Assembly: GCA_963662945.1 (NCBI GenBank) | Contig: OY759974.1 | Span: 1,984,001-2,048,000 of the forward strand | DNA: 64,000 nucleotides | Reading direction: 5' to 3' | Origin: Arcobacteraceae bacterium | GTDB lineage: Bacteria; Campylobacterota; Campylobacteria; Campylobacterales; Arcobacteraceae | In this document: positions 1 to 64,000 of the stretch, one piece after another | Layout: the number at the start of each line of letters is the position of its first letter | Position numbering within the stretch: the first letter of the stretch is position 1 | Made by a program: the position numbers and the translations under genes | Notes under the pieces: generated by a model | The model's input: only the letters and a program-made list of their open reading frames with translations | Databases searched by the model: none | Told to the model about the DNA's origin: nothing

Positions 1-369
1 CATAGTTCCTTTGTCTCCAACAAGTGAGTTTTTGAGTTTTTCTAAAATATCTTTAAAATCAAGATTTATCATCACATCTGGATGAGTATGTACATCAACT
101 CCTGCATCACTTAAAGATTTTAAAAATACAAAATATTCATCTACCTCTTTTAGGTTTCCAGGATTGATTCTACTGATAACAATAGTTGCAGTTGATTTGA
201 TATATTTGTATAATTCAAGTTTTCTTTTTGGATTGTAAAAAACAACTTCACCATCTATATTGGCTATGTTTTTTAATGATTTTAAAATTGGTTTTGTATC
301 TGGTCTAAAGCCGTCGAAATTTTTGTCACTACCTTTTGCATACTCTATAATAATTGCATATCTCTTCAA
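1..369 (-). CDS. Cj0069-family protein (ATP-grasp-like), 5' part; runs off window start
   Basis: Not in ORF track. TTG at 369 with AGGA RBS upstream; translates MKRYAIIIEYAKGSDKNFDGFRPDTKPI...SRINPGNL...HPDVMINLDFKDIL, resembling the GSDK..DG.R.DT.P / SR.NPG / HPD.M motifs of Cj0069-like proteins. Confidence 0.65.
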   Translation of the reverse strand, partial: MKRYAIIIEYAKGSDKNFDGFRPDTKPILKSLKNIANIDGEVVFYNPKRKLELYKYIKSTATIVISRINPGNLKEVDEYFVFLKSLSDAGVDVHTHPDVMINLDFKDILEKLKNSLVGDKGTM

Positions 370-380
370 TAATATTTCCT

Positions 381-578
381 TTAGTATTCTAGTTCTTTTT
401 CAATTTTTTCAATAGTTTTTTTAATGATTAGAATCTCTTCTTGTGATTCTTCATCTTTTTTACCATCTAAGTCTTTGAGTTTTTCTTTCATCTTTAGAAG
501 TATCTCTTCATGGAGGAGTTTTTTAGTATCTTTTTTTTTGAGAAGTTTTTTGATTTTTTCTCGAAGTTTATGAAACAT
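381..578 (-). CDS. small charged hypothetical protein
   Basis: 65 aa ORF packed between neighbours (3 and 11 nt gaps) on the same strand. Confidence 0.6.
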   Translation of the reverse strand: MFHKLREKIKKLLKKKDTKKLLHEEILLKMKEKLKDLDGKKDEESQEEILIIKKTIEKIEKELEY

Positions 579-581
579 AAC

Positions 582-830
582 TTAGGCAGCTTCTAACTCA
601 TAAAGGTCAATAAGTTTTTCTGTTTTATTTATAAAATCTATCAGGATAAATTTATCCCATCCATAGTCATTTGCTACTTCTACAATATAATCTTCATCAT
701 CAATATTATTTAAACAATAAATATCTAAATCACACTCAGTAGGTACCATCACAGCTTCATAACTATTTGCTTTTGCCTGTGATATATCTGCACTATAATG
801 TGATTTGATTTTGTTTAGATTGATTTTCAT
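582..830 (-). CDS. small acidic hypothetical protein
   Basis: 82 aa ORF, AAGGAAG RBS, first gene after a clear promoter. Confidence 0.7.
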   Translation of the reverse strand: MKINLNKIKSHYSADISQAKANSYEAVMVPTECDLDIYCLNNIDDEDYIVEVANDYGWDKFILIDFINKTEKLIDLYELEAA

Positions 831-856
831 AATCTTCCTTTGTTTTAAGTTGGAAG

Positions 857-910
857 ATTATAAAAGAAGTTGATTGCAATTTGATTACTAGAAGGTTACT
901 GTTTGATTAC
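857..910 (-). promoter_or_regulatory. Pho-box-like promoter with four 11-bp-phased repeats
   Basis: Minus strand: GTAATC-aaaca-GTAACC-ttcta-GTAATC-aaatt-GCAATC-N9-TATAAT. Confidence 0.8.
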
Positions 911-932
911 ATTTAAGTAAGTGAGATTGTAT

Positions 933-2747
933 CTATATTGGAATAATAATTTTAAAATTTGCACCTTTGAAATTTTGATTTTCATAGCTATATGCTTCAT
1001 TTGTAGCTATTATTTTTCCATTGAATCTATTTGTAATAATTTGGTAACTCATATAAAGTCCAAGACCTGTTCCTTGAGAGTTGTGTTTTGTTGTAAAATA
1101 GGGATCAAATATTTTATCTATTATTTTTTCAGAAATACCACCTGCATTGTCTTTGATAGAGATAACTGCATTATTATCTTCTTTGTATGTTGATACAAAA
1201 ATGAGTCTATTTGTTTCTCGATGTTCTTTGAGTGCATCTTTTGCATTATTTAATACGTTGATAACTACTTGTAAAAGTTCATTTTCATTATTATTAATCA
1301 AGATATCTTCAAAATTTGAAATGATTTCAATATCATTATTTGAAAATGCTTTTCCAAACATATCAAAGTTTTTTGTGATAATATCTTTGATATTAAATTC
1401 TTGATTATTTTGTTGTGGTTTAAGATAATTCTGAAAATCATCTATAGTTTTTGAGAGAAATTGCACTGTATCATTTACTTTAGTTAAATTTTCTGATAAT
1501 TCATTTTTTTCTACATCCAGTCCATATTCTAGTTTAAAGTTAAGTCCAGTTACAGATGCACTAATAACACTTAAAGGCTGTCTCCATTGGTGGGCAATAT
1601 TTCCTATCATCTCTCCCATACTTGCCATTTTTGCTTGTTGGTATAAGAGTATATCTTTTTGTCTTAGTTGTTCTTCTGCTATTTTTCGTTCACTTATATC
1701 TCTTGATGCTGCATATAAATACATCGTATCATTAAGCATAACTCCTGCCGTTCTAATCTCTACTGGGAATGTTGAACCATCTTTTCGAGTATGGCGTGCT
1801 TCAAAAGTTGTGGGATGTTTGATTAATTTAGAGATTTCATTAAGTTTAAAATTATGATCCCAATCTAAAACATTTAAAGTCTGAATTTCTTCATCTGTAT
1901 ATCCTAATGAAGTTGTAAATGAATCACTATACATAATGAGTTTTCCATCAGCATCTAAAATATGAATAGCATCACCAGCATTTTCTAAAATTGTTTTTAC
2001 TCGACTGTTTTCATCGTGTAGTGAATGTATTAAATCTTGTTGAATTTTGTTTTGTTTTTGTATAGTTGAAAGTTGGTTTGTAATTTGAATAATCATTTTA
2101 TTAAAAGTTTTAGCCAATAATCCTATTTCATCATTTGTATTTATATTTAACTTTACATCATAATTATTATTGGCAATGTTTTCAGCAGCATTTGTTAAAA
2201 GCAAGAGATGTTTTGTAAGGAGATAACCTATCGAAAAAAGTAAAACAATACTCAATATAATTTCAAATAAGGCGATAATAAAACTTTGTGTAATAAGTTC
2301 ATCTTTCGCATTTTGAAGAAAAGTTGTATCGATACCAAAATATACTTCTCCAAAGTTTTGTTCTTGAAAACTAACAGTGGTTTTTGTATTGTAAACTAAT
2401 GAATCTGCATTAAATTCGGTATCTATTTTGGGAATGGCGTTCTTTGAATTCCAGTTTGATGAAGCAATAATATGTTGATCTTTTTCAATAAAGATATATA
2501 CTATTTTTTTTGAGTTTGTATATTCTTTTAAAATAGAATCCAAACTGGCATAATCTCTTTCAGCAAGTAAGGGTAATAATGAAGCTTGAAAGTTCGCTTT
2601 TATCTCTTGAAGTTGTATTTTTGCTTGAGAGGTAAGATGGTTTTCTATAAGTCTTAAACTATTCATAATAAGTAGACTTAATATAGTTACTTCTATAATG
2701 ATAGAGAATATTATAAGTTTAAATCGTATACTTTTAAAAAAATTCAT
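933..2747 (-). CDS. membrane sensor histidine kinase (HAMP-PAS-HisKA-HATPase)
   Basis: Two TM segments, DEIGLLA HAMP, PAS (RKDGSTFPVE), H-box IAHQWRQP, NAKDA, DNAGG, GTGLGL. Confidence 0.93.
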   Translation of the reverse strand: MNFFKSIRFKLIIFSIIIEVTILSLLIMNSLRLIENHLTSQAKIQLQEIKANFQASLLPLLAERDYASLDSILKEYTNSKKIVYIFIEKDQHIIASSNWNSKNAIPKIDTEFNADSLVYNTKTTVSFQEQNFGEVYFGIDTTFLQNAKDELITQSFIIALFEIILSIVLLFSIGYLLTKHLLLLTNAAENIANNNYDVKLNINTNDEIGLLAKTFNKMIIQITNQLSTIQKQNKIQQDLIHSLHDENSRVKTILENAGDAIHILDADGKLIMYSDSFTTSLGYTDEEIQTLNVLDWDHNFKLNEISKLIKHPTTFEARHTRKDGSTFPVEIRTAGVMLNDTMYLYAASRDISERKIAEEQLRQKDILLYQQAKMASMGEMIGNIAHQWRQPLSVISASVTGLNFKLEYGLDVEKNELSENLTKVNDTVQFLSKTIDDFQNYLKPQQNNQEFNIKDIITKNFDMFGKAFSNNDIEIISNFEDILINNNENELLQVVINVLNNAKDALKEHRETNRLIFVSTYKEDNNAVISIKDNAGGISEKIIDKIFDPYFTTKHNSQGTGLGLYMSYQIITNRFNGKIIATNEAYSYENQNFKGANFKIIIPI

Positions 2748-3571
2748 TTGATGTTTAAAAACCCTTTAGTCTCTTCTAAAACGGGAGACATTGCTTCTAG
2801 ATCCTGTTTTGAAATTTCAATGTAGCCTTTATATCCTGTTTTTGTAAAAAAAACTTGTCCCGTGTTAGATTGTTCAAATGCTAATAAAGCATTTTTTAAC
2901 AGTTCGATTTTTTCTTTTGATAACTGTGGATTAGCTATAGTAAAAAGATGTGGCATTGAAAAACCAGATGGAAAAATTTTGATTTCACTTTGAATATCTT
3001 TGTTTGTTAGTTGTTTAATCGGTGTATATGTTGTAATTGCAGCATCTGAATCACCTAATATCACACTTTTTATAGCACTAGTATGTGAGTTTGAGTTAAT
3101 CAGTTTAAAATCAACATTATTTTTAAATCCTTCATCTAGAAGTGCTTTAATTCCTCCAATTGAAGATACAGAAAGATAATTTGACATTGAGATTTTTGTA
3201 TTTTTTAAATCTTTTACTTTGAAGTATGGACTATTTTTTAATACTACAAAAAGAGGTTCTAATTGTGTATTGTATCTAAATAGGGGAATAAACCCATCTT
3301 GTATATGTATAAGACCAAAATGTGGCCCTGTTATGATAATATCGAATTGACCTTTTTTTGTATCTTCAAAAAAATGTTCATAACTATTCGCTGTATATAT
3401 TTCAACTTTCTGTTGTAGTTTATTTTCTAAGAACTGTTTATATGGTTGATAAACTTTAAGTATTTTGAGAGTATCTGTGTAGGGTAAAATACCTATTTTA
3501 ATAGTATCTGCTGCAAAAGAAGAAGTTACAAATAAAAAAAATGAGAAGATGATATTTTTGAATAGTGACAT
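2744..3571 (-). CDS. PhnD/SsuA-like periplasmic phosphate/phosphonate-binding protein
   Basis: Signal peptide, GILPY...Y.P...LE..L pattern, S-S..G loop and SH..AI..V..G..DAA; 4-nt overlap with kinase. Confidence 0.8.
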   Translation of the reverse strand: MSLFKNIIFSFFLFVTSSFAADTIKIGILPYTDTLKILKVYQPYKQFLENKLQQKVEIYTANSYEHFFEDTKKGQFDIIITGPHFGLIHIQDGFIPLFRYNTQLEPLFVVLKNSPYFKVKDLKNTKISMSNYLSVSSIGGIKALLDEGFKNNVDFKLINSNSHTSAIKSVILGDSDAAITTYTPIKQLTNKDIQSEIKIFPSGFSMPHLFTIANPQLSKEKIELLKNALLAFEQSNTGQVFFTKTGYKGYIEISKQDLEAMSPVLEETKGFLNIK

Positions 3572-3663
3572 AAGATACCTTACATGAAAAAATATACTAA
3601 GATTATATGATAAAAATAATGTATTATTCTTTAAATATCTTAAAAAAGTAAAATGAGGTAATA

Positions 3664-5370
3664 TTACCCCATATATCGTTCAAGTTTAGATTTTTTTATT
3701 TTTTCTAGTTCTACTACAATAAAACTATCAATACAGTTTGAAAAATCTGGGTCTATGTTAAAATCATAGAACTTAATTCCTCCATCTTCACAGAGTTCAC
3801 TATATTGTTTATAAAGTGTTGGTACAGTTAAATCCATACCTTTAAGTTTTGTTTTTAAAAGCTTGAAGTCCTCTTTGTAGTCATCATAAGTAAAAGGATT
3901 TTCTAAAGCTATTGCTTGTGTTTCAAATTCAAAAGGAAGATTTGCTTCTACAAGTTTATCTTCACTTCCAAAATAATTGCTATAAAAATCTACAATTAAC
4001 TCTTTTGCATATTGTGGATAATTTCCACTAAGGCTTACAGGTCCAAACATATATTTAACTTCTGGATTATGTTTTAAATATGCACCAATTCCATACCAAA
4101 GATAATCTAAAGCACGTGTGCCCCAATATTTTGGTTGTACAAAACTTCTTCCTAGTTCAATAGAGTTATCAAGATATTTGATGAATGGTTTTTTAAATCT
4201 AAAAAGTGTATTTGAGTAAAAACCATATTTTCCATAAGTTGCATTTATAGATTTTCCTTCACCAATTCTATAAGCACCAACAATTTCTAAATCTTCATCA
4301 TCCCATAAAACAATGTGTTTATAATATTGGTCATATTGGTCTAAGTCTCTTTTTTTATTGACACCTTCATTTACTTTTCTAAAGCTTAGTTCTCTTAATC
4401 TTCCTATTTCATTCATAACAGCACTATTTTCTACATAGTCATACAGATAAATTTTTTTCTTATCTGAGGTTTCCCCAATAAGTTGAGAGTTTTTAAGCTC
4501 TTTTTTTAGATTTTGTCTATTTTCACTATGAGCTATAGTATTGATTGTTGTAAAATATTGTTTTTTCCCTTTTTTTAGTCCATAAAGATGTTTTTTATAT
4601 TGATCTACAAGACTTAATTTTTTTGAAGTATTATCTAAAATATTTTCATAAGATATTAGTTTTCCAACTTTTACAGTGATGTTTTTGTCTCTTTGTTTAA
4701 ACATTTCATCCGATAAAAGAATAGTTGAAAATGTTTTATTTAAAATTGAAACTGTATAAAATGTTTTAGAATTTTTTGCATCTACAAGTATTGGTAGAAT
4801 AGGGCTTTTTGAACGTTTTGCAAAGTTTAAAAAACCTTTTTGCCATTTTCCATCTTTGATTCCTGTAGGAGAAACACGACTTACTTCTCCAGCTGGAAAT
4901 ATGATTACTGCTTCATCATTGTCTAGTGCTTCATATATTTTTTTGATATTATCTTTTGATTGTTTTGTTTTAAAATTATCAATTTTGATAAATAGTGAGT
5001 TTAAAGAATCGATACCTGCTAGAAAGTCATTTGCAACAATTCTTACATCTTTTCGAACACTTCCTACAAGTTTTAATAAACAAAGTGCATCTAAAGCTCC
5101 AAGTGGATGATTTGAAATAATAACAACTCTTCCTGAAGATGGAATATTTTCAATATCTTTACTTGAATAAGAAAAATCAAATTTAAAATAATCTAACACT
5201 GCTTCAACAAATTCAAACCCTTTAAGATGGGAATGTTTTTTTAAAAAATCATTTATTTTATCTTCATGTACAAGTTTTTGTGCTATTTTGAACAAAGACT
5301 TTTGTAACATTGGTGTTTTTGAACTAAGTTTTGGAAATTTATTTATTATCTCTTTTTCGATATTTATCAT
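3664..5370 (-). CDS. olsF: bifunctional acyltransferase, OlsF-like ornithine lipid synthase (PlsC-type + GNAT/OlsB domains)
   Basis: NHPLGALD and FPAGEVSR acyltransferase motifs; C-terminal GRLRELSFR, DLDQYD, ELGRSFV, LWYGIG, PTLYKQY, FNIDPDF. Confidence 0.78.
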   Translation of the reverse strand: MINIEKEIINKFPKLSSKTPMLQKSLFKIAQKLVHEDKINDFLKKHSHLKGFEFVEAVLDYFKFDFSYSSKDIENIPSSGRVVIISNHPLGALDALCLLKLVGSVRKDVRIVANDFLAGIDSLNSLFIKIDNFKTKQSKDNIKKIYEALDNDEAVIIFPAGEVSRVSPTGIKDGKWQKGFLNFAKRSKSPILPILVDAKNSKTFYTVSILNKTFSTILLSDEMFKQRDKNITVKVGKLISYENILDNTSKKLSLVDQYKKHLYGLKKGKKQYFTTINTIAHSENRQNLKKELKNSQLIGETSDKKKIYLYDYVENSAVMNEIGRLRELSFRKVNEGVNKKRDLDQYDQYYKHIVLWDDEDLEIVGAYRIGEGKSINATYGKYGFYSNTLFRFKKPFIKYLDNSIELGRSFVQPKYWGTRALDYLWYGIGAYLKHNPEVKYMFGPVSLSGNYPQYAKELIVDFYSNYFGSEDKLVEANLPFEFETQAIALENPFTYDDYKEDFKLLKTKLKGMDLTVPTLYKQYSELCEDGGIKFYDFNIDPDFSNCIDSFIVVELEKIKKSKLERYMG

Positions 5371-5395
5371 CTATTACTCCACATTATAATATGGA

Positions 5396-5427
5396 ATTAT
5401 AAAACAGACAAATTACTTTTTGATTAC
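5396..5427 (-). promoter_or_regulatory. Pho-box-like promoter of olsF-like gene
   Basis: GTAATC-aaaaa-GTAATT-N9-TATAAT. Confidence 0.75.
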
Positions 5428-7176
5428 AGAAGAATCTTCATTTATAGATATACCCAGTGGTGTGAGATATTTTTTAGATTCTTTTTTTATTATCCCTAAA
5501 ACTTTATCTAAATCTGTATGTGTCTTAGGATTTTGAATCTCTATTATAGCACTACAAACACCTAGAAGTTTGAATTTTCTTAGTACTCCAAATCTATCTT
5601 TTGTTTGGATAAATTCATTTTCTTTATCAACAGCATTATATAATTCTTTTACTTGATTACGAAATTTGATTTGTATATTATTAATAGTATTATACACATC
5701 TTCATAGGCTTGATTAACAAAACCTACAAAAAAATCATCACCACCAATATGTGCTATAAAAGTATCTTTAGTTAACTCTTTTTTTAAAATATCAGTAAAC
5801 AAAATTATAGCTCTATCCCCTTGCCTGAAACCATAAATATCATTAAAAGGTTTAAAATCATTAAAGTCAAAATATACAATATGGTATGTTTTATTCTCTT
5901 CACAATGTAAAGCATTGGTAATGTAAAGTTCAATTTGTCTATTTCCAGGTAATTTACTCAATGGATTTTGATCTTTTGCTATTTCAATATTTCTATTATA
6001 AGAGATTGCTAAAAGATTATTTACATCAATAAAACCATAATATTGACTATTTTTAGTAATAAAAATACCATAAGAACTACTAGTATCCATATTATAAATT
6101 TCTAATATTTTATCAACTCCCCATGTTATTTCTGAAGAGATTGTATCTTTAATGAATTTTTTTAATTTTTCATTTGTTTTATCATTTTTTGCCAAAGAAA
6201 CACCAAATTGTGAGTAAGATAATTCTTTAATATCTTTTTCATAGATAACACCATAAAGTTGACCTATTTTATCAATTATTGGTACAAAAGTATTTGTAGG
6301 ATGATTTTTAAAATATTCAAAAAGGTCATTTAATGTAGCATCTAATTTTAATGGTTCTATAATCTCAATTTTTGATTTATCTACTATATTTGTAGTATAG
6401 CTTCTTTGATCATTTTTATATAAATCACTGATATAATGATATTTCATTCTTATTTTTGAAATATCAGTTTTAGGTTTTTGGATAAGATATCCTTGTACCA
6501 AATCTACACCAATATCTTTACAAGTGAGATATTCTTCTTTAGTTTCTACACCTTCTGCTATAACTTTCATACTCATAATATGTGCCATATTTATAATAGA
6601 GGAACAAAACAACCTTTTTTTTGCATCTTTTTGAATATTTTGGATGAAAAATCTATCGAGTTTTATAAATTTTGCTTGTGCATAATAAAGAAGTTGTAAA
6701 CCAGCAATACCTGTTCCAAAATCATCTATTGCTATATCATATCCCTCTTGTTGGTATCTTGTAACCATATTAGTTATAGAACTTGGGTCTTGAAGAGTTC
6801 CTCTTTCACTCAGTTCAAAACAGATTGATTTTTTATCAAAATTAAGTTCTTCTAAAATATTTGAAGTATTTCCAGTCGTAAAATCTGGCATATACATTAT
6901 TCTGTTGTCAAGATTATAGAACATTTGTAAGTTTTCTATCTCTATTTTAGAAAATTTTTTTAAAGCCATTGCTCGTAATTCTAAATCTAGTTGATAAAGC
7001 ATTGCATCGTGAAATGCTTCATCAAAAAGATTAAAAATAGAATAGAAACCTCCAGCTTCATGATAATTTCGTAAAAGTGCTTCTACAGCATAGATCTTTC
7101 CACTTTTTACATTTACTATTGGTTGAAAAGCATAATCTAGTTTTGAAATGATAGTTGTCCATTTTTTATCTAACAT
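5413..7176 (-). CDS. EAL-(CBS-like)-GGDEF c-di-GMP enzyme
   Basis: VEALLR, IDDFGTG, IKLD, AEGVE, QGY; C-terminal DFNDFKPFNDIYG and HIGGDDF. Confidence 0.9.
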   Translation of the reverse strand: MLDKKWTTIISKLDYAFQPIVNVKSGKIYAVEALLRNYHEAGGFYSIFNLFDEAFHDAMLYQLDLELRAMALKKFSKIEIENLQMFYNLDNRIMYMPDFTTGNTSNILEELNFDKKSICFELSERGTLQDPSSITNMVTRYQQEGYDIAIDDFGTGIAGLQLLYYAQAKFIKLDRFFIQNIQKDAKKRLFCSSIINMAHIMSMKVIAEGVETKEEYLTCKDIGVDLVQGYLIQKPKTDISKIRMKYHYISDLYKNDQRSYTTNIVDKSKIEIIEPLKLDATLNDLFEYFKNHPTNTFVPIIDKIGQLYGVIYEKDIKELSYSQFGVSLAKNDKTNEKLKKFIKDTISSEITWGVDKILEIYNMDTSSSYGIFITKNSQYYGFIDVNNLLAISYNRNIEIAKDQNPLSKLPGNRQIELYITNALHCEENKTYHIVYFDFNDFKPFNDIYGFRQGDRAIILFTDILKKELTKDTFIAHIGGDDFFVGFVNQAYEDVYNTINNIQIKFRNQVKELYNAVDKENEFIQTKDRFGVLRKFKLLGVCSAIIEIQNPKTHTDLDKVLGIIKKESKKYLTPLGISINEDSSVIKK

Positions 7177-7205
7177 ATTTCATCCTTATGTTCAATACGA
7201 CTGAA

Positions 7206-7237
7206 ATTTTAGTAAAGAATAGTAACAGAATGATTAC
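7206..7237 (-). promoter_or_regulatory. Pho-box-like promoter of EAL-GGDEF gene
   Basis: GTAATC-attct-GTTACT-N9-TAAAAT. Confidence 0.68.
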
Positions 7238-8436
7238 ACTTTAGAGGTGAGTTTATTGTATCCTTTTTTTATATATTGAAGAAGAGGAAATTTGTAACGG
7301 ATAAAGACATATTGTTTGATACAATGACCAATAAAACCTTTTACTTGTACAAGACCATAAAGATCACATACAGCATATCTTCCACCTAAAGCTATCAATG
7401 TACCTTCGAGTTTTGGATTACAGGCATGGAGTTTTTTATTAGCAATTTGATTTAAAATATTTTGTGCAGAACAAATTCCACTTGCACGTGCAATTGTTAC
7501 ATTTGCAGGCATAATTTTCCCAGATTTATCTTTAACTTGAGCGATATCTCCTGCTGCAAAAATATCTTCATACCCTTCTACTTTAAGATATTCATCAACA
7601 ATTATTTGCCCTTTTTTATTTTTTGGTAAATTTGATTTTAAGATGAGGTTTGCCGCTTCAATACCACCTGCAAAAATTATAAATGAGTATTGAATTTTTG
7701 TGCCATTAGTAAGATAAAGATATTCTTTATCACAACTTTGCATTTTTGTATCAGTGATAATATTGATATCTAACTCTTTTAATCTTTCACTTGACATCCG
7801 AATCATTTTTGCATCAAATTCAGGTAATATGGTACTTCTTGAACTAATAAGAGAAATTTTAAAATTATCACAATGAAAACTTCCTCTTTTGAAAAACTGT
7901 TTTGCATAGTATGCCATTTCTGCTGCTATCTCAACTCCCGAAAGTCCAGCACCTACAACAGCAATGTGTGTTTTGTCACATTTTTTTGCTTCATCTTCTA
8001 TTTTGTTGAAAAGTTGTTTTTCAAAATTTTGTTTAAAATATAATGCTCTATGAAGTTTTTTTAAGTCATTTGTATTGTTCAATCCCTCAATATTTTGTGG
8101 GAAAAAAGTTCGTGTTCCAACACAAAGTAAAAGATAATCAAACTTAATAGTTTCTAATTCAGCGGTTGAAATTTGTTTATTAGTATAATCTATATCTGTA
8201 ACTCTTAGATTTTTATATTCTAAAAAAGGATGTTCAAATCCACTACAAAGAGAAGATAAATCAATAGTTACATCAGCTATTGTTCCCTTGTTTGCGATAA
8301 GATCATAAACTTCAGGTTGGAGATTATGATATGTATGTTTATCGATAAGTGTTATTTTGACATTTTTATTTTTTACGAGTTCTTTTAAGGCATAGATACC
8401 AGCGTATCCTCCACCAATTATTACAATATGTTTCAA
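7234..8436 (-). CDS. NAD(P)/FAD-dependent oxidoreductase, type II NADH dehydrogenase family
   Basis: IIGGGYAG, VVGAGLSGVEIAAE, IFAAGD; start moved to TTG 8436 (AGGT RBS) from track start 8481. Confidence 0.82.
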   Translation of the reverse strand: MKHIVIIGGGYAGIYALKELVKNKNVKITLIDKHTYHNLQPEVYDLIANKGTIADVTIDLSSLCSGFEHPFLEYKNLRVTDIDYTNKQISTAELETIKFDYLLLCVGTRTFFPQNIEGLNNTNDLKKLHRALYFKQNFEKQLFNKIEDEAKKCDKTHIAVVGAGLSGVEIAAEMAYYAKQFFKRGSFHCDNFKISLISSRSTILPEFDAKMIRMSSERLKELDINIITDTKMQSCDKEYLYLTNGTKIQYSFIIFAGGIEAANLILKSNLPKNKKGQIIVDEYLKVEGYEDIFAAGDIAQVKDKSGKIMPANVTIARASGICSAQNILNQIANKKLHACNPKLEGTLIALGGRYAVCDLYGLVQVKGFIGHCIKQYVFIRYKFPLLQYIKKGYNKLTSKV

Positions 8437-8466
8437 TTTTTTGTACCTATTTTTTAAAGTTTTGTT

Positions 8467-8498
8467 ATTATAACATAACAAGATTGCTAATTAGTTAC
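8467..8498 (-). promoter_or_regulatory. Pho-box-like promoter of NDH-2-like gene
   Basis: GTAACT-aatta-GCAATC-N9-TATAAT. Confidence 0.72.
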
Positions 8499-8522
8499 AA
8501 AAATTAAGAATTAGAATTTTGT

Positions 8523-8789
8523 TTAATCTTTATCTTTTTTCTTTTTTGAGAATCCTGCTCCCTCTTTTGTTTTTGCAGTTAGTTGTAAATCCTCAATTAA
8601 AGTTCTATAATCTACACCAGTTTTATGCATAGAAGAAAAACAAGTAACTATAACTGCAATAGCGTTTGGAACATCACCTTTTTTCTTGTATGCTTGTAAG
8701 TTTTTTTCACTTACTTTTATAAGTTTACTAAATTTTGGTAGGCTAATATCTGCATCTAATAGATGTTTTTTGAAGTCTATAAAAGTCAT
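8523..8789 (-). CDS. putative XRE-like HTH regulator
   Basis: FKKHLLDADISLPKFSKLIKVSEKNLQAYKKKGDVP has HTH-like periodicity; likely start ATG 8789. Confidence 0.55.
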   Translation of the reverse strand: MTFIDFKKHLLDADISLPKFSKLIKVSEKNLQAYKKKGDVPNAIAVIVTCFSSMHKTGVDYRTLIEDLQLTAKTKEGAGFSKKKKDKD

Positions 8790-8900
8790 AAGATTCCATT
8801 TGAATTGAATTATTTTTTGGAATTGTACCATATTTTATTACTATTATCAATATAAGTCATTCAGTTACAATTAAAGTAGATGATGTCATAATCACTATAA

Positions 8901-8921
8901 TTTATTACTAATAGTAATAAA
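8901..8921. promoter_or_regulatory. palindromic operator-like site (degenerate second copy at 8834-8854)
   Basis: TTTATTACTA-A-TAGTAATAAA perfect palindrome immediately after TATAAT (8896-8901). Confidence 0.55.
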
Positions 8922-8943
8922 ATTAATACATTAGGAGACCTTC

Positions 8944-9132
8944 ATGGCAAAAGAATTAAAGAAAAAAGCAGTAGCGAAAGTAGCTAAAAAAGCAGTAGCA
9001 AAAGCAGGTGTTAAAAAGAAAAATACTAAAAAAGTATTAAAAGTTGTTACAAAAGCAGTAGCAAAAAAATCACCAAAAAAAGTTAAAGTAGCAAAAAAAA
9101 TAGCAAAAAAAGCAGTTAAAAAAGCTGCATAA
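8944..9132 (+). CDS. Lys/Ala/Val-rich histone H1-like small basic protein
   Basis: AGGAG RBS, KKAVAK repeats, own -10 and downstream hairpin. Confidence 0.75.
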   Translation: MAKELKKKAVAKVAKKAVAKAGVKKKNTKKVLKVVTKAVAKKSPKKVKVAKKIAKKAVKKAA

Positions 9133-9138
9133 TTATTT

Positions 9139-9163
9139 GGTATAGACTTTCAAGGTCTATACT
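9139..9163 (+). terminator. hairpin after histone-like gene
   Basis: GTATAGAC-tttcaag-GTCTATAC, followed by pyrimidine-rich tract. Confidence 0.6.
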
Positions 9164-9179
9164 ATATCTCTTTTCATCT

Positions 9180-9211
9180 GTAACTTAAGTGTTATTTTCT
9201 TCAGATAATAT
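9180..9211 (+). promoter_or_regulatory. Pho-box-like promoter of DASS transporter
   Basis: GTAACT-taagt-GTTATT-N9-TAATAT. Confidence 0.55.
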
Positions 9212-9306
9212 TCTATAACTTATCTTAAAAATTATTTATTTTATTATAAAATTTACCTATACAATGATACAATCATATATTCTTAATTTTAGAGGACTTT
9301 ATTCTT

Positions 9307-10761
9307 ATGCTTGATACTAGACGACATTTAAAACAATTTTTTGATAAAGCATATACTATGTCTTTACAAGTTGTTTTTGCAAGTTTTTCAATCTCATTTT
9401 TCATTGCTTTTGTAGTTGCTTTTATTCCAGATTATGGGATAGATGCAAATATGACCTATACACTTTTTATTTTACTTTTTGCTGCTGGACTTTGGATAAC
9501 TGAAGCGATACCTGCTTTTGCAGTTTCTTTGTTAGTAATAGCCTTAGAAATGGTTTTGTTAGGTTTTAATAATTTTGATTTTTCTAGTGGAAGTAAAGAG
9601 TGGCAAGTATATTTACAGCCTTGGTCATCGCCACTGATCTTTTTATTTTTAGCTGGTTTTATTATGGCAGCAGCTGCATCAAAAACAAAACTGGATGTTT
9701 GGTTAGCTAAAAAAGTTTTATTTTTTGTTGGTGGACGACCACATAATATTGTCACAGGATTGATTGGTATTACCTATGTGTTGTCGATGTTTGTATCCAA
9801 TACAGCAACAGCTGCTATGATGATGACAATACTTTTACCACTTTTGGGACATATAAAAGAATCAAACCCATTTCAAAAAGCTGTTTTACTCTCAGTGGTA
9901 ATTGGAGCAAATTTAGGAGGAATGGCTACAATCATTGGAACACCACCAAATGCCATTGCAGTGGGAATTTTGGGAGAAAATGCTCCTTCATTTATAGGAT
10001 GGATTGCTTTATCATTACCGCCATCTTTATTGGTAGTTTTTATTTTACGGCTTGTTATTTTAAAAGTATATCCTTCTAGTGAACCTTTTATTGATTTAAA
10101 ATCTATAAAAGAAGTAGAGCATTTTGATGATTCTACTAAACAGTTTTCAAAAATTCCAACAATTCCAAGTTGGAAAAAAAATGTAACAGTAGCTATTTTT
10201 ACTATGACGATTTTATTATGGCTTACGGGACCTTTACATCATATACCTACAACAGTTGTATCTCTTTTACCAATTATTGGTTTTACACTTTTTGGGATTC
10301 TTGATGCAGACGATATGTGTAAAATAAGATGGGATGTGATTATCTTAATTATAGGTGGATTAAGTTTAGGTTTAGCAGTTTCTAAAACAGGACTAGATAT
10401 CTGGCTAGCTACACTTATATCGACAGATGGTATGTCAATACTATGGATTATGTTTATATTTTCCTATTTAGTTGTAGTAATTTCAAATTTTATGAGTAAT
10501 ACTGCTGCTACTAATATTATGCTTCCTATAGTGATTGCAATTGCAACAACAATATCTCAAGAAGCTAGTTATTTGGCAGTTGTAGCTGTTGCACTTAGTG
10601 CTTCTTTTGCTATGAGTTTAGCAGTATCAACACCACCAAATGCTATAATTTTTTCAAGTAAAAAAGTTCAGTCAAAAGACTTTTTAATTTTAGGTATAAT
10701 TACAGCTATTATTGGACCAGTTATAGTAATAGGATGGCTTTATCTTATTCAACTATTTTAA
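9307..10761 (+). CDS. SLC13/DASS family anion:sodium symporter
   Basis: LWITEAIP, SMFVSNTAT, IGTPPNA, FMSNTA, STPPNAI; many TM helices. Confidence 0.92.
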   Translation: MLDTRRHLKQFFDKAYTMSLQVVFASFSISFFIAFVVAFIPDYGIDANMTYTLFILLFAAGLWITEAIPAFAVSLLVIALEMVLLGFNNFDFSSGSKEWQVYLQPWSSPLIFLFLAGFIMAAAASKTKLDVWLAKKVLFFVGGRPHNIVTGLIGITYVLSMFVSNTATAAMMMTILLPLLGHIKESNPFQKAVLLSVVIGANLGGMATIIGTPPNAIAVGILGENAPSFIGWIALSLPPSLLVVFILRLVILKVYPSSEPFIDLKSIKEVEHFDDSTKQFSKIPTIPSWKKNVTVAIFTMTILLWLTGPLHHIPTTVVSLLPIIGFTLFGILDADDMCKIRWDVIILIIGGLSLGLAVSKTGLDIWLATLISTDGMSILWIMFIFSYLVVVISNFMSNTAATNIMLPIVIAIATTISQEASYLAVVAVALSASFAMSLAVSTPPNAIIFSSKKVQSKDFLILGIITAIIGPVIVIGWLYLIQLF

Positions 10762-10771
10762 AAAAATAAAT

Positions 10772-10803
10772 GTAATCATTATGTTATTATAAAAGATTAT
10801 AAT
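10772..10803 (+). promoter_or_regulatory. Pho-box-like promoter of glgP-pgk-mgtE
   Basis: GTAATC-attat-GTTATT-N9-TATAAT. Confidence 0.72.
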
Positions 10804-10832
10804 TTACAAATCACAAAAACAAGGAAACATAT

Positions 10833-12473
10833 ATGCAGATTGAACAGTATGAGTTTAGTAAAGATTATGACAAGCCAGTAGCTTATTTTTCAATGGAATT
10901 TGCGATCCATCAAGCATTGAAAATATATTCAGGAGGACTCGGATTTTTAGCAGGTTCTCATATGCGAAGCGTATATGATTTAAGACAGAATGTTGTAGGT
11001 ATTGGAATTTTATGGAGTTATGGATATTACGATCAAGCTAGAGATGAAGATAGAAATCTAAAAGTTGAATTTAGAAGAAAGTATTATCATTTTTTAGAAG
11101 AGTTAAATATTAGTGTTACAGTAGATATCAATGGAAAACCTGTTGTTGTAAAAGCATTTATGGTTCCAGCAGAACTTTTTGGTAGTGCACCTTTAATTTT
11201 ACTGACTACTGATGTTCCTGAAAATGATTATCTTTCAAGAACAATTACACATAAACTTTATGATATGCATGAAGAAACACGAATTGCACAAGAAATTGTA
11301 CTTGGTATTGGTGGGGTTAAAGTGCTTGAAGCTTTAAATCATAAAGTTGATATTTATCATATGAATGAAGGACATTCTTTACCTATGGTTTTTGAACTTT
11401 ATCATAAAATTAAAGATTTAGAGCAATTAAAAGAGATGGTAAGATTTACTACTCATACACCAGAAGCTGCTGGAAATGAAGTTCATGATATTCATCTTTT
11501 AAATAAAATGGGTTTTTTTAACTCTACACCATTAGAAGAGGTGCGAGAATTAACGCAAATACAAGATGATAGTTTTAGCTTGACAGTTGCTGCATTAAGA
11601 ATTGCAAAACTTGCAAATGGTGTATCAAAAATGCATGCAAAAGTTGCTACTGATATGTGGAAAGGATATGGCAATATTTGTCCAATTATTCCTATTACAA
11701 ATGCACAAAATAAAAGATTTTGGGCAGATAAACCGATGCTAAGAGCGTTAGATGAACATGAGGGATATGAACTTATAGCTAGAAAAAAACATTTGAAAAG
11801 AGTTTTATTTGGAGAAGTAGCAGACCAAACAGGAAAAATGTTTGATCCAGATATTTTAACAATTGTTTGGGCAAGAAGATTTGCAGAATATAAAAGACCA
11901 GGATTATTAAAATATGATTTTGAAAGATTTGAAAAACTTATCACTCGATCAAAAGAACCTATTCAAATCATTTGGGCAGGAAAGCCATATCCTCATGATA
12001 CAAATGCAATTAATATATTTAATGAATTAACATATATTTCAAGAAACTATAAAAGAGTTGCAGTATTGATTGGATATGAGTTAGAACTGTCAAGACTTCT
12101 TAAAAAAGGTGCTGATATTTGGTTAAATACTCCAAGAATCACAAGAGAAGCCAGTGGTACAAGTGGTATGAGTGCCGCTATGAATGGTGCAATTAATTTT
12201 TCTATTGCAGATGGTTGGCATCCTGAATTTTGTAAAGAAGAGGTAAATAGTTTTACAATCACAGGTGCAGATGCAAGTTTAAGTATCGAGGAACAAGACA
12301 AAAATGATAATAAAAATATGATGGATATATTAGAAAACACAATTATTCCAACATATTATGAAGACCAAACAAAATGGGTTGAGTTGATGAAAAACTCAAT
12401 GAGTGATGTTTTGTTTGAGTTTGATTCAGGTTCTATGGCTCATAAGTATTATGAAAAAATGTATAAATTCTAG
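10833..12473 (+). CDS. glgP: alpha-glucan phosphorylase family (GT35), short form, PLP-Lys replaced
   Basis: AYFSMEF, YSGGLGFLAG, HMNEGH, FTTHTP, ARRFAEYKR, EASGTSGM-S. Confidence 0.88.
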   Translation: MQIEQYEFSKDYDKPVAYFSMEFAIHQALKIYSGGLGFLAGSHMRSVYDLRQNVVGIGILWSYGYYDQARDEDRNLKVEFRRKYYHFLEELNISVTVDINGKPVVVKAFMVPAELFGSAPLILLTTDVPENDYLSRTITHKLYDMHEETRIAQEIVLGIGGVKVLEALNHKVDIYHMNEGHSLPMVFELYHKIKDLEQLKEMVRFTTHTPEAAGNEVHDIHLLNKMGFFNSTPLEEVRELTQIQDDSFSLTVAALRIAKLANGVSKMHAKVATDMWKGYGNICPIIPITNAQNKRFWADKPMLRALDEHEGYELIARKKHLKRVLFGEVADQTGKMFDPDILTIVWARRFAEYKRPGLLKYDFERFEKLITRSKEPIQIIWAGKPYPHDTNAINIFNELTYISRNYKRVAVLIGYELELSRLLKKGADIWLNTPRITREASGTSGMSAAMNGAINFSIADGWHPEFCKEEVNSFTITGADASLSIEEQDKNDNKNMMDILENTIIPTYYEDQTKWVELMKNSMSDVLFEFDSGSMAHKYYEKMYKF

Positions 12474-12479
12474 GAGAAT

Positions 12480-13691
12480 ATGATGTTAAGTAATATTGAA
12501 TTAATGCAATCAGTAAAGTCTTTAAAAGATATAGATATAAAAGATAAAAGAGTTTTAATACGAGTTGATTTTAATGTACCTTTAGATTCTCACAATAATA
12601 TTTCAGATGATAATCGTATCAAAGAAGCACTTCATACTATAAATTATTGTATTGATAATGAAGCTAAGAGTATAGTTTTAGTCACTCATCTTGGAAAACC
12701 TAAAAATGGATTTGAAGAGAAATTTTCATTAAAGCATATTATTAAAAGACTAGAAAGATTACTTGATAGAAAAGTTGAACTTGTTGATAACTTTATGGAG
12801 CAAAAAGAGCTTTTAAACAATGCAACTAATGCAAAAGTATTTTTACTAGAAAACATTAGATTTTTTGAGGGTGAAACTAAAAATGATGATATCCTTTCAA
12901 AAGAATTAGCATCACTTTGTGATGTGTTTGTAAATGATGCTTTTGGAACAAGTCATAGAGCTCATAGCTCAACAGTTGGAATTACAAAATATGTTACTAC
13001 AAAAGTCGCAGGATTTTTACTAAAGCGTGAGATAGATGCTTTTGCTAAAGCACTTTTTAAACCAACACAACCAATATGTCTAGTTGTAGGTGGGGCAAAA
13101 GTTTCTTCAAAAATTACACTTTTAAATAATATCTTGCCTAAAATTGATAAGCTTATTATTGGTGGGGCTATGTCTAATACTTTTTTAAAAGCTATAGGAT
13201 ACGATACAAAAGCTTCATTAGTTGAAGATGAGTTTTTAGATGAAGCAAATAGGATTTTAAAAACTGCACGTGAATTGAATGTGAATGTTTATTTACCAGT
13301 TGATGTGGTTATTACAGATGGTATAGATCATCCAATTGATGTTAAAATAGTACCTTCCCAAGATATGTTAGAAGGTTTTAAAGCTGTTGATATTGGACCT
13401 GCAACTGTGAAGCTTTTTGAAGAAGCAATTGGGTTATCAAATACTATTATTTGGAATGGACCAATGGGTATTTTTGAAGTAGATAGATTTAACAAAGGAA
13501 CCTTTAGAATAGCTCATGCCATAGCAGATACTTATGCTTATAGTATCGTTGGAGGTGGAGATACTGCTAGTGCTGCTGAAAAAGCTGGAGAGAAAGAAAA
13601 TATAAGTTTTATCTCAACTGGTGGGGGAGCAAGTTTGGAACTCCTTGAGGGTAAATTACTTCCAGGATTTGAAAATTTAGAGAAAATCTAA
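12480..13691 (+). CDS. pgk: phosphoglycerate kinase
   Basis: RVDFNVP, LLENIRF, NDAFGTSHRAH, GGAKVSSK, WNGPMG, GGGDT, STGGGASLE. Confidence 0.96.
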   Translation: MMLSNIELMQSVKSLKDIDIKDKRVLIRVDFNVPLDSHNNISDDNRIKEALHTINYCIDNEAKSIVLVTHLGKPKNGFEEKFSLKHIIKRLERLLDRKVELVDNFMEQKELLNNATNAKVFLLENIRFFEGETKNDDILSKELASLCDVFVNDAFGTSHRAHSSTVGITKYVTTKVAGFLLKREIDAFAKALFKPTQPICLVVGGAKVSSKITLLNNILPKIDKLIIGGAMSNTFLKAIGYDTKASLVEDEFLDEANRILKTARELNVNVYLPVDVVITDGIDHPIDVKIVPSQDMLEGFKAVDIGPATVKLFEEAIGLSNTIIWNGPMGIFEVDRFNKGTFRIAHAIADTYAYSIVGGGDTASAAEKAGEKENISFISTGGGASLELLEGKLLPGFENLEKI

Positions 13692-15037
13692 TGAATATCA
13701 AAGCTATCGATCTGTATCTTCAAAAGCTTAAAAATGGTGTAAAAGATCATGAAAGAATTGATGATGCAGATTTAGCTGATTATTTAGAGGATGTAAAACA
13801 AAAAGATGAGGATAAGTTTTTTGAATATCTGAATTCTTTACCATTAAAAATTCGTGCAGAAACTTTTATCGAACTACCAACTCCTTTTCAAATTGATTTG
13901 ATTTTAAAATATGATGCAAAAGGTTTGGCTGATATTATTGAAGTTTTAGATAGTGATGATGCAACAGATCTTTTTATAGCAATTACTAAAACAGATAAAG
14001 AAAAAGAGGAAAGTATCTTTTCTCTTTTAAGCGATACAAAACAAAAAACAATCGAAAAACTTATTAGTTATGAAAGCAATGAAGCTGGTTCGTTAATGCA
14101 AACAGAGATACTCAAAGTATCTAATTTTAGAACCATAGCTTATGCAATTGAAAAACTAGGAAAGTTAAAAGAAAAAGGGATAGGAACGGTTCAAAGTGTA
14201 TTTGTTACAGACAATACAGGAAGACTTATAAAATCAATCTCTATTGATGATTTAATTTTAGAAAAGACAGATAAAACTTTTGATGAAATTTTAGAAAAAT
14301 ATCCAGAATCTTATTCTGTAATCTCACATGATTCTGTAGATAATGTTGTAAATATCATAGAAAAATATGATTTAACAACTTTAGCAGTAGTAGATAGAAA
14401 AGGGCATCTTATAGGGAGAATTACCCATGATGATGTTATTGATATTATGCAAAAAAGAGCTACGCAACAAATCTATAATCTTAATAAAATTAATGCTGAT
14501 GAACATATCTCTGAAGAGTTTTCAAAAACAAGTAAGACCAGAGCCGTATGGCTTACGATAAATTTAGTCAATGCTATTATTGCTTCATTGGTAATAGGGC
14601 TTTTTTCTCACACTATAGAAACAATAGTTGCACTAGCAGTTCTTATGCCAATAGTTGCAAATATGGCTGGTACTGCATCTGTACAAACTATGACAGTAGT
14701 TGTAAGACAGATGGCTTTAGGTGAAATTGAGTTTAGTGATATTAAACCAATATTTATAAAAGAGATAAATATTGCAGCTATTAATGGCCTTTTATTTGGA
14801 AGTTTAGGTGCTGTTATGGCTTATGTAAGATTTGAAAATTGGCTTCTTTCTCTTTCTATTGCATTGGCAATGCTAATAAGTTTTTTATGTGCAGGTGTTT
14901 TAGCTGTAGTTGTACCAATGGTTTTGAAAAAAGTTAATTTAGACCCAGCTGTTGCAAGTTCTGTTGTAGTCTTAACTTTAGTGGATATTGTTGGATTTTT
15001 TAGTTTTTTATGGTTAGCGCAGGTAATAATGCTATAA
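13691..15037 (+). CDS. mgtE: magnesium transporter MgtE
   Basis: N-domain LDSDDA, AGSLM, CBS pair, TM region with DPAVAS...LVD. Confidence 0.9.
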   Translation: MNIKAIDLYLQKLKNGVKDHERIDDADLADYLEDVKQKDEDKFFEYLNSLPLKIRAETFIELPTPFQIDLILKYDAKGLADIIEVLDSDDATDLFIAITKTDKEKEESIFSLLSDTKQKTIEKLISYESNEAGSLMQTEILKVSNFRTIAYAIEKLGKLKEKGIGTVQSVFVTDNTGRLIKSISIDDLILEKTDKTFDEILEKYPESYSVISHDSVDNVVNIIEKYDLTTLAVVDRKGHLIGRITHDDVIDIMQKRATQQIYNLNKINADEHISEEFSKTSKTRAVWLTINLVNAIIASLVIGLFSHTIETIVALAVLMPIVANMAGTASVQTMTVVVRQMALGEIEFSDIKPIFIKEINIAAINGLLFGSLGAVMAYVRFENWLLSLSIALAMLISFLCAGVLAVVVPMVLKKVNLDPAVASSVVVLTLVDIVGFFSFLWLAQVIML

Positions 15038-15045
15038 TAACAAAA

Positions 15046-15097
15046 ATAACTGTTTTATAACTTTTATAACTGTTTTGTAACCATTGTATGTTAGAAT
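15046..15097 (+). promoter_or_regulatory. Pho-box-like promoter of DUF4912-branching enzyme operon (duplicated box pair)
   Basis: ATAACT-gtttt-ATAACT-ttt-ATAACT-gtttt-GTAACC-N9-TAGAAT. Confidence 0.65.
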
Positions 15098-15121
15098 AGA
15101 TTTATAAATGCGGGGAGTAAT

Positions 15122-15742
15122 ATGAATAGTCAACTAATAAAAGATAGTTTAGAAGAAAATAATTTTTCAAGTAGTACTCACACTATTGAAGTGATATCAT
15201 TTGATAGTAAACAAGTAGCACGAAAAGAATATCCAATACCACATAGATACTATAAAGATCAACTCGTATTACTACCAATAAACAGTAAAAAATTCTATAT
15301 GTACTGGGAATTTACAGATACATTATTACAAAAATATCATCTAGAAAATGTTACTCAGATAAAATTTAAAGTAGTTGACAGCGAAGCACATACTATAAAA
15401 GATATTGATTGCTTGGGAGAGTTGGGTGAATATTTTGTCAATGACTTAAAATATACATCAAAAATAAAAGTAGTTGCAGGATATTATAAAGATGGTGTAT
15501 TTATAGAAATAATGCATTCAAATCAGATTGGTTCATTTAATACTGAGATAAATTATAAAGGTGCTGACAAGCTTGTATATCTAAAAAAAGAGCGAGGATT
15601 TACTGAAATTATTCGTTCATCATTACAACACTTTACATTAGGAATGTCATCAGCTTCTTATATCAAAGAGATAGAAAGATTGCAAGAGTTTTCAAAATTA
15701 TCAAAAGATTTATTGTCTTCACATACATTAGGGGAAAAATAA
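15122..15742 (+). CDS. DUF4912-like protein
   Basis: IPHRYYKDQLVLLP...FYMYWE and SN motif; adjacent to GH57 branching enzyme. Confidence 0.7.
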   Translation: MNSQLIKDSLEENNFSSSTHTIEVISFDSKQVARKEYPIPHRYYKDQLVLLPINSKKFYMYWEFTDTLLQKYHLENVTQIKFKVVDSEAHTIKDIDCLGELGEYFVNDLKYTSKIKVVAGYYKDGVFIEIMHSNQIGSFNTEINYKGADKLVYLKKERGFTEIIRSSLQHFTLGMSSASYIKEIERLQEFSKLSKDLLSSHTLGEK

Positions 15743-15743
15743 T

Positions 15744-17324
15744 ATGTTAAAAGGTTATTGGATACCAGTACTTCATTCTCATCTACCGTTTGTTAAACAT
15801 CCTCAATATGAGTACTTTTTAGAAGAACATTGGCTTTTTGAAGCAATCAGCGAATGTTATATTCCGTTATTGAAAAATTTAAAAAGATTATATGATGAGG
15901 GAGTTGATTTTCGATTAACAATTTCTGTTACTCCTCCATTGGCAGAGATGTTAGATGATAGACATCTTATGGAAAAATATGAAAGATATCTTGATAGACA
16001 AATTGAACTTGGGGTTAAAGAGTGTCAAAGAACACAAGATGATGAGGTTTATAGAGGCATTGCTCATTTTTACAATGATAAATTTGTAGAGATAAAAGAG
16101 TTCTTTACAAACTTTTTACAAAGAAATGTTTTGAACGGTTATAGATTTTTTAATGATTTAGGAAAAATTGAAGTTATTACTTGTGGAGCAACTCATGGTT
16201 TTTTACCACTTTTAAGTGTTAATGAAAAAGTAGTTGAAGTGCAAATAGAAGTTGCAGTTGCAGCACACACAAAACATTTTAAAAAACCACCAAAAGGGAT
16301 TTGGCTTCCTGAATGTGCCTATTATGATGGACTTGATAAGATTTTAAAAGCAAATGGGATAGAGTTTTTCTTTGTTGATTCTCATGCTTTAATTTATGGA
16401 GAACCAACAGCTTTAAATGGTGTATATGCTCCTATTTATACGGAGCAAGCAGTTGCAGCATTTGCACGAGACCCACACTCTGCAAAACAAGTATGGAGTT
16501 CAAAAGAAGGGTATCCTGGAGATTTTAATTATCGTGATTTTTATAGAGATATTGGGTACGATTTAGACTATGAATATATAAAAGATTATATTGATCCAGA
16601 TGGTACGAGAGTTTTTACAGGGTATAAATATCATAAGGTTACAGGAGACTCAGATTATAAAGAGGTATATAATCCTTATATTGCAAGTGAAACTACAAAA
16701 TCTCATGCAGCGGATTTCCACTATAAAAGAGAACAGCAGTTTGAACATTTAGGGCAATTTATGGATAGGACTCCAATGGTTGTTTCCCCTTATGATGCGG
16801 AATTATTCGGTCACTGGTGGTTTGAAGGACCTGAGTTTTTATATAATTTATTTAAAGAGATTGAGACACATCATGTTTTTAAAGCTGTAACACCTTTAGA
16901 ATATCTTACAATGTATCCCCAAAATCAAGTTATCAATCCCAGTGCATCTTCTTGGGGAGATGAGGGGTATTATGATGTGTGGTTAAATGAAGGAAATTCT
17001 TGGATATATAGACACCTTCATAATATGGCAGATGATATTATAAATCTTGCAAATATTTACCATAATGGTGCAGACTTTAATACTACGAGAATATTAAATC
17101 AAATGACAAAAGAATTACTCTTAGCACAAAGTAGTGATTGGGCATTTTTAGTGACAACAAAAACAGCAGTTGAGTATAGTATTTTAAGAACACAAGAACA
17201 TATTTCTAACTTTACAAGTTTAAAAAATATGATTAATGGAAATATAGATTTTGAACTTCTTGAAGAGTTAGAGTATAAAAATTCTATTTTTAATTTTGTA
17301 GATTATAAAATCTTTGCATCATAA
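15744..17324 (+). CDS. GH57 1,4-alpha-glucan branching enzyme (DUF1957)
   Basis: LHSHLPFV, EEHWLFEA, WLPECAY (nucleophile), YDAELFGHWWFEG (acid/base), LAQSSDW. Confidence 0.93.
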   Translation: MLKGYWIPVLHSHLPFVKHPQYEYFLEEHWLFEAISECYIPLLKNLKRLYDEGVDFRLTISVTPPLAEMLDDRHLMEKYERYLDRQIELGVKECQRTQDDEVYRGIAHFYNDKFVEIKEFFTNFLQRNVLNGYRFFNDLGKIEVITCGATHGFLPLLSVNEKVVEVQIEVAVAAHTKHFKKPPKGIWLPECAYYDGLDKILKANGIEFFFVDSHALIYGEPTALNGVYAPIYTEQAVAAFARDPHSAKQVWSSKEGYPGDFNYRDFYRDIGYDLDYEYIKDYIDPDGTRVFTGYKYHKVTGDSDYKEVYNPYIASETTKSHAADFHYKREQQFEHLGQFMDRTPMVVSPYDAELFGHWWFEGPEFLYNLFKEIETHHVFKAVTPLEYLTMYPQNQVINPSASSWGDEGYYDVWLNEGNSWIYRHLHNMADDIINLANIYHNGADFNTTRILNQMTKELLLAQSSDWAFLVTTKTAVEYSILRTQEHISNFTSLKNMINGNIDFELLEELEYKNSIFNFVDYKIFAS

Positions 17325-17349
17325 GATAAAAGATTTACTTTTATCTTAT
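17321..17349. terminator. bidirectional hairpin at convergent GH57 stops
   Basis: ATAAGATAAAAG-attta-CTTTTATCTTAT perfect 12-bp stem. Confidence 0.7.
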
Positions 17350-19347
17350 CTCTAGTTGTAAACTATTTTGTTCTTTATTTGTAAAAGGATAGATAAATCC
17401 AAAAGTAAGACCTTGATTTGTTAAATCAACACCTTGCTCACTTTGACTTACACTATCAAGTGTACAAATAACTATCTCTATCTCTTTTGAAGTAGTGAAA
17501 ATCAACGTTTTCTCTAAATAACTATCATAAATTTCTAAAGAATTTGTTTTTATATTGTAAGGCTCTGTTTTAAGTTGTTCAGCGATGAATTTACCATTGA
17601 AAGTAAGATTTTCTAAACTTGCAAAGTGCAGATTCCATTCTTGAATGTATTGTAAAGGTTCGTTGTATTGTGCATTTACAACAATATCTAAAGTAATTGT
17701 GTTGCCTATAAACTTGTACTCTTTTTTTATTTTAGTATCATATTTTGTGTCTAAATATATTCCACCACTCCTTTGGAGTTGTAAACTGTTTTCAGTTGAT
17801 TTTATTAACTCAAAAGGTTGGTTAGTAAAGTCTGAAATTTCATGAAAATTATTATGACAAAAATCTAAAGTAGATGTTTCTTTTGACACTATATGGTCAA
17901 TAGCAGATTTTTTAAAATACCAATCTGTAGTTAAGAATATATCTTCGCTTACTTTTAATTTATTGTCATGAATAGTAGCAATCTCATCACTTACAAGTTC
18001 AACTTCAACTATCTCTTCGTGGTTTACTTCAATTTTACTATGATAAGCTTCTTCATATCTTGTAAGTGTATTTTGAAGATTGAAGTTTTTATCTAAAACA
18101 TCTAGTTCAAAAATTTGCCCACCATTTTTTAAAGAGATGATTGTAAGAAGTGTTTGTGTATTGTATTTATATTCTTTGTAACCATTACAATCTATGTCTA
18201 TTATTTCGTGTTTAGAAGGAGAAATGTTTTCACATTCTATGATATGTTTATAAGCATTATCCCTTAAATTTGGAAGATAAACTCCCCCAAAAACACCATG
18301 CCACAATACATCATTACATTGTGCCTTATAAAGTGCATCTATGTATTCTGGCTGTAGTGTTTGCTTTTTAGATAACTCTGTATATCTCTTATGAATCCAG
18401 TTACTCTCTTGATATTTTGTTAAAAAGTTTTTCCAAGTTCCACCTCTAATAAATTGTGTTGCCTGAGGGTTGTTTTCTAAAAGATGTTCTAAAGTAAGTG
18501 TATCTTGACTAGTTAAAGACCATTCTCCCATTTCGTAGTAAGAAACAGTTGGTAGGTAACTTAATCCTATTGGTGGATTGTTGAGATAAAATTCTTCAAA
18601 AGTATCAACACTTATATTTTTATTTTCCAATGTTTGTTTGAAAAAATCTCGCAACCACTCTTTTTCATAAACACTTTCATAAGTTTTTGGCCAGATACCA
18701 AACTTTTCACCATCATCGAAGATTATGGCTGCATTTTTTCCTGAAATATTAGAGAATGATTCTAAAATATTTTCTGTTTTTTCCAAACTATAAAATGGAA
18801 TTGCATATCTTAAAGCTTTATTGATAGGAAAGAGGGCGATTATTTCTCCCCCATCTTCTGTTAAGAAATATCCATTAAGATTTTCAGTTTTGATACCACT
18901 TGTAAGAAGATGATAATCATCAACAACAACATATTCTATACCACACTCTTTTAAATCTTTGATTATAGAATTATCCCAAACTCTCTCAGTTAACCATAAT
19001 CCTTTTGGTTGTTGGTTAAAATGTTTTTTAATATAACTATTGAGTTTTTGTATTTGTCCAATTCTATCTTTTGAAGAGATGGCACTAAGGACTGGTTCAT
19101 AATATCCACCAGTAAAAAACTCTAACTGATTTGATAAAGACTTCATTAAAGTGAAAAGTTCTTCATCATGTGTCTCAATATACTCTAAAAGCCAACCACT
19201 ATAGTGAACAGAACATTTAAATTTGGGGAACTCTTTTAAAACTTTAAAAAATGGTTTATAGGATTTTTCAATCGCTTCATCTAAAACCCAATCAAAATTA
19301 TCAACAGGTTGATGACAGTGGATTCCAAAAAGTAATGATGTAGTCAT
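17341..19347 (-). CDS. GH57 4-alpha-glucanotransferase/alpha-amylase
   Basis: HCHQPVDNF, GGYYEP, WLTERVW, DDGEKFGIWP, QCNDVLWHGVFGG; start moved to ATG 19347 (GGGGG RBS). Confidence 0.9.
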   Translation of the reverse strand: MTTSLLFGIHCHQPVDNFDWVLDEAIEKSYKPFFKVLKEFPKFKCSVHYSGWLLEYIETHDEELFTLMKSLSNQLEFFTGGYYEPVLSAISSKDRIGQIQKLNSYIKKHFNQQPKGLWLTERVWDNSIIKDLKECGIEYVVVDDYHLLTSGIKTENLNGYFLTEDGGEIIALFPINKALRYAIPFYSLEKTENILESFSNISGKNAAIIFDDGEKFGIWPKTYESVYEKEWLRDFFKQTLENKNISVDTFEEFYLNNPPIGLSYLPTVSYYEMGEWSLTSQDTLTLEHLLENNPQATQFIRGGTWKNFLTKYQESNWIHKRYTELSKKQTLQPEYIDALYKAQCNDVLWHGVFGGVYLPNLRDNAYKHIIECENISPSKHEIIDIDCNGYKEYKYNTQTLLTIISLKNGGQIFELDVLDKNFNLQNTLTRYEEAYHSKIEVNHEEIVEVELVSDEIATIHDNKLKVSEDIFLTTDWYFKKSAIDHIVSKETSTLDFCHNNFHEISDFTNQPFELIKSTENSLQLQRSGGIYLDTKYDTKIKKEYKFIGNTITLDIVVNAQYNEPLQYIQEWNLHFASLENLTFNGKFIAEQLKTEPYNIKTNSLEIYDSYLEKTLIFTTSKEIEIVICTLDSVSQSEQGVDLTNQGLTFGFIYPFTNKEQNSLQLEIR

Positions 19348-19372
19348 AATTCCCCCTTTTTTGAGACATTGT

Positions 19373-19404
19373 ATAATAATCAAGTTTAGTAACATATCAA
19401 TTAC
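19373..19404 (-). promoter_or_regulatory. Pho-box-like promoter of GH57 glucanotransferase
   Basis: GTAATT-gatat-GTTACT-N9-TATTAT. Confidence 0.62.
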
Positions 19405-19427
19405 GAGGATAATTGTAAAGCTAATTT

Positions 19428-19459
19428 GTAATTAAGTAGTAATCAATAATGAGTAATAT
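19428..19459 (+). promoter_or_regulatory. Pho-box-like promoter of REC-histidine kinase
   Basis: GTAATT-aagta-GTAATC-N9-TAATAT. Confidence 0.68.
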
Positions 19460-19486
19460 CAAGGAAAAAAATAAGGCAATATAATT

Positions 19487-20680
19487 ATGACGGAATCTTT
19501 GAGTAGGCTCGTAGAGTTTACAAAAAATTTAACACTTCTATATGTGGAAGATGAGCAGTATTCTAGAGAACAAACTTTGGGTATTTTAGAACTTTTTTTT
19601 GATAAAATTATTATTGCTATTGATGGTCAAGATGCCTTAGAAAAATATAATACACATACCATAGATTTTATTATTACAGATATTAATATGCCAAATATAA
19701 ATGGTTTGAAATTTATTGAAGTTGTACGAGATTCTAATAAATATATCCCAATAGTGATAGTTTCAGCACATAGTGATACAGATTTTTTTCTTGAATCTAT
19801 CAAGTTAGGTGTAGATGGATATTTGATTAAGCCAATAGAATCAGAGCAATTTATCTATCAAATAAGTAAAAATTTACATAATCTATATCTACAAAATCAA
19901 TTGAAAGATTATCATAAAAATCTAGAGATTCAAGTACAAAAGCAAGTTGAAGAGTTAAGAGAAAAAGATAAAATACTGATTCAACAAACCAAACTAGCAA
20001 CCATGGGTGAGATGATGGATGTTATAGCGCATCAATGGAAACAGCCTATTAACATTATAGCTATGCATACTTCACTTATTTGGGAATTATATGGAGAGTA
20101 TAATCTTCCAATAAATTCAAAAGATATTGAAAAATGTTATTCTTCTGTAAACGTACAAGTAAAACATCTTGTAAAAACTCTTGATGATTTTAGAAAGTTT
20201 TTTAGACCAAATGAAACGATGGAAATAATAAAGTTAAAATCTCTTTTAGATTCGGTAATGGTATTAATACATGATGATTTGATTAAAAATCTAATCACTG
20301 TAGAGTTAGATTGTGATGAGAGTATAGAGATTTATGTTAATGTAAGTGAGATAAAACATATCTTTATAAACCTTATCAATAATTCAAAAGATGCTTTTAA
20401 TCAAAATGAGATAGAAAAACGAAAAATACAAATTGCTTGTAAACATGATAATAACTCTGTGATAGTTCATGTTGCTGATAATGCTTGTGGAATACCAGAA
20501 GCAATTATAGGAAATATTTTTGAACCAAATTTTACTACAAAAGGTGAAATCGGAGGCACTGGTATTGGTTTGTATATGTCACGATTTATCGCTAAGAAAA
20601 ATAATGTAACAATAGATGTAGAAAACCTAGATAATGGGGCAAATTTTATTTTAGAATTTCAAAAAGCTAATTTGGAATAG
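19487..20680 (+). CDS. cytoplasmic REC-histidine kinase hybrid
   Basis: YVEDE, TDINMP, IKP receiver; IAHQWKQP, NSKDA, GTGIGL. Confidence 0.92.
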   Translation: MTESLSRLVEFTKNLTLLYVEDEQYSREQTLGILELFFDKIIIAIDGQDALEKYNTHTIDFIITDINMPNINGLKFIEVVRDSNKYIPIVIVSAHSDTDFFLESIKLGVDGYLIKPIESEQFIYQISKNLHNLYLQNQLKDYHKNLEIQVQKQVEELREKDKILIQQTKLATMGEMMDVIAHQWKQPINIIAMHTSLIWELYGEYNLPINSKDIEKCYSSVNVQVKHLVKTLDDFRKFFRPNETMEIIKLKSLLDSVMVLIHDDLIKNLITVELDCDESIEIYVNVSEIKHIFINLINNSKDAFNQNEIEKRKIQIACKHDNNSVIVHVADNACGIPEAIIGNIFEPNFTTKGEIGGTGIGLYMSRFIAKKNNVTIDVENLDNGANFILEFQKANLE

Positions 20681-22343
20681 TTTCTGAGGGTTTCCCTGTA
20701 TAGTACCCTTGGGAGTATTCTATCCCCATAGATTTTACTTTTTCATATATTTCTTGACTACTGACAGATTCTGCGATAACTTTGGCGTGTAAAGATTTCG
20801 CAAATTGTATCATAGATTCTACAACTGCCTCTATTTTTTTATCAGATAGTAAACTCTCTATATAATATCCATCAATCTTTATATAATCTATTTTAATACT
20901 ATGAAGTTTTTGGATATTGCTATGGTTTGTACCAAAATCATCAATTGCAATTTGAAATCCCAAACTATTCAGAAGAGAGATGTTTTTTATGATGTTCTCA
21001 TTTTCTAAAATTGTTACAGATTCAACTATCTCAAAAATGATTTTTGATGGTTTGATATTGTGTTTTGAAGAACAATTTAATACAAAAGATATAAAACTAT
21101 CATCCAATAAATCATCTTGAGTGATGTTAATTGCAATATTAAGATTTTTATTTTTTATATTTTTAAAAACTTTAGAGGTCATAACTTTTGTAATATCTGG
21201 AAGTAGTTGAAATAATTTGGCATTTTCCAGATAGTAATAAGGTTTACTTACTCTATTCATTTCTAATACTCTTGCAAGGGCTTCATAGGTTTCAGTTTTT
21301 CCTGTTTGATTGTTTACTATGGGTTGATAATAAGGGATGATAGCATCAGTTTTTAATACTTTTTTTATTTTTTTCAACCATTTAAGATTGTCATCTCTTC
21401 TGTGTGTGAGTAGAGAATTACTTGAATAAAAACCATATTTATCTTTTCCTATTTGACGTGCTTCTTTGATGGCAATATGTGCTTTTCTTAAAATATCATC
21501 ACCTCTGCCATGTCCAACTCCAACAGTACATGATAAAGCAAAATCATCAATATTTGTGTCTATTTTTGTATTTTCAAGAGTTTTAATGATATTTATTACA
21601 AATGCTTTGAGTTCATCTTCTGTGATTTTAGAGAATAAAAATGCAAACTCATCTGATACAACACGAAATAGTTGTGAGTTTTCAGTATTTTGTTGATGTA
21701 ATAGTTCAGATATTTTAACGATAACTTCATCCCCAATACCATATCCATATTTACAGTTTATTACATCAAAATTATCAATGTTGACTAAAATAAGATGGTA
21801 ATAGTTAGTACTATGAAGATAGATGTCTAGTTTATTTTTATTTTCTAAATTTGTCAGTTTATCTATAAAAATATTTGGATTTGTATTACTAAGAGTTAAA
21901 GTATTTGTTTGAGTATTTAACTCTTTGTTTTTGATATATTGTATATAGTTGGTAGCTTTATTTAAGATATTAATCATATTTGTAGTTACAAGAGGTTTGA
22001 GTAAAATATCATTTATCCCCAACTCCAAGGCTGTTTTATAAGTATTTAAATCTTGATGGGCAGATACCATAACAATATATTCCAAAGGATTGATGGCTTT
22101 AAGCTCTTTAATTAAATCAAAACCTGATAACAATGGCATATAAATATCTGTAAAAACAAGATCAATAGAATCTAAATATGTAGTATAAAGTTCTAAAGCT
22201 TCTTGTCCATTTTGTGCCATATAAACATTATTAAAAAAAAGTTCAAGTAATCCTTGTAACTCTATTCTTGATTGTTCATCATCCTCTAAACATAATACAT
22301 TCAATCTTTTTGTATTAAAAGTGAGTTTTTTAATCTCATTCAT
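20667..22343 (-). CDS. REC-GGDEF(degenerate)-EAL phosphodiesterase
   Basis: LEDD, TDIYMP receiver; VSDEF in place of GGDEF; YEALAR, IDDFGT, IKID, SQGY; start moved to ATG 22343. Confidence 0.88.
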   Translation of the reverse strand: MNEIKKLTFNTKRLNVLCLEDDEQSRIELQGLLELFFNNVYMAQNGQEALELYTTYLDSIDLVFTDIYMPLLSGFDLIKELKAINPLEYIVMVSAHQDLNTYKTALELGINDILLKPLVTTNMINILNKATNYIQYIKNKELNTQTNTLTLSNTNPNIFIDKLTNLENKNKLDIYLHSTNYYHLILVNIDNFDVINCKYGYGIGDEVIVKISELLHQQNTENSQLFRVVSDEFAFLFSKITEDELKAFVINIIKTLENTKIDTNIDDFALSCTVGVGHGRGDDILRKAHIAIKEARQIGKDKYGFYSSNSLLTHRRDDNLKWLKKIKKVLKTDAIIPYYQPIVNNQTGKTETYEALARVLEMNRVSKPYYYLENAKLFQLLPDITKVMTSKVFKNIKNKNLNIAINITQDDLLDDSFISFVLNCSSKHNIKPSKIIFEIVESVTILENENIIKNISLLNSLGFQIAIDDFGTNHSNIQKLHSIKIDYIKIDGYYIESLLSDKKIEAVVESMIQFAKSLHAKVIAESVSSQEIYEKVKSMGIEYSQGYYTGKPSETIPN

Positions 22344-24675
22344 GTTTTTCCTTTGGAAAATTAAGTGTAAAAATTGCACCATCTTCAGCATTTGTAGCAC
22401 TTATAGTTCCATTAAAATGTTTTTCAATAATTACTTTTGTCATATATAATCCTATCCCTGTACCTTCACCTTGTTCTTTTGTTGTAAAATAGGGATTAAA
22501 AATTTTATTGAGTATTGCAGTTGGGATTCCTCCTGCATTGTCTGTTACTTTGATGATGGTGTTTTCTTCTTTATCTTTAACAGTTATTGTGATGGTTTTA
22601 TTTTCTCGTTCATAGTTTTTAAAAGCATCTTTGGCATTATTGATAAGGTTTAATAAAATATGCTCAAATTCATTTTTAAAACCATATATTTTTACACCGT
22701 CACTATTTTTTATCTCTAAATGAATATTTTTACTTTTGAGTTGTGGTTCCAAAAATTCTAGAATTTTTTTATAAATATCAAGTACGAAAAAATCCTCTTT
22801 AAGTGTAGAAGGTTTAAAAAAGTTCATAAAATCACTAATAGTTTCAGACATTTTTACACTTTGTTGTTCTATAAATTTTGTTTTTTCTTGAATCTCTTCA
22901 TTTTCTAAAATGTTTAAATGACTAGAAAAATTGAGTTTCATAGCAGCAGCATTGATAGCATTAAGTGGCTGTCTCCATTGATGTGCAATTGAGCCTATCA
23001 TCTCTCCCATTTCTGCCATTTTCGCTTGTTGAGCTATAATTTTATTATTCAGTATCTGTTCACTCTCTAACTCTTTTAGTTTTGTAATATCTTCAAAAAT
23101 AAAAAGTCTTAATTGTTTGTTTTGTTCATCTTTAATAATAGTTGATGAACCTATACATATTTTTAAACTATTCTCTTTGGTAAGGAGTTTATATTCATTT
23201 GCAATAGCTTTTTGCACGATAAATAATGTTTGATTTTCTTCCATTATTGCTGGTTTGTTCTCCTCTAAAAATAGAGAATAAAAATCTTTTTTAAGAAACT
23301 CTTTTCTGTTAAATCCTAATGTTTTATAAAAACTTTTATTGTATTTGATAAGTTTTCCATCTTGGTTGATTACAGCTATTCCGGATTTAGCACTTTTAAA
23401 AATATTGGATAGAAGTATTTGTTGTCCTTTTTTCTCTTTTTTGAGTTTTAGTTTATCTTGAATCTCATCTAAAATATCGAGTTTTAATTGGATGTTATGA
23501 TTTGCTAATTCATTTTTTTTGAGAATTTCAGTAGTAATGTTTGTTGCAAATCCAAGTAGTAATTGTTCTTTTCTTGGATATTCTAAATCATTCATTGGAA
23601 TTAAAATAATTTTAAAATAACTCTTATGTATTTTTTGGATTTGTCGATAATATGTTGTTTGTAAGTGAAGAGTTTCCTCTTCATCTTGTTGTAATAGAGT
23701 AGAAAGTTTATGATCTATATTAAGTTCTTTATTTGTTTTTCCTATGAGTTTTTCTTTTGATTCAAGACCAAAAATATGTGCAGTTGCATTATTTGCAATG
23801 ATATATTCAAATTTTTTATTTTTAACAAAGATGGGATTTGGAGATTTTTCAATAATTGTTTTAAAAAATTCTTTTTGTGCTTTTATTTTTTCTCGTAGTT
23901 TTTTCTCTATTTTTACTTTAGTGTATAGAATATAAAAGAGAATTAATAAAAAAAGTGTACTTGAAAGAACTCTAAAAAGAAATTTTTTAAAAGAATCGTT
24001 AATTTCATCACCATTAAGATTAAATTGTAATATATACAATTGATTTGATGGTGAAAAAACCGACAAAGTACAAGTGTTTTTTTCTGAAATAATATTACGT
24101 ACAATTTTGATTTCACCTTCATATTTTGGTAAATAGTTTTGGATAAAATTGTCCAATGAGATTGTTAATTTTATAAAACCAACAATTTTACCCTGAAAAT
24201 AGATTGGATTTATCTTTGCATATTGATAGTTTTCCCCCATAACTTCTTCAAAAACAACTTGATCTTTTTTTAAAGTATTTTGAGAATAATTTAAATTAGT
24301 TTGTTGATGTTCCAACTCTTTTTTTATGGAAAGAAGATATTTTCCCTCATGGTTGTAAAACAATATATTATCAAGAATTGTATTGTTTCGAAATGGAGTT
24401 AAAACTAAACTTTTTAATAAAAAATCAATATTATTTTTATTAACAATATCATTACTATCTTGCAGTGTTTTAGCAATTGCAAAGGTATTAAAAAATTCCA
24501 AAAAAATATTTTTTAGTTTTTCATTGGAAAGTTTTGTAGCTAATTGGTAATCATATAAAACTTGATGATTTTTTTTTAATTTGAGATTGTGAATATCTGT
24601 TTCATAGTTGGAGTAAAAAAACAATCCAAATAATGAAGATGTGATAAGAAATGCAAAAATAAAGTATCGAATCAT
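22336..24675 (-). CDS. membrane PAS-PAS sensor histidine kinase
   Basis: Two TM, two PAS-like segments, IAHQWRQP, NAKDA, DNAGG, GTGIGL. Confidence 0.92.
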   Translation of the reverse strand: MIRYFIFAFLITSSLFGLFFYSNYETDIHNLKLKKNHQVLYDYQLATKLSNEKLKNIFLEFFNTFAIAKTLQDSNDIVNKNNIDFLLKSLVLTPFRNNTILDNILFYNHEGKYLLSIKKELEHQQTNLNYSQNTLKKDQVVFEEVMGENYQYAKINPIYFQGKIVGFIKLTISLDNFIQNYLPKYEGEIKIVRNIISEKNTCTLSVFSPSNQLYILQFNLNGDEINDSFKKFLFRVLSSTLFLLILFYILYTKVKIEKKLREKIKAQKEFFKTIIEKSPNPIFVKNKKFEYIIANNATAHIFGLESKEKLIGKTNKELNIDHKLSTLLQQDEEETLHLQTTYYRQIQKIHKSYFKIILIPMNDLEYPRKEQLLLGFATNITTEILKKNELANHNIQLKLDILDEIQDKLKLKKEKKGQQILLSNIFKSAKSGIAVINQDGKLIKYNKSFYKTLGFNRKEFLKKDFYSLFLEENKPAIMEENQTLFIVQKAIANEYKLLTKENSLKICIGSSTIIKDEQNKQLRLFIFEDITKLKELESEQILNNKIIAQQAKMAEMGEMIGSIAHQWRQPLNAINAAAMKLNFSSHLNILENEEIQEKTKFIEQQSVKMSETISDFMNFFKPSTLKEDFFVLDIYKKILEFLEPQLKSKNIHLEIKNSDGVKIYGFKNEFEHILLNLINNAKDAFKNYERENKTITITVKDKEENTIIKVTDNAGGIPTAILNKIFNPYFTTKEQGEGTGIGLYMTKVIIEKHFNGTISATNAEDGAIFTLNFPKEKHE

Positions 24676-24685
24676 AGTTTAAAGG

Positions 24686-25567
24686 TTATTCTATATATTT
24701 ATAAATATCTTCCATAATGGCATAATTTGTACTATTTGTTTTTTTGTACATTATTGTTTTACCAAGTCTTGGTACAAAGTTTTTAGGCATACTTATAAGT
24801 GCATCTTGTAAAGAGTTTTTGAGTTCTTGTGATAAACTTTTTTGAACTATTATTGGAGATTTAGGTATATCATCTGATTCCCAAATAATTATATTTGTTT
24901 TTGTGGAAATTTTTTTATCTTCTATAAGTTGATGATAAAACATCTCAGCAGTAGCTGCCATCGGAATAATATTATTTGCAACAACTAATTCAGCAGCATC
25001 ATGTGTACCTACAAAAGTGATTTGTTTAAAATAATCTTCAATTTTAATATTTGCTTTTTTCATATAATAGTTTGGTACAGCGTATCCTGAAGTAGAACTT
25101 TCATCTGTAAAAGCTAATATCCATTTTTGTTTATATTTTTCAAGTTTTGATTTTAAAATATTCATGCCAGCTTCACCTTTTAAAGGTGTTGAGATATTGA
25201 GTGTTTTTGCTACCTCTGGTGTAACAACAAAGAGTGATTTATAAGTTGCAAAACCATCTTTAGTTACCCCAGTTACTATTGGTTCAACTTCAGCTACTTT
25301 TTTTGTTAGGACATAAGAAAATGGTCCTACAAATGCAAAATCAAGTTCATTTTTTGAAAATTTATTGATAATTTCGCCATAACTATTTTCGTAATTAATT
25401 TTTATACATCTATGAATTTTTTTTTCAAGGTATTTTTTCCAATCTTGATAATAACTTTCTATTTCTGAGATATTAACATAAGGTATAACACCATATCTTA
25501 GACACTTAGTATCTGCAAGAATATTAGTTATTAAAAATACAGAGAGTAAAAAAACTACTTTTGTCAC
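24686..25567 (-). CDS. PhnD-like phosphate/phosphonate-binding protein
   Basis: Signal peptide, DFAFVGPFSYV, AFTDESSTSGY..P, GTHDA, IWESDDIP. Confidence 0.87.
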   Translation of the reverse strand: MTKVVFLLSVFLITNILADTKCLRYGVIPYVNISEIESYYQDWKKYLEKKIHRCIKINYENSYGEIINKFSKNELDFAFVGPFSYVLTKKVAEVEPIVTGVTKDGFATYKSLFVVTPEVAKTLNISTPLKGEAGMNILKSKLEKYKQKWILAFTDESSTSGYAVPNYYMKKANIKIEDYFKQITFVGTHDAAELVVANNIIPMAATAEMFYHQLIEDKKISTKTNIIIWESDDIPKSPIIVQKSLSQELKNSLQDALISMPKNFVPRLGKTIMYKKTNSTNYAIMEDIYKYIE

Positions 25568-25575
25568 ATAAATAC

Positions 25576-26574
25576 CTACATTTTAAAATGTTTGAGTGCA
25601 TACATATACGAGTTTCTCTCATAAGCTGAGGGATTATCTGTATGGTGTAATGAAATACTACCAATCATCTGTTTGATTGATTCATATTCATGTTCCAGCA
25701 TCCATTTTTCCATCTCAAAAAGCATATTGTATAAATACTTCTCTCCTCTTTCTAAAAGAATAGAAGCTATTGCAACACTATTAGCACCACTCATCATTGC
25801 TTTTAAAACATCTTCACCTGTTTTAATTCCTGTATTTACACATAAATCAGCATCTAATTTATTAAATAAAATAGCACACCATCGTAAAGATTCACTTTTA
25901 TCTTTAGAGTTTGTAAGGTGTGCTCTTTGAGTTGCACTCAATGTTTCTAAATCAATACTTACATTAATAGGATTATCAAAAAGTGTTAAGCCATTTGCAC
26001 CTGCTTCTACAAATTTTTTTGCCATATTTGCAGGATTTGTAAAGTAGGAGTTCATTTTTACATTTAAAGGAATAGAAATATGTTGTCGTAGATTTTTAAT
26101 AGTATTGATATACATATTTTCTATCTCCGCACCACTCATATCAATTGAAGTTGGGATATAAGTGATATTAAGTTCTAAAGCATCTGCACCAGCTTCTTCT
26201 AATTTAGAACCATATTTAATCCAACCAGCTTCACTTACACCATTTAAACTAGCAATTACAGGAACATTCGTAGATTTTTTTACTTCACTTACAAATTCTA
26301 AATAATGTTCACTATCTAAATTATCAAATTGCATATCTGTAGGAAAATACTCTAAAGCTTCCGCATAACTATCATTTTCTTTATATAAAAAGTGGTCTAA
26401 CACTTTTTGTTCATGATTGATTTGTTCTTCAAAAAGTGAATGAAGAACAACAGCAGCAATACCGTGGTCTTCTAGTCGTTTAATACCACCTAAACTATTT
26501 GTAATAGGTGATGCTGAAGCTATAATTGGATTTTTAAGGTTGAGTCCTAAATAAGTTGTTGTTAAATCAATCAT
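25576..26574 (-). CDS. dihydroorotate dehydrogenase-like flavoprotein (PFOR-associated)
   Basis: TTYLGLNLKNPIIASASP, SLFEEQI, PVIASLNG, ADALELN, ER..Y; start moved to ATG 26574. Confidence 0.82.
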   Translation of the reverse strand: MIDLTTTYLGLNLKNPIIASASPITNSLGGIKRLEDHGIAAVVLHSLFEEQINHEQKVLDHFLYKENDSYAEALEYFPTDMQFDNLDSEHYLEFVSEVKKSTNVPVIASLNGVSEAGWIKYGSKLEEAGADALELNITYIPTSIDMSGAEIENMYINTIKNLRQHISIPLNVKMNSYFTNPANMAKKFVEAGANGLTLFDNPINVSIDLETLSATQRAHLTNSKDKSESLRWCAILFNKLDADLCVNTGIKTGEDVLKAMMSGANSVAIASILLERGEKYLYNMLFEMEKWMLEHEYESIKQMIGSISLHHTDNPSAYERNSYMYALKHFKM

Positions 26575-29500
26575 TTTGTGTTCCTTTATTTTCAAATTGA
26601 TGTTGTAAATTTGTATATCTTTCATAAAGCGTTTTAGCTGCATGAGTTGCAGTATCAAGATATGTTATTGCAGAGTTTTTATCTATCTTTTCAACCATCT
26701 TAAATCGTGTTTCATTATACATATAATCTTTGACACTGATTTGAGGACCTTTATAGTCTAAAGTAAGTGGATTTTCTCCAATATCTAGAAGTTCAGGATT
26801 AAATCTAAAAATAGGCCACAATCCACACTCAACAGCTTTTTTCTGTTGCTCCATTCCATATCGTAAATCATATCCGTGCGCAACACAGTGAGAATAAGCT
26901 ATGATAATAGATGGACCATCATATTGTTCCGCTTCCATAAAAGCTTTTACAGTTGCTTTATCATTTGCACCCATTGAGACTTTTGCCACATAAACATTTT
27001 GATAATTAATAGCCATAGAAGCTAAATCTTTTGGTAAACCAGCTTTTCCACCAGCTGCAAATTTAGCAACAGCACCTGTCATAGTTGCCTTACTTTGTTG
27101 TCCACCTGTATTTGAATATACTTGTGTATCTAGCACTAAAATATTGACATTTTTCCCACTTGCTAAAACATGATCTAAGCCGCCATATCCAATATCATAG
27201 GCCCAACCATCTCCTCCCATAATCCATACAGATTTTTTCACTAAATACTCAACAATATTTTCTAATTCTTTTACTGTATCACTAGCCGGTATATTTTGAA
27301 GAGCATTTTGAAGTTTTAATACTCTTGCTCTTTGAAGGTTGATTTGTTCTTCTGTTTTTTGTTCGGCATTTAAAATATCATCAACTAAGACCATATCAAG
27401 TTGATCTTTTAATTGTTCTAGTAAGGTTCTGGCTTTTAAAGTATGACTATCAACAGAAAGCCTAAATCCCAAACCAAACTCTGCATTGTCTTCAAATAAA
27501 GAGTTTGACCAAGCAGGTCCTCTCCCTTTTGCATCTTTTTTCCAAGGAGTTGTTGGCAAGTTTCCACCATAAATAGAACTACATCCTGTAGCATTTGCTA
27601 TAAGCATTCTATCTCCAAAAAGTTGTGAGGCTAATTTTACATATGGTGTTTCTCCACAGCCTGGACAAGCACCACTAAACTCAAACAATGGCTCCAAGAA
27701 TTGAGAGTCTTTTACATTTGTATGGTCTAGCTGTTCCCTTGGTACATTTGGTAAAGAAAGGAAATAATCCCATTGTTTTATCCCTTCTTCTCTTAAAGGA
27801 AGTTGTGGTTTCATATTGATAGCTTTGAGATTTGTTTGGGATTTGTTTTTTGCAGGACAAACCTCTACACACAACTCACAACCAGTACAATCTTCAACGG
27901 CAACTGAGATATTAAATACATCATTTTCTCCAAAGTTTTTCCCTTTTGCTTTTTTGTAATGAAAACTATCAGGTGCCTTTTCTACTAATGTTTTATCAAA
28001 TACTTTTGAACGAATAACAGAATGTGGACAGACTAAAACACATTTGTTACATTGGATACAAGTATCAGCATCCCACACAGGAACTTCTTGTGCTATATTT
28101 CTTTTTTCATATTGAGTTGTACCTGTTGGCCAAGTCCCATCTGCAGGTATATCAGAAACAGGAATCTCATCACCTTTATATTCTGTGATTTTTTGGATAA
28201 CATTAGCAACAAAAGGAGACAAATCACCTTTTAGGACACTTTTAAGTGCAATGTCACTTGAAATTTGTGATGGTACTTGTATTTCAAAAAGATTTTCTAA
28301 ACTACTATCAACAGCAGCATAATTCATCTTTACAATAGAATCACCTTTTTTCCCATAAGTTTTATAAATAGAGTCTTTGATTTTTTCTATCGCTTCTTCT
28401 TTTTGAAGTATTCCACTTATTGCAAAAAAACAAGTCTGCATCACTGTATTTATTCTTGAACCCATATTACTTTTTTTAGCTACACTATAAGCATCTATTG
28501 CATAAAATTTTAGTTTTTTATCTACAATTTGTTTTTGTGTAGCTTTTGGTAATCTATCCCAAATCTCCTCTTTTGAATATGGAGTATTAAGTAAAAATGT
28601 AGCTCCATCTTTAGCAATCTCTAATAGATCCAACTTTTCTAAAAAGACCGCTTGATGTACACCAACGAAATCTGCTTTTTGAATAAGATAACTTGATTTT
28701 ATCTCTTTATTTCCAAATCGTAAATGAGAAGTTGTCATAGAACCAGATTTTTTTGAATCGTATACAAAATATCCTTGAGCATAATTATCTGTTTCCATCC
28801 CTATAATTTTGATAGAATTTTTATTTGCACCAACAGTTCCATCACTTCCAAGTCCATAAAATACAGCTTCATATTGATCGCTATTTTTCATAATAAGGTT
28901 TTTATCATATTCTAAACTTGTATGGGTAACATCATCATTGATCCCTATTGTAAAATGATTTTTAGGAAGTGGTTTGCTTAATTCATCAAAAATAGTTTTT
29001 ATCATACTTGGGGTAAATTCTTTTGAAGAGATACCATATCGTCCACCTATGATTTTTGGCATAGAAAATGGTAAATTATTTTGTGATTCAAAAAGAGCTG
29101 TTACAACATCGTGGTAAAGTGGTTCCCCTATACTCCCTGATTCTTTTGTTCTATCAAGAACTGCTATTGCTTGTACTGTTTTTGGTAAGGTACCTATAAA
29201 ACTTTCAATACAAAATGGAAGTGCTAGTCTTACTTTTATCATACCAACTTTTTCTCCATCTTTTGTAAGATGTTCGATAGTTTCATCAACAGCACTTGCA
29301 CCTGAGCCCATTACAACTATAAGTTTTGTAGCATCAGTTGCTCCTACATAGTCAAAAAGTTTGTAACTCCTTCCTGTTAATGTGGCAAATTTATCCATTT
29401 GTTTTTGAAGAATTTTTGGAGTTTCATTATAATATTTATTGACAGTTTCTCTCCCTTGAAAATAAACATCAGGGTTCTGACTAGTACCTCTTAAAATTGG

Positions 29501-30136
29501 TTTATCAGGTGTCATACCTCTTTGTCTATGAGCATTTACAAGTTGGGTATCAATCATTTTCTTTAAAATATCTTCATTTAAAACTTCAATTTTATTTACT
29601 TCGTGAGAGGTTCTAAATCCATCAAAAAAATGTAAAAAAGGGATTCTAGATTCTAAAGATGCTGCTTGAGATATAAGAGCAAAGTCGTGGGCTTCTTGAA
29701 CACTGTTTGATGCCATTAAAGCAAATCCCGTTTGTCGTACACCCATAACATCTTGATGATCTCCAAAGATTGATAAGCCTTGTGCTGCTAAACTTCTTGC
29801 TGCTACATGAAAAACTGTAGGTGTTAATTCTCCTGCAATTTTATACATATTTGGAATCATAAGGAGTAAACCTTGGGAAGCTGTAAATGTTGTAGTTAAA
29901 CTTCCAGCTTGCAAAGCACCATGAACAGCTCCACTGGCTCCCCCTTCACTTTGCATTTCATATACTTCAGGGATTGTTCCAAAAATATTTTTTTCATGTT
30001 TTGCACTATACAGGTCGCTTAGTTCTCCCATTGGAGATGAAGGAGTGATAGGATAGATTGCTATAACTTCATTTATTTTATGGGCTACTAAAGCTACAGC
30101 CTCATTACCATCGATTGTTTTAAACTCTTTATTCAT
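26567..30136 (-). CDS. nifJ: pyruvate:ferredoxin/flavodoxin oxidoreductase, single chain
   Basis: IYPITPSS, GLGSDGTVGANK, CIQCNKC..VCP and CTGCELC..VCP, ATGCSSIYG, GGDGWAYDIG. Confidence 0.97.
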   Translation of the reverse strand: MNKEFKTIDGNEAVALVAHKINEVIAIYPITPSSPMGELSDLYSAKHEKNIFGTIPEVYEMQSEGGASGAVHGALQAGSLTTTFTASQGLLLMIPNMYKIAGELTPTVFHVAARSLAAQGLSIFGDHQDVMGVRQTGFALMASNSVQEAHDFALISQAASLESRIPFLHFFDGFRTSHEVNKIEVLNEDILKKMIDTQLVNAHRQRGMTPDKPILRGTSQNPDVYFQGRETVNKYYNETPKILQKQMDKFATLTGRSYKLFDYVGATDATKLIVVMGSGASAVDETIEHLTKDGEKVGMIKVRLALPFCIESFIGTLPKTVQAIAVLDRTKESGSIGEPLYHDVVTALFESQNNLPFSMPKIIGGRYGISSKEFTPSMIKTIFDELSKPLPKNHFTIGINDDVTHTSLEYDKNLIMKNSDQYEAVFYGLGSDGTVGANKNSIKIIGMETDNYAQGYFVYDSKKSGSMTTSHLRFGNKEIKSSYLIQKADFVGVHQAVFLEKLDLLEIAKDGATFLLNTPYSKEEIWDRLPKATQKQIVDKKLKFYAIDAYSVAKKSNMGSRINTVMQTCFFAISGILQKEEAIEKIKDSIYKTYGKKGDSIVKMNYAAVDSSLENLFEIQVPSQISSDIALKSVLKGDLSPFVANVIQKITEYKGDEIPVSDIPADGTWPTGTTQYEKRNIAQEVPVWDADTCIQCNKCVLVCPHSVIRSKVFDKTLVEKAPDSFHYKKAKGKNFGENDVFNISVAVEDCTGCELCVEVCPAKNKSQTNLKAINMKPQLPLREEGIKQWDYFLSLPNVPREQLDHTNVKDSQFLEPLFEFSGACPGCGETPYVKLASQLFGDRMLIANATGCSSIYGGNLPTTPWKKDAKGRGPAWSNSLFEDNAEFGLGFRLSVDSHTLKARTLLEQLKDQLDMVLVDDILNAEQKTEEQINLQRARVLKLQNALQNIPASDTVKELENIVEYLVKKSVWIMGGDGWAYDIGYGGLDHVLASGKNVNILVLDTQVYSNTGGQQSKATMTGAVAKFAAGGKAGLPKDLASMAINYQNVYVAKVSMGANDKATVKAFMEAEQYDGPSIIIAYSHCVAHGYDLRYGMEQQKKAVECGLWPIFRFNPELLDIGENPLTLDYKGPQISVKDYMYNETRFKMVEKIDKNSAITYLDTATHAAKTLYERYTNLQHQFENKGTQND

Positions 30137-30164
30137 AGAAAATCCTCGTAATGAAATGGAAGGT

Positions 30165-30196
30165 ATTATAAAAGAGTAGTATTACAGTTTAATTAC
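30165..30196 (-). promoter_or_regulatory. Pho-box-like promoter of nifJ operon
   Basis: GTAATT-aaact-GTAATA-N9-TATAAT. Confidence 0.75.
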
Positions 30197-30325
30197 ACTT
30201 TGATAAATTAAATGATTATTCAGTTACCTCTTTTTATATACATTCAAGCTTTTATAGTAAAAAAGCCTATGACCTGTATTGTACAACTTACTTTCTTAAT
30301 AATAAAATTTGAGAATAGGGGAGAA

Positions 30326-31144
30326 TTAATAGTTTTGTAGTAGTTTTGTCCCTTGTAGAGAACCTTCATTGAGTGTAGATAAAGTTATAGAAAGTTTTTC
30401 TCTCTTAAAAGCACTTTGTAAAAATTGTTTTTCTAAAAAGCTTTTAATTTTGGGATGGTTTCCAACGCTACCACCTAATACTAAATGGTCAAAGTCAAAT
30501 AGATTTAAAGCAGTATGAAAAGCGTGTGATAATCCATTATAAAAATTTTCAATGATTATATTTGCATTGTCAGTATTGAGTGATTCTAGTAAATCTAATC
30601 TACTAAATTCTTTATCTATTTTAAAATAAGAGCACCAATGTTTAAGACCATTTCCACTTACATACAGTTCTAAACAATCGTCTCTTCCACATCCACAAGT
30701 AAATGGAGATTTTTTAAAAGGGATATGTCCTATCTCTCCAGCAGTGTTATTTGCACCTGTTACTAATCTGTTATTATCTATAAAAGCACTTCCAAACCCA
30801 GTTCCTATATAAAAAACTGCTAAAGATTTTACTTGCAAAGCATGATGTTCTGCAATTGCTGCACAATTTAAATCATTGTCAATAGCTACTGAAATTTTGT
30901 ATTTTTCCTCAATGTATTTTTTTACATCAAAGTTTGCTGTATGCGCATTTGGAGAGGAAATTATTTTTCCATTTCGTACCTGCCCAGCAAAAGATATACC
31001 TATAAAAGATATATTTGGATATTTTTTTATTATCTCATCAAGGAATTTTTTTAAATCTATTGTATCACTTGATAGTGTTGTTACGGAAGATTCATCAAAT
31101 TGATATCGAAAACTTGTTCCACCAAAATCAATATACAGATTCAT
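30326..31144 (-). CDS. ROK family sugar kinase (probable glucokinase)
   Basis: IDFGGT, DNDLN, GTGFG, GEIGH, CGCG..DCLE; start moved to ATG 31144. Confidence 0.87.
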   Translation of the reverse strand: MNLYIDFGGTSFRYQFDESSVTTLSSDTIDLKKFLDEIIKKYPNISFIGISFAGQVRNGKIISSPNAHTANFDVKKYIEEKYKISVAIDNDLNCAAIAEHHALQVKSLAVFYIGTGFGSAFIDNNRLVTGANNTAGEIGHIPFKKSPFTCGCGRDDCLELYVSGNGLKHWCSYFKIDKEFSRLDLLESLNTDNANIIIENFYNGLSHAFHTALNLFDFDHLVLGGSVGNHPKIKSFLEKQFLQSAFKREKLSITLSTLNEGSLQGTKLLQNY

Positions 31145-31145
31145 T

Positions 31146-32573
31146 TTATGACTTATATAACTCAATATATTCTTTAGTTGATTGTTTCCAAGAGTGGTCA
31201 ACTTTCATATTGTGTTTTGAAATTTGTTCAAATTTTTTATGATTTCCATATAATGATAACGCTTTTGCAATTGCATGCATAAACCAAAAAATATTGTGTT
31301 CTTCATATGTGATACCAATACCCATATACTCTTTTAAGTGATTATAATCAACATCAGTAAAATCTGTAACAGTATCTCTAAGTCCTCCTGTTTTAGCAAC
31401 AATTGGTAAAGTCCCATATTTCATACAAATCATCTGATTTAATCCACAAGGTTCAAATAAAGATGGCATCACTAAAAAGTCTGCCCCTGCATACATTTTT
31501 CTTGCAAAACTTTCGTTGTATCCAACTTTGATATAAACATTTGGATAACTTACAGAGATATTATTAAAAACTGTATTATAGTGTTCTTCCCCACTTCCAA
31601 GAACGATAAAGTTTGCTTCAAAATCTTTAAAAAAGTTAAAGTTTTCAATTAAAAGGTCAATTCCTTTTTGATGAGTGAATCGTCCTATAAAAACAAAAAG
31701 TGGTTTATCACATTCTACAAAGCCAACTTCTTTTAAGAGGTTTTGTTTGTTGATATCCTTGTCTTCATAAGTTTTTACCCCAAAGTTTTTATAAAGCATA
31801 TCATCTTTTTTTGGATCAAAAACATCATAACTTATACCATTTAAAATACCTTTGAGTTTATAACTGTTTGCTCGTAAAACATCATCTAAATCACTACCAA
31901 AAAGTGGTGTTTGAATTTCATTTGCATATGTTGGACTTACCGTTGTTATATGATCACTATAATAAATTCCTGCTTTTAAGAAATTTACTTGGTCATGATA
32001 TTCCAAAGATTCAGGTCTAAAACATTCATTCCAATCTATATCAAGAATTTTCATTGTATCTTTATGAAATACTCCTTGGTAAGCCAAGTTATGGATTGTT
32101 AATACAACTTTTTGGTTTAAATGATATTTCGTTTTAGCAAGAAGTGCTATAAGTGAAGTTTGCCAATCGTTTAAATGTATTACGTCAATTTCTAAATTCA
32201 TTTGTAGCATTACTTCAAGACAAGCATAACTAAAAAGCCCAAATCTTAAGGCATTATCCCCAAAGTCACCAAAGTCATCAAAATATAATCCTGTTCTATC
32301 ACATAAAATGGGATTATAAATAAACAGTTCATATTTATTCTTTTTATTAACAAAAATATCAAATTGATGAGTAATACCATCTAAGATATAATCAAATGTC
32401 AAGTCGGCATATTCTATATGAAATTTTTCTCTATCTATTGTTTGGTATAAAGGAAGAAGTGTATAAACTTTTTCTTTTTTTCTTAAAGCTTCAGGTAAAC
32501 TCTGTGCTACATCAGCAAGTCCACCTGTTTTAGCATACGGATACATTTCACTTGTACAAAATAATATTTTCAT
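31146..32573 (-). CDS. glgA: glycogen synthase (GT5)
   Basis: KTGGLADV, HLNDWQT, TIHNLAYQG, GRFTHQKG, PSLFEPCGLNQ. Confidence 0.96.
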   Translation of the reverse strand: MKILFCTSEMYPYAKTGGLADVAQSLPEALRKKEKVYTLLPLYQTIDREKFHIEYADLTFDYILDGITHQFDIFVNKKNKYELFIYNPILCDRTGLYFDDFGDFGDNALRFGLFSYACLEVMLQMNLEIDVIHLNDWQTSLIALLAKTKYHLNQKVVLTIHNLAYQGVFHKDTMKILDIDWNECFRPESLEYHDQVNFLKAGIYYSDHITTVSPTYANEIQTPLFGSDLDDVLRANSYKLKGILNGISYDVFDPKKDDMLYKNFGVKTYEDKDINKQNLLKEVGFVECDKPLFVFIGRFTHQKGIDLLIENFNFFKDFEANFIVLGSGEEHYNTVFNNISVSYPNVYIKVGYNESFARKMYAGADFLVMPSLFEPCGLNQMICMKYGTLPIVAKTGGLRDTVTDFTDVDYNHLKEYMGIGITYEEHNIFWFMHAIAKALSLYGNHKKFEQISKHNMKVDHSWKQSTKEYIELYKS

Positions 32574-32587
32574 TTTTTTCCTTTTTA

Positions 32588-33562
32588 TTAACTCTCTTTT
32601 AAAATTTCTGCTGCTGTTTCAGGTAAAAAAGTATTTACCATTATATCTGTATCTAATTCAAATCCAGCAATCTTATATAAGCGTGGTAAAATTTCAATAT
32701 GGAAACGGTTGGAGTTTTTTTTAGATTGAATATCTCCATTTTTAATAAGCATATTGAAATCAGGTCCACCCAAAGCATTATTTAGTTTTAGGAAGCAAAA
32801 ATTAATAACTTCACTTAAAGAATAAATATCTACATCATTAAAGTCCAACAAAGATGTAAGATTTTTTTTAGCAACAATATTTATTTCAAAAGGATACCTT
32901 GAAGCATAAGGGCAAAATGCTATAAAAGAACTATTTTCAAACAATAATCCTTTTTTAAAATTTTTTTCATCAGCAATAAAATCATCAAAAAAATCCCTCT
33001 CAGTATCAATTTTATATTTCTCATAAAATTGCAATGCTTTTTGTGTAGTTTTTGGGATGAAAGGTGTTGCAATAAGTTGTGAGTGTGAATGTTCCATTGT
33101 TGCACCGGCATTTTCGCCATGATTTTTAAATATTGAAAAATATTTGATTCGGACATCTTTTTTTAAATCTTTTAATCGTAACTGTATAATTGAAAAATAG
33201 TCGAAAAACTCATCAACAGTAAAATCAAACATTTGTTTTGTATGGTTAGGTGTTTCTATGATAACTTCATGAGCCCCAAAGCCACTTTTATTTTCAAAAC
33301 AGCCATTTTTGTAAGAGTTTGGTTCTACCTCTATAGAGAGTGCATGGTAAAGATTAGCCACAATTCTACATCTCCAATGCGTATCATCTCCAATTCTCAG
33401 TAGCTCATTTGGTGTTTTTTCCTCATTGCCTAATTCAAATGGACAACTTGTAATATCAGAAAGAGTTGTATTAAAAGAGTTGAAATTTGTTGGTCGTTTT
33501 GCACGATTGGGGGCAAAAAGTATCCAATGTTGTGTGAGTTTGTTATATCGAAATTCTGACAT
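32588..33562 (-). CDS. GalT-like nucleotidyltransferase (HIT-fold)
   Basis: RAKRP, CPF..GNE..TP, GAHEVIIETP.H, AGATMEHSHSQ (HxHxQ), AGFELDT. Confidence 0.88.
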   Translation of the reverse strand: MSEFRYNKLTQHWILFAPNRAKRPTNFNSFNTTLSDITSCPFELGNEEKTPNELLRIGDDTHWRCRIVANLYHALSIEVEPNSYKNGCFENKSGFGAHEVIIETPNHTKQMFDFTVDEFFDYFSIIQLRLKDLKKDVRIKYFSIFKNHGENAGATMEHSHSQLIATPFIPKTTQKALQFYEKYKIDTERDFFDDFIADEKNFKKGLLFENSSFIAFCPYASRYPFEINIVAKKNLTSLLDFNDVDIYSLSEVINFCFLKLNNALGGPDFNMLIKNGDIQSKKNSNRFHIEILPRLYKIAGFELDTDIMVNTFLPETAAEILKES

Positions 33563-33573
33563 GCCTTACCTTA

Positions 33574-35658
33574 TTATATATACCAATTGTTTAAATCTAA
33601 ATCTTCTATCTCTATGGTGAAATTACCATATAAAGGGAATGATTGAAGAGTGAGATTGTTTTCTATTATAAAAAATTTAAAATCTATTCTTTGACCTATT
33701 ATAATATCTTTTTGTAAAATTTCTAATTCAATATTATCATGAACATTACAAGAAAATAGTGTAAAATCATTTTGTACTATATTTTGTTTATCTTTTTGTA
33801 TCTCTATATTAAATTCTACATTGTTGATAAGTATTTTTAAAATAGAGTTTTCTTTTAATTTATTAAAGTTTCCATCAAAAAAGATAAAAAGTCTTTTTTT
33901 AGAGTATCCATACCGAATATGTTTGACTATACTTTTTGTAGAATCCATCACTGAGAATTCTTTTTTTATGTCAATAATACCAGAATTTAACCACTCAAAA
34001 TAATCACTTTTAACTCCATCAATTTTTGGATATATAAAGTTTATAGGTTTTGTATGAAAACTATTTTTTAGCTGTGTTTGTACGATAGGAGTTAATATTT
34101 TGTGTGGTATATCAGCTTGCATATATTGAAAAATATTGATTAGGTGTTTTCTAAAAAGTTCGTCAAACTCTTTTGCTTGGAGTGTAAAATGATCATCTCC
34201 ATACCACCAAAACCAATCACTTCCAAGTGCAATCATAAACTCTTTTTCAATTAATTCAAGAGTTTGACTATCTAAATGCTCTTTTCTTTTATCAAATTCT
34301 TTTTTTGTTAAATCTAGAAGTTCCCAAGCTTGATTTTTTTCACAACTTCCTATCCAAATATCAAAGTTTCCATTTATCCAACTTCCAGTTGCTAATTGAG
34401 AAATACTAATGGTTTGAATTTCACTATCATTTGTTATTTCATCCATTGTGACTGTTTGTAACCAAGGTGTATTTTCAAAAAGAGTATAGAGTTCTTTAAA
34501 AAACTCCCAACCATTATTTGGAAAAAACTCCCATGCATTTTCCCCGTCTAATATAACATTAACAAGTGGTGAAAAATCACAATTATCATAAATATTTTTT
34601 AAATGTTTTACAAACTCAGCAGCTGCAGCTTTTGCATCTTTTTGACTATAATCAAAACCTATTGCATCACTTAAATGGTGATCTCTAAATCGTACTTGAA
34701 TAGTACCATTTTCTGTATATAAGTTATAGTTTTTATAGATATTAAGTTTTGTATTATTTTTGAGTGTTTTAAATAAGATTTCTTCATCTGTACAGAACCA
34801 CTGTAAATGATTTTGTGCAAAGAGTTCTGCTGTTTTAAAACTAACACTTCCTTCAGCTGGCCAAAATCCTGAAGGTTTTTTTCCAAATAGTTTTTCAAAA
34901 TATGCAATAGCATATTGTGTATTCTTTTCTCCAAATGTATGAAAATCTGTAGTAATATTTGGTAATGTCACACTTGGTTTTGCCTCTAAGGCACTCTGTG
35001 TATCAAGAAGTAGTGGTGTTATAGGATGATAATATGGAGTGGTACAAAGTGTAATTTTCTTTTCTTGATCAAGTTTTTTATAAAAGTCCAAAATAGTAGG
35101 TAAAAATAGAATAAGTTCCTCTATAAGGTTTTGTTTATCTTCTTGTGTAAAATATTGTCCTTTTTGTAAAAGTGTACTAACAATTTTATTGTTTTGGCGT
35201 AAATAATTACCACACCAAGAAAGGAGAAATAATACCTCTAAATCTAATAATTCATTGCTTGAAAAATCTAATATTGTATTATGTGTGTTGAATCTTAAAT
35301 AAAGTTCATAATATCTTTTTAAAGGTTTAATCATATTTTTTTCATTTGCTAAAAAAAGATAACTTTGAAGAAATTCTATATCATTTTTTGATAGATTATC
35401 AATATTTATTTTGAGTGTTTCAATGAGTTTATCATTTGCAGTATTATGAATATAAGATTCAATTTGAGATATTAAAGAGGGTACAAGGTTGTAAGTGGCT
35501 TTGATACTACTAAATTTTGAACCATACCATGGAATATCATAATAATCTTTAATAGCGTGCAAAAACACCCAAGGCATAAGAGTTTCATTCTCTTTATCAT
35601 CCTTGTAGTATGGTTGATGCATATGCCATAAAAAGGCAAGTTTTAGTGTTTTATTCAC
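33574..35658 (-). CDS. GH57 amylopullulanase-like glycoside hydrolase
   Basis: WHMHQPYY, PYYHPI.PL, WPAEGSVS, LDGENAWE, GSDWFWWYG. Confidence 0.9.
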   Translation of the reverse strand: MNKTLKLAFLWHMHQPYYKDDKENETLMPWVFLHAIKDYYDIPWYGSKFSSIKATYNLVPSLISQIESYIHNTANDKLIETLKINIDNLSKNDIEFLQSYLFLANEKNMIKPLKRYYELYLRFNTHNTILDFSSNELLDLEVLFLLSWCGNYLRQNNKIVSTLLQKGQYFTQEDKQNLIEELILFLPTILDFYKKLDQEKKITLCTTPYYHPITPLLLDTQSALEAKPSVTLPNITTDFHTFGEKNTQYAIAYFEKLFGKKPSGFWPAEGSVSFKTAELFAQNHLQWFCTDEEILFKTLKNNTKLNIYKNYNLYTENGTIQVRFRDHHLSDAIGFDYSQKDAKAAAAEFVKHLKNIYDNCDFSPLVNVILDGENAWEFFPNNGWEFFKELYTLFENTPWLQTVTMDEITNDSEIQTISISQLATGSWINGNFDIWIGSCEKNQAWELLDLTKKEFDKRKEHLDSQTLELIEKEFMIALGSDWFWWYGDDHFTLQAKEFDELFRKHLINIFQYMQADIPHKILTPIVQTQLKNSFHTKPINFIYPKIDGVKSDYFEWLNSGIIDIKKEFSVMDSTKSIVKHIRYGYSKKRLFIFFDGNFNKLKENSILKILINNVEFNIEIQKDKQNIVQNDFTLFSCNVHDNIELEILQKDIIIGQRIDFKFFIIENNLTLQSFPLYGNFTIEIEDLDLNNWYI

Positions 35659-38143
35659 TGATCCAGTTCTCTATCTTTTCTTGATATTTCCAAAATATTT
35701 TACTAGCATTTTTTTCATCATCTGCTTGAATATAAATATTTAAAAAGTCATTATGTTCATCTGGAACCATTAAAATCCACTCATCATCACTAATCCATAT
35801 TTTTACACCATCCACAGAACTTGTTTTTTTATTTTTCCCATCTTCTAGGAATTTTCTCATCATTTTGCCTTTAAATTCACTAGGACAAGCTACGTTTTCA
35901 CCTTTATATGTAAAATATGGAATATGAGCGATAATATTTGAAAGAGTTTTTCCAGATTTTAGAAGAAGTTCTAATATTTTGAAACTTGAAAATACTGCAT
36001 CACGATTAAGACCAAATTCACTAAATGCAAAATGCCCATCTGTAGTTGCAATAAGAGTATATTCTTTTAAATCAGCGGCTTTGAGATTATTGAGTTTTCC
36101 TCTTGTAATATCTAAATTTTTATATTCAATACAATCAGGTGCCCAAGCAGGTAAAAATACTTTTACTTTTGTATCTGTTGTAATATCTAAAAGGTGTAAA
36201 ACAACTAAGAGTGCGATATAGTCATAAACTAATTCACCCTCATCATCAATAATTTGAAACTTTTGTCCATTTGGATAGATTAGAAAACCACAATCTAAAT
36301 TCATGGCTTTTACCATATTTCCCATATCTTTTTGTGATTTTACTACATTTGCAGCAATTTTTGATAAACTTTTATCATCATGGTATCCATTGAGTAATAT
36401 GTTTTCTACTCCAAGATGATTCATGATTTTTGGATAGATATCTGCAGTTGAACCAAACATCATATCTGTTGCAATTTTAAGATTATTATTTTTAAAAATA
36501 TTATGATTGAGTTTTTGAATTACTGCATCCATATATCTATTTTTAATATTCTTTTTATTTGAGATTTCACCAATTTCGGTATAAGTTACACGTCTGAAAT
36601 TTTCTCTAAAAAATATTCTTTCAATTGATTTTGCAAGTTTTGAATCAATTGCTAATCCTTCACTTGTATATAATACAATTTCTGTATTTGCAGGGTCTTC
36701 AACTGATTGTCTAAAGTGTATACCAGCAGCTATATGTTCATCATTTGCCAAACTATGTCTCATAACGTTGGATGGAACACTTTCAATATCAATAACATTT
36801 ATACCAGTAGAAAGGATTCCTGATAGAAATGCTCGTTTTAACATTCGTGAGCTTTTATGATAATCTCTTGAAATATATACTTTACTTCCTACAGGTAAAA
36901 TAGACCCAAAAGATTCTGCAAGTTTCACACTTACATCACATGAAAGTTCTATATTAGTTCTTCCAATTACTTTTCCATCTTCAAAAATAGATGATTTATA
37001 TTTATTTCCCCAAATGACATTGTTACTTACTACAGAGTTAGCATCAATAATTTTATCAGGCCACATCATAATATCTTTTTCGAAACTAGCTTTTTTCCCT
37101 ATTTCACAATGTTCAGCTATTATAACACCAAAATTTGCTTTTACTTCATCTTTAATAATATTGTCATTACAAATAACGCTATTGTGAATAAGTGCTTTTT
37201 GACCTACAGAGATATTGTCCCAAAGTACACTATTTGATACTTCAGAGTGTTTTCTGATTTTTACATTAGAACCTATAGATACATTGCTAAGAGTTACACC
37301 TTCAGCTACTTTTGTATCTTTTCCAATGATAACTGTACCATTGATTCTTATTTTTTCAGGAAGAGATACTCCTTCTTCTAAATAAGCAATTCCTTTTTCA
37401 AAAGTTACTTTTTCCCCTTTATATGGAAGAGTGATTAAGCCTTTGAAAATATCATCATATACTTCTCTATAACTTTGTGGATTTCCAACATCTCTCCAAT
37501 AGCCTTCAGAACTATAACCCCATAACGGAATATCATTTGACATTAAAGTAGGAAATAAATCTTTAGCAAAGTCAAAATTTTCACCATGTGGTATATATTT
37601 TAAAATTTCAGGTTCAATCATATAAATACCTGTATTAATAGTATCACTAAATACTTCACCCCAACTAGGTTTCTCTAAGAATTTTTCAATTCTATTCTCT
37701 TGAGAAGCAATAACAACACCAAATTGAAGTGGATTCTCTACACTAGTTAGTGTAATAGTTAATTGAGATTTTTTCTTTTCATGAAATTTTTTAATCTTTT
37801 TAAAATCAAAATCAGTAACTAAATCACCACTTACAATAATAAAAGTTTCATCAAGAAAATCTCTTGCAAAAGCAACAGCACCAGCAGTTCCATAATCATC
37901 ATCAGGTTGAACATAAGTGATTTTTACTCCAAAATTACTTCCATCACCAAAATGCTCTTTAATAATTTCCGGTTTAAAATAAAGGAGTACAGCCATCTCT
38001 TTAATATCAAGTTCATCACGAAGTTTGATAATAATATGTTCCATCATTGGTCGATTTAATATTGGCAACATTGGCTTTGGTAAAGAGTTTGTTAAGGGTT
38101 GAATTCTTGTACCAAATCCACCTGCTAAGATTATCGCTTTCAT
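35651..38143 (-). CDS. sugar-1-phosphate nucleotidyltransferase + LbH + degenerate phosphohexomutase fusion
   Basis: ILAGGFGTR..PLT...PKPM, GTAGAV, EKP, YWRDVG, hexapeptide repeats, then mutase-like SRDY..SSRMLKRA and DGVK. Confidence 0.87.
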   Translation of the reverse strand: MKAIILAGGFGTRIQPLTNSLPKPMLPILNRPMMEHIIIKLRDELDIKEMAVLLYFKPEIIKEHFGDGSNFGVKITYVQPDDDYGTAGAVAFARDFLDETFIIVSGDLVTDFDFKKIKKFHEKKKSQLTITLTSVENPLQFGVVIASQENRIEKFLEKPSWGEVFSDTINTGIYMIEPEILKYIPHGENFDFAKDLFPTLMSNDIPLWGYSSEGYWRDVGNPQSYREVYDDIFKGLITLPYKGEKVTFEKGIAYLEEGVSLPEKIRINGTVIIGKDTKVAEGVTLSNVSIGSNVKIRKHSEVSNSVLWDNISVGQKALIHNSVICNDNIIKDEVKANFGVIIAEHCEIGKKASFEKDIMMWPDKIIDANSVVSNNVIWGNKYKSSIFEDGKVIGRTNIELSCDVSVKLAESFGSILPVGSKVYISRDYHKSSRMLKRAFLSGILSTGINVIDIESVPSNVMRHSLANDEHIAAGIHFRQSVEDPANTEIVLYTSEGLAIDSKLAKSIERIFFRENFRRVTYTEIGEISNKKNIKNRYMDAVIQKLNHNIFKNNNLKIATDMMFGSTADIYPKIMNHLGVENILLNGYHDDKSLSKIAANVVKSQKDMGNMVKAMNLDCGFLIYPNGQKFQIIDDEGELVYDYIALLVVLHLLDITTDTKVKVFLPAWAPDCIEYKNLDITRGKLNNLKAADLKEYTLIATTDGHFAFSEFGLNRDAVFSSFKILELLLKSGKTLSNIIAHIPYFTYKGENVACPSEFKGKMMRKFLEDGKNKKTSSVDGVKIWISDDEWILMVPDEHNDFLNIYIQADDEKNASKIFWKYQEKIENWISE

Positions 38144-38202
38144 TGTATCTCCTGTTTCTTTAATCTATATAGTTATTATATTCTTTTTTTCGTAACAAAT
38201 TG

Positions 38203-40011
38203 TTAATCCACTTTCCATGCTTTACAGATACTAAATAACTGTCTATTCTTTTGAAAAAGTGTATGCATTTGTCTAAGAATATTTTTAATTATAATGACTG
38301 TATCTGTTACATAAGGGCCTTTATTGAGCATAACACAATCTGCTCTTTGAGCAATAGCTGCATCTGTAACTTCTGCACGACTTGGAAGATTGTTTTTCAT
38401 TTTTCCCTCAAGAATTTGTGTAGCGTATATAACTGGTGTATGAGAAGCTTCACAAATATTTAAAATCTCCTCTTGTATATAAGGAAGATTATCAAAACCA
38501 ACTTCAATAGCTAAATCACCTCTTGCAATCATAAGTGCATGATTTGGCCATTCTAGAAGTGTTTCAAGGATTAAAGGAAGATTTTTCAATGCAGTTTTTG
38601 TCTCAATTTTTGGAGCTATTGCTATGTGTTCTTTATTTTTAAGTTTTAACATATTTTGTAGCTTTTTTATATCTTCTGGTGTTTGTGCAAAAGATAAACC
38701 AATAATATCTGCAAACTCAACAATATCTTCAAATATTTTTTCATCTTCAGGAGTTATTGCATCAATTTTTAAATCAGTGCTTGGAAAGTTAATTCCTTTT
38801 TCTTCTTTTAAAGATGTTCCATTTTCTTTTGCTAAGAAAATATCACATACCAAACCAATTTCATTGATATGAGATACTTTACAACCAATCTTTCCATCAT
38901 CTATAAAAATATCATCACCGATATTTACGTAAGGAAAAATCTCTTTATTGGAACATCCTATAACTGCATTATAAGTGATGTTTTCATAGGAGTAATCACT
39001 ACAACCAATAATATCTTGATGTGTAATAATGATTTGATTTCCTTTATAAAGTTTTATATCTTCTGGCAGTTTTTCAATATTATAAAGGCAACTGATATAT
39101 TTATGATTTTCATCTTTTATCTCAATAGTTGTATTTTCAAAGATAGTGATTTTTTTATTTGCATTTAGAAAAATTCTATCATTTTCTTTGATTAATTCAT
39201 AACATTGTCTAGCATCTCTTTCAAAATCATCAATTTTAACTTTTGTACTTGTTTTACATATTTGAAAAAAATCATGACTTACTACAAGTGTAGCTTGAAC
39301 TGAATTTGTATTACTTTTTTCAAGTTTTTTTGTAGCTACATCTGGTGTAGAAATAGGAATTAACTCTACAAGTTTTGGGTTTCTCCATGAACCAATTTTA
39401 AAAGGTGTAAAAACTTTTTGGATAGTTTGTGTTCTATTTTTGGGACCAGCTAAATCAACATATATTTTTGTTTCTTTATTTTGTTTTCCATTTTCTTCTT
39501 TAATAAAAGAAGCCATTCTATTCCAAGCAGCCGCATTATCGTGTGCTGTATTGATTCTAAAAACAGAAGTTCCATTTGCAATGAGTTCCCCTATTAGTTT
39601 TGGCGATTCCTGAGCTTCACTTGGAAGGGTTACCATAACTTTTGTTTTAAAACTTAAATCAGATTTTCCAAATACTTCACTATTTTTTAACATAATGTTT
39701 TTAGCATCATCATAATTTAATGCATCTAAATCATTTTGTGTTTGTTTATAGGGCTTATGTAATAGTTTTGATAATATAAGGATATCTTGATTAATAGAGT
39801 TTATAACACAACTTTGAGCTCTTCCTAAAGAAGATAATCCTAGATTTGTAAGATGATTTTGTAATTCTCGTAAATCAAGTGAACGTAATTTTATGTACGC
39901 TTGAAGGTTTTGTATACTTTGATTTGGATTATTTTGATCCACATTAGATAAAATCTCTTCTTTAAGTTCTAATAGTTGTGAGTAGGTTGTTTCTATTATT
40001 TTAGATTCCAT
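38203..40011 (-). CDS. pyk: pyruvate kinase, long variant
   Basis: RINTAHD, DLAGPK, IDDGKI, KIET, ARGDL, ATQILE, PSRAEVTD. Confidence 0.88.
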   Translation of the reverse strand: MESKIIETTYSQLLELKEEILSNVDQNNPNQSIQNLQAYIKLRSLDLRELQNHLTNLGLSSLGRAQSCVINSINQDILILSKLLHKPYKQTQNDLDALNYDDAKNIMLKNSEVFGKSDLSFKTKVMVTLPSEAQESPKLIGELIANGTSVFRINTAHDNAAAWNRMASFIKEENGKQNKETKIYVDLAGPKNRTQTIQKVFTPFKIGSWRNPKLVELIPISTPDVATKKLEKSNTNSVQATLVVSHDFFQICKTSTKVKIDDFERDARQCYELIKENDRIFLNANKKITIFENTTIEIKDENHKYISCLYNIEKLPEDIKLYKGNQIIITHQDIIGCSDYSYENITYNAVIGCSNKEIFPYVNIGDDIFIDDGKIGCKVSHINEIGLVCDIFLAKENGTSLKEEKGINFPSTDLKIDAITPEDEKIFEDIVEFADIIGLSFAQTPEDIKKLQNMLKLKNKEHIAIAPKIETKTALKNLPLILETLLEWPNHALMIARGDLAIEVGFDNLPYIQEEILNICEASHTPVIYATQILEGKMKNNLPSRAEVTDAAIAQRADCVMLNKGPYVTDTVIIIKNILRQMHTLFQKNRQLFSICKAWKVD

Positions 40012-40024
40012 AAGCTTTTTTATC

Positions 40025-40990
40025 CTATTTTGTCATATCTTCTGCCATCTCTAACAAACTTTGTTTAATGGCATATTTACTACTATTAACATAATCAATA
40101 GTTACAAATTCAAATTTTCCATCTTTATGGACTATTACTAATCCCTCTTTGCAGTTTTCATTTATAAGTTTATCTACAGCATAAGTTACAAACTCAACCG
40201 CCATAAGTCTATCATATACCGTTGGATTTCCACCTCTTTGTATATGTCCTAAAATTGTAGCACGAGTTTCAATACCTACTTCGTGTTCTAGCCACGCTAC
40301 AAGTTCTTGAGTTTTTTTTGTTCCTTCTGCTACAACTGTTACAATATATTTTCTCCCTAAAGCAATTTGATTTTTGAGTTTTTTTGCAAGAGAGTCTAAA
40401 TCTGTTTCAAGTTCTGGTATAACACACACTTCAGCTCCACAAGTTATAGCAGAAATAAGTGCCAAATAACCACAATCTCGTCCCATAGTTTCAATAACAC
40501 AACCTCTTTTAAAAGAAGCAGAGGTATCTCTTATAGCATCAGTTGCACCTCTTATGATATTTAAAGCTGTATCAACACCCAGACAATAATCTGTACCAAA
40601 GATATCATTATCAATAGTAGAAGGTATCCCTACAAAAGTAACTCCAAAATCTTTATAAAACTGATTTAATGCTCGAAATGAACCATCGCCACCTAAGATG
40701 ATAAGTTTATCTACACCGTGCGACTGCAAATTTTCAAATGCTTGTTTACGATACTCATACTCAAAAAATCTTTTTGAACGAGAAGAACGTAACATTGTTC
40801 CACCCTCATGCATAATACCAGCTACATCTTCATGAGTTGCAGCTTTGATATTTCCATCAATTAAACCCTCTAACCCATCGTAAATGATATAAGGTTGAAT
40901 ATTGTTATTAAAACAATGATCAACAAAATGTTTTATAGCAGGATTCATCCCTGCACAATCTCCACCAGACGTTAATATAGCTATTGACAT
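40025..40990 (-). CDS. pfkA: ATP-dependent 6-phosphofructokinase
   Basis: LTSGGDCAGMN, GGDGS, PSTIDND, ETMGR, LGHIQRGG. Confidence 0.95.
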   Translation of the reverse strand: MSIAILTSGGDCAGMNPAIKHFVDHCFNNNIQPYIIYDGLEGLIDGNIKAATHEDVAGIMHEGGTMLRSSRSKRFFEYEYRKQAFENLQSHGVDKLIILGGDGSFRALNQFYKDFGVTFVGIPSTIDNDIFGTDYCLGVDTALNIIRGATDAIRDTSASFKRGCVIETMGRDCGYLALISAITCGAEVCVIPELETDLDSLAKKLKNQIALGRKYIVTVVAEGTKKTQELVAWLEHEVGIETRATILGHIQRGGNPTVYDRLMAVEFVTYAVDKLINENCKEGLVIVHKDGKFEFVTIDYVNSSKYAIKQSLLEMAEDMTK

Positions 40991-41030
40991 ATTTTTGAAC
41001 CTTTATATAATATTTTAAAATCTTATAATT

Positions 41031-41058
41031 GTAGCTTGTAGTATAACATACAAGCTAC
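41031..41058 (-). terminator. intercistronic hairpin between gap and pfkA
   Basis: GTAGCTTGTA-N8-TACAAGCTAC perfect 10-bp stem; weak U-tract on the coding strand. Confidence 0.55.
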
Positions 41059-41073
41059 CATATTTTTCTAATA

Positions 41074-42069
41074 TTATTTTGTTCCTACAAATTTAACCAT
41101 ATCAACAAGTCTTGAACTATATCCCCACTCATTATCATACCAAGCAAGTACTTTTACAGTTTTCCCATCAACTACACTTGTCATATCAGGAACAAATGTT
41201 GAGCTGTAAGTACTTCCTATAAAGTCACTTGAAACTCTTTTATCATTATCAACTTCTATTAAACCTTTAAAAGTATTTTCACTAGCTTTTTGAATAGCTT
41301 CATTGATAGTTTCTTTTGTTACCTCTTTTGTTAGATTTACAGTTAAATCTACTACTGAAACATCAGCAGTTGGAACTCTCATAGCATAACCATTTAGTTT
41401 TCCTTGAAGATTTGGCATAACAAGACCAATAGCTTTTGCTGCACCAGTTGTTGTTGGTATCATATTAATTGCAGCTGCTCTAGCTCTTCTTTTATCTGAT
41501 TTATGTTTTACATCTAAAATATTTTGGTCATTTGTATATGAGTGAATAGTTGTCATCAGACCATTTATAATTCCAAACTCTTCATCTAATACTTTACAAA
41601 TTGGAGCTAAACAGTTTGTAGTACAAGATGCATTTGAAATAATCTCTTCACCTTTATATGAATCTGTGTTGATATTTAATACATAAGTAGGAGTATCATC
41701 TTTTGCAGGGGCAGACATAACGACTTTCTCAACACCATCTTTTAAGTATGCTTTACATTTTTCTGTTGTTAAAAATGCTCCTGTACACTCTATAACAACT
41801 TTAGCACCACAAGCACCAAAAGCTAAATCTTCAGGATTTCTTGAAGAGAATATTTTCACATCTTTTCCATTGATTTTCATTGTAGTATCATTAATGATTT
41901 GAGCATCAACACCTTTATGTACTGAATCATATTTTAATAAATATTGTAACATATCCATATCAGCTGTTGTATTAAGTGCTACTAATTCTAAATCATCTCT
42001 TTGAGTAACTATTTTTGTTACTATTAGACCTATTCTTCCTGTTCCATTGATTGCTACTTTTAATGCCAT
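41074..42069 (-). CDS. gap: type I glyceraldehyde-3-phosphate dehydrogenase
   Basis: INGTGRIG, SNASCTTNCL, PTTTGAAKA, WYDNEWGYS. Confidence 0.97.
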   Translation of the reverse strand: MALKVAINGTGRIGLIVTKIVTQRDDLELVALNTTADMDMLQYLLKYDSVHKGVDAQIINDTTMKINGKDVKIFSSRNPEDLAFGACGAKVVIECTGAFLTTEKCKAYLKDGVEKVVMSAPAKDDTPTYVLNINTDSYKGEEIISNASCTTNCLAPICKVLDEEFGIINGLMTTIHSYTNDQNILDVKHKSDKRRARAAAINMIPTTTGAAKAIGLVMPNLQGKLNGYAMRVPTADVSVVDLTVNLTKEVTKETINEAIQKASENTFKGLIEVDNDKRVSSDFIGSTYSSTFVPDMTSVVDGKTVKVLAWYDNEWGYSSRLVDMVKFVGTK

Positions 42070-42097
42070 TGTTTGTCCTTATAAAATTTATTTGAAG

Positions 42098-42129
42098 ATT
42101 GTAGAACAGTTTTATTTCTATTTGATTAC
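42098..42129 (-). promoter_or_regulatory. Pho-box-like promoter of gap-pfkA-pyk
   Basis: GTAATC-aaata-GAAATA-N9-TACAAT. Confidence 0.62.
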
Positions 42130-42152
42130 ATATTCTACACATTACTTATCAT

Positions 42153-42184
42153 GTAATCAAATTGTATCTTGAAATACCTATACT
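42153..42184 (+). promoter_or_regulatory. Pho-box-like promoter of fbaA-eno-pyk
   Basis: GTAATC-aaatt-GTATCT-N9-TATACT. Confidence 0.68.
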
Positions 42185-42214
42185 TTTGTATAAACATTAT
42201 AAAGGTGAGATTGT

Positions 42215-43279
42215 ATGGGATTATTAAATATTGTAAAAAGTGGTGTTATTACAGGTAATGATGTAAAAAAAGTTTTTGATTATGCAAAAGAGAATAATTT
42301 TGCAATACCTGCTATTAATGTAATAGGAAGTGAATCAATCAATGCAGTTCTTGAAGCGGCAAGTATCGTAAAAGCACCTGTAATTATCCAGTTTAGCAAT
42401 GGTGGTGCTAAATTTAACAGTGGAAATATACAAAGTAGTCAAGCAGATGTTATAGGTGCAATTGCTGGTGCAAAACATATTCATCAAGTGGCACAGTATT
42501 ACAATGTACCAGTTATAATTCATACAGATCATGCTTCAAAGAAACTTTTACCTTGGATAAATGCACTTATTCATGAGAGTCAAAAATATTTTGAAGCTAC
42601 AGGAAAAACACTTTTTTCTTCTCATATGTTAGATTTAAGTGAAGAGAGTTTGGAAGAGAATATTGAAATATCTTCTCAATATTTACAAAAAATGTCAAAA
42701 CTTGGTATGACTTTAGAGATAGAGTTAGGAATTACAGGTGGTGAAGAAGATGGAGTTGATAACAGCGAAGCAGATAGTAATGCTTTATATACTCAACCAA
42801 GTGAAATATGTTATGCCTATGAAAAACTATCAAAAATATCTCCAAACTTTACCATAGCAGCAAGTTTTGGAAATGTGCACGGTGTATATAAACCAGGGAA
42901 TGTAAAACTTCGACCACAAATACTTGATGACAGTCAAAAATATATCAAAGATACATTAGGGATAGAGACAAAACCTGTGAACTTTGTATTTCATGGTGGA
43001 AGTGGAAGTAGCATAAGTGATATAAAAGATGCAATAAGTTTTGGTGTAGTGAAAATGAATCTTGATACCGATATGCAATGGGCATTTTGGGATGGAGTGC
43101 GTGCTTATGAAAAAGAACATCATGCGTATCTACAAGGACAAATAGGAAATCCAAGTGGGGAAGATGCACCAAATAAAAAGTATTATGATCCACGAAAATG
43201 GTTAAGAGCAGGGCAGGAAAGTATGGTAAAAAGAGCTATAGAAGCTTTTGAAAATTTAAATTGTACAAATAGATTATAA
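42215..43279 (+). CDS. fbaA: class II fructose-bisphosphate aldolase
   Basis: [46 protein letters not shown]. Confidence 0.97.
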
Positions 43280-43289
43280 GGAGTTTACA

Positions 43290-44567
43290 ATGAGTGGAAT
43301 AATTACAGATATAAATGCATTAGAGATATTAGATAGTAGAGGCAATCCAACAGTAAGAGTTTATGTAGAGTTAGAATGTGGTATTGTAGCATCTGCTTCA
43401 GTTCCAAGTGGTGCAAGTACAGGTGCCAACGAAGCTTTGGAATTAAGAGATGGTGATATGAAAAGATATGGTGGAAAAGGTGTGTTAAAAGCTGTTTCAA
43501 ATGTACAATCTATTATAGCACCAGAACTTATAGGTATGAATGTATTGGAACAAAGTGAGATAGATTTTGCAATGATTGCACTTGATGGTACACCGAATAA
43601 ATCAAAACTTGGAGCAAATGCTATCTTAGGTGTTTCTATGGCTGTTGCAAAAGCTGGTGCTATGTATAGTGATATGCCTTTATACAGATATCTAGGTGGA
43701 AGTAATGTAAGACGAATACCAGTACCATGTATGAATATTTTAAATGGTGGAAGTCATGCAGATAATAGTGTTGATATTCAAGAATTTATGGTTGTCCCAC
43801 ATGGAGCTCCTTCTTTTAGTGAAGGGTTACGATATGCTACTGAAACATTTCATGAGTTAAAAAAACTTTTAAGTGCTAAAGGAAAAGCTACAAGTGTTGG
43901 AGATGAGGGTGGCTTTGCACCAAATCTTGATAGCAATGAAGAAGCTATGGAACTTATAGTAGAAGCTATAAAAAATGCTGGATATAAACCTGGAAGTGAT
44001 ATAAGTTTAGCACTTGATAGTGCAGCTAGTGAATTTTTAGCTGCAAATAGTTCAAATATCTATGATTTAAAATGGTCACATGGCGGGATAAAAACAAGTG
44101 ATGAGATGATTGAAATGGCAAAAAACTGGTGTGAAAAATATCCTATTATTTCTTGGGAAGATCCACTCGCAGAAAATGATTGGGAAGGATTTTCAAAGTT
44201 CACAAAAGAGTTTGGAGATAAAATAGAAGTTGTTGGAGATGATTTATTTGTTACAAATACAAAATATGTAGAAAGAGGTATTAGACAAAAAAGTGCAAAC
44301 TCTGTTTTGATTAAATTAAATCAAATAGGAACAGTAACAGAAACTATAGATACTATTAGAATGTGTAAAGATGTAGGTTGGAGAACATTTATCTCACATC
44401 GTTCTGGAGAAACAGGAGATACTTTTATAGCAGACTTTGCTGTAGCTTTTGATGCTGGACATATAAAAACAGGTTCTGCAAGCAGAAGTGAAAGGATAGA
44501 AAAGTATAATAGACTTTTAGAAATAGAAGCACAACTTGGAGCATCAGCTCAATACTTTTGGAAATAG
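43290..44567 (+). CDS. eno: enolase
   Basis: [47 protein letters not shown]. Confidence 0.97.
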
Positions 44568-44579
44568 GATATATAAAGA

Positions 44580-46001
44580 ATGAGAAAAACAAAGATTGTA
44601 GTAACACTAGGGCCAGCAACTGATAGTTTAAAAATGATAGAAAAACTTATTAAAAAAGGGGTAAATGTATTTAGATTAAACTTTTCACATGCTACTCATG
44701 AATACCATCAAGAGGTTGCAAAAAGGATACGAAAAGCATCGCAAAATGTAAATAAAGAAGTAGCAATCCTTCAAGATATTGCAGGTCCAAAGATACGAAT
44801 ATCTCATTTAAAAAAGCCAATAGAGTTAAAAATAGGGGATATACTTACTTTGACTAAAGATAAAATAGATGAAGATAAAAAAATAGTAAGTTTGAGTTAT
44901 CCAATTATTATAGATAGTCTTAAAGTTGGGGAGCCAGTTTATTTTTCAGATGGAACAATTCGAGCTAAAGTAGTAGAAAAAAATGCAGATGAGGTAAAGT
45001 GTGAAATAATAGTAGCCCAAACACTTCAATCAAAAAAAGGGATGAATCTTCCTAAGTCAAAACTGGCTATTAAGTCAATTACACAAAAAGATAAAGAGGA
45101 TTTAGCTTTTGGTGCAAAGATTGGGGTTGATATAGTTGCATTGTCTTTTGTAAGTAACAAAGAGGATATACAAGATGCAAAAGATATTTTAGAACAACAC
45201 AATTCAAATCCACTTATTTTTGCAAAAATAGAGAAAAAAGAGGCTATTGAAAATATCAAATCTATTTTAAAAGCAGCAGATGGAATTATGGTGGCACGAG
45301 GTGATTTAGGGGTAGAGTTAGGACTAAAAAAAGTTCCACTAATCCAAAAGAAAATTATAGCCCAAGCTTTAAAAATGGGAAAACCAACTATAACAGCAAC
45401 ACAAATGTTAACTTCAATGATAAATTCACACTATCCTACACGTGCAGAGATATCTGATGTGGCAAATGCAGTTTTAGATGGAAGTGATGCTGTTATGTTA
45501 AGTGATGAAACAACTATAGGAAAGTATCCTTTAAGTGCCGTAGAAGTTTTAAATGAAACTATAATTGAAACAGAAAAAGCATATCCATATTATCAAGATA
45601 CAGACCATGTTTCATCAGATGATTCAATTGCAGCAGCAGTTACAACACTAGCAAAAAATATCAAACCTGATGCACTTATAGCTTTTACGCGAGCTGGAAG
45701 AAGTGCTATGTCTATGGCAAAATTTAGACCAAGAGCAAAAATTCTTGTAAGTAGTTATGACTTAAGAACTTTACGAAAATTGCAACTTGTATGGGGAATA
45801 GAGGGTATTTATCTTTCTCATAAATTAAATGATGCTGATGAATTAATCAAAAGCTTTTTAACTTGGGCATTAAAGAAAAAACATATTAGTAAAAATAAAA
45901 AATATGTATTAACGATTGGTTCACCAATAAATGTGAAACACTCTACAAATGATATACGAATATTGGAAAACGAGAGTATGGAGTATATTTTAGGGAAATA
46001 A
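44580..46001 (+). CDS. pyk: pyruvate kinase
   Basis: RKTKIV.TLGP, RLNFSH, AKIE, MVARGDLG, ATQML.SM, PTRAE..DVANA. Confidence 0.96.
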   Translation: MRKTKIVVTLGPATDSLKMIEKLIKKGVNVFRLNFSHATHEYHQEVAKRIRKASQNVNKEVAILQDIAGPKIRISHLKKPIELKIGDILTLTKDKIDEDKKIVSLSYPIIIDSLKVGEPVYFSDGTIRAKVVEKNADEVKCEIIVAQTLQSKKGMNLPKSKLAIKSITQKDKEDLAFGAKIGVDIVALSFVSNKEDIQDAKDILEQHNSNPLIFAKIEKKEAIENIKSILKAADGIMVARGDLGVELGLKKVPLIQKKIIAQALKMGKPTITATQMLTSMINSHYPTRAEISDVANAVLDGSDAVMLSDETTIGKYPLSAVEVLNETIIETEKAYPYYQDTDHVSSDDSIAAAVTTLAKNIKPDALIAFTRAGRSAMSMAKFRPRAKILVSSYDLRTLRKLQLVWGIEGIYLSHKLNDADELIKSFLTWALKKKHISKNKKYVLTIGSPINVKHSTNDIRILENESMEYILGK

Positions 46002-46064
46002 TTACTTGATAAGTTTTATTGCTGTATTATTGAAATTGTAATTTTGATGATAAAGGAGTAATTG

Positions 46065-46619
46065 ATGAAAAAAGTTATTTTAGGATTGTCTGTTTTAAGT
46101 GTTTTAGCATTTGCTAATCAAGATGTAAAAGAAACAGCAAAGAAAAGTATGATGATGTTAGGTTCAACTTTAAAAGGTGAGTTGCAAACAAAATTTAAGG
46201 AAGATCCATCTGGAATGGCTGCGATTGATTATTGTTCAAATCAAGCACAAACTATCACTGATGAGGTAAATGCAAAGTTAGGTGAGGGTGTAAGGGTGAG
46301 AAGAACAGCTTTAAAATATAGAAATGATGCAAATGAACCATCAATACAAGATATTGAAGTGATGCAAAAATTTCAAAAAGATATTGAAGTTGGGAAAAAG
46401 AGTCCTAAAACTATGATGAAAATAGTTGAAACAGATAAAAAAACTTATGTATATAAAGCACTTGCAGTTGAAAAACCATGTTTAAAATGTCACGGAGATG
46501 TAGCTAAAATGGATAAAAATATCTTAGGTAAGATTGATGAAAGATTTCCTTATGATAGAGCAAGAAATTTTGCTTTAGGTGATTTTAGAGGGGCAATAGT
46601 TGTTGAGATAAACAAATAA
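46065..46619 (+). CDS. periplasmic monoheme c-type protein (DUF3365/Tll0287-like)
   Basis: Signal peptide, AI..C, RRTALKYRN..N.P, CLKCH, YP.D.A-like motif, G..RGA. Confidence 0.8.
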   Translation: MKKVILGLSVLSVLAFANQDVKETAKKSMMMLGSTLKGELQTKFKEDPSGMAAIDYCSNQAQTITDEVNAKLGEGVRVRRTALKYRNDANEPSIQDIEVMQKFQKDIEVGKKSPKTMMKIVETDKKTYVYKALAVEKPCLKCHGDVAKMDKNILGKIDERFPYDRARNFALGDFRGAIVVEINK

Positions 46620-46643
46620 ATCTACTTTTTAAAAAGTAGATTT
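46618..46643. terminator. bidirectional palindrome at convergent stops
   Basis: AAATCTACTTTTT-AAAAAGTAGATTT perfect 26-bp palindrome. Confidence 0.65.
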
Positions 46644-47465
46644 AACTCTTGCTATCTCTTCTTTTGAACCAAAGTAGATTGGTGTTTTTTGATGTAATGA
46701 TGGAGATTTTATATCTAAGATTCTCTTTTTCCCATCTATAGCTTCACCGTTTGCAAGTTCAATGATAAATGAGATAGGAAATGCTTCAAAGATAACTTCT
46801 AAAGTTCCATCTATATTTGATGTAGTTGCGGGACTTGAATAAATTCCACCTTTTTTAAATAAAATCTGATGAGTATCAAGACATAGTGAGTTACTTACTC
46901 GAAGACGATAACCTTCGTTGAAAAAACTGTCTAAGAGTGCTTTATGTTCTACACTAAATTCATTTGCTTTTCCAGCTGTTGAGTTGATTTTTCCTTTTGA
47001 TTGTAATTCCAATGGATCTTGTTGGATAAATTCTCCATGTTCATTTGAGAAGTATTTTACCCCTTCATTTTTTGAAGCAAATACAAGTTGGAAAGTTGGA
47101 CCATAAGTGATATAAATAGCAGCTTTTAGTTTATCTGCTTCAAATTCATTTTCATAGATACCAAAAATACTTCCAAGAGAAAAGTTTAAATCAAGAAGTT
47201 CAATATTATCAATAGCTACACAACTTACAAGGTATTTTCCATTTTCATTGATACTACAAAATTGTTTTTTATTTTTTCCAATGATACCTTTGACACTTTT
47301 GAGGTATTCAAATTCTTTTTCTATAACTTGTAAACAATATTCTTGTATATCTTCGTGTATCTCTTTTTCTGTTTTTGTTTCGTCAGTAAAGTTACTGTAA
47401 TTTATAAAAACATTTTTCTCAATTTGATTTGCAATATTGGTTATTGCATTATAAACTTCTATCAT
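46629..47465 (-). CDS. class I fructose-1,6-bisphosphatase homolog with degenerate active site
   Basis: GSIFGIY, KGKIN, EGYRLR, DTHQIL..GGI, FEAFP, HQKTPIYFGS match FBPase I; SEE, DPLDGS and KLR motifs replaced. Confidence 0.8.
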   Translation of the reverse strand: MIEVYNAITNIANQIEKNVFINYSNFTDETKTEKEIHEDIQEYCLQVIEKEFEYLKSVKGIIGKNKKQFCSINENGKYLVSCVAIDNIELLDLNFSLGSIFGIYENEFEADKLKAAIYITYGPTFQLVFASKNEGVKYFSNEHGEFIQQDPLELQSKGKINSTAGKANEFSVEHKALLDSFFNEGYRLRVSNSLCLDTHQILFKKGGIYSSPATTSNIDGTLEVIFEAFPISFIIELANGEAIDGKKRILDIKSPSLHQKTPIYFGSKEEIARVKSTF

Positions 47466-47484
47466 CTATATTTGCCTTTTTTTA

Positions 47485-47654
47485 AGCACTATACTGTGTT
47501 AAGTTTTACTTAAGATTAAAGAAAATAGCTTTAGTAGTTAAGTTCCATATCTTCATCTTTGAAGATACTTATCCTTCAAATACTGGATTTTTATCTTCAA
47601 ATCACGCGTAATTTTTTTGTTAATCTTAAGTAAAAATTAACACAGAATAGTGCT
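47485..47654. repeat. 170-bp element with 34-bp terminal inverted repeats (MITE-like)
   Basis: 47485-47518 AGCACTATACTGTGTTAAGTTTTACTTAAGATTA vs reverse complement of 47621-47654: 32/34 identical. Confidence 0.75.
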
Positions 47655-47679
47655 ACTTTTTTATATGCCGCAATTATAA

Positions 47680-49284
47680 CTAAAAGAGGCTTGTAACAAT
47701 TTTTTGTGCATCACTTTGGATAGTTTTTAAGTGTTCCTCATTTATAAAACTCTCCGCATATATTTTATAAACATCTTCAGTCCCAGAAGGTCTTAATGCA
47801 CACCAGCCATTTTGAGTATTGATTTTAAGTCCTCCAATTTTTGCACCATTTGAAGCAGTTGTTAAAATAGAAGTTATCTTTTCTCCTGCAAGTGTATCTG
47901 CTTTTATATCTTCACTTACAAGATTTTTAAGTCTATTTTTTTGCTCACTATTTGCAGGTGCATCAATTCTAGCATAGATAGGTTTTCCATGTTTTTTTAT
48001 AAGATTTTCGTAGTAAATCCCTGGGTCACTTTTTGTTTTTGCTAGTATCTCAGCAGAGAGTAGATTTAAGATAATTCCATCTTTATCTGTAGTCCAAGGT
48101 TTTTTATCAAATCGTAAAAAACTAGCCCCAGCACTCTCTTCACCACCAAAGAAAACCTGACCATCAATAAGAGGTTTAACAAACCATTTAAACCCAACTG
48201 GCGTTTCAAAAAGTTCTTTGTTATTATCAAGGGCAACTCTATCTATCATAGAACTACTTACAAGAGTTTTTCCAATCCCCAAACCGTCAAAGTCTCTGTT
48301 TCTTGAAAGATAATCTATAGCAACACTTAAGTAGTGGTTTGGATTTAATAAACCTACACTTTTTGTCACTATACCATGTCTATCAAAATCTGTATCATTT
48401 CCAAAAGCTATATCAAACTTATCTTTATATTCTATAAGTCCTGCCATAGCATAAGGGCTTGAACAATCCATACGGATTTTCCCATCTTTATCACAGTGCA
48501 TAAATGAAAATGTAAAATCAACAGAGTCATTAAATGTAGTAATATTTAAATTATATGCTTTGGCAATTGCTTCATAATATTTTAAACCACTTCCACCCAT
48601 ACAATCAGCACCAATCTTGATATTTGATTGAGCAATAAGTTCCATATTTATAACATTTTTCAAATCTTTTACATAAGGTGTCATAAAATCATACTCTTGG
48701 ATACATTTCTGTTTAATAGCTTCATCAAAATCAAGATACACTACACCTTGTAAATCATTTAAGAGATATTCATTTGCTTTGTTTTCTATCCAAGTTGTGA
48801 TATCTACATCTGCTGGACCTCCGTCAAGTCCATTGTATTTAAAACCACCATCACAAGGTGGATTATGTGATGGAGTGATAACAATTCCATCACTACCTTT
48901 TTTATTTAAAATAGCATGAGAAATAACAGGAGTAGGGGTATACTCGAAATTTGCAGCATAACATACCTCTACATCATTTGCAGCTAATACTTGAAGTGCT
49001 GTTTTGTGTGCTGGAGTTGATAGTGCATGAGTATCCATCCCTATAAATAAAGTCCCTGTAATATTGTGTGCTTTTCTATAATCAACAACTGCTTGTGTTA
49101 CAGCTAAGATATGTGCTTCATTAAAACTATTTTTTAAGCTACTTCCTCTATGCCCTGAAGTTCCAAATGCTATTTTTTGTGTTTCATCTTCACAATTTGG
49201 AAAGTTTGTATAGTAACAACTTATCAATTCTGCAATATTTTCTAAAATCTCTTTTGGCGCAATTTTCCCAGCATTACTATTCAT
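47680..49284 (-). CDS. pgm: phosphoglucomutase (alpha-D-glucose-phosphate specific)
   Basis: FGTSGHRG, ITPSHNPP, NDTDFDRHG, PVGFKWF, GEESAG, RPSGTE. Confidence 0.95.
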   Translation of the reverse strand: MNSNAGKIAPKEILENIAELISCYYTNFPNCEDETQKIAFGTSGHRGSSLKNSFNEAHILAVTQAVVDYRKAHNITGTLFIGMDTHALSTPAHKTALQVLAANDVEVCYAANFEYTPTPVISHAILNKKGSDGIVITPSHNPPCDGGFKYNGLDGGPADVDITTWIENKANEYLLNDLQGVVYLDFDEAIKQKCIQEYDFMTPYVKDLKNVINMELIAQSNIKIGADCMGGSGLKYYEAIAKAYNLNITTFNDSVDFTFSFMHCDKDGKIRMDCSSPYAMAGLIEYKDKFDIAFGNDTDFDRHGIVTKSVGLLNPNHYLSVAIDYLSRNRDFDGLGIGKTLVSSSMIDRVALDNNKELFETPVGFKWFVKPLIDGQVFFGGEESAGASFLRFDKKPWTTDKDGIILNLLSAEILAKTKSDPGIYYENLIKKHGKPIYARIDAPANSEQKNRLKNLVSEDIKADTLAGEKITSILTTASNGAKIGGLKINTQNGWCALRPSGTEDVYKIYAESFINEEHLKTIQSDAQKIVTSLF

Positions 49285-49300
49285 TTTGATAATCCTTTTT

Positions 49301-49690
49301 TTAATTCATTGTTTTATAAAGTGCGGAATATTTTTCTACATCTTCTCTTGAGGGTTTTCTTCTGCATGACATATAACATTGTTCACCAGCTTCATTTTTA
49401 TAAGGATATACTGTAGCAAATACCCAATAGTATCCGCCACTTTTTGTTGCATTCTTTACAAACCCATGCCATACTTTATCACTTTGAATAGTATCCCATA
49501 AATCTTTAAATGCTAGCTTAGGCATATCTTTATGCCGTACAATATTATGCGGTTTTCCTAAAAGTTCATCCAATGAATATTCAGCAATTTTGCAAAACTC
49601 ATCATTTGCAAAGATTATATTCCCTTTTGCATCTGTTTCACTCACTACAAAAGAGTTGTCATCTAAAATTGTTTCTTGATCTTGAGCCAT
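49301..49690 (-). CDS. stand-alone PAS protein (CetB/Aer-like)
   Basis: SETD.KG.I.FAN..F, GKPHNIVRH.DMP..AF..LW..I, VKN..K.G.YYWV. Confidence 0.87.
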   Translation of the reverse strand: MAQDQETILDDNSFVVSETDAKGNIIFANDEFCKIAEYSLDELLGKPHNIVRHKDMPKLAFKDLWDTIQSDKVWHGFVKNATKSGGYYWVFATVYPYKNEAGEQCYMSCRRKPSREDVEKYSALYKTMN

Positions 49691-52263
49691 TATATTTCAC
49701 CTCTTTTTCTTTTCATAATTTGTGTACATTTATATTCTCTTATTTCATCTAAAATTTCAAAAACTCTATTCATATTACGTTCAACATTATTAGTTACAGA
49801 GAATACTTGCCCATTTGCATAACCACCAGCATAAAGGTCAACAGTATCTTGAACCATCATATGAACAGCTTTATGTACCTCATTTAATTCTTCCCATAAT
49901 GGAGAATTTAGAAAGTCAGGATCTTTCATATTATCAAGCCATTTTCCCATATTACAACTATGATGATCAGTTACAGAAAAACGTGTTCCATCATTACATT
50001 TTTCGAAGTTCGTATTTTTAAATTTAATATGGTCTGATTTTAAAGCATTTAAGTCAAACATCATATCTGCATCACATACTCTTCTTTTTGACTCTTCAAA
50101 GAAACTTGTTCTGTTTACTGCTGTTTGTAAAGATTGTGCTAAGCCTTCATTTTCATGTGACATTGTATTGATTTTTGAAGCAACACTTGCATTTTTTTGT
50201 GTTGTTTTGTCTAATTCATTGACTGTATCACTAATTTGACTCATAGCATTTTGTTGTTCTTGTGCTGCTTTTGCAACATCTTCAATGAGAGTTATGGTTG
50301 CTGTGATATTTTGATTAAGATTATTATATCCTTCTATCATCTCTTGAGAAATTTTTTGCCCACTTTGTGCTTTTGTAGTTGCATTTTGAACTAATGTTTT
50401 AATCTCATTTGCTGCATCAGCACTTCTTGAAGCTAAGTTTCTAACCTCTTGAGCAACAACTGCAAATCCTTTTCCAGCTTCTCCTGCTGTTGCAGCTTCA
50501 ACTGCTGCATTAAGACTTAAAATATTTGTTTGGAATGCTATTTGGTCTATTACTGTAATAGCATCATTGATTGCATTTACTTCTTGTGTAATATCACTCA
50601 TTGCATCAGAAGTTCTATTTGCTAAAGTTTCTCCCACTTTAGAAGAATTTGTCACTTCTTGTGCAAGTTCAGCCATTTTTGTAGCATTTTGGCTACTTTG
50701 TTTAATGGTACTTAAGATTTCTTCAATTGCAGCTGCAGTTTGTTCTAAGGCAGCAGCTTGTGCATTTGATGAATTACTTAATTCACTTGAAGCATCATTT
50801 AAATCTTTAGAAGCAAATAATAATCTTTTTGTAGTATTATCAATCATAGCCAAAACACCAGACATTGTAACACCAGTATTTTTTGCACCACTCATAATTG
50901 AAGCTATTTCTCCTGTAATACCCTCAAGTTTTGGTACAGCATAATCAAATTTTGCATTACTGTATTCAACTAAAACTTTTGATAAGCTATCAAGGTTTTT
51001 ATGGGTTCCTTTTACTAAACTATTAACAGAAACAGCTAATTCTTGTACCCTTTTTGAAGCAGCTTGAGATTTAATACTTGTATTCAAAAGACCTCTATTT
51101 GCTCTTACAATAACAGATTTAGCTTCATCAATAACAACTTGATCTTGTTCTCTATCTCTTGCCAAAGCATCTAAATAACTATTAAATTCAATTACTACAT
51201 CTCCAATTTCATCATTATGCAGTATCTCTATTCTATCAGAAGATTGATCATTTTTGACGTTGAGTATAGAATTTTGTAAATCTTTAATTGGTTGGATAAC
51301 TGTACTTCTAAGATTGATAAGAGTTGCTACTAAACTAGCTAATATTGCCAATGCAACAATAAGTAAAGCTATATAGACTAGATGAGTTGTTTTATCAATT
51401 GCCAAGTTTACAGTACTTAACTGTTCTGCAACTAGGTAAATACCTAATTTTTCTCCTTTAAAATCTTCAACATATTTAAAAGTATAAAAATACTTTTCAC
51501 TTAAGAGATAACCATTTGTAAAGAGATTTTTTAAATTAATTTTTTTGCTATCTTCAAAAAAATCTTTATTAAAAAATTTTTGAGATATTATATATTTTTT
51601 TTGAAATATCATTTCTGGATTTGGTTGGGCTATTTGTTTATTTATATCCATTAATAGCAAAAATCCTTGATTTTGATTATTAAAACTTTTTGCTACAGAG
51701 TTTAAGCCTTGTATAAATTCTAAAGAACCTAGATGTTCTCCTTTATTTGTAATTGGCACAACAGAACGTAAACTAAGACCAGCTTTCCCAATTTCTAAAC
51801 TATTAATAGGTTTATGTTCGGTATTTACAGTTACTACGCTTTTTCTAAAGGAACTTAAATCGTCTCCATATTTTTCAATTTTCCAATTTCTTAAATAGGA
51901 TTTATTATCTTTTGTATGAATATGTATTTTTATATTTTTAAATTTAGTGCCATTTTTCATTGTTTTGTTGATAGTATCTAAACTTTCAATTGCTAATTCT
52001 CTATTATTTTGCATTAATGATTGTTTTATTTGTTCATCATTCGCTATTGAAAAAGCATTGCTAATACCAATATCTTTTTTAGCTTCCATTTTTTCATCGA
52101 TGGATTGTTCTAGTTTAATTTTTGTTTTAGTATAAACTTCATCAATCATTGTGGATTTATACATTGTTAAGACTACATAAGCTACTATAATTGTTACTAT
52201 AGATACTATAAATGAGATACTGCTAAATTTTCTTGATATGGTTAATCTTTTTTTGACATTCAT
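49690..52263 (-). CDS. methyl-accepting chemotaxis protein with periplasmic Cache-like sensor and C-terminal CZB domain
   Basis: [27 protein letters not shown]-terminal DH..FK, DHHSC.MGKW, H..VH. Confidence 0.92.
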
Positions 52264-52322
52264 TATTCAACCTTATAATTATAATTATTATTGTATCAAA
52301 ATAGTCTTGTTAATAAAATAAA

Positions 52323-52352
52323 AAAGGTAACTTGAGTTTTCAAGTTACCTTT
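52323..52352 (-). terminator. rho-independent terminator of pstS
   Basis: AAAGGTAACTTGA-gttt-TCAAGTTACCTTT with T-run downstream on the minus strand. Confidence 0.85.
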
Positions 52353-52381
52353 AAAAGAAATTAGGAGTTAAATTTTATAGT

Positions 52382-53443
52382 TTAGTGTTTTTTAGATAAA
52401 TCTTCTAAAGTCAATTTTGTTCTTTTTGCAACAGAGTTTCTGATTGCTTCTCTTGTAGCATCTGGAAGTGGAATTAAACCAATTTCACCTAAAATACCAT
52501 TGTTACCAATCATATCTTCAGACATAAACATATCTACATATTTACTCATTGCAGGTACATCTTTAGAGTGAGAGTTTTTGATGTAGAAAAATAAACTTCT
52601 TGCAATTGGATATTTATGAGATGCAATAGTTTCAGGAGTTGGTAAGAAACCATCTATTGTAGCACCTTGTACTTTATCTTGATTTTCCATTAAGAATGAG
52701 TAACCAAAAATACCGATTGCATCTCTATTTTTATCTAGTTTTGCAACAATTAAGTTATCATTTTCACCACTTGGAACATACGCACCATCTGTTCTAATTT
52801 CAGAATATTTTTTGTATTTTTTATTTGCTTTGTTATCTGCTTTGTAAAGATCTGTATAAACATTCATTTTTTTGAATGTATGTTGTAATACCATCTCTTC
52901 AAAAGCATCTCTTGTTCCAGAAGATTTTGGAGGACCATATACGATAATATCTCTATTTGGTAAAGATGCATCTATATCAGACCATTTTTTGTAAGGGTTT
53001 GCTATAAGTTTTTTACCATCTTTACTTGGTACTTCAGCAGCAGTAGCAAGAGCTAATTGAGTTTTTGTTAAAGATAATGGTTTGTCTGCTTTAGATTGTG
53101 CAATAGCAATACCGTCAAAACCAATTACTGCTTCAGTAATGTCATGAACACCATTTTTTTCACACATCTCAAATTCTTTAGTTTTCATTCTTCTTGATGC
53201 ATTTGTAATATCTGGCGTATTTAAATCATTTCCAGCACAAAATAATTTCATACCACCACCTGAACCAGTTGATTCAACTACTGGAGTTGGAAATTTTGTT
53301 GTTGCACCTAATTCTTCAGCTACAGATGAAGAAAATGGATAAACAGTTGAAGAACCAACTATTTTAATTTGGTCTCTAGCACTAAGAGATACAGTTAACG
53401 CAGATGCAGTTAATAAAGCAATTGCAGTTTTTTTCATTGTCAT
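52382..53443 (-). CDS. pstS: phosphate ABC transporter substrate-binding protein PstS
   Basis: IVGSSTVYP, ESTGSGGG.KLFC.G, NASR, SSGTRDAF, FGYSF, YPIARSLFFY. Confidence 0.92.
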   Translation of the reverse strand: MTMKKTAIALLTASALTVSLSARDQIKIVGSSTVYPFSSSVAEELGATTKFPTPVVESTGSGGGMKLFCAGNDLNTPDITNASRRMKTKEFEMCEKNGVHDITEAVIGFDGIAIAQSKADKPLSLTKTQLALATAAEVPSKDGKKLIANPYKKWSDIDASLPNRDIIVYGPPKSSGTRDAFEEMVLQHTFKKMNVYTDLYKADNKANKKYKKYSEIRTDGAYVPSGENDNLIVAKLDKNRDAIGIFGYSFLMENQDKVQGATIDGFLPTPETIASHKYPIARSLFFYIKNSHSKDVPAMSKYVDMFMSEDMIGNNGILGEIGLIPLPDATREAIRNSVAKRTKLTLEDLSKKH

Positions 53444-53474
53444 TTTGAAAGTCCTTTTGTTTTTTTTCGTAGGA

Positions 53475-53506
53475 ATTATAAATTAGAAAGATTACTGTTT
53501 GGTTAC
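53475..53506 (-). promoter_or_regulatory. Pho box promoter of pstS
   Basis: GTAACC-aaaca-GTAATC-N9-TATAAT. Confidence 0.85.
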
Positions 53507-53559
53507 AAGTTTTATAATAGATATTAAGTTATAATCAAAAAAATTTAATAGGCAATAAT

Positions 53560-54840
53560 ATGAGAGTAATAGAGATATTTAAAGAGATAACAACTGTACC
53601 TAGATGTAGTGGTACTTTTGAACCATTTATTAATTATGTGAAACAATTTGCATCAAAAAATAATTATATTTGTAAAGTTGATAATGCAAACAATATATTA
53701 TGTTATAAAGAGAATAGTACTATAAAATTATGTTTGCAATCACATTATGATATGGTATGTTTAGAAGATGGTAAGATTCCTACAATTATAGAAGAAGATG
53801 GATATTTAAAAGCAAAAGATTCAACATTGGGTGCAGACAATGGAATAGGGTGTGCCTATATGTTAGCTTTGATGGAAGAGGGTGCTAATTTAGAGTTGCT
53901 TTTTACAAGTGATGAAGAGGTAGGACTTATTGGCGCAAATAATATAGAGTTTGAATTACAAGCTTCTAAAATGTTAAATTTAGATAGTGAAGCTCAAGGG
54001 GAAATATGTATAGGTTGTGCTGGTGGAGTTGATATATTTGGGATTAACAATAAAGGGGAATATCTTAAAAATAAAGATAAAAAAGAATTATATGAGATAA
54101 CTATTGATAATCTTGATGGTGGGCATAGTGGAGTTGATATCGATAAAAATATACCAAATGCTTTGAAACTTATGGCAAAAACAATAAAAGAGTGTGATGC
54201 TGATTTACTTGATATAAGTGGGGGTGAGAGAATAAATTCTATTCCTAAATCAGCTCGTGCAATTATTGTATCACATAATGAGCCACAAGCATCGCACCCT
54301 AATATGAAAATAGTAAAAGTAGAGACTCAAACACAACATTATAAAAAACTCGATGAAAATATTATTAACTTTTTATATACTTTTGCAAATGGAGTAAGAG
54401 GATTTGATAAAGAGTTAGATGTTGTATTAAGTTCAATTAACTTGGCAATTATTGAAAATTCGATTGAAGGATTAAAAATAAGTTTAAGTGCTAGAAGTAT
54501 GGATAATGAAGAGTTAAAAATTCTCAAAGATGAAACAGTAGCTTTACTTAATATTTTTGGTTTTGAAGTAACAACAAATGGAAAATATCCAGCATGGAAA
54601 CCAACACATAGTGATTTTACAGCAGAAGTTTTAAAAATATATAAAGAGGTTGTACCAGAAGCTACATTAAATGCTATACATGCAGGATTAGAGTGTGCTA
54701 TATTTAAAGCTAAATATCCAAATATTGATGTTTGTTCAATTGGACCAAATATATATTTTCCTCATTCTCATAGAGAAGAGTGTGAGATAAATTCTGTTAT
54801 GAAACTTTTTACGATTATTAAGAAAATTGTAGAGATATAA
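53560..54840 (+). CDS. pepD: aminoacyl-histidine dipeptidase (M20 family)
   Basis: LQSHYDMV, LGADNGIG, TSDEEVG, NLDSE, GGHSG, IHAGLEC. Confidence 0.9.
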   Translation: MRVIEIFKEITTVPRCSGTFEPFINYVKQFASKNNYICKVDNANNILCYKENSTIKLCLQSHYDMVCLEDGKIPTIIEEDGYLKAKDSTLGADNGIGCAYMLALMEEGANLELLFTSDEEVGLIGANNIEFELQASKMLNLDSEAQGEICIGCAGGVDIFGINNKGEYLKNKDKKELYEITIDNLDGGHSGVDIDKNIPNALKLMAKTIKECDADLLDISGGERINSIPKSARAIIVSHNEPQASHPNMKIVKVETQTQHYKKLDENIINFLYTFANGVRGFDKELDVVLSSINLAIIENSIEGLKISLSARSMDNEELKILKDETVALLNIFGFEVTTNGKYPAWKPTHSDFTAEVLKIYKEVVPEATLNAIHAGLECAIFKAKYPNIDVCSIGPNIYFPHSHREECEINSVMKLFTIIKKIVEI

Positions 54841-54865
54841 AAAACTAATTTTAAATTAGTTTTTT
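54839..54865. terminator. bidirectional terminator between pepD and response regulator
   Basis: AAAAAACTAATTT-t-AAATTAGTTTTTT. Confidence 0.65.
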
Positions 54866-54868
54866 ATT

Positions 54869-55261
54869 TTAGAATGTTTCGTGTCTATTTGTATAGTCTA
54901 AAGTAAGTTCTATACCTTTTTTAAATTTTTCTTGCTCAAATGGTTTCACAATCCAAGAAGTAGCACCAGCTTCTCTCCCTTTTTGTTTCATATCATTTCC
55001 TCTTTCAGTTGTTAGAACCATAATTGGAGTAGTCATATAATCAAATTTATCTCTAATTCGTCTAATAAGTTCAAATCCATCCATTCTTGGCATATTGATA
55101 TCCACAATGAAAAAATCATATTCTTCTTCTGCAGCTTCTATTTTTTCTAATGCTTCAACACCATCTTCCGCTGTTTCAAAATCATTATATCCTGATGCAT
55201 AAAGTGTTTGTGATACTAAATCTCTAATTGTTGATGAATCGTCTACTGCTAATATTTTCAT
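54869..55261 (-). CDS. single-domain CheY-like response regulator
   Basis: AVDDS, VDINMP, LTTE, VKPF. Confidence 0.9.
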   Translation of the reverse strand: MKILAVDDSSTIRDLVSQTLYASGYNDFETAEDGVEALEKIEAAEEEYDFFIVDINMPRMDGFELIRRIRDKFDYMTTPIMVLTTERGNDMKQKGREAGATSWIVKPFEQEKFKKGIELTLDYTNRHETF

Positions 55262-55338
55262 GTTATACCTATCTTTCAGTAAAATTATTTAAAAATTATT
55301 ATATCCACAAAGATACAATAAAACAAGTTTAAATTAAC

Positions 55339-56403
55339 TTAAATTAAATTATTTTTTGCTTCTTTTTCAACTTCCTCAAGGAACCTTTGTAGTAATTGGT
55401 CTGTTGGAAGTTTTTCTATAACTTCACCTTTTTTTATAATAAGACCACTTCCTTTTCCATAAGCAATAGCCACATCTGCACTTTTAGCTTCACCTATAGC
55501 ATTTACAACACAACCCATTACTGATACATTTAGAGGTGTTTTTATATGTTTTGTTGCTTCTTCTACTTCTTTAACCGCACTTACTAAATCAGCTTCAATT
55601 CTTCCACAAGTTGGACACGAGATAATATTTAAACCATCTTTTGCAATACCTGCATCTTTTAAAATAGCGCGACCAACTTCTATCTCTTTTTCTAATTCTC
55701 CTGTCATAGATACTCGTAAAGTATCTCCAATACCATCAAGAAGTAATGCTCCTAATGCTATTGAGGATTTTATAGTGCTGTGAAACTCTGTTCCAGCTTC
55801 AGTAACTCCTAAATGAAATGGGTAATTATTTAAAGGTCGGAGCATTCTGTACGCTTCAACTGTTCTTTGTACATCACTCGCTTTGAGAGATATTTTAATA
55901 TCAGTAAAGTCTAAATCTTCTAAAAATTTAATATTATAAATTGCTGATTCAACCATCCCTTTAGCTGTTTGTCCATATTTATCTTCAAATTGTGCTTCTA
56001 GTGAGCCACAGTTTACACCAATACGAACTGGTAAGTTTCTTTCTTTACACGCTTTTACAATCTCTTTAATTCTAGATTGTTCACCAATATTTCCAGGATT
56101 GAAACGAATACAATCAACTACTTTTGCAGCTTCAAGTGCCAATTTATAATTAAAATGGATATCTGCAACAATAGGAAGGCTTGTTTGCTCTTTAATAGCT
56201 TTTAATGCTTTAGCAGCTTCCATATCAGGAACAGCTAAACGTACTATGTCTGCTCCTGCAAAATGAAGTCGTCTTATTTGTTCAACAGTAGCTTCTACAT
56301 CACTTGTTTTTGTATAAGTCATTGACTGTACACTAATTGGTGCATCTCCACCAACTGCAACATTACCTATATATATCTTTTTTGTATCGTATCTTTTTAT
56401 CAT
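55339..56403 (-). CDS. ispG: 4-hydroxy-3-methylbut-2-en-1-yl diphosphate synthase
   Basis: [39 protein letters not shown]. Confidence 0.97.
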
Positions 56404-56522
56404 GCTGAAATTCTATCCAATTAATTATATAAATAGTATTGAAGAAGTTTTTTGCAGATAATATTTAATAGATTTTTAAGTATAATAGGACAAGAATAAC
56501 CACCTCTTAAAGGAAAAATATT

Positions 56523-57362
56523 ATGAAAATTCTTTTATCTCTTTTTGTTTTTATTATCACATTACAAGCAAAAGTTATAACTTTTTCACCATTACCTATG
56601 GATAAGGCTCCAAAACTTTTTGTGCAATATAATGCGATGTTAAAATACTTAGAAAAAGAAACAGGCTATAAATTTAAATTCATCTATTCAACATCTTATG
56701 AAGAATTAATAAAGAATTTTGAAGAAGGTAAGATTGATATAATTGAATTAGGAGCATTACCCTATGTAAGATTGAAAGAACAATTTAAAGATTCGTATCC
56801 ATTTTTAACTTTTAATTCTAGTAATGGAAAACCTTATTATACTTGTGATCTTGTTACAACGGAGAATAATATAAATAGTTTTGCTGATATATCAAATAAA
56901 GTTGACGTAATTTTAACAAGAAGTTTATCAACATGTGGATATTTGATGAGTGAATATATTATGAGAGAAAACTCATTAACATTAGAAAACTTTCATTATC
57001 AATATATTGGAACACATTCAAATGTTTTATTAAAAGTTCTTTTAGAAAAAAATACCATAGGAACTGTGAAATCTACAGTGTTGGATAAATATACACAGTT
57101 TGATTTTAAAACTTTGGCACAATCCCCAAATATTCCAGGTTTTTCTTTTATTGCAAATAAAAATACTACAGTAGAAGGACAAATTAAAAATATTCAAAAA
57201 GCAATTTTAAAATTACATCCTTTGGACAATCTAAAAGATGAAGATATTGTTTCTCAATGGAGTAATAATACTAAATTTGGAGCAGTAAAAACTGATGAAA
57301 AGATTTATGATGTAGTGTATAAAGCATTGAAAACTATTCAAGTTCCAAAGGAAAATAAATAA
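56523..57362 (+). CDS. PhnD-like periplasmic binding protein
   Basis: Signal peptide, YLEKETG, SYEELI, LGALPYV, STCGY, GTHSNV. Confidence 0.78.
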   Translation: MKILLSLFVFIITLQAKVITFSPLPMDKAPKLFVQYNAMLKYLEKETGYKFKFIYSTSYEELIKNFEEGKIDIIELGALPYVRLKEQFKDSYPFLTFNSSNGKPYYTCDLVTTENNINSFADISNKVDVILTRSLSTCGYLMSEYIMRENSLTLENFHYQYIGTHSNVLLKVLLEKNTIGTVKSTVLDKYTQFDFKTLAQSPNIPGFSFIANKNTTVEGQIKNIQKAILKLHPLDNLKDEDIVSQWSNNTKFGAVKTDEKIYDVVYKALKTIQVPKENK

Positions 57363-60300
57363 TGAAAAAATTTAATTTATTTACAAAAATTATTACACCT
57401 ATTTTAATTATAGGTATTTTATTTTCTTATGTTGGTTTTATGTATTTAAATACACTCATTGAGAAAACTATTAGTCATGAAATAGAGCAAAAAGTTGAGA
57501 ATAAAATTCACTATACTTATGATCATATTGAATCAGAATTTCGATTGTTATTTTATTTATATGGAACATCATCTGGGGATTATCATGCACAAAGTAAGAT
57601 AATCCAAAAAGAGATATTTGCGCAACTGAAAAAATATACCTTGCTAACAAATGATATTCTTTTTATTAATGACAACGATAAAATTGTACAAATGGGTAAA
57701 ACAAGTTTATCAGATGAGGAACTAGCAGCAATTCTTAAAGAGAATAAAACACAAATTGTATTGGATAAAGTAACATATAGAATTAAGCAAATGTATTTTA
57801 AACCTTGGAATTGGCATATTGTTTATCTTTTAAATACAAAAAGTTTTGACGATATATTATATAAAAATAAAATGGCATTATTAAGTATAGTATATATTCT
57901 ATTGTTAATACTTATTGTACTTATAAGTATTATTTTTAAAATTTATATTAAAAATCCTATTGATATTTTATTGGAACATTTTCAACTTATTACAAAAGGT
58001 AAATATAATGTAATTGAAACAGTTTTTCATACAAAAGAGGTTGATGATCTAATCAATAATGTTAATAGAATGACTAAATCAATTATGTATAGAGAAGATG
58101 AAGCAACAACTCTTTTAACATTAACAAAACAAAATGAAGAATATATGGAAGATATATTAAGTTCACAAAGTAGTATCATTATTATTAATGATATGAAAGA
58201 GATACAAGATGTGAATGATAGTTTCTTAAGATTTTTTCATGAATATGAAACATTAAATGATTTTAAAAAAGAGCATCAATGTGTATGTGATTATTTTGTA
58301 GAAGAAGAGGGGTATATTTATAAGTTCTCTGATAAAAACTGGGTTGAGTTTATATTAGAAAATCCAAATATGGTACACAAAGCAAAAATTTACAAAGATA
58401 ATACATATTATATTTATGCAATACAAGCAAAAAAATCAGAAAAATTTAATCGTATGATTATTACGATGACAGATATAACAGAATTAGAAAAAAGTAATAG
58501 TTTACTTGAACAATATAAAAAAGCTGTTGATGCTAGTGCAATTGTTTCAAAAGCTGATTTAAAAGGAAAAATAACTTATATCAATGATAAATTTTTAGCA
58601 ATTTCTGGATACTCAAAAGAGGAACTTATTGGGGCAAATCATAATATTGTACGTAGTAAAAATAGTTCTCCTATTATATTTAAAGATATGTGGGACACAA
58701 TACAAAGTAAAAAAATTTGGAGTGGACGTATCGAAAATAAGAAAAAAGATGGTACACCTTATTTTGTTTCAGCTACAGTGATTCCAATTTTAGATGAAAA
58801 TCATGATATATATGAATATATTGCATTACGTTATGATATTACAGAAGAGGTTTTAGCAAAACAAAAAGCACAAAAAGCGGAAAATGCAAAAAGTAGTTTC
58901 TTAGCAAATATGTCTCATGAGATTAGAACACCTTTAAATGCAATTATTGGTTTTACAAAATTATTATTGAATTTACAATTACCAGCAAAAGAGGCAAAAT
59001 ATATCCATATTATTGACCAAAGTGCAGAAAATCTTTTAGGTATTATCAATGATATATTAGATATTTCAAAAATTGAAAATGGAAGTTTAGTATATGAAAA
59101 AATTGAATTTAATCCATTTTTGGAGTTTGAAGGAGTTATTAATCTATTTATGGTCAAAGCAAATGAAAAATCTATAAGTTTAGTACCATTTATTGATCCA
59201 AAAATTCCTCAAAAAATAATAGGAGATTCTCTACGTGTAAAACAAGTATTATCAAACTTAATAGCAAATGCTATTAAGTTTACCCCAAATGAAGGAACAG
59301 TGTTTTCTCGAATAGAACTTATAAAATCTACTACAAAAACGTGTACTATAAGAATAAGCATACAAGATAGTGGAATAGGAATCCCTAAAGATAAACAAAA
59401 ACTGATTTTTCAAGAATTTTCACAAGCTGATGAAAGTACAAGTAGAGAGTTTGGTGGTACAGGATTAGGACTTAGCATTAGTAATAAGATAGTACAAGCG
59501 TTAGGTTCAACAATTGAATTAGAGAGTGAAGAGGGGAAAGGAAGTAAATTTTTCTTTGATTTAGAATTTGAATCAGATAATTTAGTGGATCGACATCTCA
59601 AAGAGTTTAAAAAACTACATGTTGCTATTGTAAATTCTAATTTAATGGAACCTTTACAATACTCTATATTAAAAGAGTATCTAGAGTCACTTTGTAATTT
59701 GGTAGAAATTACAGATTCAAATCAAATCTCTGAAATATTAGAGCAAGATATTATTTTTATTGATGAGGCAGCGGTTGATGAAGCATTAATAAATCTTGAA
59801 AATAAAAATACTTATTTTGTAGTATTATCCAAAGAGAGAGAAACTTGTGAACAGCTCCAAAATGGAGTTATCTTAAATGTACCTATTAATTCATCTTCAC
59901 TTTTTGATATATTAGTTAATTTTGTAGATTTTGAGAGTTTTATTGAAACAAGTTTAGAAAATAAGGAAAAAAGTTTTAGCGGAAATGTTTTAATAGCAGA
60001 AGACCACGAGATAAATCAACAGTTAATTGGTGCACTTCTTGATATTCGAGGTGTAGATTATACTTTTGCAAACAATGGAAATGAGGTTGTAAAGCTTTTT
60101 AAAGATGGTAAGTATGATTTGATTCTTATGGATATAAATATGCCTGAAAAAAATGGTTTGGATGCAACAATCGAGATTATTGATTTTGAGAAAAAACATA
60201 CCTTAGAACATACTCCAATAGTAGCATTAACTGCAAATGTTATTGAAGCAGATAAACAAAAAATTATGGATATAGGGACAGATGATTATCTTTATAAACC

Positions 60301-60694
60301 AATTGATGAGAAGAAACTGGATGAAGTTTTAAATAAATATCTAAATAATCTTAAAGAAGAAAGTCAAAAAGATGAAAGTTATCACTTAGGTATTGTTGTA
60401 CAAGAGATGGGATTAGATGAAGTAATTGTTAAAAAAATAGTAACAAATTTTTGTAATACAATAGATAAAGATTTAGATGAATTAGAAAAGGCTGTTAAAG
60501 AAAATAACTTTGAACAAATAAAAATCTATGCACATAAAATTAAAGGTGCTGCGTTGAACTTACGAATGCATAGTGTATCAAAATATGCTCAAAATATGGA
60601 AAAAATGGCAATAGATAATGAAAATACAACTATGGATAAAAACTTTACAAGTTTAAAAAAAGCAATTAAAGCTGTTCAAGAATCAATTCTATGA
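57362..60694 (+). CDS. hybrid sensor histidine kinase (HAMP-PAS-HisKA-HATPase-REC-Hpt)
   Basis: FLANMSHEIRTP, NAIKFT, DSGIG, GGTGLGL, AED/MDINMP receiver, AHKIKG Hpt. Confidence 0.95.
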   Translation: MKKFNLFTKIITPILIIGILFSYVGFMYLNTLIEKTISHEIEQKVENKIHYTYDHIESEFRLLFYLYGTSSGDYHAQSKIIQKEIFAQLKKYTLLTNDILFINDNDKIVQMGKTSLSDEELAAILKENKTQIVLDKVTYRIKQMYFKPWNWHIVYLLNTKSFDDILYKNKMALLSIVYILLLILIVLISIIFKIYIKNPIDILLEHFQLITKGKYNVIETVFHTKEVDDLINNVNRMTKSIMYREDEATTLLTLTKQNEEYMEDILSSQSSIIIINDMKEIQDVNDSFLRFFHEYETLNDFKKEHQCVCDYFVEEEGYIYKFSDKNWVEFILENPNMVHKAKIYKDNTYYIYAIQAKKSEKFNRMIITMTDITELEKSNSLLEQYKKAVDASAIVSKADLKGKITYINDKFLAISGYSKEELIGANHNIVRSKNSSPIIFKDMWDTIQSKKIWSGRIENKKKDGTPYFVSATVIPILDENHDIYEYIALRYDITEEVLAKQKAQKAENAKSSFLANMSHEIRTPLNAIIGFTKLLLNLQLPAKEAKYIHIIDQSAENLLGIINDILDISKIENGSLVYEKIEFNPFLEFEGVINLFMVKANEKSISLVPFIDPKIPQKIIGDSLRVKQVLSNLIANAIKFTPNEGTVFSRIELIKSTTKTCTIRISIQDSGIGIPKDKQKLIFQEFSQADESTSREFGGTGLGLSISNKIVQALGSTIELESEEGKGSKFFFDLEFESDNLVDRHLKEFKKLHVAIVNSNLMEPLQYSILKEYLESLCNLVEITDSNQISEILEQDIIFIDEAAVDEALINLENKNTYFVVLSKERETCEQLQNGVILNVPINSSSLFDILVNFVDFESFIETSLENKEKSFSGNVLIAEDHEINQQLIGALLDIRGVDYTFANNGNEVVKLFKDGKYDLILMDINMPEKNGLDATIEIIDFEKKHTLEHTPIVALTANVIEADKQKIMDIGTDDYLYKPIDEKKLDEVLNKYLNNLKEESQKDESYHLGIVVQEMGLDEVIVKKIVTNFCNTIDKDLDELEKAVKENNFEQIKIYAHKIKGAALNLRMHSVSKYAQNMEKMAIDNENTTMDKNFTSLKKAIKAVQESIL

Positions 60695-60702
60695 TTCTTG
60701 AA
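60675..60702. terminator. hairpin formed by overlapping convergent gene ends
   Basis: TTCAAGAATCA-attcta-TGATTCTTGAA perfect 11-bp stem. Confidence 0.55.
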
Positions 60703-61738
60703 ATTGGTTATAAATCTCTTTGATTGCATCAATGTGTTCAACAAATAAAAGAACAAGTTTAGGGTCAAAATGTTCACCACTCTCTTTTTGAAGTAGGTCT
60801 AAAGCTTCGTCAAAACTCCAAGCTTTTTTATAAGGTCTTATAGAAACTAAAGCATCAAAAACATCAGCAATTGCTACAATTCTCCCCTCAATTGGGATAC
60901 TTTCCCCTTTTAAGTTATTTGGATACCCTTTACCATTGTATTTTTCATGATGAGTTAAAGCTATTAAAGCACCCATTTTAAGATATTTACTTTTTGTTTC
61001 TTTTAAAATAGAATAACCAATTTGAGCATGAGTTTTCATTATTTCAAATTCATCATCTGTGAGTTTTGCAGGTTTTAATAAAATATTATCAGCAATACCC
61101 ACTTTCCCAATATCATGAAATGGAGAAGCATAATAAATAGTATCTTGTATCTCAACACTCAGTCCATAAGCTTTAGCTAAAATTTTAGAGTAGTTTGCAA
61201 CTCTTGCAACATGTGAGGCTGTTTCTGGATCTTTATATTCAGCGGTTCTTCCTAAAACTATCAAAGACTCATGTTCCCTATTGATGAGTTCCTGAGTTGC
61301 TTTTTCTACCTCTTTTTGTAATAATTTTGCTTTATCTTCAACAAGGAGTTGTGCTTCTCTAAGTTTTAGTAAATTTTGAGTTCTTAATGTAAATTCACTT
61401 AAATCTAAAGGTTTATTTAAAAAGTCTGTTGCTCCAGCTTTTAGTGCATCAAGTTTTATGTCTTCTCCAGCAGCCGTAATCATAATAATAGGTGTAGAGA
61501 TATTTGTTTCTCTAAATTTTTTTATAAGTTCTAATCCATTGAGTTTTGGCATCATATAGTCAACAAAAATAATATCAATATCATTGTGGAGTATAAAATC
61601 TAATGCTTGTTGAGAATCAGAAAAGTTTTTTACATTTAAGTCAATGTGATTTGCATAAGCTTCTAAAAGCATTAAGTTTTGTTCACTATCATCGATTGAA
61701 ACAGCAAGAGTGTTTGTATACATATTTAAATCCTTCAA
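60689..61738 (-). CDS. REC-HD-GYP response regulator (RpfG-like c-di-GMP phosphodiesterase)
   Basis: IDD, VDYMMP receiver; HDIGK, HHEKYNGKGYP, ADVFDAL..RPYK. Confidence 0.93.
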   Translation of the reverse strand: MKDLNMYTNTLAVSIDDSEQNLMLLEAYANHIDLNVKNFSDSQQALDFILHNDIDIIFVDYMMPKLNGLELIKKFRETNISTPIIMITAAGEDIKLDALKAGATDFLNKPLDLSEFTLRTQNLLKLREAQLLVEDKAKLLQKEVEKATQELINREHESLIVLGRTAEYKDPETASHVARVANYSKILAKAYGLSVEIQDTIYYASPFHDIGKVGIADNILLKPAKLTDDEFEIMKTHAQIGYSILKETKSKYLKMGALIALTHHEKYNGKGYPNNLKGESIPIEGRIVAIADVFDALVSIRPYKKAWSFDEALDLLQKESGEHFDPKLVLLFVEHIDAIKEIYNQFQES

Positions 61739-61871
61739 TTATGAAAACATTTTAACAAAAATTTCTATCACTATCTCTTAAATCTTTATTATTAAATTTG
61801 TACTTTCAGATTCTCTTAGTTGTTTTTGGATATAATCCTTAAAAATTTACAGCTATACACTTAGGAAAGTT

Positions 61872-62501
61872 TTGGAAAATATTAATCTATTTGATGTCAT
61901 TGTTTTATCGTTAGTAGTAATCCTTGGGTTAAAAGGACTTTTTAGAGGATTAACTAAAGAGTTATTCGGACTTATTGGTATCGTAGGTGGAGTGTTTATA
62001 GCTTCGAGACTTGCAAAAACTACTGGTGAGATAGTAAATGGTATTATCCCTGTTGATAATGAAAGTACAATATTACTTATTGGTTTTATCGTTACATTAG
62101 TTCTTTTTTGGATTATCGCTTACATCTTAGGGATGGTGTTAGAGAAAGTATTTAGTGCTAGTGGATTAGGTGTTTTTGATAGATTACTAGGTTTCTTGTT
62201 TGGTGCTGGAAAGATATTTTTATTATTTTCAATTATTGCTTATGCAACATCACAAGTTAAAATGATAAATGATAATATCCAACCGAAATTACAAGATAGT
62301 ATAGTTTTTCCACTTTTATCAGCAACAGGAAGTTATATAATTAAGTTAGATACTTCTAATCTTCAAGCAAAAGTTACAGATAAGTTTGACAAAGCTGTAA
62401 AAACAGCTCAAGATTCACTTCAAGAGTTATCAAAAGAAGAACTAGAAAAAAAAGCAAATGAATTGAAAAAACAGTTAGAGGAAACAACAAGTGGAAACTG
62501 A
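61872..62501 (+). CDS. cvpA: CvpA family membrane protein
   Basis: D.I.L......G..RG..KE, DRLLG..FG; upstream of fur-lysS as in Campylobacter. Confidence 0.85.
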   Translation: MENINLFDVIVLSLVVILGLKGLFRGLTKELFGLIGIVGGVFIASRLAKTTGEIVNGIIPVDNESTILLIGFIVTLVLFWIIAYILGMVLEKVFSASGLGVFDRLLGFLFGAGKIFLLFSIIAYATSQVKMINDNIQPKLQDSIVFPLLSATGSYIIKLDTSNLQAKVTDKFDKAVKTAQDSLQELSKEELEKKANELKKQLEETTSGN

Positions 62502-62937
62502 TAATACTGTATTAGAAGATTTAAAAGTTGTTTTAAAAGATAAAGGTATGAAATACACAGAGCAACGCGCTGTGATATTACAAATACTTTTAAATATTGA
62601 TGACCATCTTAATGCTGAAGAGGTACATCGAATCGTAAAAGAAAAATATCCTAAACAAAATATAGGTATTGCAACTGTTTACAGAACTTTAAATTTTCTA
62701 GAAGATGTAAATCTTATCTCATCAATCTCATTTGGAAAAGATGGAAAAAAATATGAAGGTAATGTTAAAAGAGAACATCATGACCATATTATTTGTACAT
62801 CTTGTGGCAAGATAGTTGAATTTATAGATGAAAGTATTGAAAAGAGGCAAGAAGATATTGCTTCTCAGAATGGATTTAAAATCACAGATCACACTATGCA
62901 AATATATGGTATTTGTCAAAAGTGCCAAAATAATTAA
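62491..62937 (+). CDS. fur: ferric uptake regulator family
   Basis: YTEQR, HLNAEE, ATVYRTL, HHDHIIC..CG, YGICQKC. Confidence 0.9.
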   Translation: METDNTVLEDLKVVLKDKGMKYTEQRAVILQILLNIDDHLNAEEVHRIVKEKYPKQNIGIATVYRTLNFLEDVNLISSISFGKDGKKYEGNVKREHHDHIICTSCGKIVEFIDESIEKRQEDIASQNGFKITDHTMQIYGICQKCQNN

Positions 62938-62960
62938 AAAATTAAAAGGAAAGTTAAAAA

Positions 62961-64000
62961 TTGTTTGAAAATAAATACATACAACAAAGAATAGAAAAAG
63001 CAAACACGTTAAGAGCAGCTGGTATCAATCCATATTGTAATGAATCAAAAAGAAACACAACTATAGAAAAATTTCTTAATGTTAATAGTGATATAGAACA
63101 TAAAGAAAATAAAAGAGATGAACATAGAATCTATACTGTATCTGGAAGAATTAAATTTTTCAGACTTATGGGAAAAGCAAGTTTTATCAAAATAGAAGAT
63201 GAGAGTGGAATTTTACAAGCATATATAACAAGAGATAATCTTCCTGAGGGCTTTTATAATGATGTATTTAAGAAACTTATTGAAGTTGGTGATATAGTTG
63301 AAATTGTTGGATATCCATTTGTAACAGGACATGGTGAGTTATCACTGCATGCAACATCTATTAAAATATTAACAAAAGCTATCTCTCCATTACCTGAAAA
63401 ATATCATGGAATACAAGATAAAGAGTTAAGATATAGACAAAGATATCTTGACCTTATTATGAATAGTGAAGTGAAAAAAACATTTCATATTAGAAGTAAA
63501 GTGATATCTCTTACAAGAAGATTCTTTGAAGATAAAGGGTTTTTAGAAGTAGAAACACCTATGATGCACCCAATAGCAGGTGGGGCAAATGCAAAACCAT
63601 TTGTAACACACCATAATGCACTTGGAGTTGATAGATTTCTAAGAATTGCGCCAGAGTTATATTTAAAAAGATTGATTGTAGGTGGTTTTGAAGCAGTTTT
63701 TGAGATTAATAGAAACTTTAGAAATGAAGGTATGGATGCTACACATAATCCTGAGTTTACTTCTATTGAATTTTATTGGGCATATAAAACATACAAAGAT
63801 TTAATTGCAATTACAAAAGAGTATTTTGAGTATCTGTTTGATCATTTAAATTTACCTACAATTTTACCTTATGGTGATTTGGAAGTTGATTTTTCAAAAT
63901 TTACAGAGATTCCACTTATTCAGTCTTTGACAGATATTGGTGGAGTTCCAGCAGATGTTGCTATTGATAAAAGCAAAGCAATAGCATATTTGAAAAAAGA
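62961..64000 (+). CDS. lysS: lysine--tRNA ligase, 5' part; runs off window end
   Basis: Not in ORF track. TTG 62961 after AGGA; MGKASF, PLPEKYHG, RYRQRYLDL, EVETPM, GGANAKPF.THHNA, LRIAPELYLKRL, RNFRNEG, HNPEFT. Confidence 0.96.
   Translation, partial: MFENKYIQQRIEKANTLRAAGINPYCNESKRNTTIEKFLNVNSDIEHKENKRDEHRIYTVSGRIKFFRLMGKASFIKIEDESGILQAYITRDNLPEGFYNDVFKKLIEVGDIVEIVGYPFVTGHGELSLHATSIKILTKAISPLPEKYHGIQDKELRYRQRYLDLIMNSEVKKTFHIRSKVISLTRRFFEDKGFLEVETPMMHPIAGGANAKPFVTHHNALGVDRFLRIAPELYLKRLIVGGFEAVFEINRNFRNEGMDATHNPEFTSIEFYWAYKTYKDLIAITKEYFEYLFDHLNLPTILPYGDLEVDFSKFTEIPLIQSLTDIGGVPADVAIDKSKAIAYLKK

Follow-up and report, generated by a model that had tools for sequence, protein, structure and literature searches.

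A promoter motif that marks the phosphate-uptake genes of the Arcobacteraceae also fronts about a dozen operons for glycogen, sugar breakdown, and fermentation in the genome described here, and this arrangement suggests that phosphate shortage may switch on the use of stored carbon. The carbon genes of the island are private paralogs that lie as an insertion between pstS and pstC, a feature not noted before for this DNA. We consider it fairly probable that the motif is the Arcobacteraceae Pho box and that PhoB-type control links phosphate limitation to these genes. Coordinates below are those of the window, the whole analyzed stretch of 64,000 nucleotides, unless given as genome positions.

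Layout and specificity of the motif

An earlier note on this DNA had described 13 sites with the layout GTAAYY-N5-GTWAYH-N9-TANNNT, and this observation is confirmed: all are where it placed them, on the coding strand of the downstream gene. The pattern is exact at 8 of the 13 (5396-5427, 7206-7237, 9180-9211, 10772-10803, 19373-19404, 19428-19459, 30165-30196 and 53475-53506) and has one mismatch at the other 5, where box 2 reads GCAATC (857-888 and 8467-8498), GAAATA (42098-42129) or GTATCT (42153-42184), or box 1 reads ATAACT (15066-15097). The 9-nt spacing to the TANNNT box is kept at 13 of 13.

With up to one mismatch allowed, the window has 15 matches, against a mean of 0.83 and a largest count of 4 in 100 dinucleotide shuffles. 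Across the 2.50-Mb genome, the exact pattern occurs 14 times, versus 2, 1, and 0 in three dinucleotide shuffles, and a single 66-kb stretch holds 11 of those 14. Enrichment is confined to the N5 gap between boxes and the N9 spacing ahead of the -10 box: altering the spacer before the -10 box to 5-8 or 10-14 nt leaves 1-3 genome matches, and altering the gap between boxes to 2-4 or 6-9 nt leaves 0-2. Since the box pair by itself, with no -10 box required, is only weakly enriched (41 vs 17-30 in shuffles), the signal is the whole promoter layout. Nor is it the organism's generic promoter, because a site of at least 16 bits within 150 nt upstream is found at 24 of 2408 genes, by crude gene calls. 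The stretch 53507-64000 has no site of at least 12 bits, in agreement with the earlier note, which had not seen the motif upstream of ispG, cvpA, pepD, cheY, or the MCP.

A matrix independent of the window was built from 13 pstB promoters of other species only, with spacer columns zeroed. At 18 bits or more it finds 20 matches in this genome versus 0 in three Markov-2 simulations, and it recovers 9 of the 13 window promoters, those of pstS, the 82-aa ORF, the EAL-GGDEF gene, fba (20.7 bits), the receiver-histidine kinase (REC-HK), the oxidoreductase, olsF, DUF4912/branching enzyme, and PFOR. Other carbon-side scores are modest, with gap at 14.7, glgP at 13.3, and DASS at 12.4 bits, and the glucanotransferase promoter falls under 12 bits.

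Promoters of the window and the genes behind them

The pstS-ortholog promoter (53475-53506, minus strand) has the top score genome-wide, 32.3 bits with a window-trained matrix and 28.5 bits with the pstB-trained one. Its operon contains the pstS ortholog, an MCP (dCache_3/CZB), a PAS protein, and a phosphoglucomutase (53443 down to 47680), and a second FBPase gene (46629-47465) follows 214 nt downstream of pgm without a site of its own. At the other end of the window, the four boxes reported at 857-910 (minus) are indeed present and tandem with an 11-nt period (GTAATCAAACA GTAACCTTCTA GTAATCAAATT GCAATC, then a TATAAT -10 box), giving three overlapping registers; the locus scores 31.0 bits with the window-trained matrix and 19.3-21.4 bits with the pstB-trained one. 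They precede an 82-aa acidic ORF (582-830, minus), whose ribosome-binding site lies 26 nt past the -10 box. Family searches placed this ORF in no known family; its ortholog in genome G008, at 48% identity, lies between olsF and pstC.

Next comes the promoter at 5396-5427 (minus) for an operon of olsF, a PhnD-like binding protein, and a HAMP-PAS histidine kinase (5370 down to 933), in which OlsF matches an equivalog model at 830 bits versus a cut-off of 620. The EAL-GGDEF gene (5413-7176) has its promoter at 7206-7237 (minus), and a Pyr_redox flavoprotein oxidoreductase (7234-8481) has its own at 8467-8498 (minus). The label NDH-2 proposed for the latter was left unconfirmed, the protein scoring under every curated cut-off. 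Most other gene labels hold, namely OlsF, alpha-glucan phosphorylase, GH57 branching enzyme, GH57 glucanotransferase, PFOR, GAPDH, and class II aldolase. On the plus strand, the site at 9180-9211 lies 96 nt before a DASS anion:sodium symporter (9307-10761), and 10772-10803 serves alpha-glucan phosphorylase, pgk, and mgtE (10833-15037). The plus-strand site at 15066-15097, read earlier as the branching-enzyme promoter, does lead to the GH57 branching enzyme, with a DUF4912 gene coming first (15122-17324).

Two divergent pairs follow. The GH57 amylase/4-alpha-glucanotransferase gene (17341-19395) is preceded by 19373-19404 (minus) and the receiver-histidine kinase hybrid (19487-20680) by 19428-19459 (plus); gap, pfk, and a 602-aa PK-like gene are preceded by 42098-42129 (minus), and fba, eno, pyk, and a Tll0287-like gene (42215-46619) by 42153-42184 (plus). 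Between the pairs, 30165-30196 (minus) fronts the PFOR operon (30136 down to 20667), in the order PFOR (nifJ-type, 1189 aa), DHO_dh-like, PhnD-like binding protein, PAS kinase, and REC-GGDEF-EAL. The gap promoter probably reads on into an NTP-transferase/PGM fusion, a GH57 enzyme, a GalT-like gene, glgA, and a ROK kinase (42069 down to 30326), as the 59-nt gap at 38144-38202 has no terminator-like site. A weaker fourteenth site had been suggested there, before the fusion gene (38175-38207, minus). It is weak as described: a single half-site (GTTACG) is good, the distal box is poor, and the -10 box lies one base further away. At under 12 bits it was not counted as a site.

A carbon island between pstS and pstC

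About 46 kb separate pstS from the EAL gene, and about 14 kb separate the EAL gene from pstC. The island units carrying their own Pho box are olsF, a glycogen set, a glycolysis set, PFOR, and several signaling genes. The glycogen set is complete, having the phosphorylase and three GH57 enzymes, with the nucleotidyl-transferase/PGM fusion and glgA probably included through read-through from the gap promoter. The glycolysis set consists of second copies of gap, pgk, fba, and eno, with the genome's sole pfk and pyk, and its pgm sits in the pstS operon. The housekeeping versions of gap, pgk, fba, eno, and fbp, encoded elsewhere, lack a site and reach 8.0 bits at most. Outside the island, sites not noticed before stand at pta-ackA and a Hox-like hydrogenase operon, and arsC has the same kind of site. 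The gene content looks to fit glycogen breakdown and fermentation as much as the carbon storage proposed in the earlier note. Storage as the purpose, activation as opposed to repression, and phosphate as the signal are all inferences that go further than the sequence shows. Turning up steps that consume phosphate (phosphorylase, GAPDH, Pta) when phosphate is short would have no obvious adaptive value.

Core Pho genes and the candidate regulator

The Pho reading is supported by genes beyond the window. It had been predicted that the pstCAB, phoU, and phoBR promoters would match, and exact copies of the motif do stand 29-31 nt before pstC-pstA (pstC site at genome position 1975093) and before pstB-phoU-phoB-phoR (1971045), 9-13 kb upstream of the window. 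A PPK2 gene elsewhere in the genome is preceded by a 21-bit site. The regulator, as expected, is not encoded in the window: a PhoB-like response regulator lies about 14.5 kb upstream (genome 1968834-1969505). It scores under the curated PhoB cut-off (168 vs 296 bits), as do the PhoR-like kinase (141 vs 334 bits) and PhoU (64 vs 130 bits) under theirs. Because of these scores, and because 28 Trans_reg_C regulators in the genome are above cut-off, it is gene context and autoregulation that assign the motif to this regulator. A PhoB ortholog at 65-71% identity is present in 7 of 7 motif-bearing genomes examined, and none was found in 4 of the 5 family genomes having zero pattern matches; G061 has the ortholog and no strict pattern match.

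Conservation in the genus and the family

The pattern is present in 55 of 60 other Arcobacteraceae genomes, in most of them far above a reversed-pattern control that gives 0-3 matches per strand and at most 5 per genome. Counts in 12 genomes from the order's other families are control-like, at 0-3. Among 7 genomes from 5 other Arcobacteraceae genera, boxes precede pstS at 6 of the 6 loci holding it, and sites precede pstC (6/6) or phoU-phoBR. EAL-GGDEF orthologs lie between pstS and pstC at 5 of these 7 loci, and a sixth follows a site of its own.

Within the genus, where counts are not independent because the genomes are related, the glgP site persists amid unrelated flanks in 13 of 15 other genomes, cluster-type gap has a site at 12 of 14 loci and housekeeping gap at 0 of 13, and olsF has one at 11 of 15. 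PFOR has a site of at least 14 bits at 11 of 15 loci, with two more of identical layout at 10.8-12.3 bits. At orthologous sites of glgP, cluster gap, PFOR, and olsF, the boxes stay while the flanks have diverged. G015 has the cluster divided among three places and retains the sites, including that before an 80% identical ortholog of the flavoprotein oxidoreductase. No site was detected at cluster-type gap in G036 and G003, or at glgP in G036. Other Campylobacterota supplied 74 more distant GH57 loci, several at 25-30% G+C; 68 of them have no match and 6 have a single one.

Proposed control and its alternatives

We propose that the Pho box comprises two direct repeats (four at one promoter) with an 11-nt period, GTAAY(C/T)-N5-GTWAY, replacing the -35 element; the proximal repeat's GTAAY core stops 10 nt short of the -10 box. 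When phosphorylated, the OmpR/PhoB-type regulator from the pstB-phoU-RR-HK operon most likely binds these repeats head-to-tail and would bring in RNA polymerase in the manner of PhoB at class II promoters. An ancestral locus of pstS, EAL-GGDEF, pstCAB, phoU, and phoBR has probably been pulled apart in this genus by inserted units. Phosphate limitation would then bring on together phosphate scavenging, phosphorus-free lipid synthesis, changes in c-di-GMP and chemotaxis, and a self-contained pathway leading from glycogen to acetate, possibly also to H2.

A different input is rather unlikely, but has points in its favor. An OmpR-family regulator might sense energy, redox, or carbon state, or a second regulator might share the carbon boxes, with the pst genes as passengers in a broader starvation regulon. 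The sub-cut-off scores of regulator, kinase, and PhoU would allow for that, as would the kinase's roughly 195 extra N-terminal residues beyond the PhoR model match, the 28 Trans_reg_C regulators, a second response regulator and Cache kinase pair adjoining phoR, and the many signaling genes of the regulon (PhnD-like binding protein/kinase pairs, REC-HK, GGDEF/EAL, MCPs). Against it, the box stands before the regulator's own pstB-phoU-RR-HK operon in this genus and others alike, the targets conserved as a core are pstS, pstCAB, phoU, olsF, and PPK2, and no sub-motif separates pst from carbon sites. The response regulator adjoining phoR is just 28% identical, and next-best paralogs in G015, G011, and G038 are at 38-40%.

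That the same regulator represses the carbon promoters, by occluding RNA polymerase over the -35 region so that glycogen use is shut off when phosphate is scarce, we hold to be quite improbable. The boxes do span the region where a -35 element is expected, phosphorolysis and substrate-level phosphorylation use up phosphate, and Streptomyces coelicolor PhoP is described in a review (PMC4415409) as repressing glycogen catabolism and gluconeogenesis. The carbon layout, however, equals that of pstS, pstC, and pstB base for base (N5 gap, N9 to the -10 box), neither carbon nor pst promoters have a TTGACA-like -35 element, and the identical layout argues for the same mode of action. To our knowledge, pst genes are induced in every known Pho system. 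Repression sites are usually variable in position, and those at the carbon promoters here are fixed.

A generic AT-rich periodic promoter signal of Campylobacterota, or functionless copies spread by local duplication, is scarcely credible in spite of the window's 27-32% G+C and the weak enrichment of the two boxes by themselves, as the generic signal, which the earlier note had set up against its own reading, is excluded by the shuffles, the spacing dependence, the 24 of 2408 genes, and the siteless housekeeping gap loci, and both forms have against them the boxes kept amid diverged flanks and the 68 distant GH57 loci without a match.

Comparison with known systems

In Escherichia coli, the Pho box is built of CTGTCAT repeats that recur every 11 bp and lie 10 bp upstream of the -10 box. 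As at E. coli PhoB class II promoters, 11-nt direct repeats here stand in for the -35 element with a constant spacing to the -10 box, two or four repeats are found per promoter, and the box is at pstS, pstCAB, and an autoregulated regulator operon. The half-site (T)GTAAY differs at one position from the E. coli TGTCAY. Unlike in E. coli, the regulator misses the PhoB equivalog score and the candidate regulon reaches far into central carbon metabolism. The EAL-domain gene in it recalls RapA of Pseudomonas fluorescens, a PhoB-controlled c-di-GMP phosphodiesterase, although the gene here, known from sequence alone, has the domain order EAL-GGDEF and belongs to a different family.

Within the phylum, the PhosR box of Campylobacter jejuni consists of GTTTC repeats, which differ from the Arcobacteraceae boxes, and the strict pattern is unenriched in the 12 genomes of other families. 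PhosR is likewise OmpR-type and induces phosphate uptake on phosphate limitation; as reported through a review, the PhosS/PhosR regulon is mostly phosphate-uptake genes (Wosten et al. 2006), whereas the regulon here includes carbon metabolism. In S. coelicolor, PhoP is cited as directly controlling glycogen catabolism and gluconeogenesis (Thomas et al. 2012, cited in PMC4415409) and as acting through 11-nt direct repeats (PMC2275107). Pho-type control of glycogen and carbon genes through such repeats is what we predict here. The S. coelicolor case, as described in those sources, is one of repression of a few enzymes; here about ten promoters whose layout is of activator type span a whole dedicated pathway with private paralogs. 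In Salmonella, glycolysis and glycogen metabolism are reported to rise when phosphate is scarce (PMC6027262), and, unlike in the physiology described there, the carbon link in this genome is written into the promoters.

Layout and specificity of the motif

The 13 sites claimed by the earlier note for the motif GTAAYY-N5-GTWAYH-N9-TANNNT, in which two boxes are followed by a -10 box, are all found at the coding strand of the downstream gene, 8 of them exact and 5 with one mismatch. Allowing up to one mismatch, the window (27-32% G+C) contains 15 matches, since the locus with four boxes counts in three registers, against a mean of 0.83 and a largest count of 4 in 100 dinucleotide shuffles. The genome is one contig of 2,497,315 bp whose nearest named relatives are uncultured Arcobacteraceae genomes, and it holds 14 exact matches; three shuffled versions hold 2, 1, and 0. 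Both spacings are fixed. A box-to-box gap of N5, which gives a period of 6 + 5 = 11 nt, has 14 matches and gaps of 2-4 or 6-9 nt have 0-2; an N9 spacer to the -10 box has 14 matches, and all other spacers of 5-14 nt have 1-3. The sites therefore have the features expected of a Pho box, namely at least 2 direct repeats with an 11-nt period (four in register at 857-910) in a fixed place at -35, about 10 nt before the -10 box, with N9 alone enriched. At most sites the end of the -10 box is 24-32 nt from the start codon. Boxes counted without the -10 box show hardly any enrichment (41 versus 17-30 in shuffles), hence the recurring unit is a promoter layout and not a word.

PhoB class II promoters have tandem repeats with an 11-nt period in place of the -35 element, with a half-site of TGTCAY. 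The layout here is the same, the proximal core ending 10 nt from the -10 box, and its half-site, (T)GTAAY, differs at one position. With genes called by a crude longest-ORF heuristic, only 24 of 2408 have a site of at least 16 bits within 150 nt upstream. A 14th site at 38175-38207, which had been described as weak, is indeed so, with one half-site, a shifted -10 box, and a score under 12 bits. A generic sigma-70 consensus scan of 30000-49000 was uninformative, giving 118 promoter-like sites versus 108 in shuffled sequence, and terminator-like sites in that scan numbered 6 versus 5.9.

An independent matrix was made from 13 distinct pstB promoters, all from other species, with the spacer columns zeroed because kept spacers overfitted the orthologous spacer. 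It has 20 matches of at least 18 bits in the genome versus 0 in three genomes simulated by a Markov-2 model. The pstS promoter scores 28.5 bits, followed by EAL-GGDEF (21.2), fba (20.7), the 82-aa ORF (19.3, and up to 21.4 in its other two registers), REC-HK and a flavoprotein oxidoreductase (18.9 each), olsF (18.6), DUF4912/branching enzyme (18.3), and PFOR (18.0). Lower scores are obtained for gap (14.7), glgP (13.3), and DASS (12.4), and the promoter of the GH57 glucanotransferase is under 12 bits.

Distribution in the family

The strict pattern is present in all 18 other genomes of the genus that were sampled, at 1-20 per genome, where the reversed-pattern control gives 0-3 per strand and at most 4 per genome, and it is present in 55 of 60 other genomes of the family. 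Twelve genomes from other families of the order have 0-3 matches, the same as the control, with no enrichment. Paired sites were fetched from 7 genomes of 5 other genera, which show the order [site] pstS, EAL-GGDEF, [site] pstC-pstA-pstB-phoU with some variation. Every locus with pstS (6 of 6) has a site in front of that gene, and the same is true of pstC (6 of 6); the seventh locus has sites before the EAL gene and before phoU-phoB-phoR. This distribution supports the motif as the probable Pho box of the family Arcobacteraceae.

The pst loci of the other genera also identify two genes of the window. The pstS-like gene falls below the NCBIfam cut-off (TIGR02136, 146.2 versus 206.6 bits), although orthologs of 69-79% identity lie directly upstream of pstCAB in those genera, and by this positional orthology it is the family pstS. 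The EAL-GGDEF gene (5413-7176) is, by the same loci, an old member of the pst locus. Its counterparts in the other-genus loci L195-L201 are between pstS and pstC in 5 of 7 and have a site of their own in a sixth, suggesting that a connection from Pho to c-di-GMP has been conserved in Arcobacteraceae.

Five family genomes have no strict match. No PhoB ortholog was found in 4 of them, the best match with this query being at most 35% identical, and pstS was not found in 3 of the 5; one has a PhoB ortholog at 65% identity, yet no strict match. The small genome G047, from genus g21, has a pstS ortholog (locus L205, 71% identity) that lacks GTAAY boxes, and a search of it for a PhoB ortholog gave none. 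A different direct repeat, TTAGATTTAA, occurs twice upstream of this pstS, and the regulator may have been replaced.

The regulator and its operon

Of the 14 exact matches, 11 are within genome positions 1971045-2037506, 8 of them inside the window and 3 just upstream. The 3 upstream matches are new relative to the earlier note and precede pstC-pstA, an MCP gene, and an operon of pstB, phoU, a response regulator, and a histidine kinase. The first and last of these bear out its expectation of matches at the pstCAB, phoU, and phoBR promoters, and together with the pstS ortholog they place the motif at the pst genes and at the regulator's own operon. PstC (283 bits), PstA (213 bits), and PstB (404 bits) all score over their cut-offs, as does OlsF (NCBIfam NF052615, 830 versus 620 bits over residues 1-567, an equivalog assignment). 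PhoB is the best model for the regulator, at 168.4 bits versus an equivalog cut-off of 296.2 that it does not reach (NCBIfam TIGR02154), and PhoR is the best for the kinase, at 141 versus 334 bits and so below the curated cut-off; the closest solved structure to the regulator is 1kgs, a generic OmpR-family member. It is by context that the regulator is assigned to PhoB, having receiver and winged-helix domains and sharing an operon with pstB, a phoU-like gene, and a PhoR-like kinase, an arrangement that recurs in G008, G054, and other compared genomes. Since the regulator sits behind pstB-phoU and in view of the core targets, phosphate is the likely signal, and since the pst and carbon promoters share one layout, activation would be expected at both alike. 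A separate paralogous regulator for the carbon sites was considered, and no close paralog was found.

Between pstA and pstB, on the opposite strand, is a Pit/sulfate-permease-like transporter gene (L001:7233-8870, +), and pstB is served by a separate Pho box in this genome, whereas the three genes of pstCAB adjoin one another in other genera. Weaker matrix matches in the stretch at 1971045-2037506 lie upstream of a 132-aa ORF and a 558-aa ORF, neither with a family. The latter (L001:14920-16596, -), with no Pfam or NCBIfam match, resembles HD-domain clusters (ESM Atlas, 0.98) and may be a phosphohydrolase, which we offer as a lead only. At three places in the window a PhnD-like (Phosphonate-bd) periplasmic binding protein is paired with an adjoining PAS sensor kinase (2744-3571/933-2747, 24686-25567/22336-24675, and 56523-57362/57362-60694), and two of these pairs are within Pho-box operons. 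Two very acidic small ORFs without a family lie behind strong Pho boxes, one of 82 aa at 582-830 (-) and one of 103 aa at genome 1611975-1612286 (+). The four tandem boxes precede the 82-aa ORF, for which an ESM Atlas search gave no usable match, and its ortholog in G008 is between olsF and pstC.

Outside the stretch, matrix matches lie upstream of PPK2, pta-ackA, arsC, a dCache_3/CZB MCP paralog, a GT4 glycosyltransferase, and a NuoL/Mrp-like gene, and a Pho-box-like site is upstream of a Hox-like operon with NuoE, NuoF, NuoG-N-terminal, and NiFe-small-subunit domains (genome 2321055-2324389; L206:1055-4389). The sites before the GT4 gene are divergent (genome 1696783-1696821, locus L012), and by analogy with Agt of Desulfovibrio (PMC5193443) its product might be a glycolipid synthase serving membranes free of phosphorus. 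At genome 2355422-2355545 (+; L006:1422-1545) there is a Pho-box promoter scoring 22.3 and 29.5 bits with no ORF after it and a hairpin with U-run about 35-60 nt past the -10 box. The site is kept in G009 and G013, the element has no Rfam match and a fold z-score of only -1.4, and the arrangement suggests a candidate phosphate-regulated small RNA.

The carbon genes

The carbon units of the window are alpha-glucan phosphorylase with pgk and mgtE; DUF4912 with a GH57 branching enzyme; a GH57 amylase/glucanotransferase; PFOR with a DHO_dh-like gene and a binding-protein/kinase/GGDEF-EAL tail; gap, pfk, and a PK-like gene, and then an NTP-transferase/PGM fusion, GH57, a GalT-like gene, glgA, and a ROK kinase; fba, eno, and pyk; and pstS with an MCP, a PAS protein, and pgm. 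An FBPase is also present. The PK-like gene and the NTP-transferase/PGM fusion are separated by 59 nt with no terminator-like site, and read-through from the gap unit into the fusion unit is probable. The 83-nt gap between gap and pfk holds a perfect hairpin with a 10-bp stem (41031-41058), possibly serving as an attenuator or for processing within the operon. Two products are of unusual architecture. The gene at 35651-38143 encodes an 830-aa fusion of a GlgC-like nucleotidyl-transferase with phosphoglucomutase, and the 602-aa protein at 38203-40011 has a pyruvate-kinase barrel from residue 317 onward only.

Second, housekeeping copies of gap, pgk, fba, eno, and fbp are found elsewhere in the genome at 35-65% identity, and these five have no site, the maximum being 8.0 bits; pfk, pyk, glgP, glgA, and the single-chain PFOR are single-copy. 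By colinearity, the carbon gene set lies inside the old interval from pstS to pstC. With pta-ackA and the Hox-like operon added, it forms a self-contained pathway that would lead from glycogen to acetate, and possibly on to H2.

Conservation within the genus

We searched 28 genomes of the genus, counting sites of at least about 14-15 bits and including the source genome unless noted; as the genomes are related, the counts are of non-independent events. Sixteen of the 28 have glgP, with the site in 13 of the 15 others, and the remaining two are a contig-end locus with a partial motif and G036, which lacks the site. The flanks of the glgP sites are unalignable, and both boxes and the -10 box keep their register. 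The cluster-type gap gene (at least 74% identity) has the site in 12 of 14 loci (absent in G036 and G003); housekeeping gap (55-60% identity) has it in 0 of 13 loci examined, with a maximum of 0.3 bits. The site is found at 11 of 15 PFOR loci, two more having the same layout at 10.8-12.3 bits with GAAACC as box 1, and at 11 of 15 olsF loci, with G015 having one before a 63-aa ORF upstream of olsF. For pstB it is found in 15 of 24 loci, and the other nine, with none within 150 nt, seem to have pstB directly behind another gene.

The pta gene has the site in 11 of 20 loci, which is 11 of 14 glgP-positive genomes versus 0 of 6 glgP-negative ones. The Hox-like operon has it in 9 of 12 loci, at 29-40 nt in G013, G011, G038, G015, and G002. 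In the source genome and three close relatives it is 201 nt upstream, within a crudely called coding sequence, and we are less sure of the operon as a target there.

G015 has proteins 62-82% identical and the cluster in three separate places, with sites kept before REC-HK, arsC, the oxidoreductase, the PFOR operon, glgP, pgk, DUF4912/branching enzyme, and the glucanotransferase. G008, which is without glgP, has sites at pstB-phoU-phoBR, olsF/82-aa ORF/pstCA, the MCP gene, and pstS. In 74 glycogen loci of more distant Campylobacterota the motif is absent, save for single matches in 6, hence the evidence for a carbon link is confined to this genus.

Meaning and comparison with known systems

The proposal that a PhoB/OmpR-type regulator jointly controls phosphate scavenging, P-free lipid, glycogen, and glycolysis genes is supported as a Pho regulon, with three additions. 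The motif would be the Pho box of the family; the carbon module is a group of private paralogs inserted within the pst locus; and the regulon would reach pta-ackA and a hydrogenase. We regard this reconstruction as solid, although purely computational. If true, it provides a usable operator model in a family with cultivable members among Arcobacter and Aliarcobacter, an example of regulon growth via insertion at the regulator's own transporter locus, and a reason for two glycolytic enzyme sets in non-saccharolytic bacteria. A further prediction is that carbon storage and fermentation depend on the supply of phosphate in these bacteria, which are often found in sediments, wastewater, and algal habitats.

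Although Pho regulons as such are textbook knowledge, the papers searched on Arcobacter or Arcobacteraceae gave no description of a Pho regulon or Pho box. In those searched for a PhoB-glycogen link we found no case of about 10 Pho-box promoters on a dedicated glycogen, glycolysis, PFOR, and acetate pathway, although supplementary target lists may hold carbon genes.

A broader and tentative reading, which we think rather unlikely, is that in this uncultured genus the pst operon has been the seed of a growing "regulon island", with about 60 kb of PhoB-dependent units between pstS and pstC. With pta-ackA and the Hox-like hydrogenase these would form a full set of private duplicates leading from glycogen to acetate and H2, and the master switch that separates respiratory growth from life on stored glycogen would be phosphate availability, not carbon or oxygen. 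Such a storage-polymer economy would be comparable to that of polyphosphate- and glycogen-accumulating organisms.

A review describes PhoP of S. coelicolor as repressing glycogen catabolism and gluconeogenesis (PMC4415409). In a Salmonella proteome study, glycolysis and glycogen metabolism are reported to rise under phosphate limitation, and few of the changes depend on PhoB (PMC6027262). For C. jejuni PhosS/PhosR, phosphate uptake is given as the main object of control (PMC9449129). A Desulfovibrio study shows the importance of Pst, PhoR, OlsF, and a glycolipid synthase when phosphate is limiting, and it cites glycogen formation in phosphate-limited Corynebacterium (PMC5193443).

Follow-up and report, generated by a model that had tools for sequence, protein, structure and literature searches.

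A nucleotidyltransferase fused to a dead mutase as a candidate substitute for GlgC in the glycogen gene cluster of an Arcobacteraceae bacterium

Which enzyme provides the glucosyl donor for glycogen synthase in an organism that carries glgA and lacks glgC? This question is raised by a gene cluster in a 64,000-nucleotide stretch (the window, to which all coordinates refer) of the complete genome of an Arcobacteraceae bacterium. No glgC scoring above the TIGR02091 (GlgC) cut-off of 424.9 bits was found in this genome, and the top match to the model, with 115.6 bits, was a gene in the window encoding a nucleotidyltransferase (NTase), a left-handed beta-helix (LbH) and a pseudomutase in one polypeptide (35651..38143; 830 aa, no internal stops). 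This gene and all other features with coordinates below lie on the minus strand.

The fusion gene is followed by genes for a GH57 glycoside hydrolase of 694 aa (33574..35658), a GalT-like HIT transferase (32588..33562), the GT5 glycogen synthase GlgA (31146..32573; above the TIGR02095 cut-off) and a ROK-family sugar kinase (30326..31144, with the ATG at 31144 as likely start). The GH57 gene overlaps the stop of the fusion gene by 8 bp and the following gaps are 11, 14 and 1 bp, in agreement with the tight run described in the initial annotation. The statement that the fusion heads an operon holds in part: it is the first glycogen gene, but not the first gene of the same-strand run, since it is preceded by a second pyruvate kinase gene (pyk, 38203-40011), pfkA and gap, at intervals of 59, 13 and 83 bp. 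No site resembling a terminator was revealed by a scan of the 59 bp between the fusion gene and the second pyk, and a promoter scan returned 83 sites compared to 76.8 expected. The intact phosphoglucomutase gene (pgm, 47680..49284) reported earlier was recovered with its TPSHNP and DTDFDR motifs and a score above the TIGR01132 cut-off.

Pfam assigned residues 2-232 of the fusion to NTP_transferase, 252-352 to LbH, 387-517 to PGM_PMM_I and 536-636 to PGM_PMM_II, and the AF2 model had a pLDDT of 94.9 and a pTM of 0.78. The NTase domain (residues 1-232; 37448..38143) keeps R13, K23, D107, E157-K158 and D218, and the LbH, as delimited by Pfam and the AF2 model, spans about residues 252-378 (37010..37390); both domains had been described as intact, and they look so. 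Catalytic and glucose-site residues of the NTase are invariant or nearly so among homologues.

The C-terminal part (residues 385-830; 35654..36991) adopts, in the model, the four-domain phosphohexomutase fold (Foldseek TMt 0.85-0.87 to 9du5/1wqa). The likeness to archaeal-type phosphoglucomutases/phosphomannomutases (9du5, 1wqa and 2f7l) covers the full fold with TMt values of 0.84-0.87 at 20-24% identity, whereas the phospho-Ser, metal, sugar and phosphate loops of these enzymes are all replaced. GIHFRQSVEDP (residues 474-484; 36692..36724) stands in place of the phospho-Ser loop TxSHNP, IYPNGQK (residues 622-628; 36260..36280) in place of the metal loop DxDxDR, TTDGHF (36029..36046) in place of the sugar-binding loop GEES, and VPDEHNDFLNIY (35732..35767) in place of the phosphate-binding loop RxSGTEP. 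The last three loops were judged by alignment to an intact mutase from another locus (L128), in which GDADRF corresponds to PNGQKF, GGEESAG to ATTDGHF and RVSGTEP to VPDEHND of the fusion. The loss thus goes beyond the phospho-Ser and metal motifs noticed at first, and SHN and DxDxDR occurred together in none of 255 full-length homologues. With dN/dS values of 0.06-0.18, indicative of purifying selection, the mutase domain is, as judged from these sequences, catalytically dead yet conserved. The suggestion that it acts as a sugar-phosphate sensor is possible but found no support: since the sugar- and phosphate-binding loops are also gone, any ligand site would need to be new, and sensing at the canonical cleft would be an unsupported assumption.

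In order to relate the fusion to glycogen synthesis, we compared its distribution with that of glgA and glgC, a phylogenetic profile that the initial annotation had called for. The fusion and glgA occurred in the identical 27 of 251 genomes of the phylum and the identical 43 of 151 genomes of the family, and both are patchy inside genera (e.g. 13/21, 15/24, 4/11 and 3/35). Among the 68 distinct genomes with both genes, all of them Campylobacterota, none had a glgC above the TIGR02091 cut-off, and no glgA-positive genome lacked the fusion (0/68). This co-occurrence partly reflects operon linkage and kinship and does not represent independent events. Among 79 loci of relatives, many of which end at contig edges, GH57 was present in 65, the GalT-like gene in 52 and glgA in 46. 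The order NTase-GH57-GalT-like-glgA was also seen in loci with proteins clustering with Geobacter, Geomonas and Trichlorobacter (Geobacteraceae). The gene set is shared with the vent-specific glycogen cluster of Epsilonproteobacteria, for which Table S4 of Zhang and Sievert 2014 (PMC3958643) lists glgA, glgP, glgB, amylase, GH57, pgm, ROK and galT and no glgC; no entry of this table is annotated as the fusion, and the glycogen passage of that paper is silent on the donor.

The NTase domain was then compared with enzymes of known substrate. E. coli GlgC (b3430; TIGR02091) has the same NTase plus LbH architecture, as had been noted before, and the positions of its R32, K42 and D142 are identical in the fusion. 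Of its glucose-1-phosphate site, which we take to consist of E194, K195, S212, Y216, D239, F240, W274 and D276, seven of eight positions are identical, including the YWRDVG motif, with Asn at S212. In contrast, the allosteric elements of GlgC are absent (Ser at K39, Tyr at Q74, and the W113-Y114 loop insertion missing), and the fusion adds a dead mutase of 450 aa. Judged by gene context, both enzymes would occupy the same place in the pathway, but the sequence places the fusion in the GMPP/CugP branch, with E values of 1e-37 to 1e-44 to CugP (UTP) and GDP-mannose enzymes compared to about 1e-9 to GlgC.

Within this branch, the best PDB match was the UTP-glucose-1-phosphate uridylyltransferase tlr0611 (8x7s; E 7.8e-44). 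CugP-type UDP-glucose pyrophosphorylases (tlr0611, sll1558) share with the fusion a glucose-type pocket with Asp and a GMPP-like NTase plus LbH, but have about 400 aa and no mutase. The CugP type is likewise described as annotated mannose-1-phosphate guanylyltransferase, yet with glucose as its substrate (PMC7401256). VTC1, human GMPPB and Leishmania GMP (7x8j, 7d72, 7whr) resemble the fusion in fold and in their high sequence scores; where they have ExEPLG, NSD and SIEKE, the fusion has PDDDYG, SGD and DFAKD, and CugP has DIGSQ in place of the last. The sugar-pocket motif D191-F-A-K-D (37559..37573) is of the GlgC D239-F240 type, and Glu195-Lys196 of GDP-mannose enzymes corresponds to Ala193-Lys194 within it. 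By sequence, the pocket resembles the glucose type of GlgC and CugP, not the GDP-mannose type, and D191-F192 together with the lost mannose-type Glu points to glucose-1-phosphate as substrate.

The nucleobase loop (Y77-G85; 37889..37915) differs from that of GDP enzymes by Pro80 instead of an acid and Asp83 instead of Pro. In VTC1, residue 80 reads guanine N1 (PMC9168903), and the guanine and mannose residues 80, 109 and 195 of VTC1 are replaced by Pro80, Ser105 and Ala193. CugP appears to have Glu at the base-reading position (counted by eye from the strand, as the loop has an insertion), the alignment of GlgC is ambiguous there, and in our genome the position is taken by Gln or Glu in GalU and two further NTases and by Thr in the CTP enzyme. 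Pro occupied position 80 in 77/77 Campylobacterota loci, and among 31 metagenome loci linked to glycogen genes 30 had a residue other than Glu, while 107 of 134 representatives of the wider family have Glu. This family of about 830 aa matches the fusion over its full length, with members from Streptomyces, Nonomuraea and Bacillus at 28-30% identity and, presumably, SCO1388 and sll1496. It goes by the name mannose-1-phosphate guanylyltransferase/phosphomannomutase, as the initial annotation had stated and the source names of homologues confirm, and mostly carries Glu80 and Pro83; the fusion sits in a separate Pro/Asp clade (SH-aLRT 100, 2 changes). All glycogen-linked loci that were placed in the tree fall into this clade; of its 39 metagenome loci with a length of at least 12 kb, 20 had no glycogen neighbour.

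The GalT-like protein is closest to the Arabidopsis ADP-glucose phosphorylase At5g18200 (1z84, E 5.8e-53, compared to 1.8e-14 for E. coli GalT) and has an intact HxHxQ motif. Adenine is suggested as the base of the fusion since Pro stands where Glu/Gln would read the imino N-H that G, U and T have, and since this ADP-glucose-phosphorylase-like enzyme is encoded in the operon; the base argument stands on one position, where C fits equally well with A.

The genome profile, the gene order in two phyla, the glucose-type pocket and the missing mannose route favour the earlier proposal that the fusion supplies NDP-glucose to GlgA in the stead of GlgC, which we regard as probable for an NDP-glucose of any kind; it is weakened by galU, whose product could feed GlgA as in Pseudomonas. 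To the narrower reading that the fusion is a non-orthologous ADP-glucose pyrophosphorylase replacing GlgC, we assign a rough probability of 0.5. Against it stand the closer overall sequence similarity to CugP and GDP-mannose enzymes, the members of the Pro/Asp clade without glycogen neighbours, and a member of the wider family that shares a Bacillus record with a true glgC. In such a pathway, Pgm would be the likely source of glucose-1-phosphate, and the NTase would convert this with ATP to ADP-glucose for the adjoining glycogen synthase. The polymer would be built and broken by GlgA, the GH57 branching enzyme and GlgP, and the GalT-like enzyme would recycle surplus ADP-glucose. The dead mutase may be a structural or regulatory module that sets the oligomer state or relays a signal via a site outside the old cleft, which is the weakest step of the scheme.

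All of the genomic context would fit equally well if the fusion, as a dedicated glycogen pyrophosphorylase beside the housekeeping GalU, fed GlgA with UDP-, GDP- or CDP-glucose or acted promiscuously. The closest solved NTase being the CugP-type UTP enzyme agrees with this, as do statements in reviews that some GT5 synthases take UDP-glucose and that an archaeal enzyme makes GDP-glucose. The catalytic sites of GlgA and the GalT-like protein are intact, and their donor-pocket residues do not distinguish ADP from UDP. Since the Glu/Gln at position 80, which seems to be Glu in CugP, is lost, UDP-glucose is already made by GalU and the GalT-like neighbour suggests ADP-glucose, we consider another donor unlikely.

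Alternatively, GlgA could be fed with UDP-glucose by GalU, or by the GalT-like enzyme converting ADP and glucose-1-phosphate to ADP-glucose, while the fusion would be kept in the operon as a scaffold, as a regulator or to make a side product. A galU above the cut-off was present in 26/26 relatives tested, and P. aeruginosa is reported to have a GlgA that uses UDP-glucose and no glgC. Moreover, both HxHxQ histidines are kept in 67 of 68 GalT-like sequences, the GalT-like gene tracks the operon (26 of its 27 genomes also carry the fusion), and a Sulfuricurvum plasmid has a lone copy of the fusion without glycogen neighbours. GalU serves envelope synthesis, though, and the near-invariant NTase active site and the presence of the fusion in every glgA-positive genome speak against a mere accessory role, while the GalT-like gene was unmatched in one glgA-positive draft genome (G163) and found alone in another genome (G071). 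This explanation thus appears improbable as well.

If the database label were correct, the fusion would be a GDP-mannose pyrophosphorylase and might have phosphomannomutase activity as well. This agrees with the source names, with NF052502 (GDP-mannose pyrophosphorylase) as best NCBIfam match (233.2 bits against a cut-off of 440) and with the strong matches to VTC1 and GMPPB, but is very improbable given the loss of all four mutase loops, the absence of homologues with both SHN and DxDxDR, the replaced VTC1 residues and a genome in which no type I or type II PMI, PGI/PMI or gmd was found.

With an ADP-glucose pyrophosphorylase in place of GlgC, glycogen synthesis would have its missing first step in the chemolithoautotrophs that dominate vents and sulfidic habitats, and probably in Geobacteraceae as well, all of which glycogen-pathway surveys counting glgC would overlook. 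Such an enzyme would also correct a widespread two-activity mannose-enzyme annotation and provide a clear example of a pseudoenzyme under strong selection. More tentatively, the fusion may be a second, independently evolved ADP-glucose pyrophosphorylase that arose from the GDP-mannose/CugP branch via one rewritten nucleobase loop and has a dead phosphoglucomutase instead of the GlgC loops as allosteric control. In free-living Campylobacterota and Geobacteraceae it would then gate the synthesis of glycogen, and a plant-type ADP-glucose phosphorylase would act as overflow valve. No characterisation or assay of the fusion or a family member was found in the literature searched, which left out most subscription journals, so that a printed assay may exist.

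Two other routes were considered and rejected: a Leloir role of the GalT-like gene, as the genome has no galK, and a GlgE route, as it has no GlgE-type GH13, its sole PF00128 match being a 589-aa protein encoded next to galU.

In order to assess the role of the NTase-LbH-pseudomutase fusion (35651-38143, minus strand, 830 aa), we analysed its structure, gene context and distribution. It most likely acts as the GlgC step while lying outside the GlgC family, and is most likely neither a GDP-mannose enzyme nor a mutase. We predict with a probability of about 0.7 that it supplies GlgA with its donor, and give even odds to ADP-glucose as the specific product. The architecture proposed in the initial annotation was borne out by the ORF, by Pfam (NTP_transferase 2-232, LbH 252-352, PGM_PMM from 387 onward) and by an AlphaFold2 model built on a 141-row alignment, which was confident over the whole length (pLDDT 94.9, pTM 0.78). 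In Foldseek searches with this model, the N-terminal half resembled tlr0611 and VTC1, and the C-terminal half archaeal PGM/PMM structures (9du5, 1wqa; TMt 0.85-0.87).

The motifs previously described in place of the phospho-Ser and DxDxDR loops were located at residues 474-484 and 622-628, and pairwise alignment with the intact mutase of locus L128 showed two further loops to be replaced, the sugar loop and the phosphate loop of domain IV. The pgm noted elsewhere in the window indeed carries both SHN and DxDxDR; it is one of two such proteins in the host genome, the other being encoded outside the window. Of 271 homologues collected, 255 were at least 780 aa long, and none of these combined SHN and DxDxDR after residue 370; four had only a DxDxDR-like and three only an SHN/SHT-like motif. 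The mutase domain (residues 385-830) is not decaying, since its dN/dS of 0.06-0.18 in the five of eight pairs with measurable dS (three were saturated) is similar to the 0.05-0.10 of the NTase domain. Outside the old mutase loops, many Arg/Lys positions, for example R462, K505, R513, R518, K758, R763 and K781, show 80-95% conservation across 141 sequences; these residues might make up a new phosphate site or an interface.

The GH57 gene overlaps the fusion gene by 8 bp and is followed by the genes for the GalT-like HIT transferase, GlgA and the ROK kinase with gaps of 11, 14 and 1 bp. On this strand, the fusion gene is preceded by a second pyruvate kinase gene, pfkA and gap. This pyruvate kinase (602 aa, 38203-40011, directly upstream of the fusion; best match PRK14725, below cut-off) is additional to an ordinary pyk (44580-46001). 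A second glycogen cluster (10833-19395) holds a short glgP of 546 aa along with pgk, mgtE and genes for a DUF4912 protein and a GH57 branching enzyme; a GH57 4-alpha-glucanotransferase gene is convergent to these. With phosphorylase, branching enzyme and glucanotransferase present, the polymer-making kit in the window is therefore complete except for GlgC. Within the host genome (single contig, 99.99% complete), PF00483 had eight matches: the fusion, GalU, RfbF, MurU and GlmU (these four each above their cut-off); a surface-sugar cluster accounts for two more, both unnamed NTases, and the remaining match is weak. No glgC exceeded the cut-off among them, the top glgC score being that of the fusion itself.

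The fusion and glgA occurred in the same 27 of 251 phylum genomes and the same 43 of 151 family genomes, in the latter patchily within genera. As the two sets share the host genome and G177, this amounts to 68 distinct double-positive genomes, in none of which glgC exceeded the cut-off. The phylogenetic profile suggested in the initial annotation thus shows the fusion tracking glgA in genomes without glgC, although these are not 68 independent tests, because the genomes sampled are related and linked genes come and go together. Of the 27 phylum genomes with glgA, 12 (G075, G091 and G165 among them) carry two glgA paralogues, often on either side of the ROK kinase. In 79 genome loci of the fusion, many of which stop at contig edges, GH57 was found in 65, the GalT-like gene in 52 and glgA in 46; relatives at 76-90% identity are Arcobacteraceae. 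When metagenomes were scanned with a distant alignment, 80 loci came up: 26 contained GH57, 17 the GalT-like gene and 14 glgA, and no locus had a separate glgC. A glycogen gene was present in 19 of the 39 loci spanning at least 12 kb and absent from the other 20. Four loci at ~40% identity that have GH57 plus GalT-like or glgA downstream encode proteins clustering with Trichlorobacter, Geobacter, Geomonas and Desulfuromonadales names.

That GalU or the GalT-like enzyme feeds GlgA instead of the fusion is unlikely, even though galU exceeded the cut-off in 26 of 26 relatives tested. P. aeruginosa, which lacks glgC, is described in the accessible part of bioRxiv 10.1101/2020.10.23.351924 as having a GlgA that takes UDP-glucose. 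The GalT-like protein matches 1z84/2h39 at E 6e-53 versus 2e-14 for E. coli GalT, and 67 of 68 sequences retain the second His of HxHxQ. 1Z84 is given as the Arabidopsis ADP-glucose phosphorylase At5g18200 in the available text of bioRxiv 10.64898/2026.09.13.751320. This similarity links the operon to ADP-glucose, yet also makes the GalT-like enzyme a possible rival source. Its gene is present in 27 of the 251 phylum genomes, 26 of them shared with the fusion; it had no match in the fusion-positive draft genome G163, and in G071, without fusion and glgA, it stands alone (G071:C1:1724808-1725788, L207), where 19 kb of sequence contain no further glycogen gene. The sole GH13 match of the host genome adjoins galU. 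There, galU and pgi lie behind the GH13 gene and putative genes for a HAD phosphatase, a kinase and a glycosyltransferase (G000:C1:2292773-2299897; GH13 and GalU profile-scanned), a set that resembles a glucosylglycerate pathway.

The database label of a GDP-mannose enzyme is very improbable: SIEKE and Glu80 are absent from the fusion, and mannose-6-P isomerase type I, type II, PGI/PMI and gmd were not found in the host genome. Nor was galK; each of these families was detected in control genomes. Of the E. coli GlgC residues which we take to form the glucose-1-P site (E194, K195, S212, Y216, D239, F240, W274, D276), all are identical in the fusion except S212, which is Asn, and 135 of 138 family rows retain the D239 equivalent. 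The top solved match of the NTase domain alone, tlr0611, which is named UTP-glucose-1-P uridylyltransferase, shares the Asp at the sugar pocket, whereas VTC1, Leishmania GMP and human GMPPB have SIEKE where the fusion has the Asp-type motif. Since GlgC-type residues are kept, the Asp is shared with tlr0611 and SIEKE is confined to the GDP-mannose enzymes compared, glucose-1-P is the likely sugar substrate of the whole family.

According to the available part of PMC9168903, Glu195-Lys196 and Asn109 belong to the GDP-mannose site of VTC1, and residue 80 (Asp80 in the paper, Glu in the PDB sequence) hydrogen-bonds guanine N1. Of the 79 Campylobacterota loci, 77 had an N-terminus that could be read, and all of these have Pro at this position of the nucleobase loop. 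Among metagenome or plasmid loci, Glu is absent here from 30 of 31 that are glycogen-linked and from 47 of the 49 others; it is present in 107 of 134 readable wider-family representatives (of 137). The equivalent residues in the host are Gln in GalU, Glu in the two unnamed NTases and Thr in the CTP enzyme RfbF, the alignment being ambiguous for MurU, GlmU and GlgC. Lacking the acceptor at residue 80, the pocket would suit A or C, the bases that have no imino N-H, and the amino group of adenine might be recognised by Asp83. The Pro80/Asp83 loop stems from a single evolutionary event and not many, since its bearers form one branch even with both columns masked (SH-aLRT 100; 2 changes versus 18.6 shuffled; 56 rows drawn randomly out of 143). 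Every glycogen-linked locus placed in a larger tree lies in this clade, but these loci had been picked as best matches to a clade member.

We found no assay of the fusion in the searchable literature (subscription journals and bioRxiv supplements lying outside it). In the accessible portions of the sources, ~830-aa proteins of this type appear only as annotation (PMC6585502, PMC3514855), SCO1388 mutants suggest that it contributes little to GDP-mannose pyrophosphorylase (PMC5982138), CugP is described (PMC7401256), and the available text of PMC11046441 does not mention Epsilonproteobacteria. A glycogen cluster is described as vent-specific in PMC3958643, whose Table S4, as accessible, lists neither glgC nor an entry annotated as the fusion.

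Other, non-glycogen loci have unrelated neighbours (58 of the 89 listed neighbours scanned): in four (L115, L128, L136, L141) an intact PGM/PMM comes immediately after the fusion, and in another four (L148, L166, L167, L172) a PTS EIIA protein does. A receiver-domain protein lies directly upstream in five scanned loci (L094, L095, L097, L098, L102) and a GAF histidine kinase follows in L111 (L111:8361-10004), both being possible signalling inputs. The Sulfuricurvum kujiense plasmid pSULKU01 (L174) carries a lone copy (12035-14572) between phospholipase genes, with no glycogen genes in 29.5 kb. GH57 and the GalT-like protein are merged into a single 872-aa protein in L035 (L035:11680-14295), L037, L038 and L039, and into an 873-aa frame in G177. 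In G350 (G350:C1:475784-494965; L208, L209), ~12 kb separate the fusion from GH57-GalT-like-glgA, all four genes being intact.
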